Source of the DNA: an uncultured Methanosarcinales archaeon
GTDB lineage: Archaea > Nanobdellota > Nanobdellia > Woesearchaeales > ARS49
Direction: 5' to 3'
Assembly: GCA_964358315.1 (NCBI GenBank)
Contig: CAYHOF010000001.1
Location: 39,916 to 103,915 of the forward strand
DNA: 64,000 bases
Positions within the stretch are counted from its first letter, which is position 1; each line of letters starts with the position of its first letter. The notes under the pieces were generated by a model. That model saw only the letters and a program-made list of their open reading frames with translations, made no database searches and was not told where the DNA came from. This document shows positions 1 to 64,000 of the stretch, piece after piece. A program made the position numbers and the translations under genes.

Positions 1-864
1 GAGCCCGAGCAACGCAGCGGCACCGAGGTCACGGTGAATGTCGTGGACGGCATCAGCGGCGCGCCCATCGACGCGGCGATCACGTTCGACTGCGGCGACG
101 AGAGCTGCCCGATCGGCGAGACCCAGAACGGCAAGATCGTCGCGCGCTTCCCGCGCTGCGCTGGCGGCGTCATCAACGCGATCGCTTCCGAGCGCTTCGG
201 CCATGCCGTGCCGCTCAACACGAACAACGAGGAAACGGCGAGCGTCACGGTCACGAGCGAACAGATCAAGGAGTTCGCGGCGGAATTCAAGCGCGTCCAG
301 TTCGTCAAGTCCGACGATGAATGGCGCCTCGACCCGGCGCCCACGTTCGCGCAAAAAGGCGACCAGTACGTCGTCATGCTCAACCGCGAAGGCGAGCCCG
401 ACGACCAGCCGTTCGCCGGCGCGGTGGAATACTGCAGCGGCGCCACACAGAACGATGGCGCGACCGCGCGCCTCGTGCCCGGCAACTACAGCATCAACGT
501 GCTCGTCCTCTACCACGAACCGCTCGTCTTCCCGCCGCAACGGCAGTGCGCAGACGACACGGGCCAGTATTGCTTCACGATCCCTGAAGAGCCGCTGCTC
601 TTCGGCAGGCCGGATGCGGACTGCACGTCGCCAGGCGCAGGCCAGCCAGGACCGTTCTTGAGCGGCGGCAGCGAGTACCGCTGGGAACTCACGCCACAGA
701 CATTCGCGTCAGGCAACACCGTCATCTTCAAGTCGCTCGTCGCCGCCATCGACAAGACGCCCGAGCAGGAGCGCGAACTCGAGGACATGGACATCGTGGC
801 CGACCTGCAGGACCGCTCCTCCGCGTACACCAAGATCCTCACGCCCGAGGTGGTGAACCGATGA
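1..864 (+). CDS. C-terminal part of an exported Cys-containing protein, paralog of 6755..8698 (5' end outside window)
   Basis: Frame open from base 1. ITFDCGDESCPIG..FPRCAGG, LVPGNYSINVLV, FLSGG and TVIFKSL align with FTLRCVTRDCALG..LPQACALP, LADGSASYDVTLL, QLTGG and SLVFHVL of 6755..8698. ATGA overlap with next gene. Confidence 0.75.
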   Translation, partial: EPEQRSGTEVTVNVVDGISGAPIDAAITFDCGDESCPIGETQNGKIVARFPRCAGGVINAIASERFGHAVPLNTNNEETASVTVTSEQIKEFAAEFKRVQFVKSDDEWRLDPAPTFAQKGDQYVVMLNREGEPDDQPFAGAVEYCSGATQNDGATARLVPGNYSINVLVLYHEPLVFPPQRQCADDTGQYCFTIPEEPLLFGRPDADCTSPGAGQPGPFLSGGSEYRWELTPQTFASGNTVIFKSLVAAIDKTPEQERELEDMDIVADLQDRSSAYTKILTPEVVNR

Positions 865-3800
865 GATGCCGCGAGATCGTCGCGCTCTGGATGGCCACCC
901 TCGTCGTCATGCTGCCGCTCGTGAGCGCGCAGGCCACGTTGCTCTCGGTGGACAAGTTCGAGGGTGACGACCACATCCGCGGGCTCGTCAAACAGTCAGA
1001 CACGCTCCACGTCGAAGTGCTCGCGTCCATCCCTGGCGACAGCAACGGCATCACGCGCGACCAACTCAGGATCACCGAAGGCACCAGGCAGACCATCGCG
1101 CAATCCTGCACGCAGGAGAGCGGCGAGGTCTACCGCTGCACGTACGAACAGTCGACGTTCGGCGGCGCCGGCGTCGTGCAGTTCCTCTTCACCCTCATCA
1201 AGGACGGGTTCTCGCCGACGGTGGCCAAGAGCGTCACCGAAGTGCTGAAAGTCGACGCGAGGGGCGCGGATGTGGTGGCGCTTGCGACAAGCAGCAACGT
1301 GCGCGGCAGCGGCGCGACCGTCGACTTCGTCGCGCAAGACACGCTGGACGGCCTGAGCACGTCGTCCTGCTCTGGCATCGAGCGCATCGAACTCTTCGAA
1401 GGCGACGCCACAGGATCCCCGATCGCCACAGTGACCGGCGCATCCTCGCCCACGCAATGCAGGCAGCAAGGCAGCTTCACCGACGTCACGTTCTCCGGCA
1501 GCGGCAGGCAACAGATCTGCGCCAAGGCATACGACACGTTGGGCAGGAACCTCGGGCCGCGCTGCGTCAGTGTCACCATCGACAACACCGCTCCCGACGT
1601 GTCGCGGCTCAACGTCACCGACAGCAACGGCGACGTGTACTTCTTCATCCCGGCGGGCGGCATCGTGGCCGACCTCATCGTCACGATCGTGGGCGACGAC
1701 ACGCGCGCCGACACCATACGCGGCGACCTGAGTTCTATCACCGGGCGCGCCACGGACAACAACGTGCCCCCCACCACCGTCTCGCAAGGCGCCATGAAAC
1801 TCGCCATCTGGCGCAACATCAACATCCGCTCGGCCGCGGGCTGCCAGATGACCGTGACTGCGCGCGACAGCGCCGGCAACGTCGTCACGCAGTCGCTCTC
1901 GTGCAACGTGCAGGACGACACGAGCGCGCCACGGCAACAGACGCTCACGAGCAGGATCCTCAACGGAAGCGGCGTGCCCATCATCGGCGTGGAGGGCACC
2001 GTCGTCGCCACCATCCAGGAAAGCGGTTCGGGACTCTCGAAACGCCGCGCCTACCTCGACGCATCGCAGCTGGGCCTGAGTAGTGCGCTCCAAGCATCCA
2101 ACTGCAGCGCGGTGGGCAGCGCGTGGACGTGCAGGTGGAACGTGCGGCCCACGCGCGCAGGCATCGTGCGCCTCAGCCTCAACCCTCTGACCACTGACGA
2201 CGTCGGCAACGCCATCGACCGATCATCGCTCACGCCCGTCATCTTCATCAGCGACCTCCAGCCGCCCACGGACCTGCGGATCATCAACGTCACCGTGCTG
2301 CACGGCGGCACGGACTTCGGCCAGTACCCGATCAAGGACGACATCGTCGAATACCGCATCAACGGTTCCTACTACACCAACGGGAGTGCGGACTTCAGCG
2401 CGCTCGGCGGCTCCAACGCCACGCCCTGCACGAGCCGTTCAGGCGCGGTGTGCGTGTTCTCGACACCCATCACGACCAGCGGCCCGATCAACGCCACCTC
2501 GACATTCACGTTCACCGACTCCGCAGGCAACAACGCCACCATCCAGCACGGCCTCTTCGTGTACGGCATCCGCAACGAGACCAGCCCCAACTACTGGACG
2601 AATTCCGTCACGTGCTCGCCCTCGCTCGTGGACCGTTCTGTCACCAGACTCATCAACGTGCGCCTCTACTGCCACATCGCGCTCAAGACAAGCACGCCTG
2701 ACGCGAGCACCGCCACCATCGCGTTCGACCCGCGCACGTGCACAGGCGACATCGGCGCCATCTCCGACCTTGGCCTCAGCAACAACTATGTGGGATCGAC
2801 CGAACCCGTCCTGTACACGCTCCTGCAAGCGCGCGACTTCAACATGACGTCGCTCGACTACACCTGCCCGCTGCGCATCACGACACGCGTGGGCGACTTC
2901 ATCAGCATCAACCACGAGGTCGAGAACGCATCCGTGCACATCGGCTTCTACTCACGACCGCAAGCAGACCTCAGCAAGAGCGTCCTTGCCAAGTTCGACA
3001 AGGCCAAGAAAGACGCGCTCAAGCTCGACACGCTCATCGGCTCCCTCAAGAAACTCTTCGAGGTCTTCGAAAAGATCTGCACCATCAGGGCAGCCATCGT
3101 CGACGCGCTCGCGGCCATGGACTCGGTCATGGCGAGCGTGGACTACGTCAAGAGCGGGCTTGAGTTGCAGAAAGCAGGCACTGAGCTCGAACTCAACGCG
3201 TGTGCACCATACTGCCCGACGCTCAATCTTTTGGTCAACGCGCAGAACGAGATTATCCGCGCTGCAGGACTCCAAAAATTTTTCGCGGGATTGAAAGTTC
3301 CGGATCCCCCCGGAATTATCGGGAAGCTACAAGTCATGCGACAGCAATTCGCGTCCCTTGACCCGCGTGCCAAAGCGCTGGACACGTCAGTGCAGACGAC
3401 GCAGCAGAACGCAGTCGTTGCGCAGAAGGCCGCCATGTTCCAGTGTGTCGCGACGCTGGCAGTCATCCAGGCGAGTCCGGCGGGTCTGACTGGTCTTGAC
3501 AAGGAATGTGTTGCAGCGATAGCGAAGATGAACAGGCTTATCGACGCGTCCGCCAAGCTCGAGGAATCCCGTCAGAAGATCTGCGGCTTCAAGGAAGGCA
3601 AGTTGCAAGAGGCGTTCACCAAGAGTATCGACAAGTTCGCAAAGCCCTTCTGCTCGTTCGTCAACTGCGACTCAGGACCATTGGATTCGGCCAACGGTCT
3701 CTTCGAGAAGACGTTCTCCGTCCTTGGCGGCGGGTTGCTCGACGTCAACGGATTCCTCACCAAGTCCACAGGCCTCAATCCGGGCATCAACAAGAAGGAG

Positions 3801-4331
3801 AGCCTGGTGTGGAGCGTCGCGTCGTTGTGTCTGCCCGGCATCATCAACAACATCGATAAGTACCGGCAGGTCAACTGCAACTACGCGCTGTGCATAGGAA
3901 AAGATGTCGTCGAGCGCGGCCTGCCCATCTCGCAGTGCGAGAAGAAGCGCGAGGCGCAGATGTGCGCGTTCGTGTGGGGCGAAGTCTTCAACGCCGTGCC
4001 CTTCGTCCACACGCTCGATGGTTGGGTCAACACGGTCAAGGAACTCGTGACCAACCCGCTCGCGGCCATGGCGTTCCTGCTGGGCCAGTACTGCAAGTCG
4101 TTCTGTGGCAAGGACCTATCGAAAATTTCTTCCACGCAATACAAGATCTGCGCGTTCCCCAAGACGCTCGATGCGCTTGCCAAAGTCATTAAGGACGTGC
4201 AAGGCATCATCCAGCCAAGCTTCTGGCAGTTCGGGCACGGCGCGTGCGACGACCTCAAAGCGCTCAAGCCCACGCCTAAGAAGGCAGGCACGGGCGCCGA
4301 AACAGGCGGCGCAGGGGTGAGGCCACAATGA
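861..4331 (+). CDS. Large secreted protein (1156 aa): Ig-like repeats plus Cys-rich helical C-terminal domain
   Basis: Signal peptide, repeated D-x-x-x-P / A-x-D-x-x-G-N Ig-like strands, C-terminal LCLPGIINNIDKYRQVNC segment, ATGA overlaps at both ends. Confidence 0.8.
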   Translation: MRCREIVALWMATLVVMLPLVSAQATLLSVDKFEGDDHIRGLVKQSDTLHVEVLASIPGDSNGITRDQLRITEGTRQTIAQSCTQESGEVYRCTYEQSTFGGAGVVQFLFTLIKDGFSPTVAKSVTEVLKVDARGADVVALATSSNVRGSGATVDFVAQDTLDGLSTSSCSGIERIELFEGDATGSPIATVTGASSPTQCRQQGSFTDVTFSGSGRQQICAKAYDTLGRNLGPRCVSVTIDNTAPDVSRLNVTDSNGDVYFFIPAGGIVADLIVTIVGDDTRADTIRGDLSSITGRATDNNVPPTTVSQGAMKLAIWRNINIRSAAGCQMTVTARDSAGNVVTQSLSCNVQDDTSAPRQQTLTSRILNGSGVPIIGVEGTVVATIQESGSGLSKRRAYLDASQLGLSSALQASNCSAVGSAWTCRWNVRPTRAGIVRLSLNPLTTDDVGNAIDRSSLTPVIFISDLQPPTDLRIINVTVLHGGTDFGQYPIKDDIVEYRINGSYYTNGSADFSALGGSNATPCTSRSGAVCVFSTPITTSGPINATSTFTFTDSAGNNATIQHGLFVYGIRNETSPNYWTNSVTCSPSLVDRSVTRLINVRLYCHIALKTSTPDASTATIAFDPRTCTGDIGAISDLGLSNNYVGSTEPVLYTLLQARDFNMTSLDYTCPLRITTRVGDFISINHEVENASVHIGFYSRPQADLSKSVLAKFDKAKKDALKLDTLIGSLKKLFEVFEKICTIRAAIVDALAAMDSVMASVDYVKSGLELQKAGTELELNACAPYCPTLNLLVNAQNEIIRAAGLQKFFAGLKVPDPPGIIGKLQVMRQQFASLDPRAKALDTSVQTTQQNAVVAQKAAMFQCVATLAVIQASPAGLTGLDKECVAAIAKMNRLIDASAKLEESRQKICGFKEGKLQEAFTKSIDKFAKPFCSFVNCDSGPLDSANGLFEKTFSVLGGGLLDVNGFLTKSTGLNPGINKKESLVWSVASLCLPGIINNIDKYRQVNCNYALCIGKDVVERGLPISQCEKKREAQMCAFVWGEVFNAVPFVHTLDGWVNTVKELVTNPLAAMAFLLGQYCKSFCGKDLSKISSTQYKICAFPKTLDALAKVIKDVQGIIQPSFWQFGHGACDDLKALKPTPKKAGTGAETGGAGVRPQ

Positions 4332-5899
4332 GAAGTCATGTCGTCACGCTCGTAATCATCGGCTTGCTCTTGATGCTGCCGATCGCGCTCGCAGAGGATC
4401 CGCCCATCATTCCCGTTCCCAAGCCCTCGGACATCGAAGCCATGTTGGCGAAGCAGTATGCCGACTCCTTCTATGACATCTACGTGATCAAGGCGGCAGG
4501 CCAGCAGCCAGAACTCGTTGCGAGCAATGTACGGCAAGGCCAGACTGCGACCACGGCCACCCCGGGGTATCAGTACTATGTCGTGGGGTACAATAGTGGT
4601 GATCGATCCAGCGCGGACCTCCTGTTCACGACAGAACCACAAGTGGCCACGGCCGCGACTTCTATGGCTGTGCAACAAGGATTCGTGTCGTTCGGTGGAG
4701 GGGAACCGTCGAATTTCGTGTCGGTGATCAACACGCCGAACTTCGCCGCAGGCACGCCCCGCACGCCCACCTCTCCGGTCGGAGGATCGGGTCCGATCGT
4801 CGCCCCTCCAGCCGGCGCGGCCGGTCCATCCGGTCCAAAAGTGGAGCCGTCGCCGTTCACGCTCGCACAGCTCGCCGAGCTTGCGGCGCAGGCCGCATCG
4901 CAGCCCGTGCCACAGTACGGCGTCTACACGAAGGACAAGGATGGCAATCCTGTGCTTTTTGCCAAGCTCGACGGGCCGCCTGACAAGAAGTATCTGGATG
5001 CGCATGACCTCAAGGCGGACGACGTCCTTCTCGGGCAGTACGAACTCGCTCCTGATGGCACGCTGACGTTCAAGGAAGGCCTCAAGATGCAGGTGGGCGC
5101 GGATGGCAAAGTCACGACGGCCGCGGATGCCACGTTGTCGGATGGCGACACTGCCGCGCTCGCGGAAGCATTGGCCAAAGGCCCGGCGCAGGACCCTGAT
5201 CGGCCAAAAGGTATCCTTTCGCCGCTCAACAAGGTCAACGAGTTCCTCAAGCAAGAATATCCTGGCCTTGCAGGCCTTGGCGGCTTGCTGCTTGGCGGCG
5301 CGCTCGATGACTGGAAGAAGACGGTCGACGACGCGTTCTGCAAGACCGTCGTTCTCGGCGGTCCGGAATGCCGCATCCAGGCCATCTGCGGCATCAGCCC
5401 CAAGAACGCGGGTGGCGATGGCGTGCTCGTGAGCCAGAAGTTCGACAACAGCACGCTCGAGATCCGCTTCATCGCGCACGTCGAAGGCGAGCGCTCGCCC
5501 GCGACGGTCACGCCTGACGGCGTCGCGCTGCACTTGTACAAGGTCACGTACGCCATCCGCAACCCGAACAGGCGCGAGCCCAACGCGTACCAGCTGCGCT
5601 TCTTCTATGAGGGCGGCAGTTTCGACTGGTTCCCCGACTTCCAGCCGTTCACGGGCGGCCAATACGTCAAGTTCATCGGCGACCAGGCCATCGTGGCGTA
5701 CAGCACGAAATTATACACGCGCGTCTGCCTCGTGTTCCGCGACACGGTCGAAGTCAACGGCGATCCCACAAGACAGGTGTGCAACGCGTTCGTCGAGTAC
5801 ACGGGCGGCGCGACCGCGCGCTACGGGCCCGGCACACCCACGACCGTGCAAGGCGGCGCCGCGGCAGGTCCTGCGAGGGCGCCTGGCACAGGGTTCTGA
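4328..5899 (+). CDS. Secreted hypothetical protein (523 aa) with Pro/Gly-rich linker
   Basis: Signal peptide ending ALA-E, translational coupling with upstream gene, beta-rich C-terminus. Confidence 0.75.
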   Translation: MRSHVVTLVIIGLLLMLPIALAEDPPIIPVPKPSDIEAMLAKQYADSFYDIYVIKAAGQQPELVASNVRQGQTATTATPGYQYYVVGYNSGDRSSADLLFTTEPQVATAATSMAVQQGFVSFGGGEPSNFVSVINTPNFAAGTPRTPTSPVGGSGPIVAPPAGAAGPSGPKVEPSPFTLAQLAELAAQAASQPVPQYGVYTKDKDGNPVLFAKLDGPPDKKYLDAHDLKADDVLLGQYELAPDGTLTFKEGLKMQVGADGKVTTAADATLSDGDTAALAEALAKGPAQDPDRPKGILSPLNKVNEFLKQEYPGLAGLGGLLLGGALDDWKKTVDDAFCKTVVLGGPECRIQAICGISPKNAGGDGVLVSQKFDNSTLEIRFIAHVEGERSPATVTPDGVALHLYKVTYAIRNPNRREPNAYQLRFFYEGGSFDWFPDFQPFTGGQYVKFIGDQAIVAYSTKLYTRVCLVFRDTVEVNGDPTRQVCNAFVEYTGGATARYGPGTPTTVQGGAAAGPARAPGTGF

Positions 5900-5900
5900 C

Positions 5901-6671
5901 ATGACGGCCTTCGACGAGTTCTTGCGCAGCTTCAAGGCCCTTGACTCGCGCTTCTTCATCACGTGGTTCATCGACGCGCTGTTCTACCTGAGCGTGGCGG
6001 TCATCATCGCGCTGTCGTACATCTTTTTCGGCTCGGTCTCGCAGGACCTCCTTGCGTTGCAGGACGCGGTGCCAAGCGAGGCGCTCGTGCCGCAGATCTA
6101 CGCACAACTGTACTCGATCCTGGGCGCGCTGCTCGTCATGATCGTCGCGGCGTACGTCGCGTACGTCATCTTCCAGGCAGCGCTGTGGAGCGTGGTGTTG
6201 CGGCAGCGCATCAGTGCCAGGTTCATGCTCCGCTACGCGCTCTACCTGCTCGTGTGCATGCCCATCATCATCGTGGCCTTCACGCTCGTCGTGCTCGTGT
6301 TCGGCGCGCTCTTCACGCTCTTCAACAGGTACCCGGGCGCGTTCAGCATAGGCGGAGGGTTCGTCCTGTCATGGCTCGCGTACGCCCTCCTCTTGCCGTT
6401 CTCCATCTTCCCCACGTATGCGTACTTCAAGGAAAAATCGGTGTGGAAAGGCGTCGGACGCATGACTTACCTGCTGCTTGGCACCGTGCCACGACTCTGG
6501 AAGCGCTACGCGCTCGCAGGCCTCGTGCTGCTCCTCGTCACGCAGGTCTACCGGCTGCTCAGCGGCCTCGATGCTTCGCTTGGCGGCTTCTTGCTGCTCA
6601 TCCTGATCCTCTCGCCCGTGCTTGCGTGGTTCAGGTTCTACATGGTCGGCGCGCTCGAAACCGCTCGCTAA
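5901..6671 (+). CDS. Polytopic membrane protein (about 6 TM), paralog of 16285..17085
   Basis: ATG at 5901 directly after upstream stop at 5899. Multiple hydrophobic segments. ORF-track start at 5607 is an overlap extension. Confidence 0.8.
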   Translation: MTAFDEFLRSFKALDSRFFITWFIDALFYLSVAVIIALSYIFFGSVSQDLLALQDAVPSEALVPQIYAQLYSILGALLVMIVAAYVAYVIFQAALWSVVLRQRISARFMLRYALYLLVCMPIIIVAFTLVVLVFGALFTLFNRYPGAFSIGGGFVLSWLAYALLLPFSIFPTYAYFKEKSVWKGVGRMTYLLLGTVPRLWKRYALAGLVLLLVTQVYRLLSGLDASLGGFLLLILILSPVLAWFRFYMVGALETAR

Positions 6672-6723
6672 GGATGCAGGCCACTCTTCCGTCGTATGAC
6701 TTTTAAGTCCCGCGCCCATAACA

Positions 6724-6731
6724 TTTAAATA
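6724..6731 (+). promoter_or_regulatory. Archaeal TATA box (TTTAAATA) for the second surface module
   Basis: AT-rich box in GC-rich context, 24 nt before ATG 6755, consistent with a leaderless transcript. Confidence 0.65.
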
Positions 6732-6754
6732 CATTCACGGGCTTGGTTTTCTCA

Positions 6755-8698
6755 ATGGGGAAAAGAGGGGTAGGGCGCAGGGCCCAGTTGACAGTCCTGA
6801 TCATGATAGGGCTTTTGCTCGTGGTAGTGACGAGCTTGGCCCTCTACGTCTACTATAACGTTGGGGAGCGGCCGCTCTTGCCGCTCGTCCCTCCTGAAGT
6901 GCGGCCTGTGTACGACCTCATGACTGGCTGTGTGCGTGTCGTCGGCGAGCCTGCCGTGCGTCGCATGGCAGCACAAGGCGGCTATCTCGAGATCCCGCCT
7001 GCCATCGACAAGAACCCTACCAGTTATGTAGCGTTGGATGATGGCGGACAGCTCAAGGTCCCGCTGTGGTTCTACGACGGCGAGGTGCGCGTGCCGCCCG
7101 TCGACTTCATGCAGCGCCAGCTCGAGAACGAGATCACGCAGCGCATGGGTGATTGCATCGGTGACTTCTCCGCGCTCGGCCCGCAATTCAACGTCCAGCC
7201 AGAAGGCAACCTGCGCGTGAACGTCACGCTGGGCAAGGACAGCGTCATCGTGCGCGTCAACTACCCGCTCTCGTGGCAATCCGCAGGCAAGGAAGTCAAG
7301 TATGAGGACTTCATCGCGTTCCTGCCAGTCAAACTGCTCGAGATGTGGTCGCTCGCGAACGCCACGCTGATGGCGGAGAACGAAGGAACCTTCATCGAGA
7401 ACGCCACCATCGACCTCATGGCGATCGACAAGGAAGTGCCGCTGGATGGCATGAGCATCGACTGCAGCCAGCAGCGCTGGCGCCTTCCCGAAATCAAGAC
7501 GCACTTGCAGGACGTGCTCAAGATCAACCTCGCCACGATCCGCTTCAAGAACACCGACCACGTGCCCTTCGAGCAGCCTGCCGCGGTCTACGAACGCCTG
7601 CGCACGTACACCATGGAAGACATCAACGCAGGCCGCACGCCACCCAACGTGCCTGACGACGCGTACGAATACTTGCGCCTGTACTGGGACGTGAGGCGTC
7701 CGGCGCCAGACCTGCGTGCCGCGCTCACGTACGAGCCGCGCTGGGGCATGGCGCTCACCGCGAATCCCAACGACAACGGCATCCTCGAGAGCAAGGTCGC
7801 CAAAGGCGGCGGGGGCTACCTCGACCTCATCTGCGTCAACAGCTACCACTTCACCTATGACATGATCTATCCTGTCCTCATGACGGTGCGCGACGACAGC
7901 GCGTTCGACGACACTGGCGTCGTGTTCCACATGGCCATGCCTGTCCAGATCAAGACCAACGCGCCGAATCGCGTCACGTACGGCACGAGCAGCTTCCGCG
8001 GCTTCTCGTTCGGCACGGAATTCTGCGAAGACCTCGGCGACAGACTTGTCGACCTCCGCGCGCAAGGCGTGCTTGCCGACGACCGCATCGCAAGCGACCT
8101 GGACGGCGTCAACTTCACGCTGCGCTGCGTCACGCGCGACTGCGCACTCGGCGCGTCCATCGCTGACCAAGGGATCTATCGCCTCCGCACCCTGCTGCCG
8201 CAAGCATGCGCGCTGCCCACCATCGTCGCCAGCCGCAGCGGTTTCATCGACAGCGTGGGCCAGCTTGAAGGCGACGCGCTCACGCTCGACATGCGCGCGC
8301 TGCGCAACGTCAAGATCTCCGTCGTGAAGCACCCCTACGACACCGTGGGCAAGACGCTGGGCGCGCCCTTGCCGCTTGGCAGCAGCGACAACGTCAGCAT
8401 CCGCATCAGCATCCAGAACAGCAGCTTCGACCAGTTCCTCCTCTACCCGGTCAATGATACCATCCAGCTCGCGGACGGCAGCGCATCCTATGACGTCACG
8501 CTGCTCCTCTCGCAATTCGGCCAGCTCACCGGCGGGTTCTCGCAGGAGGGCATCACGCTCGACAGCACGGGCGGCTCGCTCGTCTTCCACGTGCTCGAAG
8601 GACGGCCGATAGCGAACACCGACGACTACCGCAACGCAGTCGGCGCCGCGCTCTACGGCGAACAATACCAGACACAACTCGCACCAGAGGCGCCATGA
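6755..8698 (+). CDS. Class III (type IV pilin-like) signal peptide protein, 647 aa
   Basis: MGKRGVGRRAQ|LTVLIMIGLLLVVV: basic leader, RAQ cleavage motif and hydrophobic stretch. Also MAAQGGY and paired Cys motifs. Confidence 0.8.
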   Translation: MGKRGVGRRAQLTVLIMIGLLLVVVTSLALYVYYNVGERPLLPLVPPEVRPVYDLMTGCVRVVGEPAVRRMAAQGGYLEIPPAIDKNPTSYVALDDGGQLKVPLWFYDGEVRVPPVDFMQRQLENEITQRMGDCIGDFSALGPQFNVQPEGNLRVNVTLGKDSVIVRVNYPLSWQSAGKEVKYEDFIAFLPVKLLEMWSLANATLMAENEGTFIENATIDLMAIDKEVPLDGMSIDCSQQRWRLPEIKTHLQDVLKINLATIRFKNTDHVPFEQPAAVYERLRTYTMEDINAGRTPPNVPDDAYEYLRLYWDVRRPAPDLRAALTYEPRWGMALTANPNDNGILESKVAKGGGGYLDLICVNSYHFTYDMIYPVLMTVRDDSAFDDTGVVFHMAMPVQIKTNAPNRVTYGTSSFRGFSFGTEFCEDLGDRLVDLRAQGVLADDRIASDLDGVNFTLRCVTRDCALGASIADQGIYRLRTLLPQACALPTIVASRSGFIDSVGQLEGDALTLDMRALRNVKISVVKHPYDTVGKTLGAPLPLGSSDNVSIRISIQNSSFDQFLLYPVNDTIQLADGSASYDVTLLLSQFGQLTGGFSQEGITLDSTGGSLVFHVLEGRPIANTDDYRNAVGAALYGEQYQTQLAPEAP

Positions 8699-11600
8699 GA
8701 CGCCTGCTACTCGTTGTGTTATTAGTGCTGTGTGCGACCGGCGTGAGCGCACTCACCATCAGCCATGATCCCAATCCTGTCGCCGAGGTCGGCAACGACT
8801 ACTTCGTCGTCGAATGGACGACAGACGTGGCGGCGATCAGCAACATCGGCTACGGCACCACCACGCCGCCACAACAGCAACGCCAGACCAACACGCTCGT
8901 CACCACGCACCGGCTGCGCGTGGACGCGCTCGCGCCAGGCACGGAGTACTTCTTCCAGATCCTCGCGGTCGCGCAAGGCCAGAGTAAGATCGACAACAAC
9001 AACGGCCAGTATTATCGCGTCATCACCGGCGCAGGCGCGGACACAGCACCGCCCCTCATCACCAACGTGACGATCACCAAGCCTGATGACGTGAGCGCCA
9101 TCGTGCGCTGGACCACCAACGAGCCCGCAAGCACGCTCGCGTGGTACGGCATCGGCGCGACCACCACTGCCGCGCAAGGCCAAGGCCCGAGCACCACGCA
9201 CGAGGTCCGCCTGCAGACGCAACGCAACCAGCTTTACCAAGTCATCGTGGGCAGCTGCGACCGCTTCCGCAACTGCGCGAACTCGACAAGCGTCGGCTTC
9301 TATTCGGGCGTGGGCGCGCTGCCGCTCAACGTCAGCATCCCTGCCGCCACAAAGACAGGACGCGTCGACATCAGGGGCACAACAGTTGTCGGCGCGCAGG
9401 TGCGCGTCATCGTCAACGACAACCCCGCACGTGCGCTCATCGTGGGCGCGGACGGCTCCTTCCTCTTCAGCGACGTCGACATGCCCACGCCGACCACGGC
9501 CGTCATCGTCACTGCCCGCGACGCGAGCGGCACGACGCAACAACAACAGTTCAGCGTGGTCGCCGACAGCGTGCCCCCGATCTTCACGCTCGCGCAACCA
9601 ATCCCTGATTATACGGCAGACCCCATCCTCACGCTCAGCGGCACCGTCAACGAGCCAGTCACGATCACGTTCGGCATCGTGCAACAAGGTGCGGCGCCGC
9701 CGCGCGTCAGCGGCCTGCGCGCGTCACGCATCACACAAAACACCGTCGAGCTCGAATGGACGCTCATACGCGACGTCACGCACTACGCGGTCTACCGCAA
9801 CGCGGTGCGCGTCGGCGTCGTGAGCGCGCCCCGCTTTTCGGACTCCGTCAGCTCCGGCGTGCAGTACAAGTACAAAGTCACCGCCATCGGCGCGACATGC
9901 CAAGAAGGCCCCGGCGCCGAGACCGACGTCACCACGGCATCCGGCGGCCTGCTCGTCAACCAGACACCGACAGAAACCCCGCTCGTGTGCGGCCCCGAGC
10001 GCCAAAGCATCACCGCGACCGGACCGTTCAACATCCCCATACGCCTCCAGGAAGGCCAGAACCGCGTCGTGATCGAGGCCACCGACCGTGCGGGCAACGT
10101 CGTGCGCATCGTCAACATCACGACCGTCGACACCAAGCCCCCGCAGATCCTCGAGCACAACCTCAACCAGCTCAGCCCCACGTACACGTCGAGCGTCGAA
10201 GTCAAGGGCAGGCTCAACAAGCAAGGCACCGTGCTCATCACGGTCAATAAGGACAAGCCCATCGTGGTGCTCACCGACCGCAACGGCTCGTTCAGCAAGG
10301 AGATCTCGTTGTCGCGCGACCCCACCCTCAAGACAACGAAAAGCCCGATTTCGGTCAGCGGCGAGACCGCGGAAGGATGGATCAACCAGGTCACACTCGA
10401 GGCATCGGACGCGGCCGGACGCAAAGTGTCGGTCGGCCCGCTCCCGATCATCTACTCGTTGTGCGGCTTCGGCTCGACGTTCTCCATCGAGCTCGGCAAG
10501 CCGTTGCCTGACGTTCTCACGCCGCGCCTGATCCTGCAAGGCGTTCAGCAGGCGGGCTTCTCGCTCAACGCGTCCTATCGCGGCGGCAGGCAGCTCTCGC
10601 GGCCAGGCACGGTCACGATCCGCAAGCTCACGCTCAGCGCGACCGAACTCAAGAAGTACGACCACGACTGGATCAACCTCGCCTTCCTCAACAACCCGCG
10701 CAAGCCCACAGAAGGGTTCGTGCAGCTCACGTTCGTCCCGCAACAGACGAACCGCGGCACGCGCAACGTCTCGCTGAGCAAGCTCGAAGAGGGCCTCAGC
10801 GACCATCGAAAGGGCGAGTGCAAAGTGCCGGGCTTCGGCTGCGTGCGCATGCTGCTCGAGATCGAGGTGCGCGCGCAGGAGAAGATCCCCAAGGTCTTCG
10901 GCGACACGCGCATCCAGCGCACGGCAGAGGACTTCATCCTCAACGACGTGAGCCAGCGCACGTGCGTGGACGTCGAACTCCAGATCGACAAGGCACTGCT
11001 GTTACAAAAGCACATCCCCAAGAAATTCCTCGAGGCGAGCGTGAGCTTCCTTGACAGCACGATCGAGGCGATCGACACCGTGGTCGAGCCCATGATCACG
11101 ATCGGCACGTACACCACGTACGGCTGCATGGCCATGAACGCCGTGCTCTACGGCATGTTCTTCAGCGAACGCCTCACGTGCGACTTCGCCAGCATCGAAG
11201 CCAAAGGCCCTGTGGCCGCGGCGTTCGAGGCCGTGATCGGCAAGGGCAACGCGATCCACGACGTCGCCGAAGTCGGCCTGTGCGAGAGCGCGTTCAAGCC
11301 CACAGGAACGACCGGCCCCACGACGACCATTCCTTCAAGCCCCACGCCCGATGCGGCGGCAGACACGCAGAAAGCGTACCTGGCATGCAAGAAATGCCAG
11401 GAGACCATCGCGCGCCGCAAGGCGCTCGAAGCCAAGATGCGCGTCGTGTGCGACCGTGTCGCCTGCCCCAGCGCTCCCACGTTGCAGACCTACATCCGTG
11501 ACAACCAGAAGAACAACCCGCTCAAGCAAGTCGTGCTGCCAGGCCTTGCGCAAGTGCAGAAGCCCATCAACAACGTGCAAGGACTCATCTATCGTGGCAA

Positions 11601-14600
11601 CAGCTGCGCGTTCAAGGGCGAAGGAGGACAGAAGCTGAGCGTCGGCTATTCAAGCGGCGGCGCGCCACCCTGCCAGTCGACCATCACGTTCGACAAGGTC
11701 ACTGGCATCACGAAGATAGAATGCTACAATGAGAAAGGACCTGGGGGCACGTTGCGGCCTGCGACGCCCGAAGAGCAGCTCGCGGTGCGCTCCATCTTCA
11801 ACGCCAAGTACGCGGACAAGTCCACGTTGCCGACGACCAACACGGTCAATCTCGACGTGAGCTTCGGCGACAAGGGCATCAAGGAGATCTACCTGGACTA
11901 CATCAACAAGCACAAGGACGACAAGGAGTTCACGCTCGACGAAAAAGTCGCGCTCAGCGGACCTGACAAGGTCTCGTGCGCCGGCCTGCACCCCGCGAAC
12001 CCTGAATGCTGCGGCTACGAATACTACAAGGAATGGGGCAGCGCGTGCGGCATCCCCGGGGTCTTCGAGACGTTCGACGAGCTCAAGGAAAGTTCGTGCC
12101 TCGCGGCGCAGAACGCCAACCAGATCGGCGACTTCGAGCGCGCGAGCGGCAAGCAGTGCAAGAGCCTCTTCAACGCGGTTGCGGGCTTCTGCGAGCCCGA
12201 CAGCGGCCAGCCTGTCGGTGAGGACCTGCGCACCACCATCCGCTACCATCCCGACTACCAGAACACGCTCGCCTCGCCCGACCTCAACGAGATATACGTC
12301 CGTATCGAGCCGGTCGGGCCTGACAACGACCAGTGGCTCATCGCGCGCGGCTACATCAGCAAGACCGTCGTGCGGCAGCAGACCACCGACCCTGCCAAAC
12401 TCGCCAAGATCGAGCGCGAACAGACGGTCGCCGAGCGGCTGCGCGCGAGCAAGCAGACGACGGACCCCAAGAAGTTCCACCTCAACGCAGACCTCGAGTT
12501 CGTGCCGGACGAGGATGGCGACCTCACGCCGTTCTTCACCGAGGCCGCTTCCGCGTCCAACCCCGAACTCGCGCAACAAGTGCGCGACCTCAAGCCCGGA
12601 CAGATACCGCCAGGATTCGCCGTCGCGCTCTGCAGGCACGCCGTCAATCCCGCCGAGTGCGCGGGCGCGCCCGCACGCCGCGTCTATGCGGACATAAAAT
12701 CACGCATCGGCGTGAGCGACAAGATCTACATCGTGCGTCCTGACCGGGACGGCATCCTGCGCAGCACGCAATGCATGTGCCTGCCAGCGGTCACGAGCTA
12801 TCTCACATTCTGGAAGAACGTGCTTGGCGCGGTGCGCAACTGCTTCCAGACCGTGCGCGTGACAGGCGACGCGTCGGCCGGCGTGTGCCAGGCGGTGCTG
12901 AGCCAGTACGTGTGCGACATGCTCTTCGACGTCATGTCCTGCTTCACACAGAAATACAGCACGCCGGGCGCCGGCGCATCGTTCGGCGGCCGCGGCGGCA
13001 TCGGCGACGTGCTCGGCGCGCTCAGCAAGGCAGGCGGCGACATGCAACAAAGCATCAACTCGCGCTACGGCGACACGGCGCTCTGGCGCAGCATGTTCGT
13101 CGAGCGCAAGCTCGTGCACAGCATCTGCGCGTTCGCGTTCACCGGCACCTGGGACCTTGACGTCGCGGGCGTGTTCAAGCAGACGGTGCAGGACATCCCG
13201 CTCAAGAGCCAGGCATTCCTCTACCCTGCCGAGCGGCGCTTCATCAGCTACAACCCGATCACGCGCCCAAGCGGCCTGCCCACGTTCACCTACCACTTCG
13301 GCGTCGGCCTCGTCGCAGGCCAGGACTTGCGCTACCAGCTCGAACTCAAGTGCAGCAACAACCTGCGCTGCGAGCCGCGCGACGGCTTCGAGAACGGCAA
13401 GTGCGACTGCACCGGCCGCACCGAACAGCGCATCCTCGTCGGCGCGCCAGAACTCGGCAGCGGCTCGCTCAAGAAGAACGACATCCTCAACACCGAAGTG
13501 TTCTACACCATCCAAGGCGGCGACCCGGCGAGCGCGGTGCGTTACGACACCGCCATCCTGAGCTGGGAAGCGCTCGACCCAGGCAGCGGCCAGGTCACGC
13601 GCGACAAGAAGGAGATACCGATCCACCTCATCGGCTCGCGCCCGCCCAACTTCTGCCGCTTCGACCCGATCGGGCTCGCGTTCCGTTGCGACATCGGCAT
13701 CGGCGACTACACCGGCGCGCGCTTCATCCCGCCGATCATCGCATCCTACCCGCAGGCGCAGGACGCCTTCATCATCAACGACGAGATGACGTTCAAGGTC
13801 CCGGTGCTGCTGCAATACCCGCAGAGTCTCAAGGACCAGGCTGCCTGCATCGGCGCGTGCCCGTACACCAAGTTCATCAATTACGAAGTCAAGAACCAGC
13901 TCGGCCAGCCCATCATCGAACTGCGCAAGCCCGACGAAGTGGGCCGCAGTTCGCAATTGCGCGTCGAGAAGAACGGCGACGACACGCTCACGATCAGGCT
14001 CAATACGGGCGGCAGCAGGCGGATCAAGAAGTCCGATTTCGGCTTCACGTCCACCGCCGCGAGCCCGGTGCGGTTCGTGGATTCCGAGAGCGCACGCTTC
14101 ACCACGCCGCGCCCCACCTCGCCGCTCCAGATCGGCGTCATCCTTGTCGTGACAAAGACAGCTGCCGGCAGCTACAAGTGGGAATTGTTCGACACCGTCA
14201 ACGACGGCGAGAAGGCCGGCTCGACCGAGTCCAGCTACATCGAGCGCGCGCCTGACAAGGAAAGCAGCGGCCAGTGGGGCTGGTACCGCAAGGGCGCAGC
14301 CAGACCTGAAGGCAGCGGCCAGCTCGTGCAAGGCGACACGGTCACGACCAAGAACCCCGAGATCACGTTCAAAGTCCCGCCTTCCTTCGACCTCAAGCGT
14401 CCGGCCGAGTACTACCTGCCTGCCACGCCGATCACGGGAGCCATCGATGACATCTGCCAGAAGCTCGGCACGACGCCCGCGAAATGGAAGGTCACGTTCA
14501 AGATGTTCGACAGCACGCAAGTCGCGGGCGGCACGGCGTACGAGTACAACCCTGCCCAGCCCACCGTCGACCCGTCCTCGGGCGAGGTGCAGGAGCAGAC

Positions 14601-16281
14601 CGTCGAATTCAACGTGCTGTGCAGCGACAAGTACGTGGGTGGCGGCGGCGCGATACGCGAATGCCCGCCCAACAGCGCGCTCCAATTGACCGGCACGCAG
14701 TGCTTCTGCGGCGGGCCTGCCGAACTCGCACAGGCACGTGAGACGCTCAAGACCGACCCGCAAGCGCCGATCCTCAACTGTGGCGAAGGCGCGCCAGTGC
14801 AGCCAGGCGGCCTCTACTGTGTCTATAGGGACGAGGCAAACCCCTCTGCGGGACGCTACTGCAGCAACACGCCAGGAAGCGGCAGCGTCACGACCGGCGG
14901 TCAGACGTTCGCGCCCGCGAAGGTGACGTACTCGTCGAAGGCGCGCGAGACGAGCGCGCTGCAAGTCACCGACGTGACATCGACCATCGCATCGGAAACG
15001 TTCGAGCTGATCCCCAACAAGTACGCGCTGGTCTACGAGTACCGCCGTGCGGACCTCCCCTCAGGGACGTACTCCGCGACCGCGACCCTTGACGGCGCGC
15101 CCCTGACAGTGCAGGTCGGCACCAACGACCCGACCAAGATCATCTTCACCATCGACCTCGTCGAATCCTTGGGCCGGATCCCGGTGGGGCCGGGCGGCTT
15201 GCACACGGTCGTGCTGGGCATGTCGCGCGACCGCTCCCCGATCGGCAAGGGGCCGGAATTCCACTACACCATCGTTTCGCCCGTGCGGCTCGAGCATCGT
15301 GACGTGTGCCAGTCGTGCGCCGCCATCGACGCGTACCTGCGCGGCATCCTCACGTTCTCCTACGACGATGAACCGACCGACGACCTTTCCACGGGCGTGT
15401 CGCACAAGCTCGTCATCGCAGGCCAGGAATTCCCCAACTTCGATGTGACGAGCGAGTCGAGCAAGACCTCCTTCAAAGGGTATGTTGATGCGTACCTCTT
15501 CCACCTCAACGCGGTCGGCGCCACGGGCGGCGCGTCGTCCAGCCCGCCTTCATCCACGACGCCGTCGACAGGTTCGTCCCCGTCCACGTCCCCTTCGACC
15601 ACCACGCCATCCACCACCACGTCAAGCACGCCCACCATCAATCCATCATTCTGGTATTACCAGTCCGCGAGAGTGTACCAGAGCGGCGTGACGCCCGAGT
15701 TCGACCCTGACACGCGTTCTTCGACGCTGACCACGTTCGACACCGTGCAAGAATGGTGGCCCTCTGCCTACGACATCAACCTGGTCTATCCTGCCAGCGC
15801 GCTCAGCGGCATCGCGTCGGTCGCGGTGCGGCTCGACAGCAGGCCGCCCGTGCCTGCGGTGCTGAGCCCGCGTGATGCCAACATCATCGTCTACGAACGC
15901 GCAGGCGTGCCCTTCTCGCTCGTCCAGGAACCGGACGTCATCCATACCCTGTCGTTCGACTTCAAGGACGCGTCAGGAACGGTGGTCAAGCGTTCGCCCA
16001 CCATCCGCTTCAAGGCAGTGCCTCCTGCCGTCGTCAAATGCAGGCAGGACGATGCGGCATGCGGTCTTGCGCGCCAGACCATCCAGGCACAGGACCCGCC
16101 CGATGACCTGCACAAGGTCATCATTTCCACCAGCGTCCCGCAGGGCGAGCACCCCACGATATTCCTGCTCGGCCACGAATGGAGGCCGTTCGACCATGCG
16201 ACGCAAAGCGACCAGGTCGCGCGGCTCTACGACGAACAGTATTACCCGTACGCGCAGAGCGTGGGCATCGCGACGGCATAG
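8695..16281 (+). CDS. Giant secreted surface protein (2528 aa): FN3/Ig-like N-terminal repeats, Cys-rich core, duplicated C-terminal module
   Basis: Signal peptide. Two W-T-T-(D/N)...Y-G...H-x-(L/V)...Y FN3-like domains and several A-x-D-x-A-G Ig-like repeats. Many Cys. Ser/Thr/Pro linker near 15520-15640. Confidence 0.85.
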   Translation: MRRLLLVVLLVLCATGVSALTISHDPNPVAEVGNDYFVVEWTTDVAAISNIGYGTTTPPQQQRQTNTLVTTHRLRVDALAPGTEYFFQILAVAQGQSKIDNNNGQYYRVITGAGADTAPPLITNVTITKPDDVSAIVRWTTNEPASTLAWYGIGATTTAAQGQGPSTTHEVRLQTQRNQLYQVIVGSCDRFRNCANSTSVGFYSGVGALPLNVSIPAATKTGRVDIRGTTVVGAQVRVIVNDNPARALIVGADGSFLFSDVDMPTPTTAVIVTARDASGTTQQQQFSVVADSVPPIFTLAQPIPDYTADPILTLSGTVNEPVTITFGIVQQGAAPPRVSGLRASRITQNTVELEWTLIRDVTHYAVYRNAVRVGVVSAPRFSDSVSSGVQYKYKVTAIGATCQEGPGAETDVTTASGGLLVNQTPTETPLVCGPERQSITATGPFNIPIRLQEGQNRVVIEATDRAGNVVRIVNITTVDTKPPQILEHNLNQLSPTYTSSVEVKGRLNKQGTVLITVNKDKPIVVLTDRNGSFSKEISLSRDPTLKTTKSPISVSGETAEGWINQVTLEASDAAGRKVSVGPLPIIYSLCGFGSTFSIELGKPLPDVLTPRLILQGVQQAGFSLNASYRGGRQLSRPGTVTIRKLTLSATELKKYDHDWINLAFLNNPRKPTEGFVQLTFVPQQTNRGTRNVSLSKLEEGLSDHRKGECKVPGFGCVRMLLEIEVRAQEKIPKVFGDTRIQRTAEDFILNDVSQRTCVDVELQIDKALLLQKHIPKKFLEASVSFLDSTIEAIDTVVEPMITIGTYTTYGCMAMNAVLYGMFFSERLTCDFASIEAKGPVAAAFEAVIGKGNAIHDVAEVGLCESAFKPTGTTGPTTTIPSSPTPDAAADTQKAYLACKKCQETIARRKALEAKMRVVCDRVACPSAPTLQTYIRDNQKNNPLKQVVLPGLAQVQKPINNVQGLIYRGNSCAFKGEGGQKLSVGYSSGGAPPCQSTITFDKVTGITKIECYNEKGPGGTLRPATPEEQLAVRSIFNAKYADKSTLPTTNTVNLDVSFGDKGIKEIYLDYINKHKDDKEFTLDEKVALSGPDKVSCAGLHPANPECCGYEYYKEWGSACGIPGVFETFDELKESSCLAAQNANQIGDFERASGKQCKSLFNAVAGFCEPDSGQPVGEDLRTTIRYHPDYQNTLASPDLNEIYVRIEPVGPDNDQWLIARGYISKTVVRQQTTDPAKLAKIEREQTVAERLRASKQTTDPKKFHLNADLEFVPDEDGDLTPFFTEAASASNPELAQQVRDLKPGQIPPGFAVALCRHAVNPAECAGAPARRVYADIKSRIGVSDKIYIVRPDRDGILRSTQCMCLPAVTSYLTFWKNVLGAVRNCFQTVRVTGDASAGVCQAVLSQYVCDMLFDVMSCFTQKYSTPGAGASFGGRGGIGDVLGALSKAGGDMQQSINSRYGDTALWRSMFVERKLVHSICAFAFTGTWDLDVAGVFKQTVQDIPLKSQAFLYPAERRFISYNPITRPSGLPTFTYHFGVGLVAGQDLRYQLELKCSNNLRCEPRDGFENGKCDCTGRTEQRILVGAPELGSGSLKKNDILNTEVFYTIQGGDPASAVRYDTAILSWEALDPGSGQVTRDKKEIPIHLIGSRPPNFCRFDPIGLAFRCDIGIGDYTGARFIPPIIASYPQAQDAFIINDEMTFKVPVLLQYPQSLKDQAACIGACPYTKFINYEVKNQLGQPIIELRKPDEVGRSSQLRVEKNGDDTLTIRLNTGGSRRIKKSDFGFTSTAASPVRFVDSESARFTTPRPTSPLQIGVILVVTKTAAGSYKWELFDTVNDGEKAGSTESSYIERAPDKESSGQWGWYRKGAARPEGSGQLVQGDTVTTKNPEITFKVPPSFDLKRPAEYYLPATPITGAIDDICQKLGTTPAKWKVTFKMFDSTQVAGGTAYEYNPAQPTVDPSSGEVQEQTVEFNVLCSDKYVGGGGAIRECPPNSALQLTGTQCFCGGPAELAQARETLKTDPQAPILNCGEGAPVQPGGLYCVYRDEANPSAGRYCSNTPGSGSVTTGGQTFAPAKVTYSSKARETSALQVTDVTSTIASETFELIPNKYALVYEYRRADLPSGTYSATATLDGAPLTVQVGTNDPTKIIFTIDLVESLGRIPVGPGGLHTVVLGMSRDRSPIGKGPEFHYTIVSPVRLEHRDVCQSCAAIDAYLRGILTFSYDDEPTDDLSTGVSHKLVIAGQEFPNFDVTSESSKTSFKGYVDAYLFHLNAVGATGGASSSPPSSTTPSTGSSPSTSPSTTTPSTTTSSTPTINPSFWYYQSARVYQSGVTPEFDPDTRSSTLTTFDTVQEWWPSAYDINLVYPASALSGIASVAVRLDSRPPVPAVLSPRDANIIVYERAGVPFSLVQEPDVIHTLSFDFKDASGTVVKRSPTIRFKAVPPAVVKCRQDDAACGLARQTIQAQDPPDDLHKVIISTSVPQGEHPTIFLLGHEWRPFDHATQSDQVARLYDEQYYPYAQSVGIATA

Positions 16282-16284
16282 ACC

Positions 16285-17085
16285 ATGAAGACGCTTTTCA
16301 CACCGTTGCAGAAAGCATTCGCAGGCATGCGCAAGCGTCCGGCGCTCGTCGCGCTCGCAATCCTGGTCGACGTGCTCTTCCTCGTGTCATTCGGCTTCGT
16401 GTATGGCTTGTTGTTCGCGGAGACGGCGGACCATCTCGACGCGCTCAACACGATCCTTGCCGAGCAGACCGCGCAGTTCGTCAGCACGCAGGACGCGACC
16501 ACGTTGACAGCAAATCCAGATATCGATCTGCATTACGCGGGCGTGGTGCGCGGCATCGGCCTCATTTTACTCGTCCTCTATATACTGTGGTCGCTCTCGC
16601 AAGGCGTCAACTGGTGGGTCGCGCACACGCTGGAGGAGCGCACCGTGCCCTTCATGCGTTTCATCATGCGGTCCTTCATCGTCAACCTGGCATGGGTGGC
16701 GGTCTTCGTCGCCATCCTCTTCGCCATCGCGTGGCTCTCGCAACAAAGCCTGCTCGCGCCCGTCCCGCTCATCGGTCCCGGCGCCTTCGAGAGCGCCACC
16801 CTCGTCCTTGTCGTCGTCCTGCACTATTTCATGATCGTCTCCTACGCGTACCTCACGCACGCGCGCCCGCTACGCACGGCGCTGTCGCACGCCGTTCGTG
16901 ACGCGCGCCGCTTCGTGCCGGTGTTCATCATGGGCGCGGTCGGCATCATGCTCGCAGGATACCTCATCATCACGATATCCCCCATCAATTACGTGGCAGG
17001 CATCGCGATACTTTTGGTCATCATGCTGCCATGGTTGGCATTGAGCAGGACGTGGGCATCAGCGCTCGCGCATTCGACACCATGA
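16285..17085 (+). CDS. Polytopic membrane protein, paralog of 5901..6671
   Basis: LVDVLFLVS vs FIDALFYLS; SQGVNWW..FMRFIMR vs FQAALWS..ARFMLRY; similar length and TM pattern. Confidence 0.8.
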   Translation: MKTLFTPLQKAFAGMRKRPALVALAILVDVLFLVSFGFVYGLLFAETADHLDALNTILAEQTAQFVSTQDATTLTANPDIDLHYAGVVRGIGLILLVLYILWSLSQGVNWWVAHTLEERTVPFMRFIMRSFIVNLAWVAVFVAILFAIAWLSQQSLLAPVPLIGPGAFESATLVLVVVLHYFMIVSYAYLTHARPLRTALSHAVRDARRFVPVFIMGAVGIMLAGYLIITISPINYVAGIAILLVIMLPWLALSRTWASALAHSTP

Positions 17086-17720
17086 CGACGCTCGACACAG
17101 TGGTGGAAAAGAAGATCAAGCCCATGCTTGACGAGGCCATGCGGCGCTACCTGGGCGTGCGCATCGAGGAGCTCACCACCGACGTGTCGGATCGCCTGCG
17201 CCGCAGCGCGCTCCTCGACATCCCGGTCGACGTGAACGTCCCGTTCAAGAAGGCCAAGCTCGCGTTCAAGAAGAATTACCTCATCCGCCTCTTGCAATTG
17301 CACTTCGGCAACATCGCAGAGGTCGCGCGCCTCTCGGGCGTGGATCGCAGGAGCGTGCACCGTCTCGTGCGCCAAAGTCCGGTGGTGGAACGCGCCCGCA
17401 AGGAACTGCACCGCCGCGACTTCTACGTCTCCGACGAGGTCAGCACCATCATCCAAGAGTCCGCCGAGCATTACAAAGGGTCGCTCGCGCCTGAGAAGTA
17501 CAGGGCATTCTATGACCAGGTGCCCATCATGGGCAAAGTCATCGCCAAGGAACTCCCGCTCGAACTCCCCACGCTCGAGCAGGCGGAACGCGCGTGGGAA
17601 CGCCGCTACTTCGAGGCCGCGCTCAAGGAATTCGGCCCTTCCCCTGTCGCCGTGGCGCGCAAGATAGGCCTGCGGTACGAGACGCTGCACCGCAAGCTCA
17701 AAACGCACGGCATCCAGTGA
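17082..17720 (+). CDS. Protein with two Fis-type (HTH_8-like) helix-turn-helix domains
   Basis: ATGA overlap at 17082. FKKNYLIRLLQLHFGNIAEVARLSGVDRRSVHRLV and WERRYFEAALKEFGPSPVAVARKIGLRYETLHRKLKTHGI both match the NtrC/Fis C-terminal HTH pattern. Confidence 0.8.
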   Translation: MTTLDTVVEKKIKPMLDEAMRRYLGVRIEELTTDVSDRLRRSALLDIPVDVNVPFKKAKLAFKKNYLIRLLQLHFGNIAEVARLSGVDRRSVHRLVRQSPVVERARKELHRRDFYVSDEVSTIIQESAEHYKGSLAPEKYRAFYDQVPIMGKVIAKELPLELPTLEQAERAWERRYFEAALKEFGPSPVAVARKIGLRYETLHRKLKTHGIQ

Positions 17721-17876
17721 GACATCGTTCTGTCGTGCATGAGTTCGTCCATCTCCATGTTCGTCATCGCGCGGTGATTCCTTTTGTCGACGGACGCTAC
17801 AAATTAACTACCGAAGAATTTATATACAATTGCACCATTTTCAAATGACAACAAAATGGGTTGAGGTGTGTTCCAG

Positions 17877-19109
17877 ATGGTTTCCAAGAATGTCATCGTC
17901 GTTCTCGCAGTACTGCTACTCGTAGCGCTCTCGGCATGTTCGGTGCCGCCACGCTCGGGCGCCGCGAAGTCCGCAGATTGCGCGGACCAGGAATCGCTGC
18001 CGGACATCGACGACATCGGCATCGACGAGGGCATCCAGAACGCGGCCGGCGCACTGGGCGACGCCGAGGGCAAGACGACGAACAAGAGCGCGCCCGCGGC
18101 CCAAAGCCCGCTCATCAAGAAAACCGTCACCGAAGGCGACCTTGTCGTATTCCCCAACCTCAACGCCTCGGACCCTGATGGCGACAAGATCACGTTCACG
18201 TTCGAGAAGCCGCTCGACAAGTCAGGCAAGTGGCAGACCAAGGCCGGCGATGCGGGCGAGTATCCCATCACGATCACGGCGAGCGACGGCAAGAACACCG
18301 TCACGCAGAAAGTCCTCATCACTGTCAAGGCCGCGAACAGGGCGCCGCTCATCACAGGTCCCAACGCGATCAACGCCAAAGAAGGCGAGAACGTCGTGCT
18401 CAACCAGGAATTCAACGACCCTGACGGCGACAAGGTCGCGGTCACGTACGGCGGCTGGATGACCGAACCCATCAAGAAGACCACGTTCAACGACGCAGGC
18501 GACCACGACGTCACCGTCAAGGCGTCGGATGGCAAGCTCTCGAGCGTCAAGAACGTCACGGTCAAGGTGGCGAACACCAACCGCGCGCCCGCCATCGGCA
18601 CGCTCACGGCGATCAGCGCCACCGAAGGCGACAAGGTCGTCATCGTGCCGCAAGCAAGCGACCCTGACGGCGACAAGACAAGCTTCATTTTCAGCAAGCC
18701 CCTTGACGACCGTGGCGTCTGGCAGACCAAGGCAGGCGACGCAGGCGCGTACACCGTCAATGTCACGGTCAGCGACGGCGCGCTCACCGACAGCGCATCC
18801 GTCAAGATCACGGTCGCCAAGCTCAACCAGGCACCGCTCATCAGCGGCCTCAGCGACGTCACCGTCGACGAAGGCCAGACCGTCACCCTCAGCCCCAAGG
18901 TCAGTGATCCTGATGGCGACAAGGTCACGCTGGTCTACAGCGGCTGGATGACGAGCGCAACCAAAGCGACCAGTTACGGCGACAGCGGCACGTACGAAGT
19001 CACCCTCACCGCGTCCGACACGGCAGGCAATTCCGCCAAGAAGACGATCAGCGTGACCGTGAACGACCAGAACAGGCCGCCGCAGTTCAACCCTGACGCG
19101 TTCAAGTGA
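17877..19109 (+). CDS. Lipoprotein with four Ig/cadherin-like (NxAP..DPDGD) repeats
   Basis: GAGGTG SD 8 nt before ATG 17877, lipobox-like LSAC, four DPDGDK repeats in A-B-A-B arrangement. Confidence 0.85.
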   Translation: MVSKNVIVVLAVLLLVALSACSVPPRSGAAKSADCADQESLPDIDDIGIDEGIQNAAGALGDAEGKTTNKSAPAAQSPLIKKTVTEGDLVVFPNLNASDPDGDKITFTFEKPLDKSGKWQTKAGDAGEYPITITASDGKNTVTQKVLITVKAANRAPLITGPNAINAKEGENVVLNQEFNDPDGDKVAVTYGGWMTEPIKKTTFNDAGDHDVTVKASDGKLSSVKNVTVKVANTNRAPAIGTLTAISATEGDKVVIVPQASDPDGDKTSFIFSKPLDDRGVWQTKAGDAGAYTVNVTVSDGALTDSASVKITVAKLNQAPLISGLSDVTVDEGQTVTLSPKVSDPDGDKVTLVYSGWMTSATKATSYGDSGTYEVTLTASDTAGNSAKKTISVTVNDQNRPPQFNPDAFK

Positions 19110-19166
19110 ACATTTTTATTGTTCTTTTCTTTCTTCAATAATAACTAGCCAACCGAGGTGTTTTTG

Positions 19167-20120
19167 ATGCAAGACGGACGGATAGACCTTTCTGGACATT
19201 TGAAACCATGCAGTGCGTACAAGGACCTGCCTGGACCCACGATCCTCGCGGCCGGCGACCTCGGAATCTACTTCGTCAATATGGAGAAGTTGTTGGAGGA
19301 CGGCGGCGCATGGGAGAAATTCGGCGACGACTCTCGGCTCATGATCATGCATGCATGTCAGCAATATGAGCAGGTTCCCGGTTTCCGTCAGGTTATCGGC
19401 GTCATGGCAGACCAGATGCGGTATCATCTTACTCGTGCCGTCCAGGGTGAACGCAAGGCGGTCTCCGGTGGCGCACGTCGCGACTGGCTCTTCTCCGGAC
19501 CGATAGCCCACGTGCTCAATCTGCCGCACATCTCGTGCTACAAACAGGAGCCGGGCAAGCCTGACCGTATGGAGTTCGTTCATCCTGACATGTCTGTCGA
19601 TGTAGTTGATACTCTCTCTGGAGTGTACGTCGGCCACGCCGTCGACATGACCACCGAAGGGTCCAGCATCCTCAGAACTGACAAGGACGGCACGCTCAAA
19701 GGCTGGGCTGCCATGATCAGGAACAAAGGCGGACGCATCAACGACGTCGTCGCCGCAGCCACACGCCTACAAGGCGCAGAACAACGCTTGGCACCGTACG
19801 GTCTGCACATCGATGCCTTGGTCAAGATCGACGAAGAGTTCCTGCGCAATCACAGCGCGAACCCTGAAGCCGCAGTCGAATATTTCAAGAATCCGACAGC
19901 ATTCAGCAGGAACTATCTCAAGGAGAACGGTGCATTGGCGTTCGTCAAGGACTTCGATCCTGCAGGCAAACGCGTCGACAAAGCACGCGAGTTCATGAAA
20001 AAGTACGGCAGGTTCCTGGTCGAGATCGACAAGTTCGATGAGCTCGCAACAACCGTTCAACTGACGTACGGCAAGCCCGTCCATGAGATCGTGGGCAAGG
20101 ACGTAGTATTGCATTTGTAG
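19167..20120 (+). CDS. pyrE: Divergent orotate phosphoribosyltransferase-like protein
   Basis: GAGGTG SD. PRPP-loop variant VGHAVDMTTEGSS and C-terminal GGRINDVVAAATRLQGAEQRL resemble OPRT. Adjacent to pyrF. Confidence 0.55.
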   Translation: MQDGRIDLSGHLKPCSAYKDLPGPTILAAGDLGIYFVNMEKLLEDGGAWEKFGDDSRLMIMHACQQYEQVPGFRQVIGVMADQMRYHLTRAVQGERKAVSGGARRDWLFSGPIAHVLNLPHISCYKQEPGKPDRMEFVHPDMSVDVVDTLSGVYVGHAVDMTTEGSSILRTDKDGTLKGWAAMIRNKGGRINDVVAAATRLQGAEQRLAPYGLHIDALVKIDEEFLRNHSANPEAAVEYFKNPTAFSRNYLKENGALAFVKDFDPAGKRVDKAREFMKKYGRFLVEIDKFDELATTVQLTYGKPVHEIVGKDVVLHL

Positions 20121-20129
20121 GAGGTCATC

Positions 20130-21071
20130 ATGAGAACATTCGCAGAGAAATGGTTCGAAGCGGTCAAGCGCAATGATTCAGTGCTTTGTTTAGGTCTTGA
20201 TCCTGCCGAGTTCGAGATGGGACGAGGCGATAAAGGACTCCCTCAAGGCACGAATAAACTCGCGTGGTCGCTTGACTATATCGATGCAGGTGCGCCTGAT
20301 TGTGCTGCAGTCAAGTTCAACAAGAAATATTTAGATGGGCCGGCAGATAACTACGCTCTCAACACCATTTCGATACGTGCGCATACCCGTGGCCTTGCCG
20401 TGATAGAAGACAACAAGCTCGCCGATATTGCTGACTCCAATGACGCTGGCGTTTACAACGCAGCGCATCACAGGGACGTGGACGCGGTCACGTTCGCGCA
20501 GTACGCAGGCAACCTGAAACAGTGCGCAGACCAGGCGCATGCGCACGATATTGGCGCCATTGCCATGTGCATCATGAGCAACCCTGAGTTTGAGCAAGAG
20601 AAGCTCAAAGCAGTGCCGCTCCGCAGCCGTGAAGAAGCACAAACGTACCGTCCTGAGGACGTTTTCCACGTGGTCTACAAGACGTCACCGGCAGCATGGA
20701 TCCCTGCAGGAGAGCCGTGGCCCAACGTCTTCCAGTACATTCATGTGGCACAAAATGCGCGTGAGTGTGGCATCGACGCTCTTGTCATCGGTGCGCCAAG
20801 CGGTAAGGACAGCCCGAAACCGAACCATATCAAGGACGAGGAAATCGCGGCTGTGCGTCACTACGCAGGGCCTGACATGCTGATCCTTCTGCCGGGCGTG
20901 GGCGCTCAAGGAGGCGAAGCAAGCGCGATATGGAGGCACTTCGCACATGACCATGTCATCGTACCTATCAGTCGTGACCTCATGTTCCCGAAGAAAGGCA
21001 CGATCGCGGAAGCAGCCAATCGCTACAAGTGCATGCTGAACACATTGCGATATAACCAACTGCGCAACTGA
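20130..21071 (+). CDS. pyrF: Orotidine-5'-phosphate decarboxylase
   Basis: LCLGLDP, AVKFN, DNKLADI (DxKxxDI), LLPGVGAQGG and ISR motifs; GGAGGT SD. Confidence 0.88.
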   Translation: MRTFAEKWFEAVKRNDSVLCLGLDPAEFEMGRGDKGLPQGTNKLAWSLDYIDAGAPDCAAVKFNKKYLDGPADNYALNTISIRAHTRGLAVIEDNKLADIADSNDAGVYNAAHHRDVDAVTFAQYAGNLKQCADQAHAHDIGAIAMCIMSNPEFEQEKLKAVPLRSREEAQTYRPEDVFHVVYKTSPAAWIPAGEPWPNVFQYIHVAQNARECGIDALVIGAPSGKDSPKPNHIKDEEIAAVRHYAGPDMLILLPGVGAQGGEASAIWRHFAHDHVIVPISRDLMFPKKGTIAEAANRYKCMLNTLRYNQLRN

Positions 21072-21073
21072 AA

Positions 21074-22276
21074 CTAGGCCGCTTTGACCTTGCGCAGCAC
21101 TATCGCGCCCGCGAGGAATAGCACGATGATGACGATCACGGCAGGTCTGAACCCGAACGCTGTCGCGATGTAGCCGTACAGGACAGGCCCTAGGATGCCC
21201 GAGAACTTCTCGGTGAGGCCTTGATAGCCCAGCAGTTCGGACACTTTGTGCGCCGGCGTGATGCTGATGAGCAGCGGCCTCGTTATGGTCCAGATCGCGC
21301 CGAGCAACGCGCCGCCGACGATGCCTGTCACGACGAACGTGGTGTAGTTCGTCTTGACGTACAGCATGGTCATGAGCAGCGTCCAGAGCACAAGCACGGC
21401 ATAGAGCGTCTTCTTGTGACCGACACGGTCGGTCACCTTGCCCGCGATGAGCGAGCCGATGCCTGCCGCGACCGCCATGACGACGTAGATGGGCAGGAAC
21501 TGGAAGACGCTCAGGCCCAACTGGTCTTGTGCGTACAGGAAAAGGAAGATGATGGCGGTGTTCGCGGCGTCCATGTACAGGAAGGAAGAGAGCAGGAACC
21601 ACGCGACCGACTTGATCTTGTGGATGCGCGTCAACGTCCCGACCACGCGACGCAACGCGTCTTTGAGGTGCGGTAATCGTATGCGGGTCGCGCTCTTCTC
21701 AGGCACGAGCGCGAACGTGAACGACGCGAAGAGCAGGTAGAAGAGCGCGGTGAGGATGAACACGATCCTGATGCCTTCCACCGTCTCGTACCCGTAGAAC
21801 GAGCCGACGAGGTATGCGATGGCGATGCCGACCAGCGTGCCGCCATAGCCCGCCGCGGTGCCAAGGCCCGAGATCCATCCGACGTTCTTGCGTGATGAGA
21901 CGTTCACGAGCAGCGCGTCGTACACGTCCAGCGACGCGTGGTAGAACAGCGTTGCGAGCACGGCGGCGATGAGCATCGGGACGAGACTGAAGAACCCTGT
22001 CACGAACGTGAAGACGCACGTGAGGATGGTGAAGACGAGCAGGATGAGCTTCTTGCGCTGCGTGATGTCCGCGACCGCGCCCACGAACGGCACGAGGATG
22101 CCTGCGAGCAGTAATGCCGCGCCCATCGGGAGCCCGACATGGAATGGCGGTCCTCCTTTGAGCGTGACGAGCAGCGGGAAGAAGAGCGTGACGAAGAGCG
22201 CGGAAAAGATGGTGTCAGCAAGGTCATACATCACCCAACCGAAGATAGGGAGCTTGCCGACCTCTTTTTTGCCCAT
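21074..22276 (-). CDS. MFS transporter (UMF1/ATG22-like)
   Basis: GWVMYDLADTIFS, GAVAD..RKK, YDALL, GKVTDRVGHKK; about 12 TM; start chosen at MGKKE. Confidence 0.85.
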   Translation of the reverse strand: MGKKEVGKLPIFGWVMYDLADTIFSALFVTLFFPLLVTLKGGPPFHVGLPMGAALLLAGILVPFVGAVADITQRKKLILLVFTILTCVFTFVTGFFSLVPMLIAAVLATLFYHASLDVYDALLVNVSSRKNVGWISGLGTAAGYGGTLVGIAIAYLVGSFYGYETVEGIRIVFILTALFYLLFASFTFALVPEKSATRIRLPHLKDALRRVVGTLTRIHKIKSVAWFLLSSFLYMDAANTAIIFLFLYAQDQLGLSVFQFLPIYVVMAVAAGIGSLIAGKVTDRVGHKKTLYAVLVLWTLLMTMLYVKTNYTTFVVTGIVGGALLGAIWTITRPLLISITPAHKVSELLGYQGLTEKFSGILGPVLYGYIATAFGFRPAVIVIIVLFLAGAIVLRKVKAA

Positions 22277-22317
22277 CCAGCGGCATCCAGGCATTTCTTG
22301 TTTAAGAAGCCACCTGT

Positions 22318-24732
22318 TCAGAGACGGCGCACGGCCTCTTCGATGCGTTGCGTGGCCTCGAGTGTCGACAATCCTTTGACGCTCAGCGGCCTGCCCACGA
22401 TCAAGGTGGCGTCCCCGAAGCGCGGCACCCGCGCCTGGTTGGGCAGCACGTCCTCGATGCCGAGCAGCTTGAGCGGCACGACAGGGATGCGCAGTTCTGT
22501 CGCGAAGAGCCCGATGCCTGGCATGAACGGAAGGATGGGGCCTGAGGTGCGCCTGCGGCCTTCCGGGAAGATCAAGATGTTCCAGTCATGGTCGACCAGG
22601 TGGCCGGTGAAGCGCAGCGCGCGCCGGAACCCCTTGAGGTGCGGCAACGGGTAGAGGTTGATGAGCGCGGTGGTCAGGTGGAAGAGCACGCCCATGCCCG
22701 GATAACGGAAGCGGAGGTTCTCGTCGAAGAAGTATTCCTGCCATGCCGCGACCGCGATCCGATGCGAATAGCGGTGCGGCAGGTGGTCGAAGATGAAGGG
22801 CACGTCGAAATGGCTCTGGTGGTTGCAGACGAACAACAGCGGTCCTCGCACGCCATCGAGGTTCTCGCTGCCGATGATGCGCGGGCGCGCGAAGAGGCGC
22901 ACGAATGGGAAGATGAATGCGTGCTGCACGACGAACCGGAGAGTACGCGCAGGCCACGACAGCTGCCACGTGCCGTACAACGACCGCCCGTTCGCGGCCT
23001 GCACTGTCGTGACCATGGCTTCGACCTCGCCGACCTTGGTCGTCGGCGTGATGCGGTCCTCGTCCAGCTCGATCCCGAACTCCTGTTCGAGCAACGACGC
23101 GAGCTCGACCCGGTCAAGCGAGGAGAGGCCCAGCTGTTCGAGCGTGACGCCATGACGTACAGTCTTACTCGTGAGGCGTGCGAGGATGGCGTCGAAACGG
23201 TCCTGCGGCGCAGCCGCGGCAGTCCTGCCGCCTTCGTCGCGCACCCATTCCTTGACGACGAACTTGCGCACCTTGAGCGTGGTGGTGCGCGGGAAGTCGG
23301 GCTGGGACCACACGCTGAACCCCGCGATCTTCTGGTCGAAGCCCGCGTTCGCCTTGTCGATGATATCCTTTGCCTTGGCGCCCTTGTCAAGGATGAGCAC
23401 GGCATGGATCTCCTCGCCCTTCTTGCTCTCGAGGCCGATCACGCAACTGGCGCGCACGCCAGGGATCTTGCCGAGCACGCGCTCGATGTCCTCAGGATAG
23501 ACGTTGATGCCGGCCGGCGTCACGATCATGTCCTTCTTTCGTCCTTTGAGCACGAGGAATCCTTCGGGGTCGAACTCGCCCACGTCCCCTGTGCGCATCC
23601 AGCCATGATCGAAGAGTTCTTTTGTCTTTTTTGGATTCTTGTAGTAGCCAGGCGTGATGCTCGGCCCACGCGCCTGGACCTCGCCGTCATTGATGCGGAT
23701 CTCGACACCATGCAGCGGCCTGCCCACCGCGCCGACCTTTTTGTGGCCAGGAAGGTTGAGCGTGAGCACGGGCGCGCTTTCCGTCAAACCATAGCCCTGG
23801 ATGACGGGGATGCCGATCGTGTCGAAGAACGTCTCGAGCGCGGGATCGAGCGGCGCGCCACCGCACACGAAATAATCCACCCGTAACGCCCGTCGCACCG
23901 GTGCGAACATGAGTCTACGTAACGGTGAAGGCCAATGCTTGGCGCGTTCGACCATCGCAGGCAAGGTCGGTGCTTTTGCGAGGATGCTTGCGTGCAGCAG
24001 CTGCAGCACGCGCGGCACCACGATCATGTTCGTGACGTGCTCCTCCCGCAACGCCTCGAGCAACACTGCTGCCTTGAGGCGTTGAATGTACACGATGGTC
24101 GCGCCGTTGAGCAATGGCAGGTAGAGTCCGATGGTCTGTTCGAACACGTGGGAAAGCGGCAGCACGGACAGCAGCACGAAGTCCTTGTGCAGCGTCTTCG
24201 TGCCGTCGATGGCCTGCATGTTGGCCACGAAATTCTTGTGCGTGAGGATGACGCCTTTTGGTTCGCCTGTCGTGCCTGACGTGTAGATGAGTTGTGCGAC
24301 GTCGTCGTCCGCGACGCGCGCCCGCACGCCCGGCTCGGTCCGTTCCACCTCATCGAGCAATTCCTCGACCAGGATTGTGCGTTGCGCGCGGACGCGCGGC
24401 TTGATGCGTGTCTGGAACACGAGCGACGCCTTGACGTGCTTGTCGATGCTGCGCGCCAGCGCGACATCCGAACGCATGTCGACTGGCACGACGATCACGC
24501 CGGCCATGTACGAGCCCAGCAGGACGATGACGTACTCAAGGCCGTTTTGCGCCCACACCATGACGCGGTCGCCCTTCTTGACGCCGTGCTTGTCCAGCAG
24601 CCCCACAAACCGCATGCACAGCTCGTGGAGACGCTTGTACGTGCACGTGAACCGACGATAGTCCCTGCGGTCGACGATGGCTATCTTCTCGGACTCCTTG
24701 TTGGCGTCCAGAAGTTCGACGAGCGTGTTCAT
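22318..24732 (-). CDS. Fusion of long-chain acyl-AMP ligase (ANL), acyl carrier protein and PlsC-type acyltransferase
   Basis: IYTSGTTGEPKG, GYGLTE, RTGD, TTLKVRK (ANL); LGLSSLDRVELASLLEQEFGIEL (phosphopantetheine Ser); NHQSHFD and FPEGRR (PlsC blocks). Confidence 0.9.
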   Translation of the reverse strand: MNTLVELLDANKESEKIAIVDRRDYRRFTCTYKRLHELCMRFVGLLDKHGVKKGDRVMVWAQNGLEYVIVLLGSYMAGVIVVPVDMRSDVALARSIDKHVKASLVFQTRIKPRVRAQRTILVEELLDEVERTEPGVRARVADDDVAQLIYTSGTTGEPKGVILTHKNFVANMQAIDGTKTLHKDFVLLSVLPLSHVFEQTIGLYLPLLNGATIVYIQRLKAAVLLEALREEHVTNMIVVPRVLQLLHASILAKAPTLPAMVERAKHWPSPLRRLMFAPVRRALRVDYFVCGGAPLDPALETFFDTIGIPVIQGYGLTESAPVLTLNLPGHKKVGAVGRPLHGVEIRINDGEVQARGPSITPGYYKNPKKTKELFDHGWMRTGDVGEFDPEGFLVLKGRKKDMIVTPAGINVYPEDIERVLGKIPGVRASCVIGLESKKGEEIHAVLILDKGAKAKDIIDKANAGFDQKIAGFSVWSQPDFPRTTTLKVRKFVVKEWVRDEGGRTAAAAPQDRFDAILARLTSKTVRHGVTLEQLGLSSLDRVELASLLEQEFGIELDEDRITPTTKVGEVEAMVTTVQAANGRSLYGTWQLSWPARTLRFVVQHAFIFPFVRLFARPRIIGSENLDGVRGPLLFVCNHQSHFDVPFIFDHLPHRYSHRIAVAAWQEYFFDENLRFRYPGMGVLFHLTTALINLYPLPHLKGFRRALRFTGHLVDHDWNILIFPEGRRRTSGPILPFMPGIGLFATELRIPVVPLKLLGIEDVLPNQARVPRFGDATLIVGRPLSVKGLSTLEATQRIEEAVRRL

Positions 24733-25058
24733 CTCGTCACCAGCACCACGTGCGCTATCGCGTACTCGTGATCATGGCTGATGCTCAGGTCGCACTCAGT
24801 GATGGCGTCCTTGAGCGCGCCGGTCATGACGATCATAGGCCTGCCGGTCGCTTTCTTCTTGATCTCGATGTCAAGCCAGCGTGGACCGTCATCGATCGCC
24901 TTGAAGAACGCCTCCTTCGCGGCGAAAAGCCCCGCGAGGTGCTGTGCATCATGCTTCTTCTGCTCGGAGGGATGGAATACTTTGGCGAGAAACGCGGGAT
25001 TGTCCATGAGCCGCGCGAAACGCGGCACGTGCACGATGTCCACACCTGTCCGTAGCAT
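24729..25058 (-). CDS. acpS: Holo-ACP synthase (4'-phosphopantetheinyl transferase)
   Basis: GVDIV, LAGLFAAKEAFFKA, GRP, LSISHDHEYAIA; ATGA overlap with the ligase fusion. Confidence 0.93.
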   Translation of the reverse strand: MLRTGVDIVHVPRFARLMDNPAFLAKVFHPSEQKKHDAQHLAGLFAAKEAFFKAIDDGPRWLDIEIKKKATGRPMIVMTGALKDAITECDLSISHDHEYAIAHVVLVTR

Positions 25059-25080
25059 GGCGATGACGTGCCTGACGCAT

Positions 25081-25088
25081 TATTTAAA
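25081..25088 (-). promoter_or_regulatory. TATA box (TTTAAATA) upstream of acpS
   Basis: 23 nt upstream of ATG 25058 on the minus strand. Confidence 0.55.
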
Positions 25089-25734
25089 CGTTCTGAGCGT
25101 GGGCTGTCGTCGGATGTTTTTCCGCGCGGCGCACGAGATGCGAGATGCCATACGTCACGAGCCCCAAGAACAAGGTCAAGAGCGCGACGCGTAGCACCAC
25201 TGCCTCGAAGAACTCGGGCGGGAAGAGCGTGATGATCTTGGCGTTGTACGCGAACACCCAGTTGCCCTGCGGGAACGTGATGGTGTGGAATGTGTTCCAT
25301 AGCGCGTTGAACGGGACGATGGCGCTTGCGATCATCAGCGTGACAGTGAGGAGGCCGCCCCATTCGAGCGCGCTCGCGAGCTTCCTTCTGCGCCACGCCC
25401 GCGCGAGCAGCACCGTCCACAACCCCGTCCAGAGCGTGGTGAGCGCGAGGCCGCCGTGCCAGACGTTCTTGACGTCGCGCAAATGCTGCAGTTCGGCGTC
25501 GCTCATGCCTTCGATCGTGGGCAGTTCCTGCGTGTCCGACGCGATGTAGGAGTAGTAGTAATCGAGCGTCGCGTGCGCGTTGAGCGGGTCACGCGAATGC
25601 CGTTCGATGAGCGAGTGCAGGAGCGGCGCGGTGTGCATGATGATGCCGGCCGACACCGAGAACAGGACAAGAGGGAGAAGGATGATGATGGCGATCAGGT
25701 TCATACGATCAACGCCTTTCGTCGTGTTGTTCAT
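25084..25734 (-). CDS. DUF1461/TIGR01906 membrane protein, lipoprotein intramolecular transacylase (Lit)-like
   Basis: ELQHLRDVK and FHTITFPQGNWVF..IITLFPPEFF motifs with both conserved His; 4 TM; ATGA overlap with metG stop. Confidence 0.65.
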   Translation of the reverse strand: MNNTTKGVDRMNLIAIIILLPLVLFSVSAGIIMHTAPLLHSLIERHSRDPLNAHATLDYYYSYIASDTQELPTIEGMSDAELQHLRDVKNVWHGGLALTTLWTGLWTVLLARAWRRRKLASALEWGGLLTVTLMIASAIVPFNALWNTFHTITFPQGNWVFAYNAKIITLFPPEFFEAVVLRVALLTLFLGLVTYGISHLVRRAEKHPTTAHAQNV

Positions 25735-27704
25735 CGTATGGTCGCTCCGTCGTCGATGTCCACTTCCACATGCCCGAGCGGCGTGACGAGCTGCTGGCCG
25801 TCCACCACGACACGCTTGAGCTTGGTGGTGAGCTTCGCGGCGACGACGTCGTCGATGCCCACCTGTCCTGTGCCTGGCCGCACGCCGTCGATCGTGACAG
25901 GCGCGCCTGGCTCTGCGTCCTTGGCCTCAAGCACCTTGACCTTGCCGTCCTTGTCCGCGGCGAGCAGCATGCCTTGGCTCACGACACCGCGCAATTTCGC
26001 GGGCTTCATGTTGGCCACGATGATGATGTGCTTGCCGCGCAACTCTTCAGGTTGGTAGTATGCACGCAGGCCGGCGACGAGCGTGCGTTCCTCGTTGCCG
26101 ACGTTGATCTTCAACACGTAGAGCTTGTCCGCCTCGGGATGCGGCATGACGTCGAGCACGTGCGCGACACGCAGGTTGAGCTTCGCGAACGGGTGCTCTT
26201 GCTTCTTCACGTCGAGCTTCTTCTGTAATACCTCGCTCTTCTTGACGTTGCCTGTCGTGGTGTGGTCGAAGTGCGCTTCTTCAAGCGATGTCACGGATTG
26301 TCCGAGCTGCGCCGCTGCCTTCGCGGCCGTCTGCGGGATGAAGGGCGTCAGGTAGTGCGTCGCGACACGCATGCTTTCCAGGATCGTATAAAGGACCGTG
26401 CCCAGACGTTTCTTGTCCGTGATTTTCCAGGGCGTGGTGTCGGTCATGTACTTGTTGACCAAGCGCACGAACGTGAAGATGTGATCAAGCGCTTTGTGGA
26501 ATTCCAATGCGTCCAGCGCATTCTCGACATGCGGGCCCAGTGCATTGGCCGCGGTCTCGATGTCCTGCTCGTGCTCGGTCAACTCACCCATCGCAGGCCA
26601 TTCTCCTGCGAAATTCTTCTCGACAAGCGTGAGCACGCGCGAGAGCAGGTTGCCATACGCGTCCGCAAGGTCCGCGTTCACGTGCTTGACGAGCTCGGCC
26701 TCGCTGAAGTCGCCATCGTGACCGAACGGGATGTTGTAGAGCAAAAAGTACCGGGATGCATCGGTGCCGAAACGCGCGACGAGGTCCTTTGCGGTGATGA
26801 AATTGCCCAGCGACTTGGACATCTTCTGGCCCTCGATCGTGAGCCAGCCATGCGCATAGACTTGTCGTGGCAGTTCGATGCCGGCGCTCATGAGCATGGC
26901 AGGCCAGATCACGCAGTGGAACCACGCGATTTCCTTGCCCACAAGATGCGCGTCGGCGGGCCAGAACGTCTTGAAATCACCTTTGGCGTCAGGCCACCCC
27001 AGCGCGCTGATGTAGTTGGTGAGCGCGTCGAACCAGACGTAGACGACGTGGCCCTTGCCGATCGGGAACGGGATGCCCCATGCCACTGACGTGCGCGAAA
27101 TGCTGAGGTCCTTGAGGCCTTCCTTGACGCGGTTGATGAACTCGTCCTGCCTGAACTGCGGCGCGATGAATCCAGGATGCGCCCTGTAGTGCGCGAGGAG
27201 CTTGTCCTGATAGTTGCTGAGCCGGAAGAAGTAGGAGGGCTCCTTGATCGTCTTGACCTCTTTCTTGTGCACAGGGCACTTGCCTTCCACGAGCTCACGT
27301 TCGAGATAGAACTGTTCGCACCCGCTGCAGTACTTGCCTTCATAATCTCCCAGGTAGATGTCGCCCTTGTCATGCACGACCTTGATGAGCGCCTGCACTG
27401 CGCTCTCGTGCTGTTTGTCCGTCGTGCGGATGAATTGGTCATGGCTGATATCAAGCAGTTTCCACGCCTCCTTGAACGCAGGGACCACGCCGTCCACGAA
27501 CGCCTTTGGCGTCTTGCCGGCCTTGGTCGCCGCTTCTTCAATCTTCTGGCCGTGCTCGTCCGTGCCTGTGAGGAAGAACACCGTGTCGCCTTTGAGGCGG
27601 TGGTAGCGCGCGAGCACGTCCGCCGCGATCGTCGTGTACGCATGACCGATATGCGGCACGTCGTTCACGTAATAGATCGGCGTCGTCACGTAAAACTTGG
27701 CCAT
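25731..27704 (-). CDS. metG: Methionyl-tRNA synthetase with C-terminal tRNA-binding (Trbp111-like) domain
   Basis: KFYVTTPIYYVNDVPHIGH, GTDEHG, YVWFDAL, KMSKSLGN, and C-terminal ANMKPAKLRGVVSQGM. True start 27704. Confidence 0.96.
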   Translation of the reverse strand: MAKFYVTTPIYYVNDVPHIGHAYTTIAADVLARYHRLKGDTVFFLTGTDEHGQKIEEAATKAGKTPKAFVDGVVPAFKEAWKLLDISHDQFIRTTDKQHESAVQALIKVVHDKGDIYLGDYEGKYCSGCEQFYLERELVEGKCPVHKKEVKTIKEPSYFFRLSNYQDKLLAHYRAHPGFIAPQFRQDEFINRVKEGLKDLSISRTSVAWGIPFPIGKGHVVYVWFDALTNYISALGWPDAKGDFKTFWPADAHLVGKEIAWFHCVIWPAMLMSAGIELPRQVYAHGWLTIEGQKMSKSLGNFITAKDLVARFGTDASRYFLLYNIPFGHDGDFSEAELVKHVNADLADAYGNLLSRVLTLVEKNFAGEWPAMGELTEHEQDIETAANALGPHVENALDALEFHKALDHIFTFVRLVNKYMTDTTPWKITDKKRLGTVLYTILESMRVATHYLTPFIPQTAAKAAAQLGQSVTSLEEAHFDHTTTGNVKKSEVLQKKLDVKKQEHPFAKLNLRVAHVLDVMPHPEADKLYVLKINVGNEERTLVAGLRAYYQPEELRGKHIIIVANMKPAKLRGVVSQGMLLAADKDGKVKVLEAKDAEPGAPVTIDGVRPGTGQVGIDDVVAAKLTTKLKRVVVDGQQLVTPLGHVEVDIDDGATIR

Positions 27705-27726
27705 GCCATCATTCCACGGAAGCGTG

Positions 27727-27734
27727 TTTATAAA
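27727..27734 (-). promoter_or_regulatory. TATA box (TTTATAAA) upstream of metG
   Basis: 23 nt before ATG 27704. Confidence 0.6.
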
Positions 27735-27775
27735 CCTTGCTCGGGAATGGCGCTGCAGTAGATGACTGTGTGCGC

Positions 27776-28402
27776 TTATCGTTTCCGTTGCGAGTAGAAG
27801 TAGTACAGCAAGTACAGAATCAGCGTCGCGCCGATGATGTAGACAGGCCATGGTATCCCTGCGGGCGGCCGGACCGCGGGCGGCAGCGCGCAATCCGCAT
27901 CAAGGCCCTTCGCGCAGTCAGGATCGCACGCACCGTCCTTGTACGGCAGGCAGATCGCGTCCGGCCTTGTTATGGGGCAGTCGTCCTGGCAGCTGATGCT
28001 GTTCTCGAAACCCTCGCACTTGTCGTTGCGCTCGCACAACAGTCTCAGGTCGAAGGACGCCACCACGTCCTTGCCACGCACGACCTCGACCACGCCCCGA
28101 TTGCCAGGATAAGGCAGGCGGCTGGTGACCGTCCATGATGAAAGCGGTGCCTGCGCGTCAAGGAACCCGAACGTCACAGGGACGTGCGTCTCGTAGAGCG
28201 TCTGCCCTTCGAGCGCGAGCCGCAGCGCGTCGGGGAGCGCGCGTTGGTTCTCCCCGTCGATGCTCGTCAGCGTGACGGTCACGTTGTCGATACTGGCGCT
28301 GCCGTCTTTGTAGAAGGTCGTCTCGACGACGAGCGCGGTCTCCTGCGCGTGCACCGCGGCCGCGAGCAGCACCAACATCATCATGATGGTCAACGGTCTC
28401 AT
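27776..28402 (-). CDS. Secreted Cys-rich protein with C-terminal membrane anchor
   Basis: Start at ATGA overlap (MRPLTIMMML), signal peptide, CERNDKCE..ENSISCQDDC and DGACDPDC motifs, TM plus basic tail. Confidence 0.75.
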   Translation of the reverse strand: MRPLTIMMMLVLLAAAVHAQETALVVETTFYKDGSASIDNVTVTLTSIDGENQRALPDALRLALEGQTLYETHVPVTFGFLDAQAPLSSWTVTSRLPYPGNRGVVEVVRGKDVVASFDLRLLCERNDKCEGFENSISCQDDCPITRPDAICLPYKDGACDPDCAKGLDADCALPPAVRPPAGIPWPVYIIGATLILYLLYYFYSQRKR

Positions 28403-29412
28403 GCGCACACCCCGAGCACGTTGCAGAAGTACGTCTTGAAGACCGCCTGCATCTCCTTGCTGACCTTGCGCTGCGGCGGCACTTCGGCGCTGCCCATGAC
28501 GTTGAACGCGCCCTCGCCCTTGGTCTCGGCGTACTTGCCCTGGCAGCACGCGCCGCCCGTGCTGCAGCATTCTATTCCGCAGTTGCTGTTGAACGCGTTG
28601 GGCTTGCTGTTGAGGCACGGGTGGCCGAACGCCTCGCGCATCTGTATGTCTGTTCTGTCATACTCGCACGTGTCGTACTCGTCGCAAAGCCCGATCGTGT
28701 GCCCGAACTCGTGCACCGCCACGTGCGACGCCATTGAACACTGCGCGCCCCCCACATAGATGTTCGGGCTGTAGATCGTGGTGTACGCGCAACCGCACTC
28801 CTGCGTGTCCTGCACCTTGTCGCTGATGCCGACCAGCCGATACTTGTAGACAGGGATGCCGCCTTCGAACGTCAGGCGGGGCAGGCCCTTGCCTGTGCGC
28901 CGCTGCAGCCATCGCTGCACGTGCCTGTCATAGTGACGCGTCGACTCGATGCAGGGGATCTCGCGGTCATCAAGGGTCTCTTCGACGACCACGAAGTTGT
29001 AGTCCTGCAACGGCGCATTGGCGAGCAGGCTGATCTTGAGTATCTCCGCACGCCGCAAGAAGACACGATCGTCCGGCGCGTAACCGAGCGGGATGATGTA
29101 GAACGTGAAGTTCGAAGGCACTTCCTCTGCGCGACCGCCGCACGTGCCGTCCGCGTTGCACAATTCATTCACAGGACAACCGCAGCTCGCGCAGTTCGGA
29201 CGCAGCACGCCCTTGCGGCACTGCAGCGGCTGTTGCGGTGCGCACTGCCTGTTGAGCGTCCCCTCCTCGCAGTCCTCGCCCAGCCTGGCCGAACGCTCAC
29301 CGCTGATGACGCGGACCACGTCCTGTCGTTCGCTGACGTAGAGAAGCAGGGACACACTGATGACAAGGACAAGCCCCAAGATGATGAAGACAGTGATCTG
29401 TGCGCGACGCAT
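28399..29412 (-). CDS. Class III signal peptide zinc metallopeptidase (M64/M6-like HExxH...DEY)
   Basis: MRRAQ|ITVFIILGLVLV, HEFGHTIGLCDEY, NVMG Met-turn, Cys-rich domain. Confidence 0.8.
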   Translation of the reverse strand: MRRAQITVFIILGLVLVISVSLLLYVSERQDVVRVISGERSARLGEDCEEGTLNRQCAPQQPLQCRKGVLRPNCASCGCPVNELCNADGTCGGRAEEVPSNFTFYIIPLGYAPDDRVFLRRAEILKISLLANAPLQDYNFVVVEETLDDREIPCIESTRHYDRHVQRWLQRRTGKGLPRLTFEGGIPVYKYRLVGISDKVQDTQECGCAYTTIYSPNIYVGGAQCSMASHVAVHEFGHTIGLCDEYDTCEYDRTDIQMREAFGHPCLNSKPNAFNSNCGIECCSTGGACCQGKYAETKGEGAFNVMGSAEVPPQRKVSKEMQAVFKTYFCNVLGVCA

Positions 29413-29460
29413 GCTCCCTCTTTTCTGTCCTCGAAACGGCGACAGCGCTCTTAAATCTTG

Positions 29461-30387
29461 CTACTTGCGCTCAGGATGGGTGTGGTGCGCGTGGTAGTGC
29501 TTCCAGAACGAGCTGTGCGTCACCCGGTCCTTGAGGTAGTCGTATTCCGTGCCGAAGCGTTCCTTGAGCATGTGCAACGACTTGGACAACTTCTCCTTCT
29601 TCTGCTCTGTCACGAACTTCTGCATGGTGTGCATCATGTCGTGGTAGAGGTCCTCTTCCTGGCCGAGCACGAACGTCTTCTTGCGCTTGATCGCGTCAAG
29701 GAATCCCTCGACATCGTCCGCCTTTGCCATGGTGAGGACGGTGCCGAGCTCGATCGTCGAGTGGCCATCCGACCCTCCGGTGATGCCTTTGTCGAGCGTG
29801 GCGGCCCAGCGCAGGCCGTGCTCGTTCATCTTCCGCAGGCAGCAGCCGTTGATGACCTCGATGCCGTGGATGTGCGTGAGCGCGTGCTTGTTGATGCTGT
29901 ACTTCTTCGACGCATACTTCTCGATCCCTATCGCGCCCGGACCGAAGGGGTGCGGCGCGATGCGCACGCAATCATACCGTGCGGCGATGTGCACGAGGTC
30001 CACAAAGCTCGGCGGCAAGAACCAGTCGTCCTTGCGCTTGAGCTTCACGATCTCCCTCTTGTAGAAATCCACCGCCTCGCCCGGCGTGTAGAAGAGCAGC
30101 ACGAGATGGATGCCTTCATGCGAGATGAGCTCCATGCCAGGCACGACGAACGCGTCCCCCTTCTTCTTCCAGATGGCAGGCACGCCCGCAACCGCATTGT
30201 GGTCCGTGATGGCGACACCGACACCCGTGCTCCTGCACCGCTTGAGCACGGCAGGGATCTTCGAGATCGCATCAAGACTGTACTGCGTGTGGAAATGCGT
30301 GTCGACCGCGACCCATCCCTCTTTCTTGAGCAGCTGCAACGGCAGACCATGCAGGTCGCACGCATCGCAGAACTGGTAGTGCTGCAT
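29461..30387 (-). CDS. PHP-family phosphoesterase
   Basis: DTHFHTQYSLD, AITDHN, PHPF, IEVING, GGSDGH. Confidence 0.9.
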   Translation of the reverse strand: MQHYQFCDACDLHGLPLQLLKKEGWVAVDTHFHTQYSLDAISKIPAVLKRCRSTGVGVAITDHNAVAGVPAIWKKKGDAFVVPGMELISHEGIHLVLLFYTPGEAVDFYKREIVKLKRKDDWFLPPSFVDLVHIAARYDCVRIAPHPFGPGAIGIEKYASKKYSINKHALTHIHGIEVINGCCLRKMNEHGLRWAATLDKGITGGSDGHSTIELGTVLTMAKADDVEGFLDAIKRKKTFVLGQEEDLYHDMMHTMQKFVTEQKKEKLSKSLHMLKERFGTEYDYLKDRVTHSSFWKHYHAHHTHPERK

Positions 30388-30468
30388 GACGCGAACCAGA
30401 GGCGCGCCACTATATAAAAAGTATGTTCGGTCGAGCCGCGGCGTGGACGCCGCATTATCCGCTCACGT

Positions 30469-31119
30469 TCAGTTGGTCACGTGCTCGCGCGCAAGGTGAG
30501 GTGTCTTGTTCCACGCCAGGCAATGCCACTCGCCGTCATACGAGAACGTCGCGAACGCGGTGTGATAGAATTTCAGCTTCCACGACTCGCCGCGCTTGGG
30601 GCTGTCAGTGATGCCGCGGTAGAGGCAGCGGATGGCGAGGCCGTGGCTGACGACCAGTACGCTGCCGTGCTTCTTGCCGGCAAGTCCGTTGGTTGCCAGC
30701 ATGTCCATCTCCGCGAGCATGCGCGCCTCGACCATGTTGAGAGATTCTCCTTCAGGCGGACAGAAATCGCCCTTGCCCGCGTCCATCGCCAGCTTCACCT
30801 CGGGCGTGTACGTCTCGCTGCGCACCTTCCCTGTCCACGCGCCCTGGTCGTTCTCGAGCAGCGCGTCGCTCGTCACGATGCTCTCGAGCGGGATGCGCAG
30901 GCGGTCGCACACGAGCCGCGCGGTATGCAGCGCGCGCGGGGACGTCGAGCTGTACACGTGGTCGAAACGCGCCTGGTTGCGCGCCAAGTACTCGCCCAAC
31001 CGTGTCGCCTGCGAGATGCCTTGTTGCGTGAGCTTGGCATCAGGAGCCCTGCCTGTGATGATGTCGCGCTCAAGATTGTGCTCTGCCTGCGCGTGCCGCG
31101 CCACCATGAAGTATAGCAT
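30469..31119 (-). CDS. Histidine phosphatase (phosphoglycerate mutase superfamily)
   Basis: ARHAQ, YSSTSPRALHTA, LLENDQG, PEGES, VSHG. Confidence 0.9.
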   Translation of the reverse strand: MLYFMVARHAQAEHNLERDIITGRAPDAKLTQQGISQATRLGEYLARNQARFDHVYSSTSPRALHTARLVCDRLRIPLESIVTSDALLENDQGAWTGKVRSETYTPEVKLAMDAGKGDFCPPEGESLNMVEARMLAEMDMLATNGLAGKKHGSVLVVSHGLAIRCLYRGITDSPKRGESWKLKFYHTAFATFSYDGEWHCLAWNKTPHLAREHVTN

Positions 31120-31167
31120 GGCTTGCGCTGCATTGTATCTATTTAAAAAAACAATGAATAAGAAGAA

Positions 31168-33036
31168 CTAGCCCAGGTTCACGAGCACTTCGACGTCGGG
31201 TCCGAAGACTTTCTTGAGTCCTTCGAAGAGTTTCTCGCGCACGAAGACGCGCGGCGGGATGGGTGTGTTCGCGATCGCGTGCTCGTATTCCTCGAGCTTG
31301 CTGTCCTGCAACACGCCGATGCCGCCGTCCGGCATGACTTTGGCCTTGCTGATGCGCTTGTGCTCCTCGTCAAGGTCGTGGATGACGAAGGCGGTGCCTT
31401 CGAGCATCACGAGCTCGCCGAACTTGTGGCCGTACTTGACGCGCACTTTGGCGCGTTCCAGTTCGCGGCCGCGTGAGCGCTGCACGAAGTCGAGGATGCT
31501 GCGCAGCAGTTCTGTGGCTGCCTTGCGTGCCTCGTCCACTTCGTTCTTGGTGAGCTTGCCTTTGTCATACGCTGTCTTGGCGTCGATGAGCAGGTTCAGC
31601 GGTTTGAGCAGCGCGCTCGGCACCTTGCCGGTCTTTATGAGGCGGCGCTCGAAGGTCGCGAGCACCTCATCCTCAGGCACGTCGCGCTCGCCTGCGAGGC
31701 GCAGCGCGTCGCGTACCGCGGCCATGACGCCGTCGTAGAGGTGCACGAGCGTGTCCTTCTCGACCACGGCCTCGATCTGCGTGAAGAGGCGCTTGATGCG
31801 CTTGAGGTATTTGTCGGCGTTGCCAAGCAGTTCGTCCACTTCCTTGCCTGTCATCTCCTTCTTGGTGCCGTGCTCGAGCTCCTTGCGGATCCTGATCGTG
31901 TCCTCGAGGATCTTCACGTCGGCTTCGCCGAGCAGCTTCTCGCGCTTGACGAAGATCTCACGCATGACCTCCGGCGTCTCTTTGGGCGTCGGGGGCGGGA
32001 GGCCGTAGAGCATGATGCTCGCCTGGCTTGGCGTGAGGATGCTCCAGAACACGTCCTCCATGCCGATCTCGCGCAGCTTCAGCTTGACGCGGTCCAGCCC
32101 TTGCTCGCCTGAGCTCATGTAGATGTCGATGGCCTCGGTGCTGGGCTTGATCTTGCCCATGCGCAGGAGCTGCTTCCAGGGCATGAAGATGCCGCGGTCG
32201 TAGAGCGGGATGCCATCACGCAGGAACGTGAACGCGATGGGGTTCGCCTCGCGCATCATGTCCCAGAAGTCCGTGAGGATGTAGACCTGGATGTTGATCT
32301 TGTTCTGGATGCCCGTGATCTGGCCTGCTTCGAAGCCCATGCCGATGATGATGCTGCGCAGCTTGTCCTTGAGCTCGCCGCGCGTCATCTTCTTCACGTC
32401 CGTGTCGTCGATGACGACGAACACGTCGATGTCCGACTCCGGCGTGGCCTTGCCTTGCACGAGGCTTCCTGCGAGCACGTAGGCGACGATGTACTTCTCG
32501 AACTTCTTGAGCACCATCGACTTGTGCACTTCGCTGATCTTGACTGCGCTGAGCATGCCGCGGTCGAAGACAGGCGCGCTCATCGCGACCATCTGTGTCA
32601 GGTCGCTTTTGCCGTCGTAGCATGACTGCCACAGTTCGCTGATGATGACGACATTGGGCACGAAGTTCTTGTCCGTCTCCTTCGCGACGTTCTGGATGAC
32701 GGTCGTGAGCTTCTCCTTGAGTTCCTGCTTTGACATCTTCGACGAGTCCGAATCGTCGACGAGGATCAAGAGGTGGACTTCGTCCTTCTGCTCGGGCTTC
32801 GCTTCGGGTGGAGGCGGCAAGAGGCCGATGCCCATGATGTACTTGTCGAACTTCTCGACGAGCTCTTTCTGGAACGTGTCGATCTTGACCTTGATTGCCT
32901 TGAGTTTCTCCTCGACTTCAGGCGGCAGCGGCGGTTGTCCTGGCACGGCAGGCATCGCTGGCGGTGCTGCTTGCGCCTTCTGCTCTTTGTAGTCCTTGGG
33001 AGATTCCTTTGTCTCTGTCTTCTTTTCCTTTGCCAT
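31168..33036 (-). CDS. Nucleotidyltransferase-domain protein with duplicated NTase fold and helical (HEPN-like) region
   Basis: LAGSLVQGKATPESDIDVFVVIDD (Pol-beta GS..DxD) and a degenerate first copy; GAGGT SD 7 nt before ATG 33036. Confidence 0.8.
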   Translation of the reverse strand: MAKEKKTETKESPKDYKEQKAQAAPPAMPAVPGQPPLPPEVEEKLKAIKVKIDTFQKELVEKFDKYIMGIGLLPPPPEAKPEQKDEVHLLILVDDSDSSKMSKQELKEKLTTVIQNVAKETDKNFVPNVVIISELWQSCYDGKSDLTQMVAMSAPVFDRGMLSAVKISEVHKSMVLKKFEKYIVAYVLAGSLVQGKATPESDIDVFVVIDDTDVKKMTRGELKDKLRSIIIGMGFEAGQITGIQNKINIQVYILTDFWDMMREANPIAFTFLRDGIPLYDRGIFMPWKQLLRMGKIKPSTEAIDIYMSSGEQGLDRVKLKLREIGMEDVFWSILTPSQASIMLYGLPPPTPKETPEVMREIFVKREKLLGEADVKILEDTIRIRKELEHGTKKEMTGKEVDELLGNADKYLKRIKRLFTQIEAVVEKDTLVHLYDGVMAAVRDALRLAGERDVPEDEVLATFERRLIKTGKVPSALLKPLNLLIDAKTAYDKGKLTKNEVDEARKAATELLRSILDFVQRSRGRELERAKVRVKYGHKFGELVMLEGTAFVIHDLDEEHKRISKAKVMPDGGIGVLQDSKLEEYEHAIANTPIPPRVFVREKLFEGLKKVFGPDVEVLVNLG

Positions 33037-33042
33037 AGTCAT

Positions 33043-33903
33043 TTACCTCACTGATAGCACGCGGTGCGCGAGCTCGCTGAACACGTCCATCGCGGCCTTG
33101 CCTTTCTCGACAAGGTCGGCGACGAAGTTGAACGCGACGTCGTGCAGGCCGTTGCGTGCCGGGTTCGGATTGATCGCGTGCCCGATGCCCGCGATGTTGT
33201 TGTCCTTGATCGTCTTCATCCACGCGAGGCTGAACGCGAACGCCTTGCCTTCCTCGTCGTGGATTCTTGGTAATGGTTGGCTCATGACGTGGCCGAGCTC
33301 GTGCCCGATCGTGAGCAGCAAGCGGTCCATCTCGTCTTTTCTCGCGAAGATCTCGCTCGTGCCCCAACCGACGCGATTCAGCGCGAAGCCTGCGATGTTG
33401 CTCTCCCACTGGCCCGGGTATGCCATGGCGAGTTGTTCCTCGCTGCCGATACGGATGATGATGTCATGCGGCAGTTCGCTGCCCATGAGCAGCCGGAACG
33501 CTTCCTCGACATGCGGACGGACTTCCTCTGCATTGCCGACAAACGGCGTGCGCGGCCTGTGCGGATCGAGAAAGTCGTCTGCTGCGAATGCTGCAGACGC
33601 CATCTCTTGCCGTTGCGCGAGGTGATACACCATGTCATCTTTTGGTGCGACGTAGTTGGTCGCGGGTGCGTAGGATGCGGTTTCTGTCGTGCTCGCGTAG
33701 GCGCGTTCTGCGTATCCTTGGCTCGCATAGGGTTGTACGCTGCCGTAGTTGTTGTCTGCGTCTGCGGCAGACGCGCTTGCGTACGCGACCGTTCCTCTGA
33801 CCGGGCTTGGTGTACTTGCCATGTATTCAAGAGGGCTGGGCCTGCCGAAATCCTGGCGCATACCGCCGGACTGCATCGACCCGTACCCCCCGCCTGCGTA
33901 CAT
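33043..33903 (-). CDS. Hypothetical protein with HExxH zinc-binding motif and low-complexity N-terminus
   Basis: TIGHELGHV...EEGKA (gluzincin-like); Tyr/Ala/Ser-rich N-terminus. Confidence 0.7.
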   Translation of the reverse strand: MYAGGGYGSMQSGGMRQDFGRPSPLEYMASTPSPVRGTVAYASASAADADNNYGSVQPYASQGYAERAYASTTETASYAPATNYVAPKDDMVYHLAQRQEMASAAFAADDFLDPHRPRTPFVGNAEEVRPHVEEAFRLLMGSELPHDIIIRIGSEEQLAMAYPGQWESNIAGFALNRVGWGTSEIFARKDEMDRLLLTIGHELGHVMSQPLPRIHDEEGKAFAFSLAWMKTIKDNNIAGIGHAINPNPARNGLHDVAFNFVADLVEKGKAAMDVFSELAHRVLSVR

Positions 33904-34119
33904 TTACAGCGCTCCTTCGAGTGACTTCTTCTTGCCTGTCGCAGTGGTCTTCTTCGCTTCTGCTTCGAGGTCGACGCCGAGTTCCTTGAGTGCCTTGATG
34001 TGCATCTGCATGAGCTGCTCGACGATGCCAAGCACTTTCATGAATTCCTCGCGCTCTTTCGCGAGCGTGGTGAGCGCTCCCTTGTGGAAGCCGACTTGTT
34101 CATCCTTGCTTTCTGCCAT
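33904..34119 (-). CDS. Small coiled-coil hypothetical protein
   Basis: Tightly packed in operon, host-like codon usage, GGGGA SD-like sequence. Confidence 0.7.
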   Translation of the reverse strand: MAESKDEQVGFHKGALTTLAKEREEFMKVLGIVEQLMQMHIKALKELGVDLEAEAKKTTATGKKKSLEGAL

Positions 34120-34143
34120 TGGAAATCCCCCGTTCTCTTCGTT

Positions 34144-34533
34144 TTATTTCTTTCCCGTTGTGCCGCTATAGCCTGGCTTGGCTGCATATGCAGGTCCGCC
34201 GGCGAGCGCTGGCTGGTAGCCCGCACCAAGGCTCTGCTCGGCCTTCTGGTAGAAGGACTGCATCGCCTTGTATGCCTGGCCCATCTGCATGTATGTGTTC
34301 ATGATGACGTTCGCGAGCAAGTCCATCATGCTCGCTTCGCCCTGATAGTTGGTCCGCTGCGGCATCTGGAACCTGGTCTTGTCCAGGATGTCGTCAAGCG
34401 GCGGCGTGCCTTTCGGGCTTGCCGGATCGTACTGTCGCGCTGCGACAGGAGGCAATGCGCTGTCCTTCTTACTGTATTGTGAAGGCGTGCCAGCGGCATA
34501 GGCCTTCTCCGGTTGTTTTGTTTGTTCTTTCAT
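34144..34533 (-). CDS. Hypothetical low-complexity protein (start uncertain: 34533, 34551 or 34560)
   Basis: Open frame at head of the four-gene operon; AYAA repeats. Confidence 0.55.
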   Translation of the reverse strand: MKEQTKQPEKAYAAGTPSQYSKKDSALPPVAARQYDPASPKGTPPLDDILDKTRFQMPQRTNYQGEASMMDLLANVIMNTYMQMGQAYKAMQSFYQKAEQSLGAGYQPALAGGPAYAAKPGYSGTTGKK

Positions 34534-34693
34534 GATCGTGAGGTGTGACATTCCTGTCACACGCCTCCTTTCAGGCTTTATAACCATATAAGAACACCTA
34601 TAGTCCAGACACTATGATTGGGACAAGAAAGTCATACTTCTCCGGATTGAACGACACGAGTATTTTTGTAGAAGGTCACATATCCCGAAGTAC

Positions 34694-34915
34694 ATGACGA
34701 AGAAGATGTCGGTGAAGAAAACAATGGCTGATTTTGCAGGTATCTGGAAAGATCTTGATACCGACGCAATGAAGAAGACGATTGCTGAAGGCCGCAAGCG
34801 ACCACTGAGAAACTTCTTCGCTACGTGGCCCGGTACTAAGGACGAACTTGATTGCATCGAGAAGGAACTCGCGAAAGAACGGCGGCGCGTCAAGACGCGT
34901 CGTGTCATATTGTAG
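34694..34915 (+). CDS. Orphan VapB-like antitoxin fragment
   Basis: MADFAGIWKD and FFATWPG..ELAKERRR resemble the toxin-binding C-termini of archaeal VapB antitoxins; no DNA-binding N-terminus, no adjacent toxin. Confidence 0.5.
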   Translation: MTKKMSVKKTMADFAGIWKDLDTDAMKKTIAEGRKRPLRNFFATWPGTKDELDCIEKELAKERRRVKTRRVIL

Positions 34916-36070
34916 TCATTCCTTCGTGTCATTGCTCTTCATTTTGCAGTCGATGACGACCAGAGGCACCAGCATCTCGGCTTCGCTCAGGCCACCATGG
35001 TTGGAGATGTGGAGCGTGACCGGCTCGCCCAGAAGGTAATCCTTGAGCGCGTAGCCTTCCTTCATGACGATGATGTAGTCGCCGACGCGGTCGTGCAGCG
35101 ATGGGTGCTGAGGTCCCTTGCCGAACCATCCTTGCCGGATCGCGTCCTTGCTCTTCACGAGCGTACAATATTTTTTCAACCGCGTCCTCACATATGTCTC
35201 GAACGCCTTGGTCATGCCAGGACGCACGTAACAATACGGTGCGCGTGCCTCGCCCGAAAGCGGCATGGACAGCATCGCTTCAAGACGAGGGTGGTCCTTG
35301 AGCAGGATCTTCTTCGCCAATGCGTGGCCGTGGTCGGCGGTCACGACGATGGTCGTGTCCGTTCCACGCAGCGCTTCCGTCAGCCGCGCGAGTCGCCGAT
35401 CGATCTGGTTGACGTGCCTGCGCGCCACCGTGCTTTGCGGACCGTGATGATGGTTGAGCTTGTCGACGTCCGACCAGTACGCATACACATATTTCCGTCC
35501 GCGGCCGCGCACGATACGCTTGACTGCGCCGAACATGCCGTTGAGCGTGTTGAACCCGACACGCTTCGCCTTGCCCGTATGCGCTTTGTTGAACACGGTG
35601 TCTTTGAGGTCGTTGTGCAGTACGGTGAACACTCTCGCGTCCATGGTGTCGAACACTGAGCGCCGCACGAACAATCCTTCCGGAGGACACCTGAGATGAC
35701 CGCCAGAGCGCGTCGTGTACCTGAGCGGCGTGGTGATCGCGCCGGTCTCTTTCATGTACGTCCACCACCCGGTGAGGCCGTGCTGCTGGCACGTCACGCC
35801 AGTGTGGAACATCGTGATGCAGTTCGCGGTGGTGCTCGGGAACAACGACGTCATCATGCCCTTGAGGCCGCGTCGTAATGTCGGGTAGCGACCGTCCATG
35901 AGCTGACGGTGGCCAAGGCCATCGATGACGATGAAGACCACGTTCTTCGCACCCAGCGCCGAAGCAGGCAACAGTTTGAGTTGCGGGTAGAACGCCTTGC
36001 CGCCGCGGGAGAGCGACAACGAACTCATGAGGTTCACGATGCTGCCGCCGTCATAGTCAGGAAGAATCAT
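34916..36070 (-). CDS. Alkaline phosphatase superfamily (nucleotide pyrophosphatase/phosphodiesterase)
   Basis: IDGLG, FPSTT, DKLNH, TADHG, NHGGLS. Confidence 0.9.
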   Translation of the reverse strand: MILPDYDGGSIVNLMSSLSLSRGGKAFYPQLKLLPASALGAKNVVFIVIDGLGHRQLMDGRYPTLRRGLKGMMTSLFPSTTANCITMFHTGVTCQQHGLTGWWTYMKETGAITTPLRYTTRSGGHLRCPPEGLFVRRSVFDTMDARVFTVLHNDLKDTVFNKAHTGKAKRVGFNTLNGMFGAVKRIVRGRGRKYVYAYWSDVDKLNHHHGPQSTVARRHVNQIDRRLARLTEALRGTDTTIVVTADHGHALAKKILLKDHPRLEAMLSMPLSGEARAPYCYVRPGMTKAFETYVRTRLKKYCTLVKSKDAIRQGWFGKGPQHPSLHDRVGDYIIVMKEGYALKDYLLGEPVTLHISNHGGLSEAEMLVPLVVIDCKMKSNDTKE

Positions 36071-36123
36071 GATCGTGCATGCCCTGTCTGTGTATTAAAA
36101 TGTAGCGTGCTCAGAACCAGTTC

Positions 36124-38034
36124 TCACGCGGCGACTGCCCTCAGGTAACTCGTGAGGATTATGATGAACGCCGTCGTTATAATCACGTTCAGGAGGATGC
36201 CGAGGACGCCTATGATCAATCCTGCGGTCGCGATACCTGTCGGTTTGGTCTTGCTCTGCTTCCTCGCGAACACCACTGCGAGTATGGCAAGCACCATGCC
36301 GATGACCGGCAGCGCGAAGAAGATGCTTGCGATGGCGAACACCAGGCTCACGACACCATTGTTCGTGCCATTGTCCTTCCCTGGCTTCTTCTGCACGGCT
36401 TGTTTTGTTGTCTTGCCGCGTCTTTTTCTGAGGAAAAGAATGATGCCAGCGATTACCAACAACGCGACAAGGGCGGGTATCGCCTTGAGCCAGAACGTCG
36501 ATGGCTTTGGTGGTGCCGGTGCTTCCTCTGGCATGACGCCAACGACGTAGAACGAGAACCCCTCCACCCTGCCGAAGACCTTCTTGTTCACTTTGTCCAC
36601 GAAGACGTTCTTGACCCTGCTGAACGTGAGCTTGCCCTCGGTGACGACCGCGTGGAAGAGGCCGACATCGTCCTCCGTGTACCCTTCCGGTATCAGTTCG
36701 GGTAAGTACTTGATCTCGAGCGTGAACGGACCGACCTCGTAGTCGCCGCTGACTTTCGGTTCTGCCTGGCTTATCTCGTACACGGATTTCCCCTCTGAGA
36801 TGATGCCGAAGTCGTTCGTGAGCGCTTCAAGCGTTTCCTTGGGCAACACGTACTTGGCGACCTTGAGCGCCACCGCCTCACCCACGACTTGTCCTCCCCA
36901 GACCGCGACGTCCTTCGCGCTCGTCGACACCCGCACGTCCAACCCTTCGGGCAAGTAGATCGTTTCGTCGATCAATACTTCCCTGCCGTTGAACGCGTCC
37001 TTGAGTTCTTTGAGTAGCGACGGGTCCGTGATGTCCTGCTGCTCGCCGGGCAGCTCATGATTCGTGATGATCGGTGGCGGAGGCTCGGGGAACTTGGTCC
37101 TTCCCGCAGGCGTCTGTGCCTCGACCCTGTGCCGGTCATACTCGACGTGGATGTGGGGCTGGCTGTTCTTGATGACGCACCCGGGCAGTGGCGGCAGCAC
37201 GGAAGGATCAGGCACTTCAAGGCACACGTCGTACGTTTCCGGAAGCTCTTGCTGGAGCCGTTGGAAGATTTGCACGGCTTTGTCAGTGCTCAAGTCCTTG
37301 ATGCGCAGGTCCACCGCGTCCCCTGACTGGTGATAGGAGAACTTGCCTTTCCTTGGCCGATACCCTGACGTCACGACCGCGTTGCGTCCAGCGACGTCCC
37401 TGAACACGTCATTGATCGCCGGAAATTGTTGTGCCATTTCCCGTTTGACGTGCGCGATATCAACGGTCTTGTCAGCCGCCTCTAGCTCGTTGCGAGGCAC
37501 CTTGCTCTTGCACTCCTTGTACGCCTCGATCGCCTGCGTGTTCTGCGCATCGCACAATTTCACGCACGCCGCATCGATGTCATGATACGAACTCGGCCCT
37601 TGCGCGACACAATCATCATAGTCCTGTCTGTCCTGCACGTTCCGGTTGTCGCATTCCGTGAGGCAGTCCTCAAATTCGTAGGTAGGGTAACTCGGCAAGC
37701 CCGCGCATTCCTGCCTGCACTCCCGCCATTGCGGAAACACGCATTGGCGCTGACGCAACACAGTGCATTCCTGCGGACACGCTGTCAGTGTTGGCGTGGT
37801 GCACGATTCAGGTTCTGCTTCAGGCTCTGCCGGTTCAGGTTCTTCTGTTCGGGTTACAGGTCCTCCAGAACTTGTTCCACCATCGCAACATTCAGGACAC
37901 GGCGCGCCGGTATTAGGATCGACAGGAACGCATTCGCCCTCGACTTCAGGGATGTTGAACTGTGCATACGCGACACTCGCGCACAACACAACGACTACGA
38001 GAACCGTCACTACGACAAATCGTTTATGGGACAT
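36124..38034 (-). CDS. Membrane-anchored protein with Cys-rich region, peptidase M15 (DD-peptidase/Hedgehog fold) domain and DUF4190-like C-terminus
   Basis: VVTSGYRP, SYHQSGDAVDLR (H-x6-D), HIHVEY; signal peptide; three C-terminal TMs. Confidence 0.8.
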   Translation of the reverse strand: MSHKRFVVVTVLVVVVLCASVAYAQFNIPEVEGECVPVDPNTGAPCPECCDGGTSSGGPVTRTEEPEPAEPEAEPESCTTPTLTACPQECTVLRQRQCVFPQWRECRQECAGLPSYPTYEFEDCLTECDNRNVQDRQDYDDCVAQGPSSYHDIDAACVKLCDAQNTQAIEAYKECKSKVPRNELEAADKTVDIAHVKREMAQQFPAINDVFRDVAGRNAVVTSGYRPRKGKFSYHQSGDAVDLRIKDLSTDKAVQIFQRLQQELPETYDVCLEVPDPSVLPPLPGCVIKNSQPHIHVEYDRHRVEAQTPAGRTKFPEPPPPIITNHELPGEQQDITDPSLLKELKDAFNGREVLIDETIYLPEGLDVRVSTSAKDVAVWGGQVVGEAVALKVAKYVLPKETLEALTNDFGIISEGKSVYEISQAEPKVSGDYEVGPFTLEIKYLPELIPEGYTEDDVGLFHAVVTEGKLTFSRVKNVFVDKVNKKVFGRVEGFSFYVVGVMPEEAPAPPKPSTFWLKAIPALVALLVIAGIILFLRKRRGKTTKQAVQKKPGKDNGTNNGVVSLVFAIASIFFALPVIGMVLAILAVVFARKQSKTKPTGIATAGLIIGVLGILLNVIITTAFIIILTSYLRAVAA

Positions 38035-38048
38035 ACTGTGTTTCCGTC

Positions 38049-38939
38049 TCAACCAACCACGCCGGCAGGGACCGCGTCCAATAGCGCGGCGTACATCTCT
38101 TTGTAATCCTTCGCGAGGGTTTCCTTCTGCTCAGAGAAATATTGTTGCGCGTTCTCCAAGACCTCTTTTTTCTCGTCCGCTGTCAGCGGACGTTCTTCTA
38201 TACATCGCGGAGGGATGCCGCCGCCCTGATATGGCTCGTAGACGCATCGCAGCGCGTCCTTGGAATCCACGTACTCCGTGACCTTCTTCTCCAACGCCTC
38301 GAGCTGCGCCGTGCCATGGTCCCTCATGGACTCTGCCGAGGAGAAGTAAATCTTCATCTCATCACGCCACGGCATTGCTGCGTTGTGGAATACCTGTTTT
38401 TCATACACGCGGTAGTCAATGCCGTCGGCGAAGCTCACCGACCGTGCGGGTTCCTGGTCCTGCGTGATGAAGTCAAAATTGATGTTGAAGCCATCGCCCA
38501 CCACTGATTTGCCGTTCTCGCTGAAGGAGAACGCGACCGCCCAGCCCTGTCGCGGCACCTTCGTCACGCCAAAGCCGATGCCGAAAAACTCCGGCTCGTC
38601 CCCGAAATGAAGCGTGTACAACTCGATGATTTCCTGGTCCTTATCGTTCGCGGTCGATGCTGATGGCAGGCAATCCTCCGGCGCACCGCTGCCCGTGCAC
38701 CACCGCTTCTCGTAGAAGTTGCCGGCCTCTTCATATCCTACCTCTCTCCAGCCCAAGCCCGTGCGCTTTTCTATGATGCTCTCGATCTTCAGGATCCTGT
38801 CCCGCTCGGCGCTTGATTCGAACTGCAACGATGACAACGACCCGTCAAGAAACAACCGTGGCGTCGAGCCGTCCTGTCCAGTGCAGCCGAGCAGGAGCGC
38901 AGGCAACAGCAGTGCCATGATCACCCATTTTTTGCACAT
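38049..38939 (-). CDS. Hypothetical lipoprotein
   Basis: Lipobox-like LLGC after hydrophobic stretch. Confidence 0.7.
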   Translation of the reverse strand: MCKKWVIMALLLPALLLGCTGQDGSTPRLFLDGSLSSLQFESSAERDRILKIESIIEKRTGLGWREVGYEEAGNFYEKRWCTGSGAPEDCLPSASTANDKDQEIIELYTLHFGDEPEFFGIGFGVTKVPRQGWAVAFSFSENGKSVVGDGFNINFDFITQDQEPARSVSFADGIDYRVYEKQVFHNAAMPWRDEMKIYFSSAESMRDHGTAQLEALEKKVTEYVDSKDALRCVYEPYQGGGIPPRCIEERPLTADEKKEVLENAQQYFSEQKETLAKDYKEMYAALLDAVPAGVVG

Positions 38940-38995
38940 GCACGTGCAATGGTGCCAAGACCATAAAAATGTGACGGTGCGATGCTACGCCGGAA

Positions 38996-40030
38996 TCAGA
39001 AAAACCAGCTTACTGTTTTGAGGATGCCTTGTTTCCATGGCACGCGATGCGTCACACCGCTCTTGTCCTCGAATTCTTTGTAGTGGTCGAGGTACCATTG
39101 GTAGGTCCGGATGAGCGCTTGCTTGTTGGAATACTTGGGTGCGAAGCCGAGCTTCTGTTCCGCTTTTTCTATGGAAACGAACGAGTCGTGCGGTGCCGTC
39201 TCGTAGACCCACTTGTATAATGGCGAGAGACGGAGCGCTTCAAGGACGCGCAGGGTCCAGATCGTGAGCCACGCAGGCGTCGTCACGATGTCCTTGTCAT
39301 GGCCGGCGTACGCGAGCACTGCGCCGAAGTCCTCTTTCATGGTCGTGAATTCCTTGGCGCCGATGTTGAACGTGTCGTTCACCACCTTCGCGGGCTTTGT
39401 CGCGCACAGCAGTATCGCATCGCACAAGTCCTCGACATCAAGCAGTTGGTACTTGTTCGTGCCGTCGCCCACGATGGGCACGTTCTTGCCTCTGCGTATC
39501 CAGTCGAAATAGATCGCGAACACGCCAAGACGCTCGGGACCCACGAATGACTTCGGCCGCAGCACTGCAACAATCATGCCTTCTTTGCGCGCTTCCTCAC
39601 AATGTCGCTCGGCCTGGATTTTCGCCTTGCCATACGGGCCCACACCATCGATCTTGTCGGTCTCGAACAACGGGTGATGATCCGGAATGCCGTACACTGC
39701 GGTCGACGAGATGTGGATGACGCGCTTGACGTTGTTGTTTTTTGCTGCCTCGAGCACGTTGTGCGTCCCATCGATCTCAGTGGTCATGATATCCTGCGGC
39801 GTGTAGAGCGGCAGTGCCGCCGCGCAGTGCACGACCACGTCGACGCCCTTCATCGCAGCGTTGAGCGCATTGACGTCGCGGATGTCGCCCTGGACGATCT
39901 CGTACTTCTCCTTGTCAGGATAGTCGAAAGGTGCGATGTCGAACGAGCGCACCGTGTGCTTGCGCGCCACAAGATGCCGGCACAGATTGATGCCGAGGAA
40001 GCCCGCGCCGCCAGTGATGAGGAACTTCAT
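38996..40030 (-). CDS. NAD-dependent epimerase/dehydratase (extended SDR)
   Basis: TGGAGFLG, HCAA, ISSTAVYG, YGKAK; TATA at 40052-40059. Confidence 0.92.
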   Translation of the reverse strand: MKFLITGGAGFLGINLCRHLVARKHTVRSFDIAPFDYPDKEKYEIVQGDIRDVNALNAAMKGVDVVVHCAAALPLYTPQDIMTTEIDGTHNVLEAAKNNNVKRVIHISSTAVYGIPDHHPLFETDKIDGVGPYGKAKIQAERHCEEARKEGMIVAVLRPKSFVGPERLGVFAIYFDWIRRGKNVPIVGDGTNKYQLLDVEDLCDAILLCATKPAKVVNDTFNIGAKEFTTMKEDFGAVLAYAGHDKDIVTTPAWLTIWTLRVLEALRLSPLYKWVYETAPHDSFVSIEKAEQKLGFAPKYSNKQALIRTYQWYLDHYKEFEDKSGVTHRVPWKQGILKTVSWFF

Positions 40031-40111
40031 ACGGTTGCGTCCCATCTGGACTATTTATAGAGTTTATGGATTCCAATAAGGATTATATATCCCGGACATC
40101 ACACGTAGTAT

Positions 40112-41278
40112 ATGCGTCGCACGACACGACTGATCATCGTTGTCCTTCTTGTCGTTGTCCTCATCATCCTCGGCACCTACCAATACCTCAACTACAACCC
40201 GCCGCGCGCCATCTTCGGCATCACGCCCACCGCTGTCCCTGCCGCGCGTTCTCCTATCACTCTTGATGACGTGACCGTCGTCGCAAGCGGCCTCTTGATT
40301 CCCTGGGATATGGTGTGGCTGCCGGATGGCGACATGCTCGTGACCGAAAGGCCGGGACGGATCAGGCGTGTAGGCGAGCGCAACGTCACGATCGTCGTTC
40401 CGTCTTCATCGGCCATCTTCAAACAGCAAGAAGCAGGACTGCTTGGCATCGTGCTGCACCCGGATTTCGCCACCAACAACCTGCTCTATGTCTACCAGAC
40501 AAAGACCACTGAGGAGGGCGCGAGCAATTACATCGAGCGCTACACGCTTGTCGACAACACCCTTGCCGACAGGAAGCTCATCCTCGGTCCCCTGCCAGGT
40601 GCGATCTATCACGACGGCGGCAAGATGGCGTTCGGACCTGATGGCAAACTGTACGTGACGGTCGGTGATGCCACGGACGAGACTCTTGCGCAAGACCTCA
40701 AGCACTTCAACGGCAAGCTGTTGCGCATGAACGACGACGGCACGCCTGCGGCAGACAACCCGTACAAGGACGAGAACAATATCGCGACCAACTATGTCTG
40801 GTCGTACGGTCATCGCAACTCGCAAGGCATCGCGTGGGACGACAAAGGTCGTTTGTGGTCGACAGAACACGGCCGCTCCGGCGCTTTGTCCGGCTATGAC
40901 GAACTGAACCTGATCGAGAAAGGCAAGAATTATGGATGGCCCGTCATTGAAGGATCTGAGACAAAGGATGGCATGGAAGCGCCCGTCTTCCAAAGCGGCG
41001 CTGACGAGACGTGGGCGCCAGGCATGATCGTGTTCCACGACGGATCATTATGGTTCACCGGCCTGCGCGGCGAGACCCTCTACGAAGCAGTCATCGACGA
41101 CAGCGGACCCAGACCGAAAATCACGTTGCGCTCGCATCTGCGCCAAGCGCTCGGACGCCTGCGCGCACTCGAGATAGGACCTGACGACAAGCTCTATCTG
41201 AGCACGAGCAACACAGACGGACGCGGCAACCCTCGAGAAGGGGATGATAAAGTCGTCCGAATCGAACGTATTGGCTGA
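40112..41278 (+). CDS. PQQ-dependent aldose sugar dehydrogenase (GSDH family)
   Basis: PWDMVWLPDG, GLLGIVLHPDF, HDGGKMAFGPDG, YGHRNSQG, GKNYGWP, GRLR; N-terminal TM. Confidence 0.9.
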   Translation: MRRTTRLIIVVLLVVVLIILGTYQYLNYNPPRAIFGITPTAVPAARSPITLDDVTVVASGLLIPWDMVWLPDGDMLVTERPGRIRRVGERNVTIVVPSSSAIFKQQEAGLLGIVLHPDFATNNLLYVYQTKTTEEGASNYIERYTLVDNTLADRKLILGPLPGAIYHDGGKMAFGPDGKLYVTVGDATDETLAQDLKHFNGKLLRMNDDGTPAADNPYKDENNIATNYVWSYGHRNSQGIAWDDKGRLWSTEHGRSGALSGYDELNLIEKGKNYGWPVIEGSETKDGMEAPVFQSGADETWAPGMIVFHDGSLWFTGLRGETLYEAVIDDSGPRPKITLRSHLRQALGRLRALEIGPDDKLYLSTSNTDGRGNPREGDDKVVRIERIG

Positions 41279-41284
41279 ATTTCT

Positions 41285-41300
41285 GCCGGAAAAATCACGG
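41285..41300 (+). promoter_or_regulatory. Shared upstream motif copy 1 (GCCGGAAAAATCACGG)
   Basis: CCGG starts 61 nt before PIN ATG; overlaps palindrome AAAAATC-ACG-GATTTTT. Confidence 0.65.
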
Positions 41301-41346
41301 ATTTTTGAGGGTAACGCATTTTAATGATAGAGATACGTACTACTGC

Positions 41347-41757
41347 ATGAGTAAACTCATTTATTGCGACACGAATGTGTACATGGACCACTTTCTTGGC
41401 AGAAGCGACAGATTCGCGCCTCTCGATGAGTTTGCAGCGCAAGTCTTCAGGCGATCCCTTGAATGTGAATTCACCATCATCGTTTCTGATTGGGTATTGG
41501 CAGAACTCGCGGCACACGGCATGTCCAGCCACATGGCGAGATGGTTGGAACGGTTCCATGCACGAAAGAAGGTTGTATTAGTAACGGCCGATGAGAATGA
41601 TAAGACTGCGGCGCGACGACTCCCGATACATTTCAGCGATGCCGTGCATGCGGTGCTGGCGCACCGTCATGGCGCGCAGAACATCGTCACGAACAATATC
41701 AAAGACTTTCTGCCCTTTACAAACACAGTGCCGTGCGTCGCACCGAGATTCTTATAA
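41347..41757 (+). CDS. vapC: PIN-domain (VapC-like) ribonuclease toxin
   Basis: IYCDTNV, VLAEL, SDAVHAVLA, IVTNNIKDF. Confidence 0.85.
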   Translation: MSKLIYCDTNVYMDHFLGRSDRFAPLDEFAAQVFRRSLECEFTIIVSDWVLAELAAHGMSSHMARWLERFHARKKVVLVTADENDKTAARRLPIHFSDAVHAVLAHRHGAQNIVTNNIKDFLPFTNTVPCVAPRFL

Positions 41758-41904
41758 TCCCTTCCTGCGGAAGAACTCTTCTGCGAGCTTGTCGCGTTCT
41801 TGTTTGGACAAGATCCTCACAGGTGGGCAGCTACCTCGTAGTGCTTCTATCGCGGCGATATCCGCGTCGACATCCCTGCGGTGCTTACTCACGGTCTTCT
41901 CCAT
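41752..41904 (-). CDS. Small antitoxin-like peptide (MEKTVSKHRRDVDADIAAIEALRGSCPPVRILSKQERDKLAEEFFRRKGL), not in ORF track
   Basis: Translated by hand (alternative start 41910); own TATA-like AATAAATA and motif copy 2; stop region overlaps PIN stop convergently. Confidence 0.55.
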   Translation of the reverse strand: MEKTVSKHRRDVDADIAAIEALRGSCPPVRILSKQERDKLAEEFFRRKGL

Positions 41905-41951
41905 GGTCATGACATATGCATTGTCGGTATTTATTCTTTTGCCCGCAAATC

Positions 41952-41967
41952 CCGTGATTCTTCCGGC
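41952..41967 (-). promoter_or_regulatory. Shared upstream motif copy 2 (GCCGGAAGAATCACGG)
   Basis: 15/16 identical to copy 1, 62 nt before ATG 41904. Confidence 0.65.
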
Positions 41968-41997
41968 CTACAATCATGTCAAGAATGAGTAGTGGAT

Positions 41998-42016
41998 AAA
42001 GAAAAAAACAAAAAAA
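41998..42016 (-). terminator. Oligo-U archaeal terminator after CxxC-x17-CxxC gene
   Basis: Long T tract on minus strand about 30 nt downstream of stop 42046. Confidence 0.5.
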
Positions 42017-42045
42017 TTGATGTGCTAGGAGCGAGTGTATCGTTC

Positions 42046-42210
42046 TTAGAACTTCTTGTGCTTGCTGAAGCAGTCCCTGCAGTAGACCGGGCGGTCTGCC
42101 TTGGGCTTGAAAGGCACTTCGCATTCTTTACCGCAGTCTGCGCATGTTGCCTTGTGCATCTCGCGAGGGCCGCCGAAGCCGCCACCGCCTTGTCTGTCTC
42201 CAAATGCCAT
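42046..42210 (-). CDS. CxxC-x17-CxxC zinc-ribbon protein (54 aa), not in ORF track
   Basis: Hand translation MAFGDRQGGGGFGGPREMHKATCADCGKECEVPFKPKADRPVYCRDCFSKHKKF; GAGGA SD. Confidence 0.9.
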   Translation of the reverse strand: MAFGDRQGGGGFGGPREMHKATCADCGKECEVPFKPKADRPVYCRDCFSKHKKF

Positions 42211-42404
42211 GTTTAATTCCTCTGTGTTACGTCGTACTTGCGTACGATGTTCGTTTACTTATCTTCTGCTTATACGTCATCCCCTTACGAGAACCCACAT
42301 ATAGCTAGAGCCAAAAAAGCACGGACCCTATATAAAACTATGCCCTTTATATAACTAGGAAGTGATGAAACACTCATTGTCTTGAGCGGCATCAACCTTA
42401 AATA

Positions 42405-42878
42405 TTGTCCGAACATCGAAAGCTCTGTTTGGCAGACTATGTGAAAAAAATTCGTGAACATATCGTTTTTACGGTGACGTTAGTTACCTTTTTTGCAGTT
42501 TTTGTTCAGGTATTTCTGCAACATGCTGCGGTATCAGCGTCTCAGACCATTTCGATTGATCCGGGTAAGGCGTTTTTGGGCTATTCTTCGGTGATTGTTT
42601 TCTTTATATTCTCATATGTTTTTCTCGGCGATATACGTTATGATAATCATCGTTTGTCAAAAATCGTGAACGTTCTGCTGTTAACAGAGATGGTATTGAT
42701 TGCGCTATCTACATCATACTTGGCTTCGTTCGATTGGATAACTTCAATCAGTGTAGGGTGGCCATTAGTTGTGTTGTTGAATACTATACTCTACGTCGCA
42801 ATTGGCTTGATGCCCGTCATCATTTTTGTCGTTATACTCATTTGGCGTTTTTCCCTTAAGAGTAAAGGTGTTCTATGA
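42405..42878 (+). CDS. Membrane hypothetical protein (AT-rich island; start may be GTG 42441)
   Basis: Four hydrophobic segments, AT-rich codons, ATGA overlap with next gene. Confidence 0.6.
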   Translation: MSEHRKLCLADYVKKIREHIVFTVTLVTFFAVFVQVFLQHAAVSASQTISIDPGKAFLGYSSVIVFFIFSYVFLGDIRYDNHRLSKIVNVLLLTEMVLIALSTSYLASFDWITSISVGWPLVVLLNTILYVAIGLMPVIIFVVILIWRFSLKSKGVL

Positions 42879-43561
42879 GCTTTTTCGAAAAAAGGTTCTT
42901 AGGACGTGGAGTGAAATTTTACTTTATTGTTAATTCTAGCATCCCGATGGTGCAGTGGCATCTGTGGAAGATTGATATGAACACTGAGAGCCCACTTGCA
43001 GACTATTACCAACGAATTGACGTAAGCGATTATGTATCGGGTGGCTTCGGCAAATGGAAGAACTGGAAGCAAGTCAAGGTCGTTGCACTTCATGCTAGTT
43101 TCAAAATTAAAAGTTCACGTGCTGAAAAGTATTACTATGCTATGTTCAAGAACTTTACAAGTTGGTTTATCAATTACTGTAAAATCAAGGGTATTGAGTG
43201 TAGAGTCTACGATTTTCAAATGCTGTACAAACTCGAGCCTGAAGAGAAGAGTGGAGAATTCTGCCCCGTACCGTCGTTAAGGAAAATTGCAAATGAAATA
43301 ATCCGTCCTCCAGTATCTCTTCCAACACCTCCGAACACGGGCGAGGAAATTGTTTCCCTTGCTTTGAAACAGACCGCTCTCAACAAGCGCGCGCTAGATG
43401 CTATGATAAACGCAGTTAAACTAAAATATGGCTCTGCATATATTGGATTACCAATGCTTCAGGTGAAAGACGCAAACACTGGTGAACTTGAACTTTTTGT
43501 GGCAGAACCGGGTATGGAAGTTTATTTCCCGGCGAAAAAGAGAAGTGTGCAGCTTCCTTGA
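42875..43561 (+). CDS. Hypothetical protein (AT-rich island)
   Basis: 228-aa ORF in AT-rich DNA, coupled to upstream gene. Confidence 0.6.
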   Translation: MSFFEKRFLGRGVKFYFIVNSSIPMVQWHLWKIDMNTESPLADYYQRIDVSDYVSGGFGKWKNWKQVKVVALHASFKIKSSRAEKYYYAMFKNFTSWFINYCKIKGIECRVYDFQMLYKLEPEEKSGEFCPVPSLRKIANEIIRPPVSLPTPPNTGEEIVSLALKQTALNKRALDAMINAVKLKYGSAYIGLPMLQVKDANTGELELFVAEPGMEVYFPAKKRSVQLP

Positions 43562-43663
43562 TTCATTTTAAGTTGATTTTTAATTATTCGTTCACAATCT
43601 TTTTATCCTGTTGTTCAGTAATCATAATCTGCCTTTTTCTGAAGGGGTGGGAAGGCCTCGATC

Positions 43664-44344
43664 ATGGACCACGTCAGGCTTGAAGACCGGATCAAGGAGC
43701 TCTCGAAGGAGGGCAAGACATTGCCTGTTTCCGAACGTTTGGGTGACTGGGGGTATCATGCCTGGCAGCTCAAGGTCGCAGCGCTCAAGGTCGAATTCAC
43801 GTGCCTGGCGGCGACCGAACTCAGCGAGTTCGCCGCGCAGATCGGCACTAGCTACGCTGGTTATGACCAGACATCCTTCTGGACGCGCACTGCGTGCATG
43901 GCGTTCGGCATCGCCTGTGGTTATGTCACTGCAGTCGCCACGCACCTCCACACGCCGCGGCACACCATTGAGACCGACAAGCCATTGACGACCGTCATCG
44001 CTGAATCACTCAGCGCCGCGTATCGCGGTTTCGGCACGTTGCGGCGTTTTGTGTTCTGTGAAGGCACACCTGACTATCGCGAAGAGCGCTGGCAGCACAT
44101 CAAAGGCGCATTCAAGCACGCCGTCTGGGGCGAACTCTTTGGCTGCGTCACGACAGGAGCGGTGGCCGAGAACGTGATCACCAGCATGCTCGGCGGCAAC
44201 AAGTTCTCGTTCGACCAACCCGAATTCTACACCATCCGACTCGGCTCACTCATCCCTGCATATCTCATGGCAAGCGCGGTCGTCGCGCTCAGCTACGGCT
44301 ACGAATCGCACAAACAGTGCGCGGGAATGGAACACGAACACTAA
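43664..44344 (+). CDS. Hypothetical membrane-associated protein
   Basis: 226-aa ORF with host-like codon usage and hydrophobic segments. Confidence 0.55.
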   Translation: MDHVRLEDRIKELSKEGKTLPVSERLGDWGYHAWQLKVAALKVEFTCLAATELSEFAAQIGTSYAGYDQTSFWTRTACMAFGIACGYVTAVATHLHTPRHTIETDKPLTTVIAESLSAAYRGFGTLRRFVFCEGTPDYREERWQHIKGAFKHAVWGELFGCVTTGAVAENVITSMLGGNKFSFDQPEFYTIRLGSLIPAYLMASAVVALSYGYESHKQCAGMEHEH

Positions 44345-44432
44345 GCGCGTGTCCGGAAATCTGACGAATTTCTTCTGTTAATTCTCCATTTAGATCACAA
44401 GTCTTTTAGATCCTGACCTGTGCTGTATAGGG

Positions 44433-45119
44433 ATGAATCCACATAATGAAATTTTGTCGTATACTGAATTATGTTCTCTTGTTGGTGGAAGCATACAGAA
44501 AGGAATCAATATTCGTTACCGCGGTAAGGAAACAATATTATTGATGTCTCAAAGAAAGAATGCTCCATGCCAGGATAGATATGACCCTTCTAGAAACATC
44601 TTAGAATATGTAGGTCATGATGTAAGGAAAACATTGCAAACGCCACGTCCAAGAGAACTTGATCAGCCACTCATTTCCGAAAAAGGCACTCCTTCAGATA
44701 ATGCTAAACTGATTAACTTCTTAACACGTTCTGGCGTCTTAAGTTCGCCTGAGCGTGTGCATATTTTTGAAAAGCTACAACCAAATATTTGGGCAGACAA
44801 AGGCATATTTGAACTAATTTCGTATAGGGAGACCGTTGCCAGTAATCGCAGGATATTTGTTTTTGAATTGAAACCTGTTCCTTATGATACTCATACTGTT
44901 CTTTCAGATGACTTTGAACACACGAGGCTTATTCCGAGCGAAATAAAAGTGATAGTTTGGAAGCGAGATAAAGGTAAATGTGTTGTGTGCGGTTCAGACA
45001 AAAACCTTCACTACGACCACGATTTGCCATTTTCAAAGGGCGGTACTAGTTTCCTTGTTGAAAACATTCGTATTCTTTGTGCTAAATGCAACTTGAAGAA
45101 GGGCGCAAAGATAGAATGA
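44433..45119 (+). CDS. HNH endonuclease with N-terminal SRA/PUA-like domain (putative modification-dependent restriction enzyme)
   Basis: RDKGKCVVCG..LHYDHDLPFSKGG..NIRILCAKCNLKK; N-terminal KGIN..QDRYD..LEYVGHD..DQ..DNAKL resembles SRA/YDG. Confidence 0.75.
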   Translation: MNPHNEILSYTELCSLVGGSIQKGINIRYRGKETILLMSQRKNAPCQDRYDPSRNILEYVGHDVRKTLQTPRPRELDQPLISEKGTPSDNAKLINFLTRSGVLSSPERVHIFEKLQPNIWADKGIFELISYRETVASNRRIFVFELKPVPYDTHTVLSDDFEHTRLIPSEIKVIVWKRDKGKCVVCGSDKNLHYDHDLPFSKGGTSFLVENIRILCAKCNLKKGAKIE

Positions 45120-45143
45120 CGTGGGGATACTGCTCGGTTAATC

Positions 45144-45569
45144 CTATTTTTCATAGAGTATGAAGTGAGGTAACTTCAATACTCCAGTGTAGTTGAACAT
45201 TCTATAGCCCGCTCGACGAGCTTTTGAAGAGAGAACTCTCCGTCTTAGATTTGCTGCGGGTACAAATGGATAGAACCATATTGCTTGTTTCTCGCTACCT
45301 TTTTCTTGCCACTTGAAGTTAATGATGAGTGGCGGCATGAGATGCCCTGCCTTCTTAACTTTTTGATATATGTCCCAGCCTGCGCCGAACACTTCGTTCT
45401 TGGGCTTGCAGAAATTCGTTTTTACTTGTGCCCTGAAGAGACAACCTGTGCACTGAAGATCAACCATTGGATAATTCCTTGGTAGCATCATTAGCTTACG
45501 GCCACAGTTAGGGCACTTGACTTTTTTAATGACCTCCGCTTCTCCTGCATCCCCTTCTTTACTTGTCAT
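45144..45569 (-). CDS. DpnI-like (Dam-replacing family) PD-(D/E)xK nuclease domain, without winged-helix domain
   Basis: CPNCG..LPRNYPMVDLQCTGC..AQVKT, GAGW, LSSKARRAGY parallel DpnI CPNCG..NNRPVADFYC..ELKS..ARRAGW. Confidence 0.75.
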   Translation of the reverse strand: MTSKEGDAGEAEVIKKVKCPNCGRKLMMLPRNYPMVDLQCTGCLFRAQVKTNFCKPKNEVFGAGWDIYQKVKKAGHLMPPLIINFKWQEKGSEKQAIWFYPFVPAANLRRRVLSSKARRAGYRMFNYTGVLKLPHFILYEK

Positions 45570-45655
45570 TCTTCTGAAAATGAAGATCTTACTATTTAGA
45601 TCTATTCTTGTTCCCAACCGCAACCCTTTTTAACCCCGTTCTCTATGGTTTGTGC

Positions 45656-46081
45656 ATGGCTCTCAAACTACCTGATTCAATGGATGAGTGTGCGTATTTC
45701 ACGCGCCGGACTATCAATGAAGGCAAGGGCAGGATCATGGCGTGGGTGTTCCGTGGTTCGTGTCCGAAGTGCAGGAAGGCGCTCATGGGCAAGCCCAGGA
45801 ACGATACGGGTGGCGTGAAGATCCGATCGTTGGAGTATGTATGTCCGGCATGCAGCCACACGGTCGAGAAGAAGGCGTACGAGGACACGCTGACGTGCAA
45901 CATCCAGTACACGTGCCCGTACTGCAAGAAGTCCGGCGAGGCGCAAGCGCCCTTCCAGCGCAGGACGTTCGAAGGCGCGAAGGCGGTCGTGTTCGAGTGC
46001 GGTTCGTGCAAGAAGAAGTTAGGAGTCACGAAGAAGATGAAAGTGGGCAAAGGAAGCCCTATTGAGGACGATGATGACTAA
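45656..46081 (+). CDS. Multi zinc-ribbon protein (four CxxC)
   Basis: CPKC, CPAC, CPYC, CGSC; TTTTTAA box upstream. Confidence 0.8.
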   Translation: MALKLPDSMDECAYFTRRTINEGKGRIMAWVFRGSCPKCRKALMGKPRNDTGGVKIRSLEYVCPACSHTVEKKAYEDTLTCNIQYTCPYCKKSGEAQAPFQRRTFEGAKAVVFECGSCKKKLGVTKKMKVGKGSPIEDDDD

Positions 46082-46090
46082 GGAGGACCT

Positions 46091-46597
46091 ATGAGAACGA
46101 TCGTTGTCGTGTTGATGATTCTCGCGCTCGTGGCTGCGTGCGCGCCGGCGAGCCAGCCTACTGCACAGCGTCCGTCTGGCCAAAGTCCGCCTATTATCGA
46201 GCCTGATGCACAGAAGATCCCGACGTTGCTGCCCACGGACGTCAAGTTCACGTTCACCAAGTGCTTCACGACGCGCTACAGCAACAGGGACGCGTCGAAC
46301 GTGAACCTCGAAGCGTCCGGCACCGCGCAGGGTCCAAGTGGCATGATATTCTCGATCCGCAGCGACAAAGTGCCCACGGCCACGATCACGGAGTGCGGCG
46401 CGTGGACGTTCCGCAACGACACGAAGACCTGCCTCCGTGGGGAAGGCCAGCCGGCAGAGACCACGTGGAAAGGCAAGGATGTCGCGCTCGTGCCAGGCGA
46501 CCAGCACGGACGACAGCTCGTGCTCACGCCGACAGTCAACATCGGCGATGGCGTGAGGATCATGAACGACCTGGCATTCACGGTCACGTGCGATTGA
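46091..46597 (+). CDS. Hypothetical lipoprotein
   Basis: GGAGG SD, lipobox-like VAAC, Pro/Gln linker. Confidence 0.75.
   Translation: MRTIVVVLMILALVAACAPASQPTAQRPSGQSPPIIEPDAQKIPTLLPTDVKFTFTKCFTTRYSNRDASNVNLEASGTAQGPSGMIFSIRSDKVPTATITECGAWTFRNDTKTCLRGEGQPAETTWKGKDVALVPGDQHGRQLVLTPTVNIGDGVRIMNDLAFTVTCD
46567..46597 (+). repeat. 31-bp direct repeat, left copy (3' end of lipoprotein gene)
   Basis: CGACCTGGCATTCACGGTCACGTGCGATTGA; 30/31 identical to 47203..47233. Confidence 0.9.
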
Positions 46598-46614
46598 CGG
46601 CGTTGTTGTAGCCG

Positions 46615-46881
46615 TTATACTGCATAGATCTTGTCGTGATGCTCGAAGTCAACGAGAGTGACTGTCGTTGCGGCTTCATCAACCATGAATGTGAGGACGA
46701 AACAGCTGTCGATATGCACCCGCTTCAGGTGTTGATATGGCCGTCTGAGGTTCTTGTAGTGGTGCGGGTTCTCAAGGATTTCATCCACTTTTTTCAGGAT
46801 GATGTCGTAACGGTGCCGGTTCTTCTTTGCCAGGCGTGCCAGTTCACGTTCGAGCGTAGGTAGTATGTTCAGTGTGTACAT
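46615..46881 (-). CDS. RelE/ParE-superfamily toxin
   Basis: ILENPHHYKNLR..LKRVHIDSCFVLTF..DFEHHDKIY. Confidence 0.85.
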   Translation of the reverse strand: MYTLNILPTLERELARLAKKNRHRYDIILKKVDEILENPHHYKNLRRPYQHLKRVHIDSCFVLTFMVDEAATTVTLVDFEHHDKIYAV

Positions 46882-47120
46882 CAGCGAGAGTGCCTCTTAC
46901 GGAGGTTCTCGACAGTGCCCACCTTTATCGGTGTCTCTTTGAGGAGTCTCGACAATTTCCGGGCGTATGCGGGCCGCAATTCTGGCTCGAGGACGTTCTC
47001 TTCGTACTGCTCTGCCATGATGTCGATGGCGGCAGACTTGTCCCGAAGGCCGTACTTTGCTTTCAGGATATTGAGTACCCTATTTGTGTGGTCCGAGATG
47101 TCGATTATCGCTTGCACCAT
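46881..47120 (-). CDS. Antitoxin (DUF2683-like)
   Basis: MVQAIIDISDHTNRVLNILKAKYGLRDKSAAI..EPELRPAY; TGATG overlap with toxin; GGAGG SD. Confidence 0.8.
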   Translation of the reverse strand: MVQAIIDISDHTNRVLNILKAKYGLRDKSAAIDIMAEQYEENVLEPELRPAYARKLSRLLKETPIKVGTVENLRKRHSR

Positions 47121-47202
47121 ATCCTCCGTTATATCTTTTCTAGTATATTAATATTATGTTAATATCATATGAATATTAGTGCCAGATCACGTCCGTGAAT
47201 TT

Positions 47203-47233
47203 CGACCTGGCAATCACGGTCACGTGCGATTGA
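47203..47233 (+). repeat. 31-bp direct repeat, right copy
   Basis: CGACCTGGCAATCACGGTCACGTGCGATTGA. Confidence 0.9.
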
Positions 47234-47239
47234 TTAGTC

Positions 47240-47455
47240 CTACGCTGCACCTTGCACAACCCATTTCTTCGGGATGTACCTGATGCTCCCCTTCACGTTG
47301 ACTTCGCAGCAATGGTGTTTGTCCTCATCCTGGATGAGGCGGGACTTGTTGATTGTCGCTGCCCGCAGATTACCGGTGTCGCCAAGAATTGACAGATAGA
47401 AGAACCTCTTATCGCCGATGACCTTGAACGGTATCGGGACGGTGTTAGTTGTCAT
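47240..47455 (-). CDS. Small hypothetical protein (71 aa)
   Basis: Overlaps end of upstream HTH gene; start at MTTNT inferred. Confidence 0.45.
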   Translation of the reverse strand: MTTNTVPIPFKVIGDKRFFYLSILGDTGNLRAATINKSRLIQDEDKHHCCEVNVKGSIRYIPKKWVVQGAA

Positions 47456-47633
47456 ATGGTACGAGGAATCCTTCGCGCTCAAGCTTTTGCACGAGACGTG
47501 AAATGGTCGTCAAGGGTATATGGGTCGCTTTGTACATGTCGACCATGTCGACAGTGCGTTGTCCTCGGTGCTTCATCTTCACGATTTCGCGTCTCAAGGT
47601 ATCCAGTCGCGCATCTCTTTTTGTTGTCGCCAT
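47445..47633 (-). CDS. Small winged-HTH protein (62 aa)
   Basis: DMYKATHIPLTTISRLVQKLEREGFL HTH pattern; TATA-like TTAATAAA and motif copy 3 upstream. Confidence 0.65.
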   Translation of the reverse strand: MATTKRDARLDTLRREIVKMKHRGQRTVDMVDMYKATHIPLTTISRLVQKLEREGFLVPYDN

Positions 47634-47680
47634 GAAAGTATTGATGGCGCCAGTTTTTATTAATCTTTCCTCGAAAAAAG

Positions 47681-47728
47681 CGTGATTTTTCCGGCGGTAC
47701 ACTAGGTGTGCGTCCGAAAATATCACGG
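47681..47728. promoter_or_regulatory. Back-to-back motif copies 3 (minus, GCCGGAAAAATCACG) and 4 (plus, CCGAAAATATCACGG)
   Basis: Copy 3 is 61 nt before ATG 47633; copy 4 is 60 nt before ATG 47774. Confidence 0.65.
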
Positions 47729-47773
47729 AATTCCGAGCAAAGAGATATATAGAATCAGACGTCATTACGTATT

Positions 47774-47899
47774 ATGAAAGAATCATTTTCCAAGAAGGTG
47801 TTGAACTCCAAGAAGGATAACATCGACTGGGATCTCGTGCAACAATTCAAGGATAGTCTTGAAGATATCAAGCATGGACGTGTCCGTCGCGTTGGTTGA
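47774..47899 (+). CDS. Tiny orphan antitoxin-like peptide (41 aa), not in ORF track
   Basis: MKESFSKKVLNSKKDNIDWDLVQQFKDSLEDIKHGRVRRVG; SLEDIKxGRV matches archaeal RelB-type C-termini; ATATATA box upstream. Confidence 0.6.
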   Translation: MKESFSKKVLNSKKDNIDWDLVQQFKDSLEDIKHGRVRRVG

Positions 47900-47905
47900 A
47901 AAGGA

Positions 47906-48790
47906 TCAATCGTGTGCGAGCCGTGTATGGTTCATGCCAAAAAGAATGCTGCCTGCGACGAACAACTTCCGGGAGAGTGTGGTCGCCGCGCGCTTGTTGA
48001 ACACGTCATACTGATTCTTTTCGATCCTGGTCAGGATGTCGCTGTAGAGCACTCTGGCGCAGGCGACGGCCTTCCTGCGGGTCGGCGGGATGGATAGCAG
48101 GCCTTTGTCTGCTTCTGCGTAGATGTGACGGTTCCGCTCGATCTGAAAGCGCATGAACGCCTTCCAATTGTCGTCCACGATGCCGTTCTTGATGTGGTCT
48201 TCGGTCACGCCGAAGCGTTCCATGTCCTCAAGCGGCATGTAGATGCGGCCGCGCGCATAATCTTCTTTGATGTCGCGCAAGAAATTCGTGACTTGCATCG
48301 CCTCGCCAAGCTGTGCGGCATGCGTAAGTGCTTTCTCGTCGTCGACCCCGAGCAGCGGGCACATCATGCGGCCAACGCACGACGCGCTGCCCCGCATGTA
48401 CTTCTGCAGCTCCGCATACGTCTTGTAGCGGGAGATGGTGAGGTCGCTTTCCATCGCGTCGAGGAAATCAAGCGCGTCCTTGAGCTGGATACCCATGGTG
48501 CGCATGGTGTGGCCGAACGCGTGAAGGATAGGGTTCTCGACTGACTTGTTCGCGTGCGCTTGGATGGTCTGCATGCGGAACTGGCGCACCGCGCGGCACC
48601 GTTCAGGGATGGTGGCGTGGACTGGATTGTCCACGAGCTCGTCCGGATAGCGCACGAAGCCATAGAGCGCGTTCACGTGCGGACGCACGTCCTTTGGGAA
48701 GAGCAGCGTGCTGAAATAGTACGTCTTGCCATGATGCTGCTGGATGCGACGGCATTCTTCATACGCCGGCAGCAGGTGGGGCGGGATCAT
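47906..48790 (-). CDS. crtB: Phytoene synthase
   Basis: HGKTYYFST, LYGFVRYPDELVD, LGEAMQVTNFLRDIKEDYARGRIYMP. Confidence 0.93.
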   Translation of the reverse strand: MIPPHLLPAYEECRRIQQHHGKTYYFSTLLFPKDVRPHVNALYGFVRYPDELVDNPVHATIPERCRAVRQFRMQTIQAHANKSVENPILHAFGHTMRTMGIQLKDALDFLDAMESDLTISRYKTYAELQKYMRGSASCVGRMMCPLLGVDDEKALTHAAQLGEAMQVTNFLRDIKEDYARGRIYMPLEDMERFGVTEDHIKNGIVDDNWKAFMRFQIERNRHIYAEADKGLLSIPPTRRKAVACARVLYSDILTRIEKNQYDVFNKRAATTLSRKLFVAGSILFGMNHTRLAHD

Positions 48791-50235
48791 AGGATGCGCT
48801 CCGCCACAAGCTTGCTTGCGATGAACACCATCGGCACTCCCGAGCCAGGATTCGTGCTCGCGCCGACATAATACAGGTTCTTGATGCGCGGGTCGACGTT
48901 GTTGGGACGGAACGCCGCGCTCTGGAATAGTCCGTGCGAGACGCCGAACGCGCTGCCGCGATGCATGCCGAAGCGTCGCTCGAAGTCGTCAGGAGTCATC
49001 ATCTCGCTCACGACAAGGCTTTCGCGCAGGCCTTTCATGCCGAAGTCCTTCTCCATGCTGTCGATGAGGCGGTCCCTGAGGATCGGTGCGTTCGTCGTCC
49101 AGTCGATCGGTGCCTCCAGGTTGGGAACAGGCAGGAGCACCATCATGGATGAGCAGCCTGGCGGTGCGAGGGAAGGATCGGTCATGGTCGGTATGCACAC
49201 GTAATAATTCAAGGCAGTGGGCAACGTCTTGCGTTTGAAAAGGTCGTCGAAGGTCTGTTTGTAGTCGCCGCTCAGGCGCACGGTGTGGTGGAGCATGCGC
49301 GGGAACTGTTGTGTCGCGCCAAGATAGAGCAGCAGGCAGGAGGAGGATACCTCAAGCTTGCGCGCTTCCTTTTTCCGACCAAGGAAACGCTCGTACGTCG
49401 TGGGCAGATCGACGTTGGAGATGATGACGTCCGCAACGAGCGTGGTGCCGTCCTGCAGAAGCACACCACTCGCCTTATTATTTTCCACGATGATGCGTTG
49501 GACAGGGGTGCGTGTGCGGATGGTGACATTGTGCGTGCGTGCGAGCTTTTCGAGGCTCTCTGCAACTTTGTACATCCCGCCTTTTGGGAAGTAGATACCA
49601 TCCATGAGTTCAGTGTGGGTAAGGATGGAATAGACGGCAGGGCTCTCGTACGGTGACGTTCCCAAGTACATGCTTTGGAACGTGAATGCGGCGCGCAGGC
49701 GCGGGTCGTTGAACACCAAACTCATGCGACTGTAGAGCTTGCCAAGCGCGTTCATCTGCAGGCCGGGCAACAACGCGGACGGCTTGACCATGTCAAGGAC
49801 GCCGTCATAGTTGCGGTTGATGAAGTGCTTCCACGCAATGCGATAGTCCTTCTTGGACTGACTGAGGAATTCCATGAAGCGCTTGGACGATCCTTGCTCG
49901 AAGCGTTCCAGTTGCGCGAGCATGTCAGCCAGGTCCGAGGTGAGCGTGAGCACTGTCTTGTCATCGAAGCGTATCTGGTAGTTCGGCTGCATCCGGATCA
50001 GGTCAAGCTCTTTTTCCAGCGACGTGCCCATTGTCGTGTAGAATTCCTTGAGCGCGTCGAGCATCATGAGCAATGACGGTCCGGTGTCGAACGTGTAGCC
50101 ATCCTTGCTGAACGTGTTGCAACGGCCACCGACCTTCTCGTCCTGCTCGAGCACGGTCACGGCATGGCCTGCTTTTGCGAGCCTGCATGCTGTCGCGAGA
50201 CCGCCAAGCCCTGCACCGATGATGACGACCTTCAC
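48787..50235 (-). CDS. crtI: Phytoene desaturase
   Basis: GTG start in GTGA overlap; VVIIGAGLGGL, GGRC, FDTGPS, FPKGGM, NLYYVGASTNPGSGVP. Confidence 0.93.
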   Translation of the reverse strand: MKVVIIGAGLGGLATACRLAKAGHAVTVLEQDEKVGGRCNTFSKDGYTFDTGPSLLMMLDALKEFYTTMGTSLEKELDLIRMQPNYQIRFDDKTVLTLTSDLADMLAQLERFEQGSSKRFMEFLSQSKKDYRIAWKHFINRNYDGVLDMVKPSALLPGLQMNALGKLYSRMSLVFNDPRLRAAFTFQSMYLGTSPYESPAVYSILTHTELMDGIYFPKGGMYKVAESLEKLARTHNVTIRTRTPVQRIIVENNKASGVLLQDGTTLVADVIISNVDLPTTYERFLGRKKEARKLEVSSSCLLLYLGATQQFPRMLHHTVRLSGDYKQTFDDLFKRKTLPTALNYYVCIPTMTDPSLAPPGCSSMMVLLPVPNLEAPIDWTTNAPILRDRLIDSMEKDFGMKGLRESLVVSEMMTPDDFERRFGMHRGSAFGVSHGLFQSAAFRPNNVDPRIKNLYYVGASTNPGSGVPMVFIASKLVAERIL

Positions 50236-51383
50236 AGGATGCCTCCAGGATTGAGCGCGACGATCAACAAAAGCGTGAGCCCCATGCCAACGCCATAATT
50301 GAGCCACATGAACGCCTTCCACGCGCCACGTGCCGCATGTTCGGTCGCGTACATCATGAAGATGGCGGTGACGAGCGCGAAAAGCAGCAGGAGCGCGGCG
50401 GCGATGACGCGAAGGATGCCGCCTTGGATGAGGACGAGCACGACAGCGGTCAAATAGAGGAACAACGAGTACATGCCGCTCGAGAACGGACCCAACATGG
50501 TCGCGACAGATTTCATCTTCACTTCTTTGTCGACAGTGATGTCCTGGATTGCGCCAAGCGCCTGGGACGCCATGCACCAGCACACGAACGCGATGATGTC
50601 AAGGACCGGGTAGTTGGTGGTGTCGAAGAACGCGAGCGCGAACACGAACGGCGTGACGAAATGCGTGGCTGAGACGAACGAGTCAAGCACAGGCACTTCT
50701 TTGAGCCGCAACGGCGGCGCGCTGTAGGCGAACGTGGTGAAGAGCAGGAAGAGGAAGATGAGGATCGCTGCAATGCTGCCGCTCGCCACGACATAGATGA
50801 TGAAGGGGATGTTGAGCAGCGCGATCATCAGCCACATCGGGCGGTGCGCGATGGGAGGCAGCAGGCCACCTTCAACAGAGTTCTTGCGGGGATTGCGGGC
50901 GTCGGAAGGGTAGTCGTAGATGTCGTTGATGCCGTACAATGCGAGATTGAAGGGCAACGTGAAGTACAACGTCGTGAAGACTGCCTTTGTCGTGAGTCCT
51001 TCCTTGGTGAGCCAGGCAGCGACCACCACCACGAACGCGATGTTGATCCATGAGATAGGGCGGGAGGAAAGGAATGCTTGCTTGAGTGAGAGCGTGCCTG
51101 GATGATGTAGGTATTCCCAAATGATAAATGCGAAATAGAACAATGCGAAACCGTACAGGAAGTCCTCGATGGGTGCGGTGCCGATGAACACGCCGCTCAG
51201 TAGCGCAGGATTGTAGTGCACGATGCGGCCAGCAAGATAGTTATCGAAGAGCGCGGTCACCATGAACAACAACGTCTGCACAAGCCAGAAGCGCAGCGTG
51301 GTGTTGAGGTAGGTGCGCAGCGCTGCGTCAAGCATGAACGCTGCGGCGATCATGACGAGCGCGACCGAGAGGTAGTCAGCCAT
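50232..51383 (-). CDS. Fusion of lycopene cyclase subunit and UbiA-type lycopene elongase (CrtEb/LbtBC-like)
   Basis: N-terminal FDNYL..GTAPIEDFLY cyclase motif; SSRPISWIN, YGINDIYDYPSDARNPRK, YSAPPLRLKEVP, GAIQDITVD..SVAT elongase motifs. Confidence 0.88.
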   Translation of the reverse strand: MADYLSVALVMIAAAFMLDAALRTYLNTTLRFWLVQTLLFMVTALFDNYLAGRIVHYNPALLSGVFIGTAPIEDFLYGFALFYFAFIIWEYLHHPGTLSLKQAFLSSRPISWINIAFVVVVAAWLTKEGLTTKAVFTTLYFTLPFNLALYGINDIYDYPSDARNPRKNSVEGGLLPPIAHRPMWLMIALLNIPFIIYVVASGSIAAILIFLFLLFTTFAYSAPPLRLKEVPVLDSFVSATHFVTPFVFALAFFDTTNYPVLDIIAFVCWCMASQALGAIQDITVDKEVKMKSVATMLGPFSSGMYSLFLYLTAVVLVLIQGGILRVIAAALLLLFALVTAIFMMYATEHAARGAWKAFMWLNYGVGMGLTLLLIVALNPGGIL

Positions 51384-51666
51384 GGTCGCTCCACACCCAG
51401 ACGACAAGTGCGAAATACGTCGCTGCCGCGAGGAAGACGAACTCCTCGAGCGGGATGCCGGCGAGAGAGAATCCCAGGACATGCTCGGAGGGCGTCCACC
51501 ACAGTCCTGTGATCGTGCCGACAAGGTCCCATGCGATGAAGAGGACGAGGATTGCCGCGATGACGATTATGAGCTTGCTCCCAAGGACTTTGGTGCGAAG
51601 GCGCATATCCAGCAACAACGTGCCCACTACCATGATCGACAATACCAGGAGATATTCGAGTGCCAT
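51376..51666 (-). CDS. Lycopene cyclase domain protein (heterodimeric cyclase subunit)
   Basis: FIAWDLVG..GIPLEEFVFL. Confidence 0.85.
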   Translation of the reverse strand: MALEYLLVLSIMVVGTLLLDMRLRTKVLGSKLIIVIAAILVLFIAWDLVGTITGLWWTPSEHVLGFSLAGIPLEEFVFLAAATYFALVVWVWSDHG

Positions 51667-51667
51667 G

Positions 51668-52645
51668 TCAGACCAACAAGCGCTGCGCGAGCTCGCGCAA
51701 TGCCTCTTTCTCATTCGCGCGCATCGAGAGCGCGTCGAGCGCGATCAACGCCTGCCGCAGGAGCCTGTTGATCTTCGCCTGCGTGTACGCGATCGAGTCC
51801 CTCTTCTCGAGCACGTGCATGAGCTCATCGCTTGAGCCGTTCTCGAGCGCACTCAAGATGACGCTCTTGTCGTCCTGATCGCCATGGTGGTATGCGTGGA
51901 CGACGGGCAACGACTTCTCGAGCGTGCCGCCCGCGAGGTCATCCAGGTCGTCCTTGAGCTGGAACGCCTCGCCAAGCGGCAGCGCGACCTTGGCTATACG
52001 GTCCAATTCTTCATCGTGCACACCGCACAGGATGGCGCCCACTTGCAGCGGCGCCTCGAAGCCGTAGCGCGCGGTCTTGAGCAGGTCTGCACGCAACACG
52101 TCCTCTTCTTTGAGGAGTGGCAGGGGTTCGGTCGCGTTCTCGATGTCCTTGAGTTGGCCCACCCCGGTGTCGTGCGTGATCGCGAGGATGCGACCGAGCA
52201 GCCGCACCGTGACGCTCGCCGGCGCGTCGAGGCTCGTGAACGTCTGCAACGCAATGGTGTACGCAAGATCGCCTGCGATGATCGCAAGGTCGTTGCCGCT
52301 GTGGCCAAGCTCCTTGTGCAACGCAGGGGAACCACGACGCACCACTGCCTTGTCGTTGATGTCGTCATGCACGAGCATGAATGTGTGCAAGAGCTCGAGC
52401 GCGGCGGCGGCCTCGATGATTGCGGGTGCGGGCTCCCCTTGCACGTAGCCGTTATATGCGATGATTGCAAGCAGCGGCCGTATGCGCTTGCCTGGACGCA
52501 GCGTGAACGCGACAAGCCGGTCGTAGATCCTGCGCGTCGCGTCATCCTCGTTGCAGCGTGCACAGTAGCGCTCAAGGATGATGCCCAGCGCGCCGTCGAT
52601 GCGCGGCCGGAACTCCTGCAGATAATACGATAATGACGAATCCAT
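51668..52645 (-). CDS. crtE: Geranylgeranyl diphosphate synthase
   Basis: GKRIRP, HTFMLVHDDINDK..RRG, GDL, GQLKD, LKTARY, FQLKDDLDD; GGGGTG SD before ATG 52645. Confidence 0.88.
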   Translation of the reverse strand: MDSSLSYYLQEFRPRIDGALGIILERYCARCNEDDATRRIYDRLVAFTLRPGKRIRPLLAIIAYNGYVQGEPAPAIIEAAAALELLHTFMLVHDDINDKAVVRRGSPALHKELGHSGNDLAIIAGDLAYTIALQTFTSLDAPASVTVRLLGRILAITHDTGVGQLKDIENATEPLPLLKEEDVLRADLLKTARYGFEAPLQVGAILCGVHDEELDRIAKVALPLGEAFQLKDDLDDLAGGTLEKSLPVVHAYHHGDQDDKSVILSALENGSSDELMHVLEKRDSIAYTQAKINRLLRQALIALDALSMRANEKEALRELAQRLLV

Positions 52646-52702
52646 CACACACCCCGTTCTTGTGCGGTCAGCGTCGCTATAAAAGGTTTCCTTCAAAGAA
52701 TG

Positions 52703-52733
52703 ACAGGAAGGACGGCCGGGCCATCCTTCCTGT
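52703..52733 (-). other. 14-bp hairpin in divergent crtE/acyP intergenic region
   Basis: Minus strand ACAGGAAGGAUGGC-CCG-GCCGUCCUUCCUGU with one G:U pair. Confidence 0.5.
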
Positions 52734-52839
52734 TTCACGCCCTTTTTTGATTTTGACAACAAAGTTAATTTATATCCATTGTTATCATACAATCTCATGT
52801 CGCCAGCGCTGTGGTTGGCGAGCATATGTTGGAGTGGCT

Positions 52840-53112
52840 ATGTTACAAGAGGCGCACTGCATCGTGACGGGCAAGGTCCAGGGTGTGTTCTACCGTTCGT
52901 TCGCGCAGCGCACAGCCACGCTGCTCGGGCTTGTCGGCTACGCCAAGAACCTGCCGGACGGCAATGTCGAGCTCGTCGCACAAGGACCCCAAGCCACCGT
53001 CGATGAATTCCTGCGCCGCTGCCGTGAAGGTCCTCCTGGCGCGATGGTCGACGACGTGACGTGCACGTGGCGGCCTGCGCGCGGGCAGCACAAGCGCTTC
53101 GAGACGCACTGA
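52840..53112 (+). CDS. acyP: Acylphosphatase
   Basis: GKVQGVFYR, GYAKNLPDGNVE, GPPGA; GGAG SD. Confidence 0.92.
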   Translation: MLQEAHCIVTGKVQGVFYRSFAQRTATLLGLVGYAKNLPDGNVELVAQGPQATVDEFLRRCREGPPGAMVDDVTCTWRPARGQHKRFETH

Positions 53113-53150
53113 GCGGCACTTATTTATAGCGGCATCACGTGCCAGTTACT

Positions 53151-53678
53151 ATGAAAAATGCGGTGATCGTGGCGGTGCTTTGTGCTGCGCTTCTTGTCGC
53201 GTGCACGCCGAGCCAGCCAGCGACGCCTCAGGGCAGTGTTCCCGAGCAGTCACAACCAGGCCCGTTGCAGACCACGCCGACAGTGCCCACGACGACCCAA
53301 GACGCACCGCCTCTCCCGCCGCAGCCAGCGACAGCCGGCGCTCTCTCAGGCTATATCGATTATGACGCCGCGCGCTACAAACAAGCGACCGACAGCGGCC
53401 AGCTCGTCTTCCTCGAGTTCTACGCTGCCTGGTGTCCGTTCTGCCGCGCGCTCGACCCGATCATCAGGGAGGCGTTCTCGGAATTGCAGGACGAAAAGGT
53501 CGATGTCGTGGGCTTCCGCGTGGATTACGACACGCAGAAAGACCTCAAGAAACAGTTCGGCGTCACGTACCAGCACACGCACATCCTGCTCAAGGACGGC
53601 AAGGTGGTGTGGCGCGCGCTCGATTCTGGCCTCACAAAAGAGGAATTGAAGGAGACGATCGTGAAGTACGCGGGCTAG
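53151..53678 (+). CDS. Thioredoxin-domain lipoprotein
   Basis: LVAC lipobox, Pro/Gln/Thr linker, FYAAWCPFC; TTTATA 53123-53128. Confidence 0.88.
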   Translation: MKNAVIVAVLCAALLVACTPSQPATPQGSVPEQSQPGPLQTTPTVPTTTQDAPPLPPQPATAGALSGYIDYDAARYKQATDSGQLVFLEFYAAWCPFCRALDPIIREAFSELQDEKVDVVGFRVDYDTQKDLKKQFGVTYQHTHILLKDGKVVWRALDSGLTKEELKETIVKYAG

Positions 53679-53679
53679 C

Positions 53680-55005
53680 TCACAACGGCGCGCGTGCGAT
53701 GACAGTGTAGGGAGGCCATTCTTGGTTGCGTGCCCGCAACGTCCGGTATGCTTGTTCTTCGATGTCGCGCAGCACGAGCTCGCGCATCTGCGGCAGGTTT
53801 GCCTTGTCCCTCAGGCCGACGTTGCTCGCGAGGAAACATGCGTTCATTCCCTTGTCGCCCGCGACCGCTTCGATGAATCCTTGCCACCATGCCGCACCTG
53901 GCTGGAACGTCTTCATGGTCTGGTGCAGTTTCTCGTAGTTCTGCGTGCGTCGTTGCTTGAATGTATAGTCAGACTCGTGTAACTTGTGGGGAAGCGCGAC
54001 ATTCTCGTATATGAGCCGCGTGAGCATGCACGTGAGCGATTCCTCTGCGGACACGTTACGGTAAGGCACGTAGGCGGCAGCGAGCGCCGTGCGGTGGCCG
54101 AATGCGTGATCGATGCTGTATTGCACGGGCTGCGAGCGGTATGCGTGGATCATCTTCCTGTTCTTCGGGTTGATGTATGGGTTGAGGCCTTCGAGCCAGA
54201 TGCAGTACAGATCACGCCTGCGCATGAGCGAGTGCAGCGTCACGCCTTCCTGCCGCACGAGCTGGTCGCCACCATGGTCGAGGTCCAGGATGGTGGCATA
54301 GTGCGTCACCGTGCGTCCCTTTGCGCGCAAGGCGCGGATGGCGTTCACCGCGCGCGTGCCTGTGCGCACGATGACGTCGAAGGGAAGGACGTGCGTCTCC
54401 TTGACGCCGTGTCCATCGGTGTACTCGAACAGCGGTTCCTTGACGAGCCTGTCGAGGTACGGCAAAAACACGCCTGCATTGTCGCTGCACGCGACAAGCG
54501 CGCCGAGTCTGCCCAGCCACCAACTCTTGAAACGGCCCTCCTTGCGCAATTGCGCCTCGGATTCCACCTTGCTCTGGCGCAAGAACGACGCGAACACCGC
54601 CGCCATGTCGTTCATCGTCGCTTCGCTCGGCGGGGCGACGCGATCATCGACGCCGTCACCACGCAACCGGTCGAAATCGTAGCGCACCGGACTCGGCATG
54701 CTCGTGCCGCGCGGCACGTACATGCGGCATGTCGGATCAGCATGATAGATCCCGCTCGCGGCGAGCAGGCATGTCATCCTGTGCGCGAGTTGGTCGAGCG
54801 TGCACTCATCCTTGGCGATCATCGCGGGCGTGTGCTTGTCCACGACGTGATAGCGGGACGTGAATGGGGGTTTGGGCCGCATCTTGGCGTCCATGCGTTC
54901 GACAGTCGCCGCGAAAAGCTTTTGTCGCTCTTCTTCCTTTTTCGCCGCCGCATCCTTCCTCTCAAGTTCCAGCAGCCGCAGCTTGCTATCGAGATCGTCA
55001 ACCAT
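53680..55005 (-). CDS. Hypothetical protein with degenerate phosphoribosyltransferase (OPRT-like) segment
   Basis: HVLPFDVIVRTGTRAVNAIRALRAKGRTVTHYATILDLDHGGDQLVRQEGVTLHSL resembles OPRT C-terminal half; N-terminal coiled coil. Confidence 0.55.
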   Translation of the reverse strand: MVDDLDSKLRLLELERKDAAAKKEEERQKLFAATVERMDAKMRPKPPFTSRYHVVDKHTPAMIAKDECTLDQLAHRMTCLLAASGIYHADPTCRMYVPRGTSMPSPVRYDFDRLRGDGVDDRVAPPSEATMNDMAAVFASFLRQSKVESEAQLRKEGRFKSWWLGRLGALVACSDNAGVFLPYLDRLVKEPLFEYTDGHGVKETHVLPFDVIVRTGTRAVNAIRALRAKGRTVTHYATILDLDHGGDQLVRQEGVTLHSLMRRRDLYCIWLEGLNPYINPKNRKMIHAYRSQPVQYSIDHAFGHRTALAAAYVPYRNVSAEESLTCMLTRLIYENVALPHKLHESDYTFKQRRTQNYEKLHQTMKTFQPGAAWWQGFIEAVAGDKGMNACFLASNVGLRDKANLPQMRELVLRDIEEQAYRTLRARNQEWPPYTVIARAPL

Positions 55006-55471
55006 TGCCCATCCTCGCTTGTTCGACCGCGGCGACGTATTCCTTGACGCGCTGCGTGGTCGCCTTGAGCACGAACTGCTCGATCTTCTCATCGAAGAGC
55101 TGCGTCAGCGATTCACCTTCGTGGATGCGGTACCCATCGCTGACTTTGTCGACAAGATAGATCGCCTTGAGCCTGCGCAGGTGCCTGCGCACGTTGGACG
55201 GGGCGATGCCGACCACTTCAAGGCCCGCGATCTTCCTGCTCCGTACGACTTGTTCGGTGATGGTCTCGAGCTGCAGCGGTTCCTTGGTGTGCAGCAGTGC
55301 ATGCAGCACGTCCACGACACCATCGCGGCTGTCGCCTGGCTGCAGAAGACCTAGTGAAAGACAGAGTTTGCGCGTGAGCTCGCGGCCCTCAAGGCCAAAG
55401 GGCTTTTCGTACTTGCGCAGCGTGAACTCGGCGAGTGGACGCTCCTTGGCAACCCTTTGTTTGACCGCCAT
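54998..55471 (-). CDS. Winged-HTH protein
   Basis: TLRKYEKP, LSLGLLQPGDSRD, SNVRRHLRRLKAIYLVDK; ATAAATA box at 55494-55500. Confidence 0.75.
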   Translation of the reverse strand: MAVKQRVAKERPLAEFTLRKYEKPFGLEGRELTRKLCLSLGLLQPGDSRDGVVDVLHALLHTKEPLQLETITEQVVRSRKIAGLEVVGIAPSNVRRHLRRLKAIYLVDKVSDGYRIHEGESLTQLFDEKIEQFVLKATTQRVKEYVAAVEQARMGNG

Positions 55472-55527
55472 GAGCGATAGGTTATCGCTGCAGTATTTAT
55501 GCTTTGTGAGCGAAGAAGCCCTTGTCC

Positions 55528-56085
55528 TTATTTGATGGTCGCATCGACCAGCGCGACGTTTTTGTACGTCTGCGCGAGCGTCTGTAGATGGCGCTTGCAG
55601 ATGCCATCGAAGCAGTAGATCTTGCGAAGATAACCCGGAAGGGGCAGTTCGCGCTCGACCAGCATGATGGGCGACTGTGCAGCGGGGATGTGCAGGTTGT
55701 CTACCGGCAGCTGCAGCAGCTCGGTCGGGACGTCGAGCGCCAGCATGGCTGGCAGGATACGTTGTTTCATGTTCACAGGCACGCTTGCGATGGTGTCCCT
55801 CATTCCGCGGGCTTGTCTCGCATCCCGGTAGAGGCAGATGAAGTATTGTCGTTGGCTTTCGCGTGTCGCATGGTCGTGCACGAGGAGGCTTTGTTTTTCC
55901 TGGTCGACGGTGTCGCCGTCCTTGGTCGCGGCGCATAAGCGATAGAATGCCTCGACGCGCTTCTCGATGGCGCGCATGTATGGTGCGCGTCGCCTCGAGA
56001 ACGGCGTGAGCGCAGCACACCGTATGCAGCGCTTCTCGAGCGTCTCGGTCATGTCGTTGGCCGCGTAGAACAGTGTTTCGCGCAT
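55528..56085 (-). CDS. Hypothetical protein
   Basis: 185-aa ORF 4 nt after cyclase stop, co-oriented. Confidence 0.5.
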   Translation of the reverse strand: MRETLFYAANDMTETLEKRCIRCAALTPFSRRRAPYMRAIEKRVEAFYRLCAATKDGDTVDQEKQSLLVHDHATRESQRQYFICLYRDARQARGMRDTIASVPVNMKQRILPAMLALDVPTELLQLPVDNLHIPAAQSPIMLVERELPLPGYLRKIYCFDGICKRHLQTLAQTYKNVALVDATIK

Positions 56086-56089
56086 GTGC

Positions 56090-57694
56090 TCACCTGATGG
56101 AGATTGCGTTGTAGACCTTGACAGGGTGCGCTTTGCCCTTGAGCTGCAGCGGCGCGAGTTCCCGTGCGGTGACGCTCTTGGTGATCTGGTCGTGGGTGTT
56201 TTGCGTCATGAGTACTTGGTTGTCGGCTGCCTGCGAGCAGAGGCGCGCGGCGGTGTTGACGTGGTCGCCGATCGCGGTGTAGTCCATGCGTCGCTCGCCG
56301 CCGATGTTGCCGACCACGACGTTGCCGCTGTCGATGCCGACACCCATGCCTACCTCAGGTAGTCCCTGGCGCTTCCATTTGGATTGGAGCGCGCGGAACG
56401 CCTGCTGCATCTCGATCGCGGTCGCGACCGCGCGCTTGGCGTGGTCTTCGAAGAAGACAGGCGCGCCGAACATGGCGACGATCTCGTCGCCGACGAACTT
56501 GTCGAGCGTGCCCTTGTTCTTGAGGATGATGTCGGTCATGACGCTGAAGTAGTCGTTGAGCATGCCCACGACGGTCTCAGGCGCGATCTTTTCTGAAAGC
56601 GAAGTGAAGCCGCGCAGGTCGCTGAAGAGCATGGAGACTTCGTGGCGTTCGCTGCGAAGCGCGTTGCGCTCAGGGTCCTTGAGCAGGAGTTCAAGCACTT
56701 CGCCGCTCACGTAACGCGAGAACACGTCCTTGAGCTTCTTCTTCTCGCGGTCCTCGAAGAGCGCGGAGTCGGATTGGCGCGCGATGACGGTGAGGATGCG
56801 CTTGTCCTCCTCGCTGAAGCCGTCGGCGTTGGATGAATTGGCCATGCCGAACGCGGCATGGTCGTCGCCGATCGTGACAGGCACGCACACGCCTTGCTTG
56901 AGGTGCACGTTGAGGTCCTTCTCGACCATTTCGCCCTGCGCGATGGCGTTGTCGGCGAACATGGTGAGTTCCTTCTTGTGCGCGGACGCGTTGCCTGCTG
57001 CCGCGAACTTTTGTGTCTTGGTCTTGCTGTCCGTGACGATCACGAACGCGCTCTTGGCGCTCGTGCTCTTCGGGATCTGTTCGGCGAGCGCGTCGATGAG
57101 CGTCTGTGTGTCCTTGCCGTACTTCTCCTTGATCTTGTCGATCTCGTAGATGATCTTGAGTTCCTTGTTCTTCTGCGTGACGTTCTCTCCTGCCTTGACG
57201 TAGTCGAGCGCGGGCGGGAGTTGTTCAGAAAGCGTGCTGATCGTGTGCAAGCTGCGCTGCTTGAAGGGCAGGCGGCGCATGCGGAAGACGACGATGGCGC
57301 CGATGAATTGCTGCTTGAAGCGCAAGGGCTTTGCGAGCGCGCAGGCGACGCCTGCGGCGCGCAGTTTCTGGTGCGGGCGCGTGTTGTTGACGCACACGTA
57401 GTTGCCCTGCGCGATGGCGCCGTTCGCGAGCGCGAGCAGCACATCATTATGCTGCTGTGCGAGTTCAGGCATGGTGCTTGCTGCAACCACGGATTGTTCG
57501 CCTTCTTTGAGAATGATGGCGACGAAGCGCGAAGCGAGTTCTTGTGCGATGAAGCCGGCCGCTTTTTGCAGGAATTCCTGGCTGTTGCTTGTCTGGTCGC
57601 GCAGCTGGCTGAGACGGTTCATCGTCTCAAGCTGGCGCGTACGCACTTTCAACTTGGTTGCCAGGATGTCCGACCGTGACCTGAAAAGACCCAT
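56090..57694 (-). CDS. Class III adenylate cyclase with two GAF domains
   Basis: LFSDLRGFT, DKFVGDEIVAMFGAP, GNIG..MDYTAIGDHVNTAARL, LKGK; the K and D specificity residues indicate ATP. Confidence 0.92.
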   Translation of the reverse strand: MGLFRSRSDILATKLKVRTRQLETMNRLSQLRDQTSNSQEFLQKAAGFIAQELASRFVAIILKEGEQSVVAASTMPELAQQHNDVLLALANGAIAQGNYVCVNNTRPHQKLRAAGVACALAKPLRFKQQFIGAIVVFRMRRLPFKQRSLHTISTLSEQLPPALDYVKAGENVTQKNKELKIIYEIDKIKEKYGKDTQTLIDALAEQIPKSTSAKSAFVIVTDSKTKTQKFAAAGNASAHKKELTMFADNAIAQGEMVEKDLNVHLKQGVCVPVTIGDDHAAFGMANSSNADGFSEEDKRILTVIARQSDSALFEDREKKKLKDVFSRYVSGEVLELLLKDPERNALRSERHEVSMLFSDLRGFTSLSEKIAPETVVGMLNDYFSVMTDIILKNKGTLDKFVGDEIVAMFGAPVFFEDHAKRAVATAIEMQQAFRALQSKWKRQGLPEVGMGVGIDSGNVVVGNIGGERRMDYTAIGDHVNTAARLCSQAADNQVLMTQNTHDQITKSVTARELAPLQLKGKAHPVKVYNAISIR

Positions 57695-57809
57695 TGTGCT
57701 TCACTCGAGAGGATCGGGTCAGAAGTGCCTTATAAATCTTTCTCTTTTTGTAACTCTAAAGTAGCAAATAAGGCTATCTTTATATAGGGTCGGCGCGTGA
57801 GGCGCCGTC

Positions 57810-59036
57810 ATGGGACGCAAGCACGAACGAAAGAACAGCCAAGACCAGGCAAAAGCACCTGCTCCGGGCAGGCGTTTCTCGGGTGTGACCATAGCGGGCG
57901 TTGTCGGCGTTGCCGTGCTCGGCGCCGCGTTTGGCCTTGTGACATGTAACAACAAAACATATGGCAACAAGCCTCGTGTCGAACCACGTCGCAAAGCGCC
58001 GGTCAAGGAAACGCGCAAGCCAATCGCTCACTACATAGACGGCAGCAGGATCGCGTGGGAATCGTTGCCTGTCACCTACACTGATTTGCGAGAAAATCCC
58101 GCGACACAGGAGAACGTCAGGTCACAGTCGCTCCTTGTCAACGCCATCGATGGCTTCCGCACGCAGCGCTTGCCGGGCAAGGTGGGAACGCCCCAACGAC
58201 TGGAGGTCATGTTGCATTCGGTTCAGGAGCGCCAGGAGCTGCTGAGTGAGATGCCCCCTGGCTACGACCAGTTCGTCCGTGACGCGCAAGCCCTTGTGGA
58301 CGATGCGAGGATCACGATACGCACCGTGCCGCACTACCCTGCGCCTGGCATCAAATTCAAGCTCGCCACGAAAGACGATGACACGACCGTGCTGGTTGAT
58401 TATCGTGAGTTCCTCACAAATGACGTGACGATATACATCGCGGGCAGTCACACTGCGGACATCGTCGGGACCGTGCGTGTACACGGTACTGGCCAGGTGC
58501 AGTTCAATGCAGACGTCACGCACACCCAGCACCTTGCGGGCGATGTCATCGAACATATGAAGGTCACTGCCAAAGGCGGCAAGGTATATCCCGCGCTTTG
58601 GTTCTCTCCCGTGACGCATTATTGGTCAGGTGGCACGCCTGCGTCGCTCGACAATATCCTGGGTGAATACCTGCACTGCGTCGTGAGCCCTCGCACAGTC
58701 CAGCATTCTTCTGCTGCATACGCTGCCCACATCAACGCGACAGGTATGTCAATCAATGCGGCTCATGCTCAGCAACTCTTCAACAGCATCTTCAGGAAGT
58801 ACGACCTGTTGGAGGAAGCGATCGTGCACGGTGCGGCACATAGCGTGACGAAGCACTGGTTGCAGGAGCACGGGATGCCTTTGGAAGAGTTCGGTGCCAA
58901 CTATCGAGGCGTGCGTGAGATCGAGGAGCACTGTGACAAGGTCGGAATCGTCCAACTCCTGAACGAATACGTGCAGCAGCCCGACGAGCTCATCAAGCTC
59001 GCGAACATCAAGCACGACGCGCCCGAGGGACGTTAA
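57810..59036 (+). CDS. N-terminally anchored hypothetical protein with degenerate zincin-like motif
   Basis: Basic leader plus RRFSGV..GVVGV TM; GEYLH...EEAIVHG; TTTATATA at 57779-57786. Confidence 0.65.
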   Translation: MGRKHERKNSQDQAKAPAPGRRFSGVTIAGVVGVAVLGAAFGLVTCNNKTYGNKPRVEPRRKAPVKETRKPIAHYIDGSRIAWESLPVTYTDLRENPATQENVRSQSLLVNAIDGFRTQRLPGKVGTPQRLEVMLHSVQERQELLSEMPPGYDQFVRDAQALVDDARITIRTVPHYPAPGIKFKLATKDDDTTVLVDYREFLTNDVTIYIAGSHTADIVGTVRVHGTGQVQFNADVTHTQHLAGDVIEHMKVTAKGGKVYPALWFSPVTHYWSGGTPASLDNILGEYLHCVVSPRTVQHSSAAYAAHINATGMSINAAHAQQLFNSIFRKYDLLEEAIVHGAAHSVTKHWLQEHGMPLEEFGANYRGVREIEEHCDKVGIVQLLNEYVQQPDELIKLANIKHDAPEGR

Positions 59037-59037
59037 G

Positions 59038-60150
59038 ATGGGAAGAAGGCGAAAGAACGGAAAGGCACAACTCGAAACACCCATCCAGAGTAGACGACGC
59101 TTCAGTGGCGTCGCGGTGACAGGAGTGGTGGGCGTTGTGGTGGGGCTGGGTCTTTCTGCCAGCTGGTACCGAACGTCCAGACATGAAACCCACACTGCGC
59201 CCGAAGTCCGACCTGCCGTGCAGGAAACCGTCAAGACGTACGCTCCGCTCGAACAGCTCGCCAACGACAAACATCCATCCCTCGGCCATGTCGAACTTCA
59301 CCTTGAAGGACAGAAGCCGCCCATCATCTACGTCCCGTTGGTCCATGATAGCATGAGCGGCAATGTCGATGAGGGCAATGCACAAATCGTCTCGAACACG
59401 GTCACGACGTTGGAGCATTTGCATCAGGCGTATGGTCTCCATCACCTCGCCCTTGAAGGCATCGATGCTCCCTCGACGGCGAAGCACAATGCGGGGAGGG
59501 CCACGCTTGAGCTGTCGCGGACACAGTCAGTCGGAACCGCATTGCGGGCGTTCAACACCCTCTTCTCCCGTCATCGATTCACTCTTGTCTCCACAGAAGA
59601 TTCGGGCGAGCCGGCCCACATGGACATCCATGTCGCATGGCGTCAGGAAATCATTTCCGTCAAAGACCACATCGGATCACAAGGGTGGATGAAAGACAAG
59701 GCCGAGTTCCTGCGGCGAAGGGCAGACATAGAAGCGCTCATATCCACTGTCAGCGAAAAGTACGGCAGGCAGATGGTGGACTACTACCGATCCGACCCTG
59801 ACCTTTCGAAGGCGTATGCTGCCGCCGTCGTTGAGCGTGATGCTTTCGCACTCTCGTCGCTCGAGAACTCCCTCGGTCCACGAGGCGGGATCCTTCTCAT
59901 GGGCGCAGGGCACGAGCCCGACGTCATACGCCAGCTACGTGCGCGCAGACGAAGTTACATCATCGTGGCACCACGCGGCATTCCCCGGCCCACACCCGAG
60001 GGCAGTGGCAGCATGAACGATTTCGCTGACTCCCTCTGTCCCGAACTGCAACTGATCTTCAACGTCCGCGATGGACCCGTGTACGAGGCCATATCGCTGA
60101 CAGTGCGCCTGCCGACGTACGCGCAGTGGCGGCAAGCAAAGCAGAAGTGA
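59038..60150 (+). CDS. N-terminally anchored protein, possible TraB/ChaN/EreA-fold
   Basis: Same leader as 57810; LVH, LALEG, ERD, LLMGAGHE motifs. Confidence 0.6.
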   Translation: MGRRRKNGKAQLETPIQSRRRFSGVAVTGVVGVVVGLGLSASWYRTSRHETHTAPEVRPAVQETVKTYAPLEQLANDKHPSLGHVELHLEGQKPPIIYVPLVHDSMSGNVDEGNAQIVSNTVTTLEHLHQAYGLHHLALEGIDAPSTAKHNAGRATLELSRTQSVGTALRAFNTLFSRHRFTLVSTEDSGEPAHMDIHVAWRQEIISVKDHIGSQGWMKDKAEFLRRRADIEALISTVSEKYGRQMVDYYRSDPDLSKAYAAAVVERDAFALSSLENSLGPRGGILLMGAGHEPDVIRQLRARRRSYIIVAPRGIPRPTPEGSGSMNDFADSLCPELQLIFNVRDGPVYEAISLTVRLPTYAQWRQAKQK

Positions 60151-60304
60151 GTCCGATCATGCATTGTTCGCAGTACCTGTATCCCTTTTGCTTTGGCAGG
60201 TGCACTCACATCCTTCATTGAAATGCACCCGATCGCATCCGAGAATTGACACGCCACCCGCTCGACGCATAGCTTTTTGAACAACTCCCTTCTCCCGGCC
60301 TGTC

Positions 60305-61411
60305 ATGGGGGGCATACGCAATCTCGTGCTCGGCGGCGTCGCTGCGGCGCTTTTGTCGCTGACCGCGTGCAACCATCGCAAGAACGAGGTCCACGTGCAG
60401 TTCCGCGATCCCGCGCCGCTCGCGGAGATCGTTGACTTGGAGCAGGCAATGCCTGTGTCGGTCACGCCGGTCGTGGCGTCTAAATCCGTTCTTCTCGCGC
60501 AGTACGAGCATTCCGCTGTCAACGAGGTCACCGTTGTCCACGAAGGCAAGGGCATCGTCCTCGTGCCTTGGCTGCGCACGCGCGGCCGTGCGCCCAACGA
60601 CAGCGAGATCGTCGACATCGTGAAGAACCATGACGCCGTGCTGGACGTGGTGTGCGACCTTTTCGACAAAAGGTATGCGGACGCGCTTCTCGTGCAGGAG
60701 ACCACGCCGGACGTGGCCAGGAGCTACAACAAGTTGCGCATGACGCTGCCACTCGTCATGGCGGTGTACCGTCCGGGATGGGTGGAAGGGTACAAAACGT
60801 TATGCGAATCGCGTCCGTGGACGCTTGTCGGGAGCAACCTTGAGAGTAGCGAACCATCGTCGCTGGAAGCCATCAATATCCAGCACCAGCGGGACTTCCG
60901 CGTCATGATCAGCCGTTGGCAACACGCGGGCTGGACCGCGTCGTCCACGGCATTCGAGAGCCATCGTGCCGCGGCGAACGCGGACATGGAGATGTTGTGC
61001 GCCACGTATTGCAAACAGATCAGCGTGTATTACGAAGAGGATCCGGGTGCGGCGGTGTTATACGAACGCGAAAACCTCCGCGAGCAGGCAGTCATAGCCT
61101 CGGCGCAGCTCGCGTTGCAGAAGGGCGCACGTAACGTCATGGTCGTTTATGACACGAACAACGAACAAGGATTGCGTGCAGAAGCCGCGCGCCAGGGGGT
61201 GTCGCTCACTGTCGTACGAACCAAGGGCGTCCCTGCGTATGTGGACTACACCGATGAGGCGCGGCGCGCGCTGCTGCGCAAGCAGCATTTCTGGCTGGAC
61301 GAAGAAGTATCGGTGCGATTCCCCGCGATCGACGTCCGCTACCGCATCGACATCAAGAGCACGCAACTGTACCAGCAGTGCATCGTGAAGGGAAAGCCGC
61401 TGGTGCGCTGA
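60305..61411 (+). CDS. Lipoprotein, probable divergent paralog of 59038..60150
   Basis: LTAC lipobox; IVLVPWL, ALLVQE, WTLVG, LRE, VMVVY and SLTVVRTKGVP are colinear with IIYVPLV, LALEG, FTLVS, ERD, LLMG and SYIIVAPRGIP. Confidence 0.6.
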   Translation: MGGIRNLVLGGVAAALLSLTACNHRKNEVHVQFRDPAPLAEIVDLEQAMPVSVTPVVASKSVLLAQYEHSAVNEVTVVHEGKGIVLVPWLRTRGRAPNDSEIVDIVKNHDAVLDVVCDLFDKRYADALLVQETTPDVARSYNKLRMTLPLVMAVYRPGWVEGYKTLCESRPWTLVGSNLESSEPSSLEAINIQHQRDFRVMISRWQHAGWTASSTAFESHRAAANADMEMLCATYCKQISVYYEEDPGAAVLYERENLREQAVIASAQLALQKGARNVMVVYDTNNEQGLRAEAARQGVSLTVVRTKGVPAYVDYTDEARRALLRKQHFWLDEEVSVRFPAIDVRYRIDIKSTQLYQQCIVKGKPLVR

Positions 61412-61825
61412 TCAACGGGTCCTGACCTCGCATCCCACGCTGCGGGTGTCCGTGTCGATGACGATCCTGTTCTTCATGCCTTCCGCAGCGAGCGTGCGGC
61501 AGATCGTGCGTCGTGAGAAGTACCGCGCGATCACGTCCTCGACAGTGCCTGTCTTCGCCGTTCTGTATGTCTTGTAACGCATCGCGGTCTTCGACACCAT
61601 GATGATAGACGGACGGTGGCCGATGGCGTCGGCCGCGGCGTGGCACATCGTTTCAAGGCCGGCCGTCGCTCCGGAGAAGCTCCCGACATAGCCGAGATTG
61701 AGTTGTCTGCAGTAGATGGCGACCCCTATAGATGTATCGTTCCATCCTGTCGAGGCGACCGCGGGATACCGCACGACCGCGTAGGGGCTGTTCGTTCGTA
61801 CTTCTATGGCCGTGTCATTCGACAA
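61412..61825 (-). CDS. Hypothetical protein (TTG start overlapping ileS end)
   Basis: Fills gap downstream of ileS; no recognised motif. Confidence 0.4.
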   Translation of the reverse strand: MSNDTAIEVRTNSPYAVVRYPAVASTGWNDTSIGVAIYCRQLNLGYVGSFSGATAGLETMCHAAADAIGHRPSIIMVSKTAMRYKTYRTAKTGTVEDVIARYFSRRTICRTLAAEGMKNRIVIDTDTRSVGCEVRTR

Positions 61826-64000
61826 CGTCGAGGTGCAACGTGAAGGGCTTTCCCTTCACCGTCGCCTGCGCGCTGTGTGTGTATGAATGTGAGGGTGGCG
61901 TGTCGGCTATCGTGAGCGACTTCGCGTTGACCTTTTGCGCGATCGTTTCGCCGAATGGTTGCAGGCCTTTGACGAGCGCCGCGTCGACCACGATATGCGC
62001 GTGGACGCGCTGGTTCTTCGTCAGGCCCGTGTCCTTGCGCAGCTGCTGCAGCCGTCGCGTGATCTCCCGGCTGAACCCTTCTGCCTCGAGCGCGGGCGTG
62101 ACCTCGTTGTCGACGTAGGCCAAGCCGCCTGGGAATGAGACCTCGACAAGGTGTTGCGGCACGAGACGCTCGACGTTGAAGTGCGTGGTGTTGAGCTCGG
62201 CGACGCCGGTCGGATGCTTGAGCGTGGACGTGCCTTGGCCCACGACCTCGCGGTAGACCGCGGCCAGGTTTTTCTTGGCAAGTTCTGCCTCGACGTTCTT
62301 GGCGGACGCGCCAAACGACTTGCCCAGCATTGCGCGGTTCAGCGTGATGGTCTCCTTGACCTCGGGGATGTTCGTCTGGAGCAGCACCTCTTTGCAGTTG
62401 GTCTGGCGCTTGATCGCGTCGCGCAACTGCTCGACAGCCTTGATGCTGTTCGTCTCCTGCGTGACGACGTAGAGGCGCGGCAGCGGCCAGCGCAGGCTGC
62501 GCTGGCACTTCTCGCGGCCATACAATGCTGCCTGGATGATCTGTTGCGCGAACACCATGTTCTCCTCGAGCGCGTAATCGATGGCGTTCTCGCTCACGTT
62601 CGGCCACGGGTGCAGGTGCACGCTCTCGTGCGGCAGCGTGAAGCGGACGCGCAAGCGCTGGAAGATGGCCTCGGTGATGAACGGGCAGATTGGCGCGAAG
62701 AGTTCGATGGCGCGCATGAGCGCATGATAGCTCGTGTAGAGCACGACCGCGCGCTCGTCGTCGCTGCCGTTCGCCTTCTCGCGCACCATCTGGATGTAGG
62801 TGCGTGAGAGGTCGCCGATGAGCGCATCGACCGCGCCAGGCACTTGGTTGAGCGCGTATTCCTCGAAGAGCTGCGTGACCTTCTTCGTCGTGCTGTTGAT
62901 GCGCGAGAACATGTAACGCTCCTCGGTCTCGAGCTGCGCGAGCATGACGGTATCCTCCATCCGTGTGGGGTTCTGGCCGAGTTGGTCGGCGAGGTCGATG
63001 ACGAAGTTGTGCAGGTTCCAGAGCACAAGCAGGTTCTTGACCTTGGTCTTGACATCCTCGGGGTTGTAGCTCAAATCGAGACCGGGCTGTGCGCTACTGA
63101 TCGTGTAGTAGCGCAGCGTGTCCGCGCCATGCTGGTCGATGACCTCGTAGGGCGACACGCCGGTCTTGAGCGACTTCGAGAACTTGCGGCCTTGCGCGTC
63201 GTTGATGAAGCCGTGCATGTACACGGCCTTGAACGGTATGCGGCCGAAGCTCACCATGCTCAGGCAGCTGAGCGAGTTGAACCAGCCACGGATCTGGTCC
63301 TTGCCTTCCAGGATCAGGTCAGGCGTGCCGAGTTTCTCGAGCAGGCCGGTCTTTGATGGATAATCAAGCGTCGCCCAGGGCGCTGCGCCCGAGTCGAGCC
63401 AGACGTCCAGCACGTCAGGCACGCGCGTGTACGTCTTGCCGTCCTTGACGATCTCGACATCGTCGATCCAGGGCCGGTGCAGGTCGTTGACTGTTTGCCC
63501 TGAGAGTTTTTCGAGTTCGGCTTTCGAGCCGACAAGCAGGTAGTCGCCTTCGTCATTGATCCAGATCGGGAGCGGGATGCCCCAGAAGCGCTGGCGCGAA
63601 ATGCACCAGTCCTGCAGGTTGGAAAGCCACGAATCGAACCACTTGTTGCCTGCCCATTCGGGCGTCCAGCGCACGTCCTTGTTGAGCGTGCGCATGGTCT
63701 CACGCAACTGCTCGACGGCCAGGAACCACTGTTCTGTCGCGCGGAAAATGACCGGGTCCTTGCTGCGCCAGCACAACGGGTACTCGTGCTCGATCTCGCC
63801 TGCGTCGATGAGGTTGCCGCGCTTGCGCAACTGCTCGACAAAGACCGCGTCGTCCACTTTCGCGCGCAAGCCTGCCAAGTATTCCATGCTACTTGGGAAC
63901 ACGCCGTGCTCGTCCACATCATTGTATGGTGGGATGTCGTACTCCTTGCCCACCTCGAAGTCCTCCGCGCCACAGCCAGGCGCGCAGTGCACGAGGCCAG
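61815..64000 (-). CDS. ileS: Isoleucyl-tRNA synthetase (5' part outside window)
   Basis: GLVHCAPGCGAEDF, HEYPLCWR, DWCISRQRFWGIPLPIW, DVWLDSG, EGKDQIRGWF, KFSKS. Confidence 0.96.
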   Translation of the reverse strand, partial: GLVHCAPGCGAEDFEVGKEYDIPPYNDVDEHGVFPSSMEYLAGLRAKVDDAVFVEQLRKRGNLIDAGEIEHEYPLCWRSKDPVIFRATEQWFLAVEQLRETMRTLNKDVRWTPEWAGNKWFDSWLSNLQDWCISRQRFWGIPLPIWINDEGDYLLVGSKAELEKLSGQTVNDLHRPWIDDVEIVKDGKTYTRVPDVLDVWLDSGAAPWATLDYPSKTGLLEKLGTPDLILEGKDQIRGWFNSLSCLSMVSFGRIPFKAVYMHGFINDAQGRKFSKSLKTGVSPYEVIDQHGADTLRYYTISSAQPGLDLSYNPEDVKTKVKNLLVLWNLHNFVIDLADQLGQNPTRMEDTVMLAQLETEERYMFSRINSTTKKVTQLFEEYALNQVPGAVDALIGDLSRTYIQMVREKANGSDDERAVVLYTSYHALMRAIELFAPICPFITEAIFQRLRVRFTLPHESVHLHPWPNVSENAIDYALEENMVFAQQIIQAALYGREKCQRSLRWPLPRLYVVTQETNSIKAVEQLRDAIKRQTNCKEVLLQTNIPEVKETITLNRAMLGKSFGASAKNVEAELAKKNLAAVYREVVGQGTSTLKHPTGVAELNTTHFNVERLVPQHLVEVSFPGGLAYVDNEVTPALEAEGFSREITRRLQQLRKDTGLTKNQRVHAHIVVDAALVKGLQPFGETIAQKVNAKSLTIADTPPSHSYTHSAQATVKGKPFTLHLDVVE

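What the first reader, a model, noticed from the sequence alone, without database searches (positions are those of the whole stretch)
1..17720. Duplicated giant surface-assembly module: class III pilin-like protein + Cys-rich Ig giant + polytopic membrane protein
Seen: two colinear gene sets, A(1-864)-B(861-4331)-C(4328-5899)-D(5901-6671) and A'(6755-8698)-B'(8695-16281)-D'(16285-17085). The second set has its own TATA box. A/A' and D/D' are recognisable paralogs. B and B' share a Cys-rich helical core: LCLPGIINNIDKYRQVNCNYALC vs MCLPAVTSYLTFWKNVLGAVRNC, followed by C-x8-C segments. Genes are coupled by ATGA overlaps. Established: RAQ-type class III signals are processed by archaeal prepilin peptidases, and DPANN cells are often host-attached. 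Inference: a heteromeric, disulfide-rich surface machine for host attachment or membrane contact with no characterised counterpart I recognise. C may be the split-off equivalent of the region downstream of the B' core.
Basis: partly seen in the sequence, partly recalled or inferred. Interest (0 to 1): 0.8.

Follow-up and report, generated by a model that had tools for sequence, protein, structure and literature searches.

The report
Conserved Woesearchaeota surface-protein gene module, duplicated
A small groundwater archaeon carries two tandem copies of a gene set (a pilin-like anchored protein, a giant secreted protein and a small membrane protein) that is kept by most of its relatives yet matches no described system, making it a candidate for how these tiny cells build their surface or hold on to other cells.

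Summary
Window 1-17085 carries two colinear, same-strand gene sets, A-B-C-D and A'-B'-D', at the stated coordinates. Gene A starts 1.3 kb upstream of the window.

- **Paralogy.** A/A': BLASTP E 5e-28 full length. D/D': profile-profile probability 99.3%. B/B': one 65-column Cys-rich motif only, probability 95%. C as a split-off piece of B' is not supported.
- **Organism and spread.** Relatives' records are mostly titled Woesearchaeota. The A'-B'-D' trio recurs in most relatives searched: A' family in 254 of 301 genomes, B' core in 170 of 301. It also appears in other orders of the class, in genomes of about 0.5 Mb. The upstream A-B-C-D set was found in 20 of 28 relatives' loci with room, and not in six 20-kb loci from other orders.
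- **Known families.** None of the four families matches Pfam, NCBIfam or PDB sequences beyond Ig-like domains. Fold searches returned only generic beta-sandwiches.
- **Signal.** A/A' have an invariant [KR][GA]Q-hydrophobic N-terminus. An A24 prepilin peptidase gene is present here and in 97 of 101 class genomes.

My best reading is a membrane-anchored extracellular contact or envelope complex. Assembly and function are inferred, not shown. S-layer-like and pilus-tip roles remain open.

The parts
1..864 (+). A: C-terminal 287 aa of a 731-aa class-III-signal protein. The gene starts 1332 nt upstream of the window, at G000:C1:38584.
   Evidence: Full A vs A' BLASTP E 5e-28. Window part vs A' profile E 2.4e-11.
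861..4331 (+). B: 1156-aa exported protein. It has an N-terminal signal-like segment, a beta-rich N-terminal two thirds and a helical Cys-rich C-terminal third.
   Evidence: 22 full-length relatives with 37 invariant columns, 18 of them Cys. No Pfam or NCBIfam hit.
3777..3974 (+). B residues 973-1038: the Cys-rich core motif shared with B' (S..LCLPGII.N..K.RQ..C.Y..C).
   Evidence: hhalign probability 95%, E 3.6e-8 against B' 1344-1410.
4328..5899 (+). C: 523-aa exported protein. It has a signal-like N-terminus, a low-complexity Pro/Ala/Gly linker and a conserved beta-rich C-terminal domain.
   Evidence: Family found between B and D in relatives: 30 ORFs; 19 of 28 loci with room.
5901..6671 (+). 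D: 256-aa membrane protein with about six hydrophobic helices.
   Evidence: Profile-profile probability 99.3% with D'.
6724..6731 (+). TTTAAATA, a TATA-box-like element 24-31 nt upstream of the A' start codon.
   Evidence: Sequence only. Function not tested.
6755..8698 (+). A': 647-aa protein. Order of parts: RRAQ + hydrophobic helix (res 9-35), Pro-rich break, a 360-aa alpha/beta ectodomain with no clear known fold match, two transthyretin/CnaB-like beta-sandwiches.
   Evidence: AF2 model pLDDT 88.1. Fold searches. Family present in 254 of 301 genomes at E<=1e-30.
8695..16281 (+). B': 2528-aa exported giant. Order of parts: fn3/Ig-like N-terminal region, conserved Cys-rich core, beta-sandwich, lineage-variable C-terminal quarter with a Ser/Thr/Pro linker.
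12712..13194 (+). B' residues 1340-1500: the Cys-rich helical core, the best conserved part of the cluster.
   Evidence: Conservation profile. 9 invariant Cys across the 431-residue piece. Core found in 170 of 301 genomes. AF2 confidence is low here.
13207..13704 (+). B' residues about 1505-1670: Ig/macroglobulin-like beta-sandwich following the core.
   Evidence: AF2 pLDDT mostly above 85. Generic beta-sandwich matches, Z up to 8.7.
16285..17085 (+). D': 266-aa membrane protein with about six hydrophobic helices, no Cys; paralog of D.
   Evidence: D family follows B' in 28 of 34 loci with room.
17082..17720 (+). Fis-type HTH (HTH_8) protein. An in-frame ATG overlaps the D' stop as ATGA. Possibly co-transcribed; membership in the module is doubtful.
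   Evidence: Pfam HTH_8 E 3.7e-10. ATGA. Relative found in only 3 loci.

Best explanation
The region encodes a duplicated form of a three-gene cell-surface module that is conserved across this class of small-genome (DPANN) archaea.

**Components of each module**
1. A/A': a 650-730-aa protein with a prepilin-type (class III) signal and anchor helix. It is followed by a Pro-rich break, a Cys-stabilised alpha/beta ectodomain with no convincing fold match, and two Ig-like sandwiches.
2. B/B': a giant Sec-exported protein built of Ig-like/fn3 arrays around a family-specific Cys-rich helical core. Its C-terminal part varies between lineages. Module 1 adds a further exported protein, C.
3. D/D': a six-helix membrane protein of about 260 aa.

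**Most likely mechanism**
- The genes are expressed as one or two tightly coupled operons.
- A/A' is trimmed after the [KR][GA] by the genome's single A24 prepilin peptidase. It stays in the membrane as a stalk rather than forming a filament.
- D/D' is the membrane platform or assembly partner.
- B/B' (with C) has no anchor of its own. It is held on A and D and displays a conserved core with a variable distal part.
- Together they form a non-filamentous, envelope-anchored complex that makes contact with other cells (a host) or surfaces.

**Shown:** gene layout, paralogy, conservation, export and anchor signals, presence of the peptidase, absence of known families.

**Inferred:** cleavage, complex formation, disulfides, and the adhesion or contact role.
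For: **Layout and coupling**
- ATGA overlaps or 1-3 nt spacers join the genes.
- In 53 relatives' loci holding both genes, B' follows A' on the same strand. The overlap is exactly 4 nt in 16 loci and the gap lies within +/-20 nt in 33.

**Conservation**
- A' relatives occur in 40 of 41 nearest genomes.
- The A' family occurs in 254 of 301 genomes of the phylum sample, all at least 90% complete, at E<=1e-30.
- The B' core occurs in 170 of 301 genomes, almost always as a single match per genome.
- Six loci from other orders were examined, from genomes of 0.5-0.9 Mb:
  - A' is present in 6 of 6.
  - A giant ORF with the core lies directly downstream in 4 of 6 by my HMM run. In the other two, the core match lies downstream on the same strand.
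  - The D family follows in 3 of 6.
- The family forms 725 clusters at 50% identity among 1.84 billion proteins.

**Surface location**
- B, B' and C have signal-like N-termini and no other strong transmembrane segment. D and D' have about six.
- fn3 and Ig-like domains are present.

**Class III signal**
- The family consensus is KRGQITxFIIIG, with Gln invariant in 53 of 53 sequences.
- One A24 peptidase gene is present here and in 97 of 101 class genomes.

**Anchor rather than filament**
- The AF2 model shows a 27-residue helix (9-35) followed by a lower-confidence Pro-rich break before the globular domain.
- The cluster holds no ATPase or platform gene.
- This genome's canonical short QxSxEF pilin lies beside a type IV filament ATPase on another contig.

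**Variable distal part**
- B' residues about 2000-2528 are covered by only 7-51% of relatives. The core is covered by 95-99%.
Against: - No direct evidence that the proteins bind each other.
- No expression data.
- The helical core of B' folds with low confidence (pLDDT 40-70), so its nature is unknown.
- N-glycosylation sequons in B' are at the genome median: 3.2 against 3.0 per 1000. This is not what is expected of a heavily exposed archaeal surface protein. B and A' are higher (10.4 and 10.8 per 1000).
- Near-universal, single-copy retention in very small genomes fits a housekeeping envelope role as well as, or better than, a host-specific adhesin.
- The class III motif as I state it is recalled, not computed by FlaFind. 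No Pfam or NCBIfam pilin or class III family matches: 0 of 53 A' members.
- 47 of 301 genomes gave no A' match at E<=1e-30 and 131 of 301 gave no B' core match at E<=1e-5. Some of these are in the same family and order.
Confidence: 0.4

Rival explanations
1. A two-component cell-envelope (S-layer-like) coat. B/B' would form the outer canopy and A/A' the membrane-anchored stalk, in the manner of SlaA/SlaB of Sulfolobales. D/D' would help anchoring or assembly.
For: - Near-universal and single-copy in the class, and kept in genomes of about 0.5 Mb.
- The architecture is a large exported protein without an anchor next to an anchored protein with Ig-like sandwiches.
- SlaB (8qox_B) is among the best matches of the first A' sandwich: Z 8.9, rmsd 2.1, 81 residues aligned. 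It is tied with many unrelated beta-sandwiches.
- A preprint on Nanobdella states that no DPANN S-layer protein has been determined (10.1101/2023.10.27.564410, passages read).
Against: - B and B' hold 34 and 55 Cys. As I recall, archaeal S-layer proteins are usually Cys-poor.
- B' sequon density is at the genome median.
- The A' anchor is N-terminal and prepilin-type, not a C-terminal helix or PGF-CTERM.
- The C-terminal quarter of B' is lineage-variable.
- No match to any S-layer family in Pfam or NCBIfam.
- No expression data to test abundance.
Confidence: 0.25
2. A pilus-tip or minor-pilin complex. A/A' would be processed as bulky modular pilins and incorporated at the tip of a type IV filament built by machinery encoded elsewhere. 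They would carry B/B' as a non-pilin adhesin, as bacterial minor pilins carry PilY1.
For: - Prepilin-type N-termini with invariant Gln.
- Two ATPase-plus-platform loci and a third ATPase are present in the genome, with an A24 peptidase.
- The first 200 residues or so of A' are shared with many 250-350-aa proteins in these genomes.
- Modular pilins with grafted domains are known (PMC8179133; search listing and abstract only).
Against: - The cluster is not linked to any ATPase or platform gene.
- A/A' N-termini lack the QxSxEF pattern of this genome's short pilins, one of which lies 3.6 kb from an ATPase.
- The predicted N-terminal helix is short and followed by a Pro-rich break, not a long continuous alpha-1 helix.
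- D/D' has no counterpart in pilus systems.
- No PilY1/PilC family hit.
- A recent census reports type IV filament systems as not widespread in DPANN (PMC13705601, passages read). The A' family is found in 254 of 301 genomes.
Confidence: 0.15
3. The neighbours do not form a machine. They would be independently acting exported proteins (for example substrate-binding or degradative surface proteins, with a transporter-like membrane protein), kept together only by co-regulation.
For: - No binding evidence.
- Class III signals also occur on non-pilus surface proteins such as sugar-binding proteins (recalled).
- A surface subtilase and PKD-domain proteins flank the cluster, so this is a general surface-protein neighbourhood.
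Against: - The A'-B'-D order, strand and tight spacing are conserved across orders whose proteins share only about 25-35% identity.
- The whole set was duplicated as a unit.
- No invariant polar residue set suggestive of catalysis or transport is seen in D. The only nearly invariant residue besides the start Met is one Trp.
- No enzyme family hits.
Confidence: 0.15

Closest known systems
Archaeal class III signal peptide (prepilin-like) surface proteins, processed by A24 peptidases (PibD/EppA/FlaK type)
   Same: A/A' have a short basic N-terminus, [KR][GA] then an invariant Gln and a hydrophobic helix. The peptidase gene is present.
   Different: No Pfam or NCBIfam pilin or class III family match. 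The proteins are 650-730 aa, with an ectodomain that found no convincing fold match. There is a Pro-rich break after a short helix. They are not linked to filament assembly genes.
Bacterial minor-pilin / PilY1 tip adhesin operons, and modular pilins
   Same: A pilin-like protein is encoded next to a large Sec-exported, anchorless adhesin-like protein. The logic is a conserved base carrying a variable contact part.
   Different: There is no sequence or fold relation. No PilC/PilY1 domain was found. The extra six-helix membrane protein D has no counterpart. The resemblance is recalled, not tested beyond Pfam.
SlaA/SlaB two-component S-layer of Sulfolobales
   Same: A large anchorless exported protein is paired with a membrane-anchored stalk protein rich in Ig-like sandwiches. 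SlaB is a tied top match of one A' sandwich (Z 8.9).
   Different: The anchor sits at the opposite end of the protein. The proteins here are Cys-rich. B' has median sequon density. There is no family-level similarity. Lattice formation is unknown.
Gram-positive sortase pilins and MSCRAMM B-repeats (SpaA, GBS52, SdrD)
   Same: The two C-terminal beta-sandwiches of A' resemble CnaB/transthyretin-like domains: Foldseek E 4e-7 to 1e-4, TM 0.12-0.19 on the query length; VIA Z 6-9.
   Different: The similarity is domain-level only. A' has no LPXTG-type C-terminal sorting signal (sequence). The N-terminal 400 residues are unmatched.

Membership tests
Archaeal type IV pilin / class III signal peptide protein | Basic N-terminus, [KR][GA] cleavage site followed by a hydrophobic helix (FlaFind-type motif, recalled) | tested here: met
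   A has KKAQVTVFIIIGLLLV and A' has RRAQLTVLIMIGLLLVV. The family consensus is KRGQITxFIIIG, with Gln invariant in 53 of 53. FlaFind itself was not run.
Archaeal type IV pilin / class III signal peptide protein | Cognate A24 prepilin peptidase encoded in the genome | tested here: met
   PF01478 at G000:C7:33538-33867, 49.6 bits against a cut-off of 26.5. Found in 97 of 101 class genomes, 91 above the cut-off.
Archaeal type IV pilin / class III signal peptide protein | Match to a curated pilin, archaellin or class III signal family | tested here: not met
   No Pfam or NCBIfam hit for A or A' at E<=0.1 apart from one chance-level DUF4878 hit. 0 of 53 A' family members hit any Pfam family at E<=0.001.
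Archaeal type IV pilin / class III signal peptide protein | Long continuous N-terminal alpha-1 helix packing into a filament core; small globular head | tested here: inconclusive
   The AF2 model shows helix 9-35, then a break (block 31-40 pLDDT 65), then helix 47-73 and a 600-aa multidomain body. This is a prediction only.
Archaeal type IV pilin / class III signal peptide protein | Genomic linkage to assembly ATPase and platform protein | tested here: not met
   T2SSE and T2SSF genes lie on contigs C3, C28 and C33, not in C1 near the cluster.
Archaeal type IV pilin / class III signal peptide protein | Actual cleavage by the peptidase and assembly into a filament | not testable with these tools
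   This needs biochemistry or a filament preparation.
Archaeal S-layer (SlaA/SlaB-like or other) | Sequence or fold membership in a known S-layer family | tested here: inconclusive
   No Pfam or NCBIfam S-layer family hit. SlaB appears only as one of many tied beta-sandwich matches (Z 8.9). S-layer proteins diverge fast, so this does not exclude the role.
Archaeal S-layer (SlaA/SlaB-like or other) | C-terminal membrane anchor or PGF-CTERM on the lattice or stalk protein | tested here: not met
   B, B', C, A and A' have no C-terminal hydrophobic segment in a Kyte-Doolittle scan.
Archaeal S-layer (SlaA/SlaB-like or other) | Very high expression; regular lattice | not testable with these tools
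   No RNA run was listed for this sequence. No imaging is available.
Sortase-assembled Gram-positive pilins | C-terminal LPXTG-type sorting signal followed by a hydrophobic tail | tested here: not met
   A' ends ...YGEQYQTQLAPEAP with no such signal. The resemblance is limited to CnaB/transthyretin-like sandwiches.
PilY1/PilC-type pilus tip adhesin | PilC/PilY1 C-terminal beta-propeller domain | tested here: not met
   No such Pfam hit in B, B' or C at E<=0.1, nor in three long B' relatives.

The most novel reading that the evidence does not exclude
A'-B'-D' would be the core of a previously undescribed, class-wide surface apparatus of Woesearchaeota, Pacearchaeota and their relatives. It would be built from four orphan protein families: a prepilin-processed stalk, a giant protein with a unique Cys-rich helical core, and a dedicated six-helix membrane platform. 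The apparatus would mediate physical contact, and perhaps exchange, with partner cells. The second module in Woesearchaeales would broaden or alter partner range.
Probability: 0.3. Interest if true: 0.85.

Novelty: new variant of a known kind. Interest (0 to 1): 0.6.

Why it matters
**Open question.** Woesearchaeota and Pacearchaeota are among the most widespread uncultivated archaea. How they build their surface and contact other cells is unknown. A preprint I read in passages states that no DPANN S-layer protein has been determined.

**What this finding offers.**
- The gene trio takes up about 9-11 kb in genomes as small as 0.5 Mb and is kept by most lineages sampled, so it is probably important to these cells.
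- It gives a concrete, sequence-defined target for proteomics, labelling and cryo-tomography in enrichments.
- It adds four well-populated orphan families for structural work, including a Cys-rich core domain that current structure prediction does not resolve.

Tried and rejected
**Paralogy by pairwise BLASTP.** B/B', C/B', D/D' and the window part of A against A' were all not significant. They were superseded by profile comparisons.

**C as a split-off part of B'.** hhalign puts the best alignment at the proposed place, but at E 0.012-0.19 and probability at most 3.6%. This is not accepted.

**Complex prediction.** B 900-1156 with C 290-523 gave no verdict (median score 0.02, runs 0.49/0.00/0.02). 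It is not evidence either way.

**Family and sequence searches that found nothing useful**
- Pfam and NCBIfam on all proteins.
- Pfam on family members: D 0 of 47, A' 0 of 53, B 3 of 23 Ig-like hits plus one stray hit.
- PDB sequence searches with profiles. A': one hit at E 0.11. B' core: none. D: two designed helical proteins.
- ESM Atlas: no usable hit for B, and scores of at most 0.83 for the B' core.

**Fold searches**
- A' model against PDB (Foldseek, VIA wide) and against viral models.
- B' core model against PDB (Foldseek, VIA wide).
- Both gave only generic Ig, transthyretin or macroglobulin-like sandwich matches.
- The A' N-domain (47-410) was barely tested because the sandwiches fill the lists. 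Its only row is a gp25-like protein (2ia7): Z 6.5, rmsd 3.2, 88 residues aligned.

**Other searches**
- The first search for related loci with the single protein found nothing. The alignment-based scan worked.
- Sequencing runs: no RNA holder listed. Four DNA runs of one groundwater study hold the stretch.
- N-glycosylation sequon density does not single out B'.

**Literature.** Searches and passages of five papers gave no description of this cluster. Supplementary tables were closed, for example the Pacearchaeota proteins detected in PMC11537232. They might list members of these families.

Full report
**What is in the sequence.**
- The window is G000:C1:39916-103915, in a 1.4-Mb assembly of 47 contigs, 96.5% complete.
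- Gene A is cut by the window edge. The whole gene is C1:38584-40779 and encodes 731 aa.
- ATGA overlaps join A/B, B/C and A'/B'. C/D and B'/D' are 1 and 3 nt apart. A further ATGA links the D' stop to an in-frame ATG of the next gene, an HTH_8 protein.
- TTTAAATA lies 24-31 nt before the A' start.

**Paralogy.**
Full-length A against A' gives E 5e-28 over 435 residues, starting at the shared N-terminus. The A'-family profile matches A colinearly (E 6.1e-67) and the in-window part alone at E 2.4e-11.
- *D/D'.* I built two profiles defined by position only: 27 ORFs ending just before A' and 32 ORFs after B'. Nine members that fitted neither rule were dropped. They align over 240 columns with probability 99.3%, E 1.3e-20.
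- *B/B'.* The profiles share one significant stretch, B 973-1038 with B' 1344-1410 (probability 95%, E 3.6e-8). A giant from another order matches both the B' core and B profiles, which bridges the two.
- *C/B'.* C does not significantly match B'.

**Who has it.**
- Relatives fetched from public genomes are mostly titled Woesearchaeota, Nanoarchaeia, Nanoarchaeota or Nanobdellota. About half of the rows carry the automatic label 'uncultured Methanosarcinales archaeon' (56 relatives' loci out of 92 pattern matches).
- A' relatives were found in 40 of 41 nearest genomes.
- The A' family was found in 254 of 301 phylum-sample genomes at E<=1e-30.
- The B' core was found in 170 of 301 at E<=1e-5. 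Matches are strong in the same order. In other orders of the class they are weaker and restricted to the Cys-rich core, always inside ORFs of about 1100-3200 aa.
- These tallies include two genomes flagged unpublished (G010, G264).

**Synteny in the 56 public loci.**

| Feature | Loci with it | Loci with room |
|---|---|---|
| B'-core ORF downstream of A' | 46 | 53 |
| D family after B' | 28 | 34 |
| D family directly upstream of A' | 33 | 46 |
| A upstream | 20 | 28 |
| B upstream | 20 | 28 |
| C upstream | 19 | 28 |

- Six loci from other orders show A' followed by the giant and, in three of them, D. No A-B-C-D set was seen within 20 kb.
- So A'-B'-D' is the older, widespread unit. The first set is an additional copy with C, seen mainly in the window's own order.
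- Public sources name B' relatives only 'hypothetical protein' or 'fibronectin type III domain-containing protein'.

**What the proteins look like: A'.**
- The AF2 model has mean pLDDT 88.
- It shows an N-terminal helix (9-35), a Pro-rich break, an alpha/beta domain (47-410) and two beta-sandwiches (427-517 and 520-620).
- All eight Cys of A' are invariant or nearly so in the family.
- Fold searches matched only the sandwiches, to transthyretin, CnaB, SlaB and Gram-positive pilin domains (Z at most 9.4). The searches against viral models gave the same picture.

**What the proteins look like: B'.**
- Only the sandwich of the B' core piece is well modelled (residues about 1505-1670). It gives generic Ig or macroglobulin-like matches.
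- The Cys-rich helices are of low confidence.

**What the proteins look like: other features.**
- B, B' and C have signal-like N-termini and no strong later transmembrane segment. D and D' have about six hydrophobic helices and no conserved polar set.
- No Pfam, NCBIfam or PDB-sequence relative exists for A/A', the B/B' core, C or D/D'.

**Class III signal.**
- The A' family N-terminus is KRGQITxFIIIG with an invariant Gln.
- The genome has about a dozen ORFs with this type of N-terminus, including one more in the window at 28399-29412 on the minus strand. It also has two short QxSxEF pilins.
- It encodes one A24 peptidase, two ATPase-plus-platform loci and a third ATPase, all on other contigs.
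- The peptidase is found in 97 of 101 class genomes.
- The cleavage motif itself is recalled from the FlaFind literature and was not computed.

**Interpretation.**
- The data support a conserved, exported and membrane-anchored protein set made of families that are not yet described.
- I favour a non-filamentous, anchored contact or adhesion complex (confidence 0.4). The reasons are the short helix with a Pro-rich break, the lack of linkage to filament machinery, the anchorless giant with a variable distal part, and the dedicated membrane protein.
- An S-layer-like envelope role (0.25) fits the near-universal single-copy retention. It fits poorly with the Cys content and with the median sequon density of B'.
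- A pilus-tip role (0.15) and mere co-regulated neighbours (0.15) remain possible.
- Binding, cleavage, disulfides and function are all inferred.

**What I could not do.**
- No RNA data were available.
- Supplementary tables of papers were closed.

**Literature.** Searches and passages read in PMC13705601, PMC11329633, PMC11537232, 10.64898/2026.05.13.725050 and 10.1101/2023.10.27.564410 gave no description of this cluster.

Noticed in passing
window 17031-17720 (likely start 17082): A Fis-type HTH_8 protein. An in-frame ATG at 17082 overlaps the D' stop codon as ATGA. A relative follows D' in the same-genus locus L017 and lies on the opposite strand in L020. It may be a regulator riding on the operon.
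   Followed up: partly
window 28399-29412 (-): A 337-aa protein with the same N-terminus as A/A' (RRAQITVFIILGL). It is one of about a dozen such ORFs of 124-1069 aa in the genome, and it shares the first 200 residues or so with A.
   Followed up: partly
window 42000-46000: G+C drops to 0.45-0.47 against about 0.6 around it. The stretch holds three tandem ORFs of about 228 aa on the same strand (42875-43561, 43664-44344, 44433-45119). It may be an island or a repeated gene family.
   Followed up: no
G000:C1:34961-38479 (upstream of the window; L003:4961-8479): A 1172-aa subtilase (Peptidase_S8, E 1.9e-37) with an I9 propeptide, Ig/cadherin-like domains and a C-terminal membrane helix. It has 56 N-x-S/T sequons (47.8 per 1000, far above the genome's 95th percentile of 12.1). 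It lies directly before gene A here, but not in most relatives.
   Followed up: partly
window 17868-19109: A 413-aa protein with an N-terminal hydrophobic helix and PKD/Big_9/cadherin-like domains. It is another surface protein just downstream of the cluster and is also present in L017.
   Followed up: no
G000:C4:2120-3211 (L004): A third D-family paralog (E 1.8e-6 to D' by protein search; strong to the family profile). No A- or B-like gene was noted beside it. The same contig carries giant ORFs of 2944 and 2158 aa.
   Followed up: partly
G000:C3:47909 and C3:51532-54011: A canonical short pilin (RKGQISVEF..., 142 aa) lies 3.6 kb upstream of a type IV filament ATPase and two platform genes. 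This is probably the organism's actual pilus locus, and it is separate from the cluster studied.
   Followed up: partly
window 22318-24732 (-): An 804-aa fusion of an AMP-binding enzyme, a phosphopantetheine attachment site and an acyltransferase domain. This is unusual in such a small archaeal genome.
   Followed up: no

Follow-up and report, generated by a model that had tools for sequence, protein, structure and literature searches.

The analysed stretch of DNA (the window) comprises 64,000 nucleotides of a genome of the archaeal order Woesearchaeales. Two minus-strand open reading frames of 109 aa (24729-25058) and 804 aa (22318-24732) were verified in it, overlapping by 4 nt (ATGA, 24729-24732). 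The first encodes an AcpS-type phosphopantetheinyl transferase, and the second a fusion of a ligase of the ANL superfamily, an acyl or peptidyl carrier domain, and a PlsC-type acyltransferase. A gene for a transporter of the major facilitator superfamily (MFS) starts 23 nt past the stop codon of the fusion gene (Table 1).

Table 1. Features of the three-gene cassette in the window
Feature	Position	Strand	Matches or remarks
TATA-box-like element TTTAAATA	25081..25088	-	22 nt 5' of acpS ATG
AcpS-type (group I) 4'-phosphopantetheinyl transferase, 109 aa	24729..25058	-	Pfam ACPS, TIGR00556, 1F7L
Fusion residues 1-497, ANL adenylating domain (fatty-acid ligase type)	23242..24732	-	Pfam AMP-binding, FadD13 3R44
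Fusion residues ~510-575, acyl/peptidyl carrier domain, Ser538 in GLSSL	23008..23205	-	Pfam PP-binding, TIGR00517
Fusion residues 609-804, PlsC/AGPAT-type acyltransferase (NHQSHFD, FPEG)	22321..22908	-	PF01553, 5KYM
MFS transporter (Atg22-like/UMF1 type), 406 aa	21074..22294	-	Pfam MFS_1, ATG22; third cassette gene

All three domains of the fusion exceeded their Pfam cut-offs: AMP-binding (PF00501, residues 10-364, 8.9e-76, 255.6 bits vs 29.9), PP-binding (PF00550, residues 530-570, 25.3 bits vs 20.8), and Acyltransferase (PF01553, residues 619-754, 3.4e-13, 50 bits vs 23). The N-terminal part has the fold, core motifs, and catalytic Lys of the ANL superfamily. Its translation contains YTSGTTGEPKGV (150-161), GYGLTE (313-318), TGD (381-383), and GRKKD (397-401), and each of T151, S152, G153, T154, E318, D383, R398, and K487 is kept in 93/93 aligned homologues, the residues of core motifs A3, A5, A7, A8, and A10 being invariant in this alignment. 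FadD13 (3R44, 5.1e-48) is the top solved relative of the domain, no FAAL was present among its 60 best solved relatives, and the match to the NCBIfam long-chain-fatty-acid-CoA ligase model PRK06187 (6.1e-87) was below the model's cut-off. In the carrier domain, Ser538 of the GLSSL motif (535-539) is also found in all 93 homologues and is preceded by D, S, or T in 89 of them; the acyl_carrier model TIGR00517 matched at 1.2e-6, below its cut-off. In an AlphaFold2 model of the fusion built from a 14-row alignment (mean pLDDT 64.9, pTM 0.42), a helix begins at residue 538, with low confidence; carrier domains have four helices, and their conserved Ser opens helix 2.

The C-terminal domain shares with Thermotoga maritima PlsC (5KYM, 4.6e-10, chain residues 56-236) and the AGPAT/LPLAT family the HX4D dyad, here His638 and Asp643 in NHQSHFD (637-643), and the FPEG block (722-725). 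Each of N637, H638, D643, and P723 is conserved in 93/93 homologues, and each of E724 and G725 in 92/93. The match to TIGR00530 (3.1e-10) reached 39.9 bits, under the cut-off of 102.95, and the fusion is therefore not placed in that equivalog, whose acceptor is 1-acyl-glycerol-3-phosphate; PRK06814, the NCBIfam model of an acyl-[ACP]-phospholipid O-acyltransferase, matched the domain at 1.2e-8 (33.4 bits). Unlike PlsC/AGPAT enzymes, this transferase follows its acyl donor within one polypeptide, so that a tethered thioester probably takes the place of free acyl-ACP or acyl-CoA.

The small ORF matched Pfam ACPS (PF01648, 9.1e-13, 48.7 bits vs a cut-off of 25), TIGR00556 (72.8 bits vs 45.35), and Bacillus subtilis AcpS (1F7L, 6.5e-10), and scored just under the cut-off of TIGR00516 acpS (54.1 vs 59.8). 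Its translation contains GVDIV, AAKEAFFKA, and SISHD, in line with the marks of AcpS, which are a Mg-binding Asp near the N-terminus, the KEA motif, and one ACPS domain some 120 aa long. To our knowledge, ACP and AcpS are generally absent from archaea; among control genomes, AcpS was detected in 10/10 bacteria and 0/4 archaea. The sole PP-binding match in the source genome is the carrier domain inside the fusion, which is thus the only predicted AcpS substrate found there. Since CoaBC had no match above cut-off in this genome, the CoA needed by AcpS would have to be salvaged.

AcpS was found in 19 of the 20 fusion-bearing genomes of the order (18 by Pfam and G126 by phmmer) vs 21 of 231 genomes without the fusion, a ratio whose support is overstated by kinship among the genomes. 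The order-wide counts of fusion, AcpS, and MFS take in the unpublished genomes G229 and G233. AcpS is missing from the same-genus genome (G001) and four same-family genomes without the fusion, and it adjoins the fusion or shares a short cluster with it in 17/20 fusion-bearing genomes of the order. Among 80 fusion loci from other lineages, 17 had AcpS within the flanks (16 at E<=1e-12), mostly those of CPR, Chloroflexota, Spirochaetia, and archaea, while 0/9 Geobacterales loci had it. The fusion of locus L032 is identical to that of G189, which belongs to the order of the window, and their ACPS matches lie at the same contig coordinates.

The membership of the downstream MFS transporter in this unit is a new result of our analysis. 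The protein matched Pfam MFS_1 (2.4e-34) and ATG22 (9.9e-23). Of the 20 order genomes with the fusion, 10 have the transporter gene next to it, in the arrangements AcpS-MFS-Fus, MFS-AcpS-Fus, AcpS-Fus-MFS, and MFS-Fus-AcpS, and the homologues adjoining the fusion in the nine genomes other than the source genome are 40-64% identical to the window protein. Matches at E<=1e-20 occurred in 13/20 fusion genomes vs 16/231 others, a contrast that kinship likewise inflates. Beside the fusion, the transporter was not found in the other 10 of these 20 genomes nor, at E<=1e-3, among the 80 loci of other lineages. In G002, which lacks the fusion, an MFS homologue adjoins a stand-alone PlsC-like gene. The best matches of the transporter were generic efflux MFS and Atg22-like clusters, the nearest Atlas clusters being Atg22-like. 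It was rejected as LplT, scoring 16.5 bits against the PRK11195 cut-off of 297. A predicted complex of the transporter with the transferase domain (residues 575-804) scored 0.00 vs a mark of 0.32, which gives no verdict either way. An earlier reading of this DNA, made from the sequence only, had described a coupled pair of acpS and a ligase-carrier-PlsC protein with intact motifs. The ATGA overlap, Pfam domains, and residue conservation bear out this pair and its coupling, while the extent of the unit has to be revised from two genes to three, given the conserved transporter.

Directly upstream of acpS lies a gene for a Lit/TIGR01906-like membrane protein, whose stop codon is overlapped by TTTAAATA. 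We considered this gene as a further cassette member and rejected it: it is kept in G001, which has no cassette, and is unlinked to the fusion elsewhere (1 weak match in 80 loci and 0 in 26, none better than 3.9e-5). A metallo-beta-lactamase-fold gene precedes the fusion in 15/80 loci, mostly of Chloroflexota, and is absent at the window locus. The cassette lies in a 19.1-25.1 kb block flanked by short, chance-like sequence matches only, with no direct repeats, and neither tRNA nor integrase marks of a mobile element were found at the block. Rfam and tRNA scans of the window returned nothing.

Since the fusion family is mostly bacterial and the cassette is missing from the genome of the same genus and from 24 of the same family, bacterial DNA might have been misbinned or chimerically assembled into an archaeal genome. 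We consider this highly improbable. The source genome, 96.5% complete with an estimated contamination of 1.6%, encodes TBP twice, and both flanks of the cassette are syntenic with G001, from which the block is absent, at amino-acid identities of 58% for the left flank and of 54% and 69% for the right one. The motif TTTAWATA occurs at 8 sites in the window vs 0.16 expected, a number reached in 0/100 shuffles, and 4 of the 8 sites lie 20-23 nt 5' of listed ORF starts (25058, 30387, 31119, and 57810), a leaderless-type spacing. The sequence-only reading had proposed an archaeal TATA box before acpS, and the element at -22 nt indeed shares its spacing with those of other window genes. The codon usage, which it had called host-like, matches the genome as well: among 660 long ORFs ranked by distance to the genome mean, the fusion is at the 9th and the MFS gene at the 46th percentile, AcpS with 109 codons being too short for such a judgement. 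The nearest homologues of the fusion form a clade of 17 rows (SH-aLRT 100), archaeal-labelled or unnamed only, and the presence of the fusion in 20/251 sampled genomes of the order also speaks against contamination. The archaeal taxonomy of the contig, a check on which the earlier interpretation depended, is thus supported by TBP, synteny, and TATA spacing. In a metatranscriptome run labelled as aquifer metagenome, a single 251-nt contig of depth 2 was identical to positions 22970-23220; DNA can occur in such libraries, and this contig is too little for a claim of transcription or habitat.

The distribution of the cassette is patchy and horizontal. In the fusion tree, the window protein falls in an archaeal clade, whereas the family as a whole is mainly bacterial and common to CPR and many other bacteria, and the other 24 genomes of its own family have no fusion. 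The unit is therefore not unique to this archaeon. Bacterial fusions of about 824 aa, annotated as 'AMP-binding protein' and uncharacterised, occur in Geobacteraceae, Chloroflexota, Acidobacteriota, CPR, and TM6. They also consist of three domains, can be aligned from end to end with 33-43% identity, and share the invariant residues; those of CPR likewise carry an adjoining AcpS, whereas the MFS neighbour was seen only in archaeal loci. No experimental or biochemical study of any member of the fusion family was found in the searchable literature. PlsC homologues in DPANN have already been published (PMC6431249).

Genome analysis revealed no ketoacyl synthase or other fatty-acid synthase, no PlsY, and no GGGPS, DGGGPS, or member of the G1P-dehydrogenase family in the source genome at its 96.5% completeness. 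True GpsA was not found either, the PF01210 matches being only Rossmann segments of a UDP-glucose-dehydrogenase-like ORF. The comparison of plsY/gpsA with GGGPS/DGGGPS, suggested by the earlier reading, thus found none of the four in this genome. Judged by its gene content, the archaeon appears to lack the synthesis of both fatty acids and the archaeal lipid core. It keeps a CarS-like cytidylyltransferase, a CDP-alcohol phosphatidyltransferase, and an archaetidylserine-synthase-like gene. Since the CarS-like enzyme and the phosphatidyltransferase point to archaeal-type polar lipids, a lysophospholipid is not the sole candidate acceptor for the fusion.

Two further, stand-alone PF01553 proteins are encoded in the genome, one resembling the PlsB core (C1:108407-109378; TIGR03703, 2.4e-11) and the other AGP_acyltrn (C6:10473-11654, 1.6e-7). 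Together with the fusion, which would activate scavenged fatty acids, they could acylate glycerol phosphate twice and yield bacterial-type phosphatidic acid de novo, to be followed by CDP activation and head-group transfer, for which the CDP-alcohol phosphatidyltransferase would be at hand. Such a pathway is unlikely in view of the missing PlsY and GpsA and of a cytidylyltransferase that is CarS-like, not CdsA-like. Moreover, relatives that have neither fusion nor AcpS encode the stand-alone acyltransferases as well, which therefore do not depend on the fusion, and a tethered carrier is ill-placed to serve enzymes in trans.

The multidomain enzyme ElbD of Myxococcus xanthus, which acts in ether-lipid synthesis, likewise unites a ligase, a carrier, and an AGPAT-like domain in a single chain, and in enzymes of this type a fatty-acyl reductase (NAD-binding) domain lies between carrier and transferase. 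No reductase domain was found in the 804-aa protein by Pfam at E<=0.01, nor in 14 aligned homologues of about 800-845 aa; the fusion is thus not of the ElbD type and would provide no path to ether bonds. For genomes of Woesearchaeia, BLAST hits of ElbD have been published (PMC11868695). In spite of these hits and the shared domains, an entry of the fusion into alkyl-ether lipid synthesis is very doubtful without the reductase.

Among known systems, bacterial lysolipid re-acylation is probably the nearest analogue. Escherichia coli LplT and Aas act as a complex (PMC11416262). In both systems an ATP-dependent acyl-carrier ligase and a PlsC-type acyltransferase are genetically coupled to an MFS transporter, and the transferase domain of the fusion matches NCBIfam models of acyl-[ACP]-phospholipid O-acyltransferases. 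However, the domain order is reversed (the Aas profile PRK08043 matches the transferase at 86-141 of its 719 positions, while that of the fusion is C-terminal), the carrier is built in instead of a free ACP, AcpS is private, the host is archaeal, and the transporter is Atg22-like, not LplT. As a candidate Aas, the fusion scored 13.8 bits vs 886 with PRK08043 and, as a whole protein, 154.9 vs 1349 with PRK06814. The comparison with Aas-type enzymes drawn in the sequence-only reading consequently does not hold in the sense of orthology. Overall, that reading was right on architecture, motifs, coupling, promoter, and host, and is amended here on gene number, range of occurrence, and the relation to Aas.

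We propose that the three genes probably form a self-sufficient cassette for fatty-acid activation and acyl transfer, an analogue of LplT/Aas. AcpS would use CoA to attach a phosphopantetheine arm to Ser538 of the carrier domain. The ANL domain would use ATP to adenylate a free fatty acid, probably a long-chain one, and load it as a thioester on this arm. The PlsC-type domain, using His638 and Asp643, would then acylate a hydroxyl group of a membrane lipid on the cytoplasmic side. The likeliest acceptor would be a lysophospholipid taken from other cells, and the MFS protein may deliver or flip either this lipid or the fatty acid. With these steps, the unit would work like LplT/Aas with a built-in carrier and a private phosphopantetheinyl transferase. 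The earlier logic, in which exogenous fatty acids are loaded on the organism's own carrier and used to acylate a lipid, fits a genome with no ketoacyl synthase and no other PP-binding domain. In this proposal, the fatty-acid specificity, the acceptor, the transporter substrate, and the physiological role are inferred.

PlsC-family domains acylate many acceptors, and the one used here may instead be a mono-ether lipid of the archaeal type, which would become a hybrid ether/ester lipid. Glycolipids, proteins, and small molecules, for example amino-lipids or secondary metabolites, are further candidates. The retained CarS-like and archaetidylserine-synthase-like genes, the Lit-like protein encoded next to acpS, and an MFS without a recognisable lipid-transporter signature are consistent with acceptors other than a bacterial lysophospholipid. 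We nevertheless regard them as rather unlikely, because the transferase domain has glycerolipid acyltransferases as its nearest solved and curated relatives, the vicinity contains no NRPS or PKS genes, and the Lit-like gene shows no tie to the cassette.

Archaea are defined partly by their ether-linked isoprenoid lipids, and DPANN archaea and CPR bacteria are radiations of tiny cells thought to live on the lipids of other cells. CPR cells were described as rich in lysolipids, with no ACP-dependent enzymes recognised (PMC7242380). The archaeon studied here, of the DPANN type with a small genome and apparently devoid of a route to fatty acids or a lipid core, keeps genes predicted to charge and esterify fatty acids under purifying selection and an archaeal promoter, transporter included. 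An intact acyl-attaching cassette in a cell without its own fatty acids and lipid backbone may serve to maintain ester lipids obtained from others. It is conceivable, and we suggest it tentatively, that some DPANN of this order keep part of their membrane as fatty-acyl ester lipids. These might be phospholipids of the bacterial type that come from a bacterial partner and are re-acylated inside the archaeal cell, or hybrids of a scavenged ether or lyso backbone with an ester-bound fatty acid. The entry point would be a mobile cassette of AcpS, MFS, and ligase/carrier/acyltransferase genes that DPANN and CPR symbionts exchange. If so, Archaea would offer a natural example of the lipid divide being crossed today, and the cassette would be a marker for archaea with bacterial hosts. 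Being common to DPANN archaea and CPR bacteria, it is a cloneable candidate for the repair or remodelling of scavenged lipids, and with it the use of ester lipids by some archaea becomes a matter for the bench, with three genes and a few acceptors.

Five consecutive genes on the window's minus strand, separated by gaps of no more than 25 nt, encode methionyl-tRNA synthetase (MetRS), a Lit-like membrane protein, an AcpS-type phosphopantetheinyl transferase, a three-domain fusion, and a transporter of the MFS type. The sequence-only reading had claimed that AcpS and the ligase-carrier-PlsC fusion activate and transfer fatty acyl groups in an archaeon. Open reading frames and Pfam domains place both genes where it had located them, every motif it named was seen in the translation, and the proposed translational coupling is visible as an ATGA overlap of the acpS stop and fusion start codons. 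The Lit-like gene overlaps the MetRS gene by 4 nt, and the two are also adjacent in a genome of the same genus, G001. Lit is a bacterial lipoprotein transacylase.

Genes of the minus-strand cluster and domains of the fusion protein
Feature	Position	Strand	Match
MetRS	25731-27893 as listed, likely start near 27700	-	
Lit/TIGR01906-like membrane protein	25084-25734	-	Pfam Lit 2.4e-16; TIGR01906 1.4e-16, under its cut-off
AcpS-type phosphopantetheinyl transferase, 109 aa	24729-25058	-	
Three-domain fusion, 804 aa	22318-24732	-	
Fusion, AMP-binding domain	residues 10-364		Pfam 8.9e-76
Fusion, PP-binding domain	residues 530-570		Pfam 25.3 bits vs cut-off 20.8
Fusion, PlsC-type Acyltransferase domain	residues 619-754		Pfam 50 bits vs cut-off 23
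MFS transporter, 406 aa	21074-22294	-	

The contig proved to be archaeal. The genome holding the window (G000; 1.40 Mb, 47 contigs, 96.5% complete, 1.6% contaminated) codes for two TBP repeats, whose family was matched in only the four archaeal controls, and for a CarS-like cytidylyltransferase. Its order comprises no fewer than 136 families, whose genomes measure 0.6-2.0 Mb, and the best named homologues carry the labels Woesearchaeota and Pacearchaeota. The lineage is tentatively placed in DPANN, probably in Woesearchaeales. G001 is syntenic with the window on both sides of the locus, with amino acid identities of 58% for a repeat protein on the left and of 54% and 69% for the Lit-like protein and MetRS on the right. 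Eight sites in the window match TTTAWATA, the archaeal TATA consensus (0.16 expected; none of 100 shuffles reached eight), and four of them precede an ORF start by 20-23 nt, as in leaderless archaeal transcripts. The TATA box reported before acpS is the site TTTAAATA, 22 nt upstream of the ATG. Codon usage, described earlier as host-like, is indeed typical of the genome, the distances of the fusion and MFS genes falling at the 9th and 46th percentiles of 660 long ORFs. Synteny, the TATA motif, and host-typical codon usage therefore make misbinning or chimerism of the locus very unlikely. A metatranscriptome library labelled aquifer contained a single contig, of 251 nt, that reproduces a stretch of the fusion gene without mismatch; this is too little to establish transcription.

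The region of the window at about 19.1-25.07 kb is missing from G001, where genes for a fused OPRT-OMP decarboxylase and an NT5C-like protein take its place on the opposite strand. The block is flanked by neither repeats nor a tRNA or integrase, and AcpS was found neither in G001 nor in four other genomes of the same family. The two congeneric species have different pyrimidine genes. On its other strand (19158-21071, +) the window has a 320-aa ORF that belongs to no Pfam family and, after it, an OMP-decarboxylase-like ORF of 313 aa; G001 (L100, 11133-13148) has the fused protein, of 472 aa, plus the NT5C-like gene.

The fusion was aligned with 13 homologues and then with 92 (93 sequences in total). 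Identical in all 93 are T151, S152, G153, and T154 of the nucleotide-binding loop, E318, D383, R398, and the catalytic Lys487; Ser538 in the carrier; and, in the transferase, His638, Asp643, and Pro723. Purifying selection thus acts on all three predicted activities throughout the family. Among solved structures, the nearest are the fatty-acyl-CoA synthetase FadD13 of Mycobacterium tuberculosis for the ligase domain (5.1e-48), Thermotoga maritima PlsC 5KYM for the transferase domain (4.6e-10), and Bacillus subtilis AcpS 1F7L for the 109-aa protein (6.5e-10).

The fusion query matched 25 of 251 sampled genomes of the order at E<=1e-40; G229 and G233, both unpublished, are included in these and the following counts, and the ratios are descriptive only, since related genomes are not independent. 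A true fusion, with a match spanning the transferase domain or cut by a contig end, was present in 20 of the 25 genomes, and the other five contained the ligase part alone. AcpS (PF01648) was detected in 39 of the 251 genomes, namely in 18 of the 20 with the fusion and 21 of the 231 without it; in the 19th fusion genome (G126) an adjacent AcpS was found by phmmer, and in the 20th (G188) the fusion lies at a contig end. In 17 of the 20 fusion genomes, AcpS adjoins the fusion or shares its short cluster; in 10, the fusion has as its neighbour an MFS homologue with 40-64% identity to that of the window. Four gene arrangements occur: AcpS-MFS-fusion, MFS-AcpS-fusion, MFS-fusion-AcpS, and AcpS-fusion-MFS, as in the window. 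Persistence of this linkage through rearrangement is good evidence that the transporter shares a function with the fusion. In G002, a genome that has no fusion, the MFS homologue neighbours a PlsC-like gene that stands alone. Throughout G000, no PP-binding domain other than that of the fusion could be detected, so AcpS serves as its private activating enzyme. The proposed two-gene unit thus holds for AcpS and the fusion but is richer than described, having a conserved transporter as its third gene and an AcpS of its own.

The fusion architecture is widespread: PF00501 and PF01553 were combined in all 120 best database matches, and a scan of species-representative genomes yielded 595 fusion loci, of which 80 were kept. 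These include loci of Geobacterales, Chloroflexota, Acidobacteriota, Planctomycetota, one Waddliaceae genome, and TM6, and, within the CPR, Parcubacteria, Saccharibacteria, Levybacteria, and Uhrbacteria. Of the 80 loci, 17 have an AcpS homologue in the fetched flanks (16 of them at E<=1e-12), mostly in lineages expected to have no fatty acid synthesis of their own; the nine Geobacterales loci have none. Directly upstream of the fusion in 15 of the 80 loci, mostly of Chloroflexota (L024, L026, L030, L031, L042, and others), lies a metallo-beta-lactamase-fold gene, which may be a lineage-specific partner.

Maximum likelihood trees of the fusion were built by quick search under LG+G4, with SH-aLRT support only; the second tree omits the long-branch row L047. 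The window's fusion falls into a clade of 17 rows (SH-aLRT 100), nine archaeal-labelled, eight unnamed, and none bacterial, nested in a 27-row group of like make-up (SH-aLRT 94). Other archaeal sequences branch with rows of CPR, Chlamydiota, and Planctomycetota. The fusion was found in none of 24 other genomes of the window's own family and, in a phylum-wide sample, in 12 of 301 genomes, all of the window's order. The picture suggested by these data is of a bacterial-type module with more than one entry into DPANN archaea and later patchy movement or loss, the window's copy appearing old enough for full host adaptation. The taxon labels that submitters give to such genomes cannot be relied on: the public record L032, titled "uncultured Methanosarcinales archaeon", has ACPS matches at the same contig coordinates as G189 (= G447), which is placed in the window's order, and L053, titled "Nitrosomonas", groups with an Uhrbacteria sequence.

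Comparison of plsY/gpsA versus GGGPS/DGGGPS found none of them in G000: PlsY, true GpsA, GGGPS, DGGGPS, the G1P-dehydrogenase family, and ketoacyl synthase were missing, and CoaBC had no match above the cut-off, absences that in a genome 96.5% complete are strong, not absolute. The two UbiA proteins resemble decaprenyl-phosphate phosphoribosyltransferase and a carotenoid-type prenyltransferase. The CarS-like gene (8.3e-23) adjoins one for a CDP-alcohol phosphatidyltransferase (C14:11936-13212, -) that matches archaetidylserine synthase best; the genome retains late steps of archaeal phospholipid synthesis, though G1P dehydrogenase, GGGPS, and DGGGPS were not found. Two more PlsC-family acyltransferases are encoded outside the window: one (C1:108407-109378, -) is closest to the PlsB catalytic core (2.4e-11), the other (C6:10473-11654, +) to AGP_acyltrn, with non-canonical spacing at its HX4D site. 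Relatives without the fusion and without AcpS have similar stand-alone genes. The gene set probably lets the organism activate and decorate lipid backbones but not build either kind of hydrocarbon-glycerol core from scratch, so that it would depend on salvage.

In the most likely mechanism, AcpS would convert the carrier domain to the holo form, the ligase domain would adenylate a free fatty acid and load it onto the carrier arm, and the PlsC-type domain would hand the acyl group to a lipid hydroxyl. We infer the fatty acid specificity, the acyl acceptor, and the transporter substrate. One main alternative is that the acceptor is a non-phospholipid, such as an archaeal mono-ether lipid; another is that the cassette feeds de novo phosphatidate synthesis together with the stand-alone acyltransferases. 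A third, an ElbD-like ether route, was excluded because the Pfam scan revealed no reductase domain in the fusion. The closest functional model is the bacterial LplT/Aas pair, in which the MFS protein LplT flips lysophospholipid inward, Aas re-acylates it with an ACP-bound fatty acid, and the two form a complex (PMC11416262). NCBIfam models of acyl-[ACP]-phospholipid O-acyltransferase are the transferase domain's second-best match. Unlike Aas, the fusion has the reversed domain order and a carrier in cis, and its Aas-model scores are all far under the cut-off; unlike LplT, the MFS of the window is Atg22-like. These differences rule out membership in the Aas/LplT family, and the cassette most likely works like this pair without being one.

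Several other features of the window were recorded. A carotenoid-type cluster (47906-52825, -) comprises phytoene synthase, a phytoene desaturase-like oxidase, polyprenyl synthase, and a lycopene-cyclase-domain/UbiA prenyltransferase fusion (PRK13105, 253 bits vs cut-off 217), in a genome without a detectable archaeal core-lipid pathway; it resembles C50-carotenoid gene sets. At 42000-47000 the GC content drops to 0.45-0.52 versus about 0.59-0.62 around, and this stretch, with short ORFs without Pfam families, one HNH endonuclease (44433-45119), and two divergent TTTATATA boxes (42329-42353), may be an integrated foreign element. In the region 861-19109 (+), three very large ORFs (1156, 523, and 651 aa) match no Pfam family; together with an ORF of 2528 aa (8695-16281) and a protein of 413 aa whose repeated units contain DPDGDK, they probably encode surface proteins. 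A GAF-domain adenylate/guanylate cyclase (56090-57694, -; Guanylate_cyc 2.8e-27) is encoded in this small-genome archaeon.

Published sources report DPANN PlsC homologues interpreted as transfers from Bacteria (PMC6431249), Fab genes and cyclopropane-fatty-acid synthase in Woesearchaeota genomes (PMC10936187), Woesearchaeia BLAST hits to ElbD as a hint of modifying bacterial-host lipids (PMC11868695), and, in a FAAL survey, one Woesearchaeota FAAL and FAAL-AGPAT contexts in Actinomycetota (PMC12820801). A 2026 survey states that LPLAT was not found in the archaeal genomes examined (PMC13500770), and CPR cells are described as lysolipid-rich, with ACP-requiring enzymes not recognised (PMC7242380). 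A search limited to open-access papers and preprints yielded no description of the AcpS-MFS-fusion cassette and no biochemical work on the fusion family. The cassette is less singular than originally described, because about 8% of the genomes sampled from the order carry it and its general idea has already been published. It is real and archaeal, and it provides a good starting point for experiments on how ultra-small symbionts salvage lipids and on archaeal ester lipids.

Follow-up and report, generated by a model that had tools for sequence, protein, structure and literature searches.

Type II toxin–antitoxin (TA) modules are normally described as self-contained operons in which the antitoxin represses its own promoter. 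A locus in an uncultured archaeon with a small genome raises the question as to how toxin and antitoxin genes are controlled when they are transcribed separately and share an upstream sequence. The first-pass annotation of this DNA had noted four copies of a 14-mer about 60 nt before a PIN toxin gene, two antitoxin-like ORFs and a small winged-helix (wHTH) gene. The motif was attributed either to a trans-acting factor, possibly this wHTH protein, or to recombination of single-gene cassettes.

Matches to CCGGAAAAATCACG with up to two mismatches occur five times in the window (the whole 64-kb stretch that was analysed), compared to a mean of 0.26 in 100 dinucleotide-preserving shuffles, none of which reached five. 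The four described copies were recovered at 41286 (+), 41953–41966 (−), 47681–47694 (−) and 47714 (+); the fifth match, at 26418 (−), has no promoter-like sequence downstream. The distance from the 14-mer to the start codon is 61 nt for the PIN gene (41286 to ATG 41347), 61 nt for the wHTH gene (47694 to ATG 47633, minus strand) and 60 nt for a 41-aa ORF (47714 to ATG 47774). For the ORF that converges on the PIN gene, the distance depends on the start codon: counted from 41966 (−), the first in-frame ATG (41910, 52 aa) is 56 nt away and the second (41904, 50 aa) 62 nt. As had been claimed, a TATA-like box follows each copy, and in four of four cases this box starts 30 nt before the ATG. The features are located as follows, with site scores from a position weight matrix (PWM) on which the four strong copies reach 26–34.

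41284..41309, plus strand: putative operator of the PIN promoter, PWM 33.9; degenerate dyad CCGGAA-AAA-TCACGG, then a T-tract; contains the 14-mer at 41286–41299
41310..41327, plus strand: BRE-like GGTAACG, then a weak TATA box (CATTTTAA, start 41317, 30 nt before the ATG)
41347..41757, plus strand: PIN-domain (VapC-like) toxin gene, 136 aa; Pfam PF01850, E 4.3e-07
41752..41910, minus strand: predicted mini-antitoxin gene, 52 aa, or 50 aa if read from ATG 41904; convergent with the PIN gene
41926..41968, minus strand: mini-antitoxin promoter module; putative operator 41943–41968 (includes 41953–41966), PWM 27.2
41926–41942, minus strand: BRE/TATA of this module (AAGAATAAATA)
44351..44376, plus strand: weaker operator-like site, PWM 14.9, 82 nt upstream of the HNH endonuclease gene
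44433–45119: HNH endonuclease gene (HNH domain by Pfam)
47243..47633, minus strand: two-gene wHTH unit, in which a 71-aa ORF follows and overlaps the end of the gene for a 62-aa winged-helix protein
47448–47633, minus strand: 62-aa winged-helix protein; weak HTH_IclR/MarR_2 matches, below cut-offs
47243–47455, minus strand: 71-aa ORF, no family found
47650..47696, minus strand: promoter module of the wHTH unit; putative operator 47671–47696 (includes 47681–47694), PWM 29.3; TATA (TTAATAAA) starts 30 nt before ATG 47633
47712..47756, plus strand: divergent promoter module of the 41-aa ORF; putative operator 47712–47737 (includes 47714–47727), PWM 26.3; TATA (GATATATA) starts 30 nt before ATG 47774
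47774..47899, plus strand: 41-aa ORF, no Pfam family; paralog of a 42-aa ORF on contig C7

Of the weaker copies that had been proposed, the one at 44351 (+) finds some support in its score (14.9), and those near 47193 and 42310 do not (PWM <6).

The 14-mer forms the left two-thirds of a dyad-symmetric, putative operator that belongs to a promoter module of about 45 bp. The ideal form of the dyad is CCGGAA-N3-TTCCGG. In the source genome (G000) it is often degraded to CCGGAA-RAA-TCACGG, and the variant represented by the 14-mer carries two mismatches in the right arm. The dyad spans about −61 to −45 and is followed by a T-tract, a BRE-like GCAACG and a weak TATA box (CATTTRAA) that starts at −30. 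Archaeal leaderless promoters are characterized by a TATA box that begins some 30 nt ahead of the start codon, by an A-rich BRE on the upstream side of this box and by a pyrimidine at −1, and the module agrees with this description in the genome-wide TATA peak, in the profile of 286 promoters and in the window boxes at −30. The distance from TATA to ATG peaks genome-wide at 30–31 nt (97 of 283 canonical TATA boxes), a geometry that the BRE/TATA at 41310..41327 shares. The first-pass annotation had treated the fixed −60 distance as a property of the motif. This distance more likely reflects leaderless transcription, which appears to be the norm in the source genome and generally places the ATG 30–31 nt from the box. 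The mRNAs would thus be leaderless with the start codon at +1, and the ATG of the PIN gene is the likely start of its transcript. The profile of the 286 leaderless promoters shows no conservation between −61 and −40, which means that only a subset of promoters carries the dyad element. A promoter class served by an alternative TBP or TFB was also considered. Since the assembly (96% complete) contains one TFB ORF, one TBP ORF and no second paralog of either, an alternative general factor is unlikely.

The genome-wide enrichment and positional bias that had been proposed as checks are both found. At PWM ≥18.5 the source genome contains 30 sites, 9 of which are independent of PWM construction, and the reversed genome contains none. 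Perfect palindromes occur six times, compared to zero in the control. The 30 sites are distributed among 13 contigs, with both orientations represented. At 18 of them a start codon lies 62–65 nt from the PWM start, a count that is based on crude ORF calls for genes and start codons, takes in one GTG start (C8 30306) and uses a later in-frame ATG at C17 and 41943 (−). No gene lies in register with the strong site at C1 6562. Roughly half of the 30 or so sites stand before TA genes: the module is present at the own or operon promoter in 8 of 11 PIN loci (p = 1e-12 by Fisher test, with a crudely defined set of 1332 genes as background) and at all three small MazE genes. The promoters of the PIN paralogs on C1 and C10 keep the register with different operator variants. 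The idea of a regulon limited to TA genes does not hold, because sites also precede genes for a TctA transporter, an Lrp/AsnC regulator, an intron-bearing tRNA and a lamin-tail-domain protein. By the same token, the statement that the motif does not occur before housekeeping genes agrees with the PWM scan inside the window but fails genome-wide. Four modules (C30, C31, C1 7107 and C7 1438) have a second, canonical TATA box 40–75 nt downstream, and for this reason their own TATA-like part may not drive the gene.

Enrichment of the palindrome at the same spacing extends to several related genera. With up to one mismatch, the numbers in real and control sequence are 22 and 1 for G009, 21 and 2 for G017, 16 and 0 for G014, 14 and 2 for G005, and 11 and 0 for G021. 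The layout in G017, G009 and G005 consists of the palindrome, about 8 nt, RAACGCATATAAAG and an ATG at 59–61, and the register is constant in G000, G005, G014 and G017. Among 15 loci of the PIN subfamily in relatives, four have a site (≤2 mismatches) at −61/−62, and four, overlapping with the former, have one at the expected promoter of a convergent antitoxin. An RHH antitoxin on C42 of G014 starts 61 nt after the site. The antitoxins at related loci carry an AbrB domain in G001, an RHH domain in G005 (C7) and no DNA-binding domain at two loci of G000 and one of G005 (C1). The best-conserved non-TA member is a PD-(D/E)XK nuclease, and its ortholog in G000 has no site; both genes that flank the window locus are missing from the relatives searched. 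Recurrence of the element and its spacing in several genera fits the action of one trans-acting factor.

The PIN toxin scores 31 bits against PF01850 (curated cut-off 23.6) and has a paralog on C10 with 64% identity. The convergent 52-aa gene overlaps its 3′ end. The encoded protein matched no Pfam family, is 51% identical to a 53-aa ORF at the C10 PIN locus, and aligns only with the C-terminal part of longer antitoxins, including the AbrB-type antitoxin at the G001 locus. The notion of antitoxins without a DNA-binding domain therefore holds at least for the 52- and 53-aa proteins. Structure prediction of the PIN/52-aa complex gave an ipSAE of 0.91, compared to 0.18 for the best of three controls, with agreement between runs for at least 95% of contacts and a partner pLDDT of at least 87. 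In calibration, 58 of 80 solved complexes reached the mark, as did 2 of 110 mismatched pairs; these counts hold only roughly for our self-made alignments. The 52-aa protein is predicted by this model to bind the PIN toxin, which its homology to the C-terminal part of the G001 AbrB antitoxin supports; the passing score may reflect likeness to solved VapBC complexes. In the predicted structure, the C-terminal part of the 52-aa protein lies over the PIN active-site region. The 41-aa ORF is possibly another mini-antitoxin. It shares 45% identity over 29 aa with the 42-aa ORF on C7, which is convergent with a 109-aa protein of no Pfam family; within the window we identified no toxin partner for it.

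Taken together, we consider it probable that a conserved dimeric factor binds the dyad as the operator of a leaderless promoter class that includes TA genes. The site is observed directly, as are its symmetry, register, enrichment and conservation; binding by a single factor, the direction of regulation and the leaderless starts are inferred from them. A dyad in fixed register, common to separately transcribed toxin and antitoxin genes, supports the earlier idea of a shared trans-acting factor. The putative factor would be a sequence-specific, dimeric transcription factor conserved in this archaeal family. Because its site lies a few bp upstream of the BRE before a poor TATA box, this factor would most likely help TBP/TFB onto the promoter, so that activation seems the likely mode, with repression as the alternative. 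Since about half of the sites serve TA genes, PIN toxins and convergently transcribed antitoxins would receive the same input in trans, and this shared input would explain the existence of antitoxins without a DNA-binding domain. The factor is probably not the wHTH protein of the window, as had been suggested. Homologues of this protein (E ≤ 0.01) were found in only 4 of 30 relatives, weakly and with at best 35% identity. The search gave no match in the same-genus genome G001 or in the palindrome-rich genomes G005, G009, G014 and G021, and a weak one in G017 (E 0.0026). The protein encoded at 47448–47633 is thus a poor candidate for a master factor and more plausibly a member of the regulon.

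The format of the site, with 6-bp arms around a 3-bp centre, resembles that of archaeal Lrp/FFRP operators, given as abcdeWWWedcba in the available part of PMC2715240. The SELEX optimum of FL11 in the same text, CCGAAA[AAT/ATT]TTTCGG, differs from the operator here by one base per arm (PMC2715240). According to the available part of PMC2995911, Lrp activators recruit TBP; their dimer site is constrained in position, a few bp away from the BRE on its upstream side, and sites are spaced by two or three helical turns. The constant register upstream of the BRE, together with tandem sites in G009 that are 20 or 30 bp apart, corresponds to the proximal site position and tandem spacing of activation by Ptr2, Ss-LrpB, LysM and FL11. 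Most members of the Lrp/FFRP family autoregulate. The Lrp candidate of the source genome (G000:C4:44057-44533) has sites at its own promoter, as do its ortholog and a paralog in G001, and its best solved relative is FL11/PH1519 (E 5.7e-11). However, its subfamily was not found in G009, G017, G014, G005 and G021, and in these genomes 0 of 20 AsnC-type HTH genes have a palindrome within 1.5 kb. In addition, from Thr36 in the G000 protein the FFRP contact code would lead one to expect T at base b, whereas the site has G. The evidence on this one candidate as the factor therefore conflicts; the site format is Lrp-like by analogy. Differences from archaeal Lrp/FFRP systems are that ATC, GAT or CAG often stands in the centre in place of W3, that known regulons are metabolic rather than TA-related, and that binding here is putative, judged from site format.

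A more far-reaching version, which we offer tentatively and with some doubt, holds that a family-wide master regulator drives dozens of leaderless promoters through the dyad at −61, that TA genes are controlled in trans instead of by autoregulation, and that AbrB and RHH domains were repeatedly lost as a result. That the similarity reflects common descent rather than a shared regulator, with the ~45-bp module spreading along with accessory genes, we regard as unlikely. Spacer sub-families (GGATTTTTGAGG three times, TTCGCCGCAACGC twice) and neighbouring intergenic repeats, among them a 59–134-nt element in C4, C9 and C31 at 95–98% identity, do suggest that some module copies spread by duplication. 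The genes served are mostly accessory (TA, HNH, NYN, LAGLIDADG), and three palindromes in G017 abut IS605 TnpB-like elements. Promoter reuse has been described for prokaryotes as near-identical segments before non-homologous genes of one genome (PMC3575422, available part). Here, however, identity is limited to the dyad, T-tract and BRE/TATA, with different flanks and a different stretch to the ATG, and exact 21-mers gave 0 matches in viral contigs. PIN paralogs and homologous loci keep the register across genera despite divergence in sequence and GC content (36–57% GC), which points to selection on function. Such spreading would in any case be compatible with a regulator, because a spread promoter would still carry the operator.

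It is quite improbable that the palindrome is the operator of AbrB/MazE or RHH antitoxins that also repress the promoters of domain-less ones. Classical type II antitoxins autoregulate, and the module at three small MazE/AbrB genes of the source genome is the pattern expected of autoregulation. On the other hand, AbrB, RHH or no domain at all is found behind the same operator, and two unrelated folds are unlikely to recognize one dyad. The sites also serve tRNA, TctA, nuclease and small membrane protein genes, and they lie upstream of the BRE, whereas a repressor would be expected to cover the TATA box or transcript start. The other earlier idea, a recombination or attachment site of single-gene cassettes (or else a DNA hairpin of an IS200/IS605- or REP-like system), has hardly any chance of being correct: inverted copies (41284+, 41943−) flank the PIN/mini-antitoxin pair, the dyad could fold into a hairpin (6-bp stem, 3-nt loop), the G017 palindromes adjoin TnpB-like elements, and C31 contains 44–47-nt direct repeats between co-oriented genes, but the inverted copies are two convergent promoters in standard register to their own TATA and ATG, the C31 repeats are 3′ coding tails instead of the motif, and the sites, on 13 contigs in both orientations and also at non-cassette genes, are locked to BRE/TATA and start codon and form no arrays. 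An integron-like cassette site likewise finds no support in the distribution of the 30 sites, each locked to TATA and start codon.

The probable reading, a dimeric factor acting on a common operator, describes a different wiring of TA genes in this archaeon and related genera: convergent genes, separate leaderless promoters and one conserved operator. The DNA-binding domain of the antitoxin seems dispensable in this arrangement, since related loci have an AbrB domain, an RHH domain or none. Should a single factor bind the operator, a global signal would set TA activity in this lineage. The master-regulator version, if true, would amount to a form of TA control not yet known from type II systems, and TA expression would be tied to genes for tRNA, nuclease and membrane proteins. 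The operator also provides a simple sequence tag by which accessory genes, defence genes and mini-antitoxins could be found in these genomes, and an upstream dyad with a weak TATA box defines a concrete, testable class of archaeal promoters.

Convergent Phd-Doc pairs in Sulfolobales, and anti-defence genes with shared regulatory sequences in archaeal viruses, are reported in the available part of PMC11065993. They resemble the present case as convergent archaeal TA pairs and as a class of small genes with a common promoter signature. They involve other toxin and antitoxin families and another lineage, the common sequence there is a viral early promoter, and no dyad at −61 is described in that part of the text (PMC11065993). 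Like classical VapBC, the window locus pairs a PIN toxin with a small protein that is encoded next to it and predicted to bind it. Unlike the co-directional, autoregulated VapBC operon, its two genes are convergent with overlapping 3′ ends and separate promoters, and no Pfam domain is found in the 52-aa protein, which lacks a DNA-binding domain and matches longer antitoxins in their C-terminal part only. In omega-epsilon-zeta and paaR2-paaA2-parE2, the antitoxin also lacks a DNA-binding domain and a third protein controls transcription. Our reading shares with these systems the domain-less antitoxin and the separate regulator. In the three-component systems the regulator gene is part of the operon, in which all genes point the same way, whereas here the genes are convergent, each has its own promoter, and the presumed regulator would be unlinked and common to many genes.

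We found all four copies of a 14-mer that the first-pass annotation had placed 60–62 nt before a toxin gene, two antitoxin-like ORFs, and a small wHTH gene. Allowing up to two mismatches, the word matches five times in the window, against a mean of 0.26 in 100 dinucleotide-preserving shuffles, none of which reached five. The four copies lie 61, 62, 61, and 60 nt from start codons, the 62 nt being counted to a second in-frame ATG (the first is at 56 nt). Three weaker copies had also been proposed; in a weight-matrix scan the one at 44351 (+) received some support (score 14.9, compared to 26–34 for the strong copies), whereas those near 47193 and 42310 scored below 6.

Across the assembly under study (G000), a 1.40 Mb archaeal genome of 47 contigs with 57% GC, the copies widen into a module of approximately 45 bp with the consensus CCGGAAnnnT(C/T)(A/C)CGGATTTT, followed by 3–5 variable bases and GCAACGCATTTRAAGA. 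The left part of this module occurs either as a perfect dyad, CCGGAA-N3-TTCCGG, or in the form of the annotated word, CCGGAA-RAA-TCACGG, where the right arm contains two mismatches. With a weight matrix built without 9 of the 30 sites found, we detected 30 sites at a score of at least 18.5 in the genome and none in the reversed, non-complemented genome. Perfect dyads occur six times in the genome and are absent from the reversed control. Rfam recognized no known RNA family at the modules, the sole match being an intron-bearing tRNA on contig C22. Two 21-mers gave no match to viral contigs, and we rejected a viral origin. A metagenome scan yielded eight contigs, three identical to loci of G000 itself and five without the module after the match. 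Among the papers listed by a narrow full-text literature search, none described the element.

The fixed distance to the start codon had been taken as a defining trait of the motif. Boxes of the TTTATATA type are enriched in intergenic DNA, and the interval from the start of a TTTAWAWA box to the ATG of the ORF is 30 or 31 nt in 97 of 283 cases. In the profile of 286 such promoters, positions -35 to -33 form an A-rich BRE, -30 to -24 form the TATA box, and -1 is a C; positions -61 to -40 are not conserved. This spacing and this profile indicate that leaderless transcription is the rule in G000. The position near -60 is therefore constant, but it follows from leaderless promoters and is not a special trait. 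Since -61 to -40 is unconserved across the 286 promoters, we can also conclude that promoters in general lack the motif. In 18 cases out of 30, a start codon follows the matrix start by 62–65 nt; these include one GTG, and for two the distance is counted to a later in-frame ATG. In this register the module's own CATTTRAA serves as a poor TATA box. Four modules (C30, C31, C1 7107, and C7 1438) are followed 40–75 nt downstream by a second, canonical TATA box. The assembly encodes a single TFB ORF and a single TBP ORF, on which grounds we rejected a reading based on an alternative general factor. One strong variant-1 operator (score 30.6, C1:6562-6587) is an orphan with neither BRE/TATA nor in-register ORF, 545 nt from the site before a HicB-like gene.

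Genes served by the sites in G000
PIN or PIN_2 toxins (Pfam)
MazE/AbrB antitoxins (Pfam)
VapB+PIN operon (Pfam)
HicB-like protein (Pfam, under cut-off)
52/53-aa and 41/42-aa mini ORFs
62-aa winged-helix (wHTH) protein
Lrp/AsnC regulator (Pfam)
DUF7718+wHTH pair (Pfam)
TctA transporter (Pfam)
Lamin-tail-domain protein (Pfam)
DUF6206 protein (Pfam)
Intron-bearing tRNA, in a different register

Toxin–antitoxin (TA) or TA-like genes follow about 16 of the 30 sites, 12 of them assigned by Pfam or PIN partnership and 4 more weakly. The module is found at the own or operon promoter of 8 of the 11 PIN loci in the genome and is absent from 3 (Fisher p = 1e-12 against a crude background set of 1332 ORF calls), and all three small MazE genes carry it. 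The proposed tie to TA genes is real but not exclusive, as TctA, Lrp/AsnC, the tRNA, and others are served as well.

The exact 14-mer is limited to G000 (10 matches, compared to at most two in each of 30 relatives), unlike the dyad, which extends beyond this genome.

Dyads in related genomes (at most one mismatch)
G009: 22 real, 1 control
G017: 21 real, 2 control
G014: 16 real, 0 control
G005: 14 real, 2 control
G021 (another family): 11 real, 0 control
G002: 5 real, 0 control
G011: 5 real, 0 control

At the same threshold no dyads were found in G007, G008, G020, and G027–G029. The arrangement in G017, G009, and G005 consists of the dyad, about 8 nt, and RAACGCATATAAAG, with the ATG at 59–61 nt; G009 also contains tandem dyads spaced 20 or 30 bp. 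Recurrent members in these three genomes are a PD-(D/E)XK nuclease and a divergent small membrane protein. The G000 ortholog of this nuclease has no site, and regulon membership is therefore plastic. We conclude that the element is genuine and conserved across relatives, a promoter-proximal operator to which a factor would bind. One full module in G009 (L019:1500-1680) is followed about 20 nt on by a sequence with acceptor-stem-like complementary ends (GCCGGCG...CGCCGGC). This could represent a tRNA carrying unusual introns; neither ARAGORN nor Rfam called a tRNA there.

Two genes of the window are convergent and overlap, each with one module:
41347-41757 (+), PIN toxin gene
41752-41910 (-), 52-aa ORF

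On C10, a PIN paralog (64% identical) and a 53-aa ORF are arranged likewise with modules of their own, and the two small proteins share 51% identity. In G001, from the same genus, the PIN relative (45% identical) faces a convergent 114-aa MazE/AbrB-type antitoxin, and the 52-aa protein aligns with the C-terminal part of this antitoxin. G005 contains two such loci. At the first, a perfect dyad lies exactly 61 nt before the ATG of PIN and the convergent antitoxin is an 87-aa RHH protein; at the second, PIN is convergent with a 55-aa protein, whose ATG follows a dyad by 61 nt and which shares 49% identity with the last 49 residues of the 87-aa RHH protein. PIN relatives in G014 (dyad, then antitoxin ATG at 61 nt), G023, G019, and G009 likewise face convergent RHH antitoxins. 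An RHH_8 protein behind a G017 site was rejected as a conserved regulator, as it belongs to these convergent antitoxins. Among 15 PIN-subfamily loci in relatives, the dyad (at most two mismatches) occupies -61/-62 in four and the expected promoter of the convergent antitoxin in an overlapping set of four; two of the dyad loci come from the unpublished genome G010. A related-locus search with PIN as the query returned only distant bacterial PINs. BLASTP gives no alignment between the 53-aa protein of G000 and the 55-aa protein of G005, and position together with multiple alignment suggests their kinship.

Complex prediction for PIN and the 52-aa protein gave a score of 0.91, compared to 0.18 for the best control, with at least 95% contact agreement between runs and a partner pLDDT of at least 87. 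In calibration, the mark was reached by 58 of 80 solved complexes and by 2 of 110 mismatched pairs; as the pair was run with self-supplied alignments, these counts apply to it approximately. This result supports the prediction that the 52-aa protein binds PIN, and solved VapBC complexes may account for part of the pass.

The 62-aa wHTH protein (47448-47633 (-)), previously named as candidate regulator, is probably not the factor that reads the site. We rejected it as a family-wide reader since it was found in 4 of 30 relatives (E <= 0.01) with a best identity of 35% and was not found in G001. An 8-nt overlap (47448-47455, within 47243-47633 (-)) joins its gene to the start of a 71-aa ORF without known family, as is typical of TA-like pairs.

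In format, the site resembles archaeal Lrp/FFRP operators. The optimum site described for FL11 is CCGAAA[AAT/ATT]TTTCGG (PMC2715240), and Lrp activators are described as binding directly upstream of the BRE at a constrained position and recruiting TBP (PMC2995911). The Lrp gene of G000 (C4:44057-44533) is preceded by two sites, and two dyads lie at its 3' end. In G001, its ortholog is preceded by the module (ATG at 62 nt) and a paralog by a perfect dyad. FL11/PH1519 is the best solved relative of the G000 subfamily (E 5.7e-11). Ser36, Thr37, and His39 of FL11 recur in the G001 ortholog, which has CCGAAA sites; CCGGAA sites go with Thr36 and Ser39 in the G000 protein. This apparent covariation of residues and sites is suggestive of reading by Lrp and misfits the published code at base b. 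On the other side, in five palindrome-rich genomes no dyad lies within 1.5 kb of any of 20 AsnC-type genes, and the subfamily of the G000 candidate was not found in these genomes. With evidence for and against it, Lrp is a candidate for the factor. Lrp orthology and distribution did not correlate with palindrome counts. The two 3' dyads, CCGGAAGATATCCGG and CCGGAACAGTTCCGG, are spaced 30 bp within the last ~20 codons (C4:44066-44114, L002), where they might act as a roadblock or as operators of the following gene.

A hairpin-rich block, TTTTCCCAGGTTCAACGGAGCCTGGCTCCGTGAAC..., of 59–134 nt is 95–98% identical in three intergenic regions:
C4:44519-44870 (L002)
C9:39640-40060 (L025)
C31:4290-4640 (L001)

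Each copy lies between two operator copies and ends in a T-run; the block has no Rfam match and may be a terminator or small RNA. On C31 (L001), three ORFs share one 3' coding tail, ..IKRFFPAINELKVA, which gives three co-oriented direct repeats of 44–47 nt:
3548-3591
4517-4563
5907-5953

These look like repeated regeneration of a gene 3' end, as at integration sites. A second conserved word, CCACTGGACAGG (ACTGGACA), sits between dyad and TATA box in several promoters (G000 C2:~95880, C14:~1067, and C26:~4650; G001 L076; G017 L079, L081, and L083). The G017 promoters include three IS605 TnpB-like elements, and the word could mark an IS end or serve as a second operator. Recurrent terminator-like hairpins, GCCTTTTT-N-AAAAAGGC, adjoin CTGGGGAAAA/TTTTCCCCAG in intergenic DNA (G000 C14:~4266 and ~4585, C17:~8291, and the C4 and C31 upstream regions). 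In the window, 42300-43600 and 44350-45620 are low-GC islands in GC-rich surroundings, and the content of the region suggests a defence or accessory island:
44433-45119, HNH endonuclease
45147-45569 (-), DpnI-like protein
46615-47120 (-), ParE-like/DUF2683 pair, near the islands
ORFs without known family

Spacer sub-families and neighboring repeats suggest that the module was propagated as a ready-made promoter, but its register is kept across genera of very different GC, which argues for function. Cross-regulation by antitoxins through the site does not fit, since the same site fronts AbrB, RHH, or domain-less antitoxins. Nor does a recombination site, the first-pass alternative, as the sites are dispersed and locked to TATA box and ATG; the flanking genes 40112-41278 and 47906-48790 were not found in G001, G005, G010, and G012. 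Putative control in trans of convergent toxin and antitoxin genes, in which the antitoxins can lose their DNA-binding domains, is a new twist on known themes.
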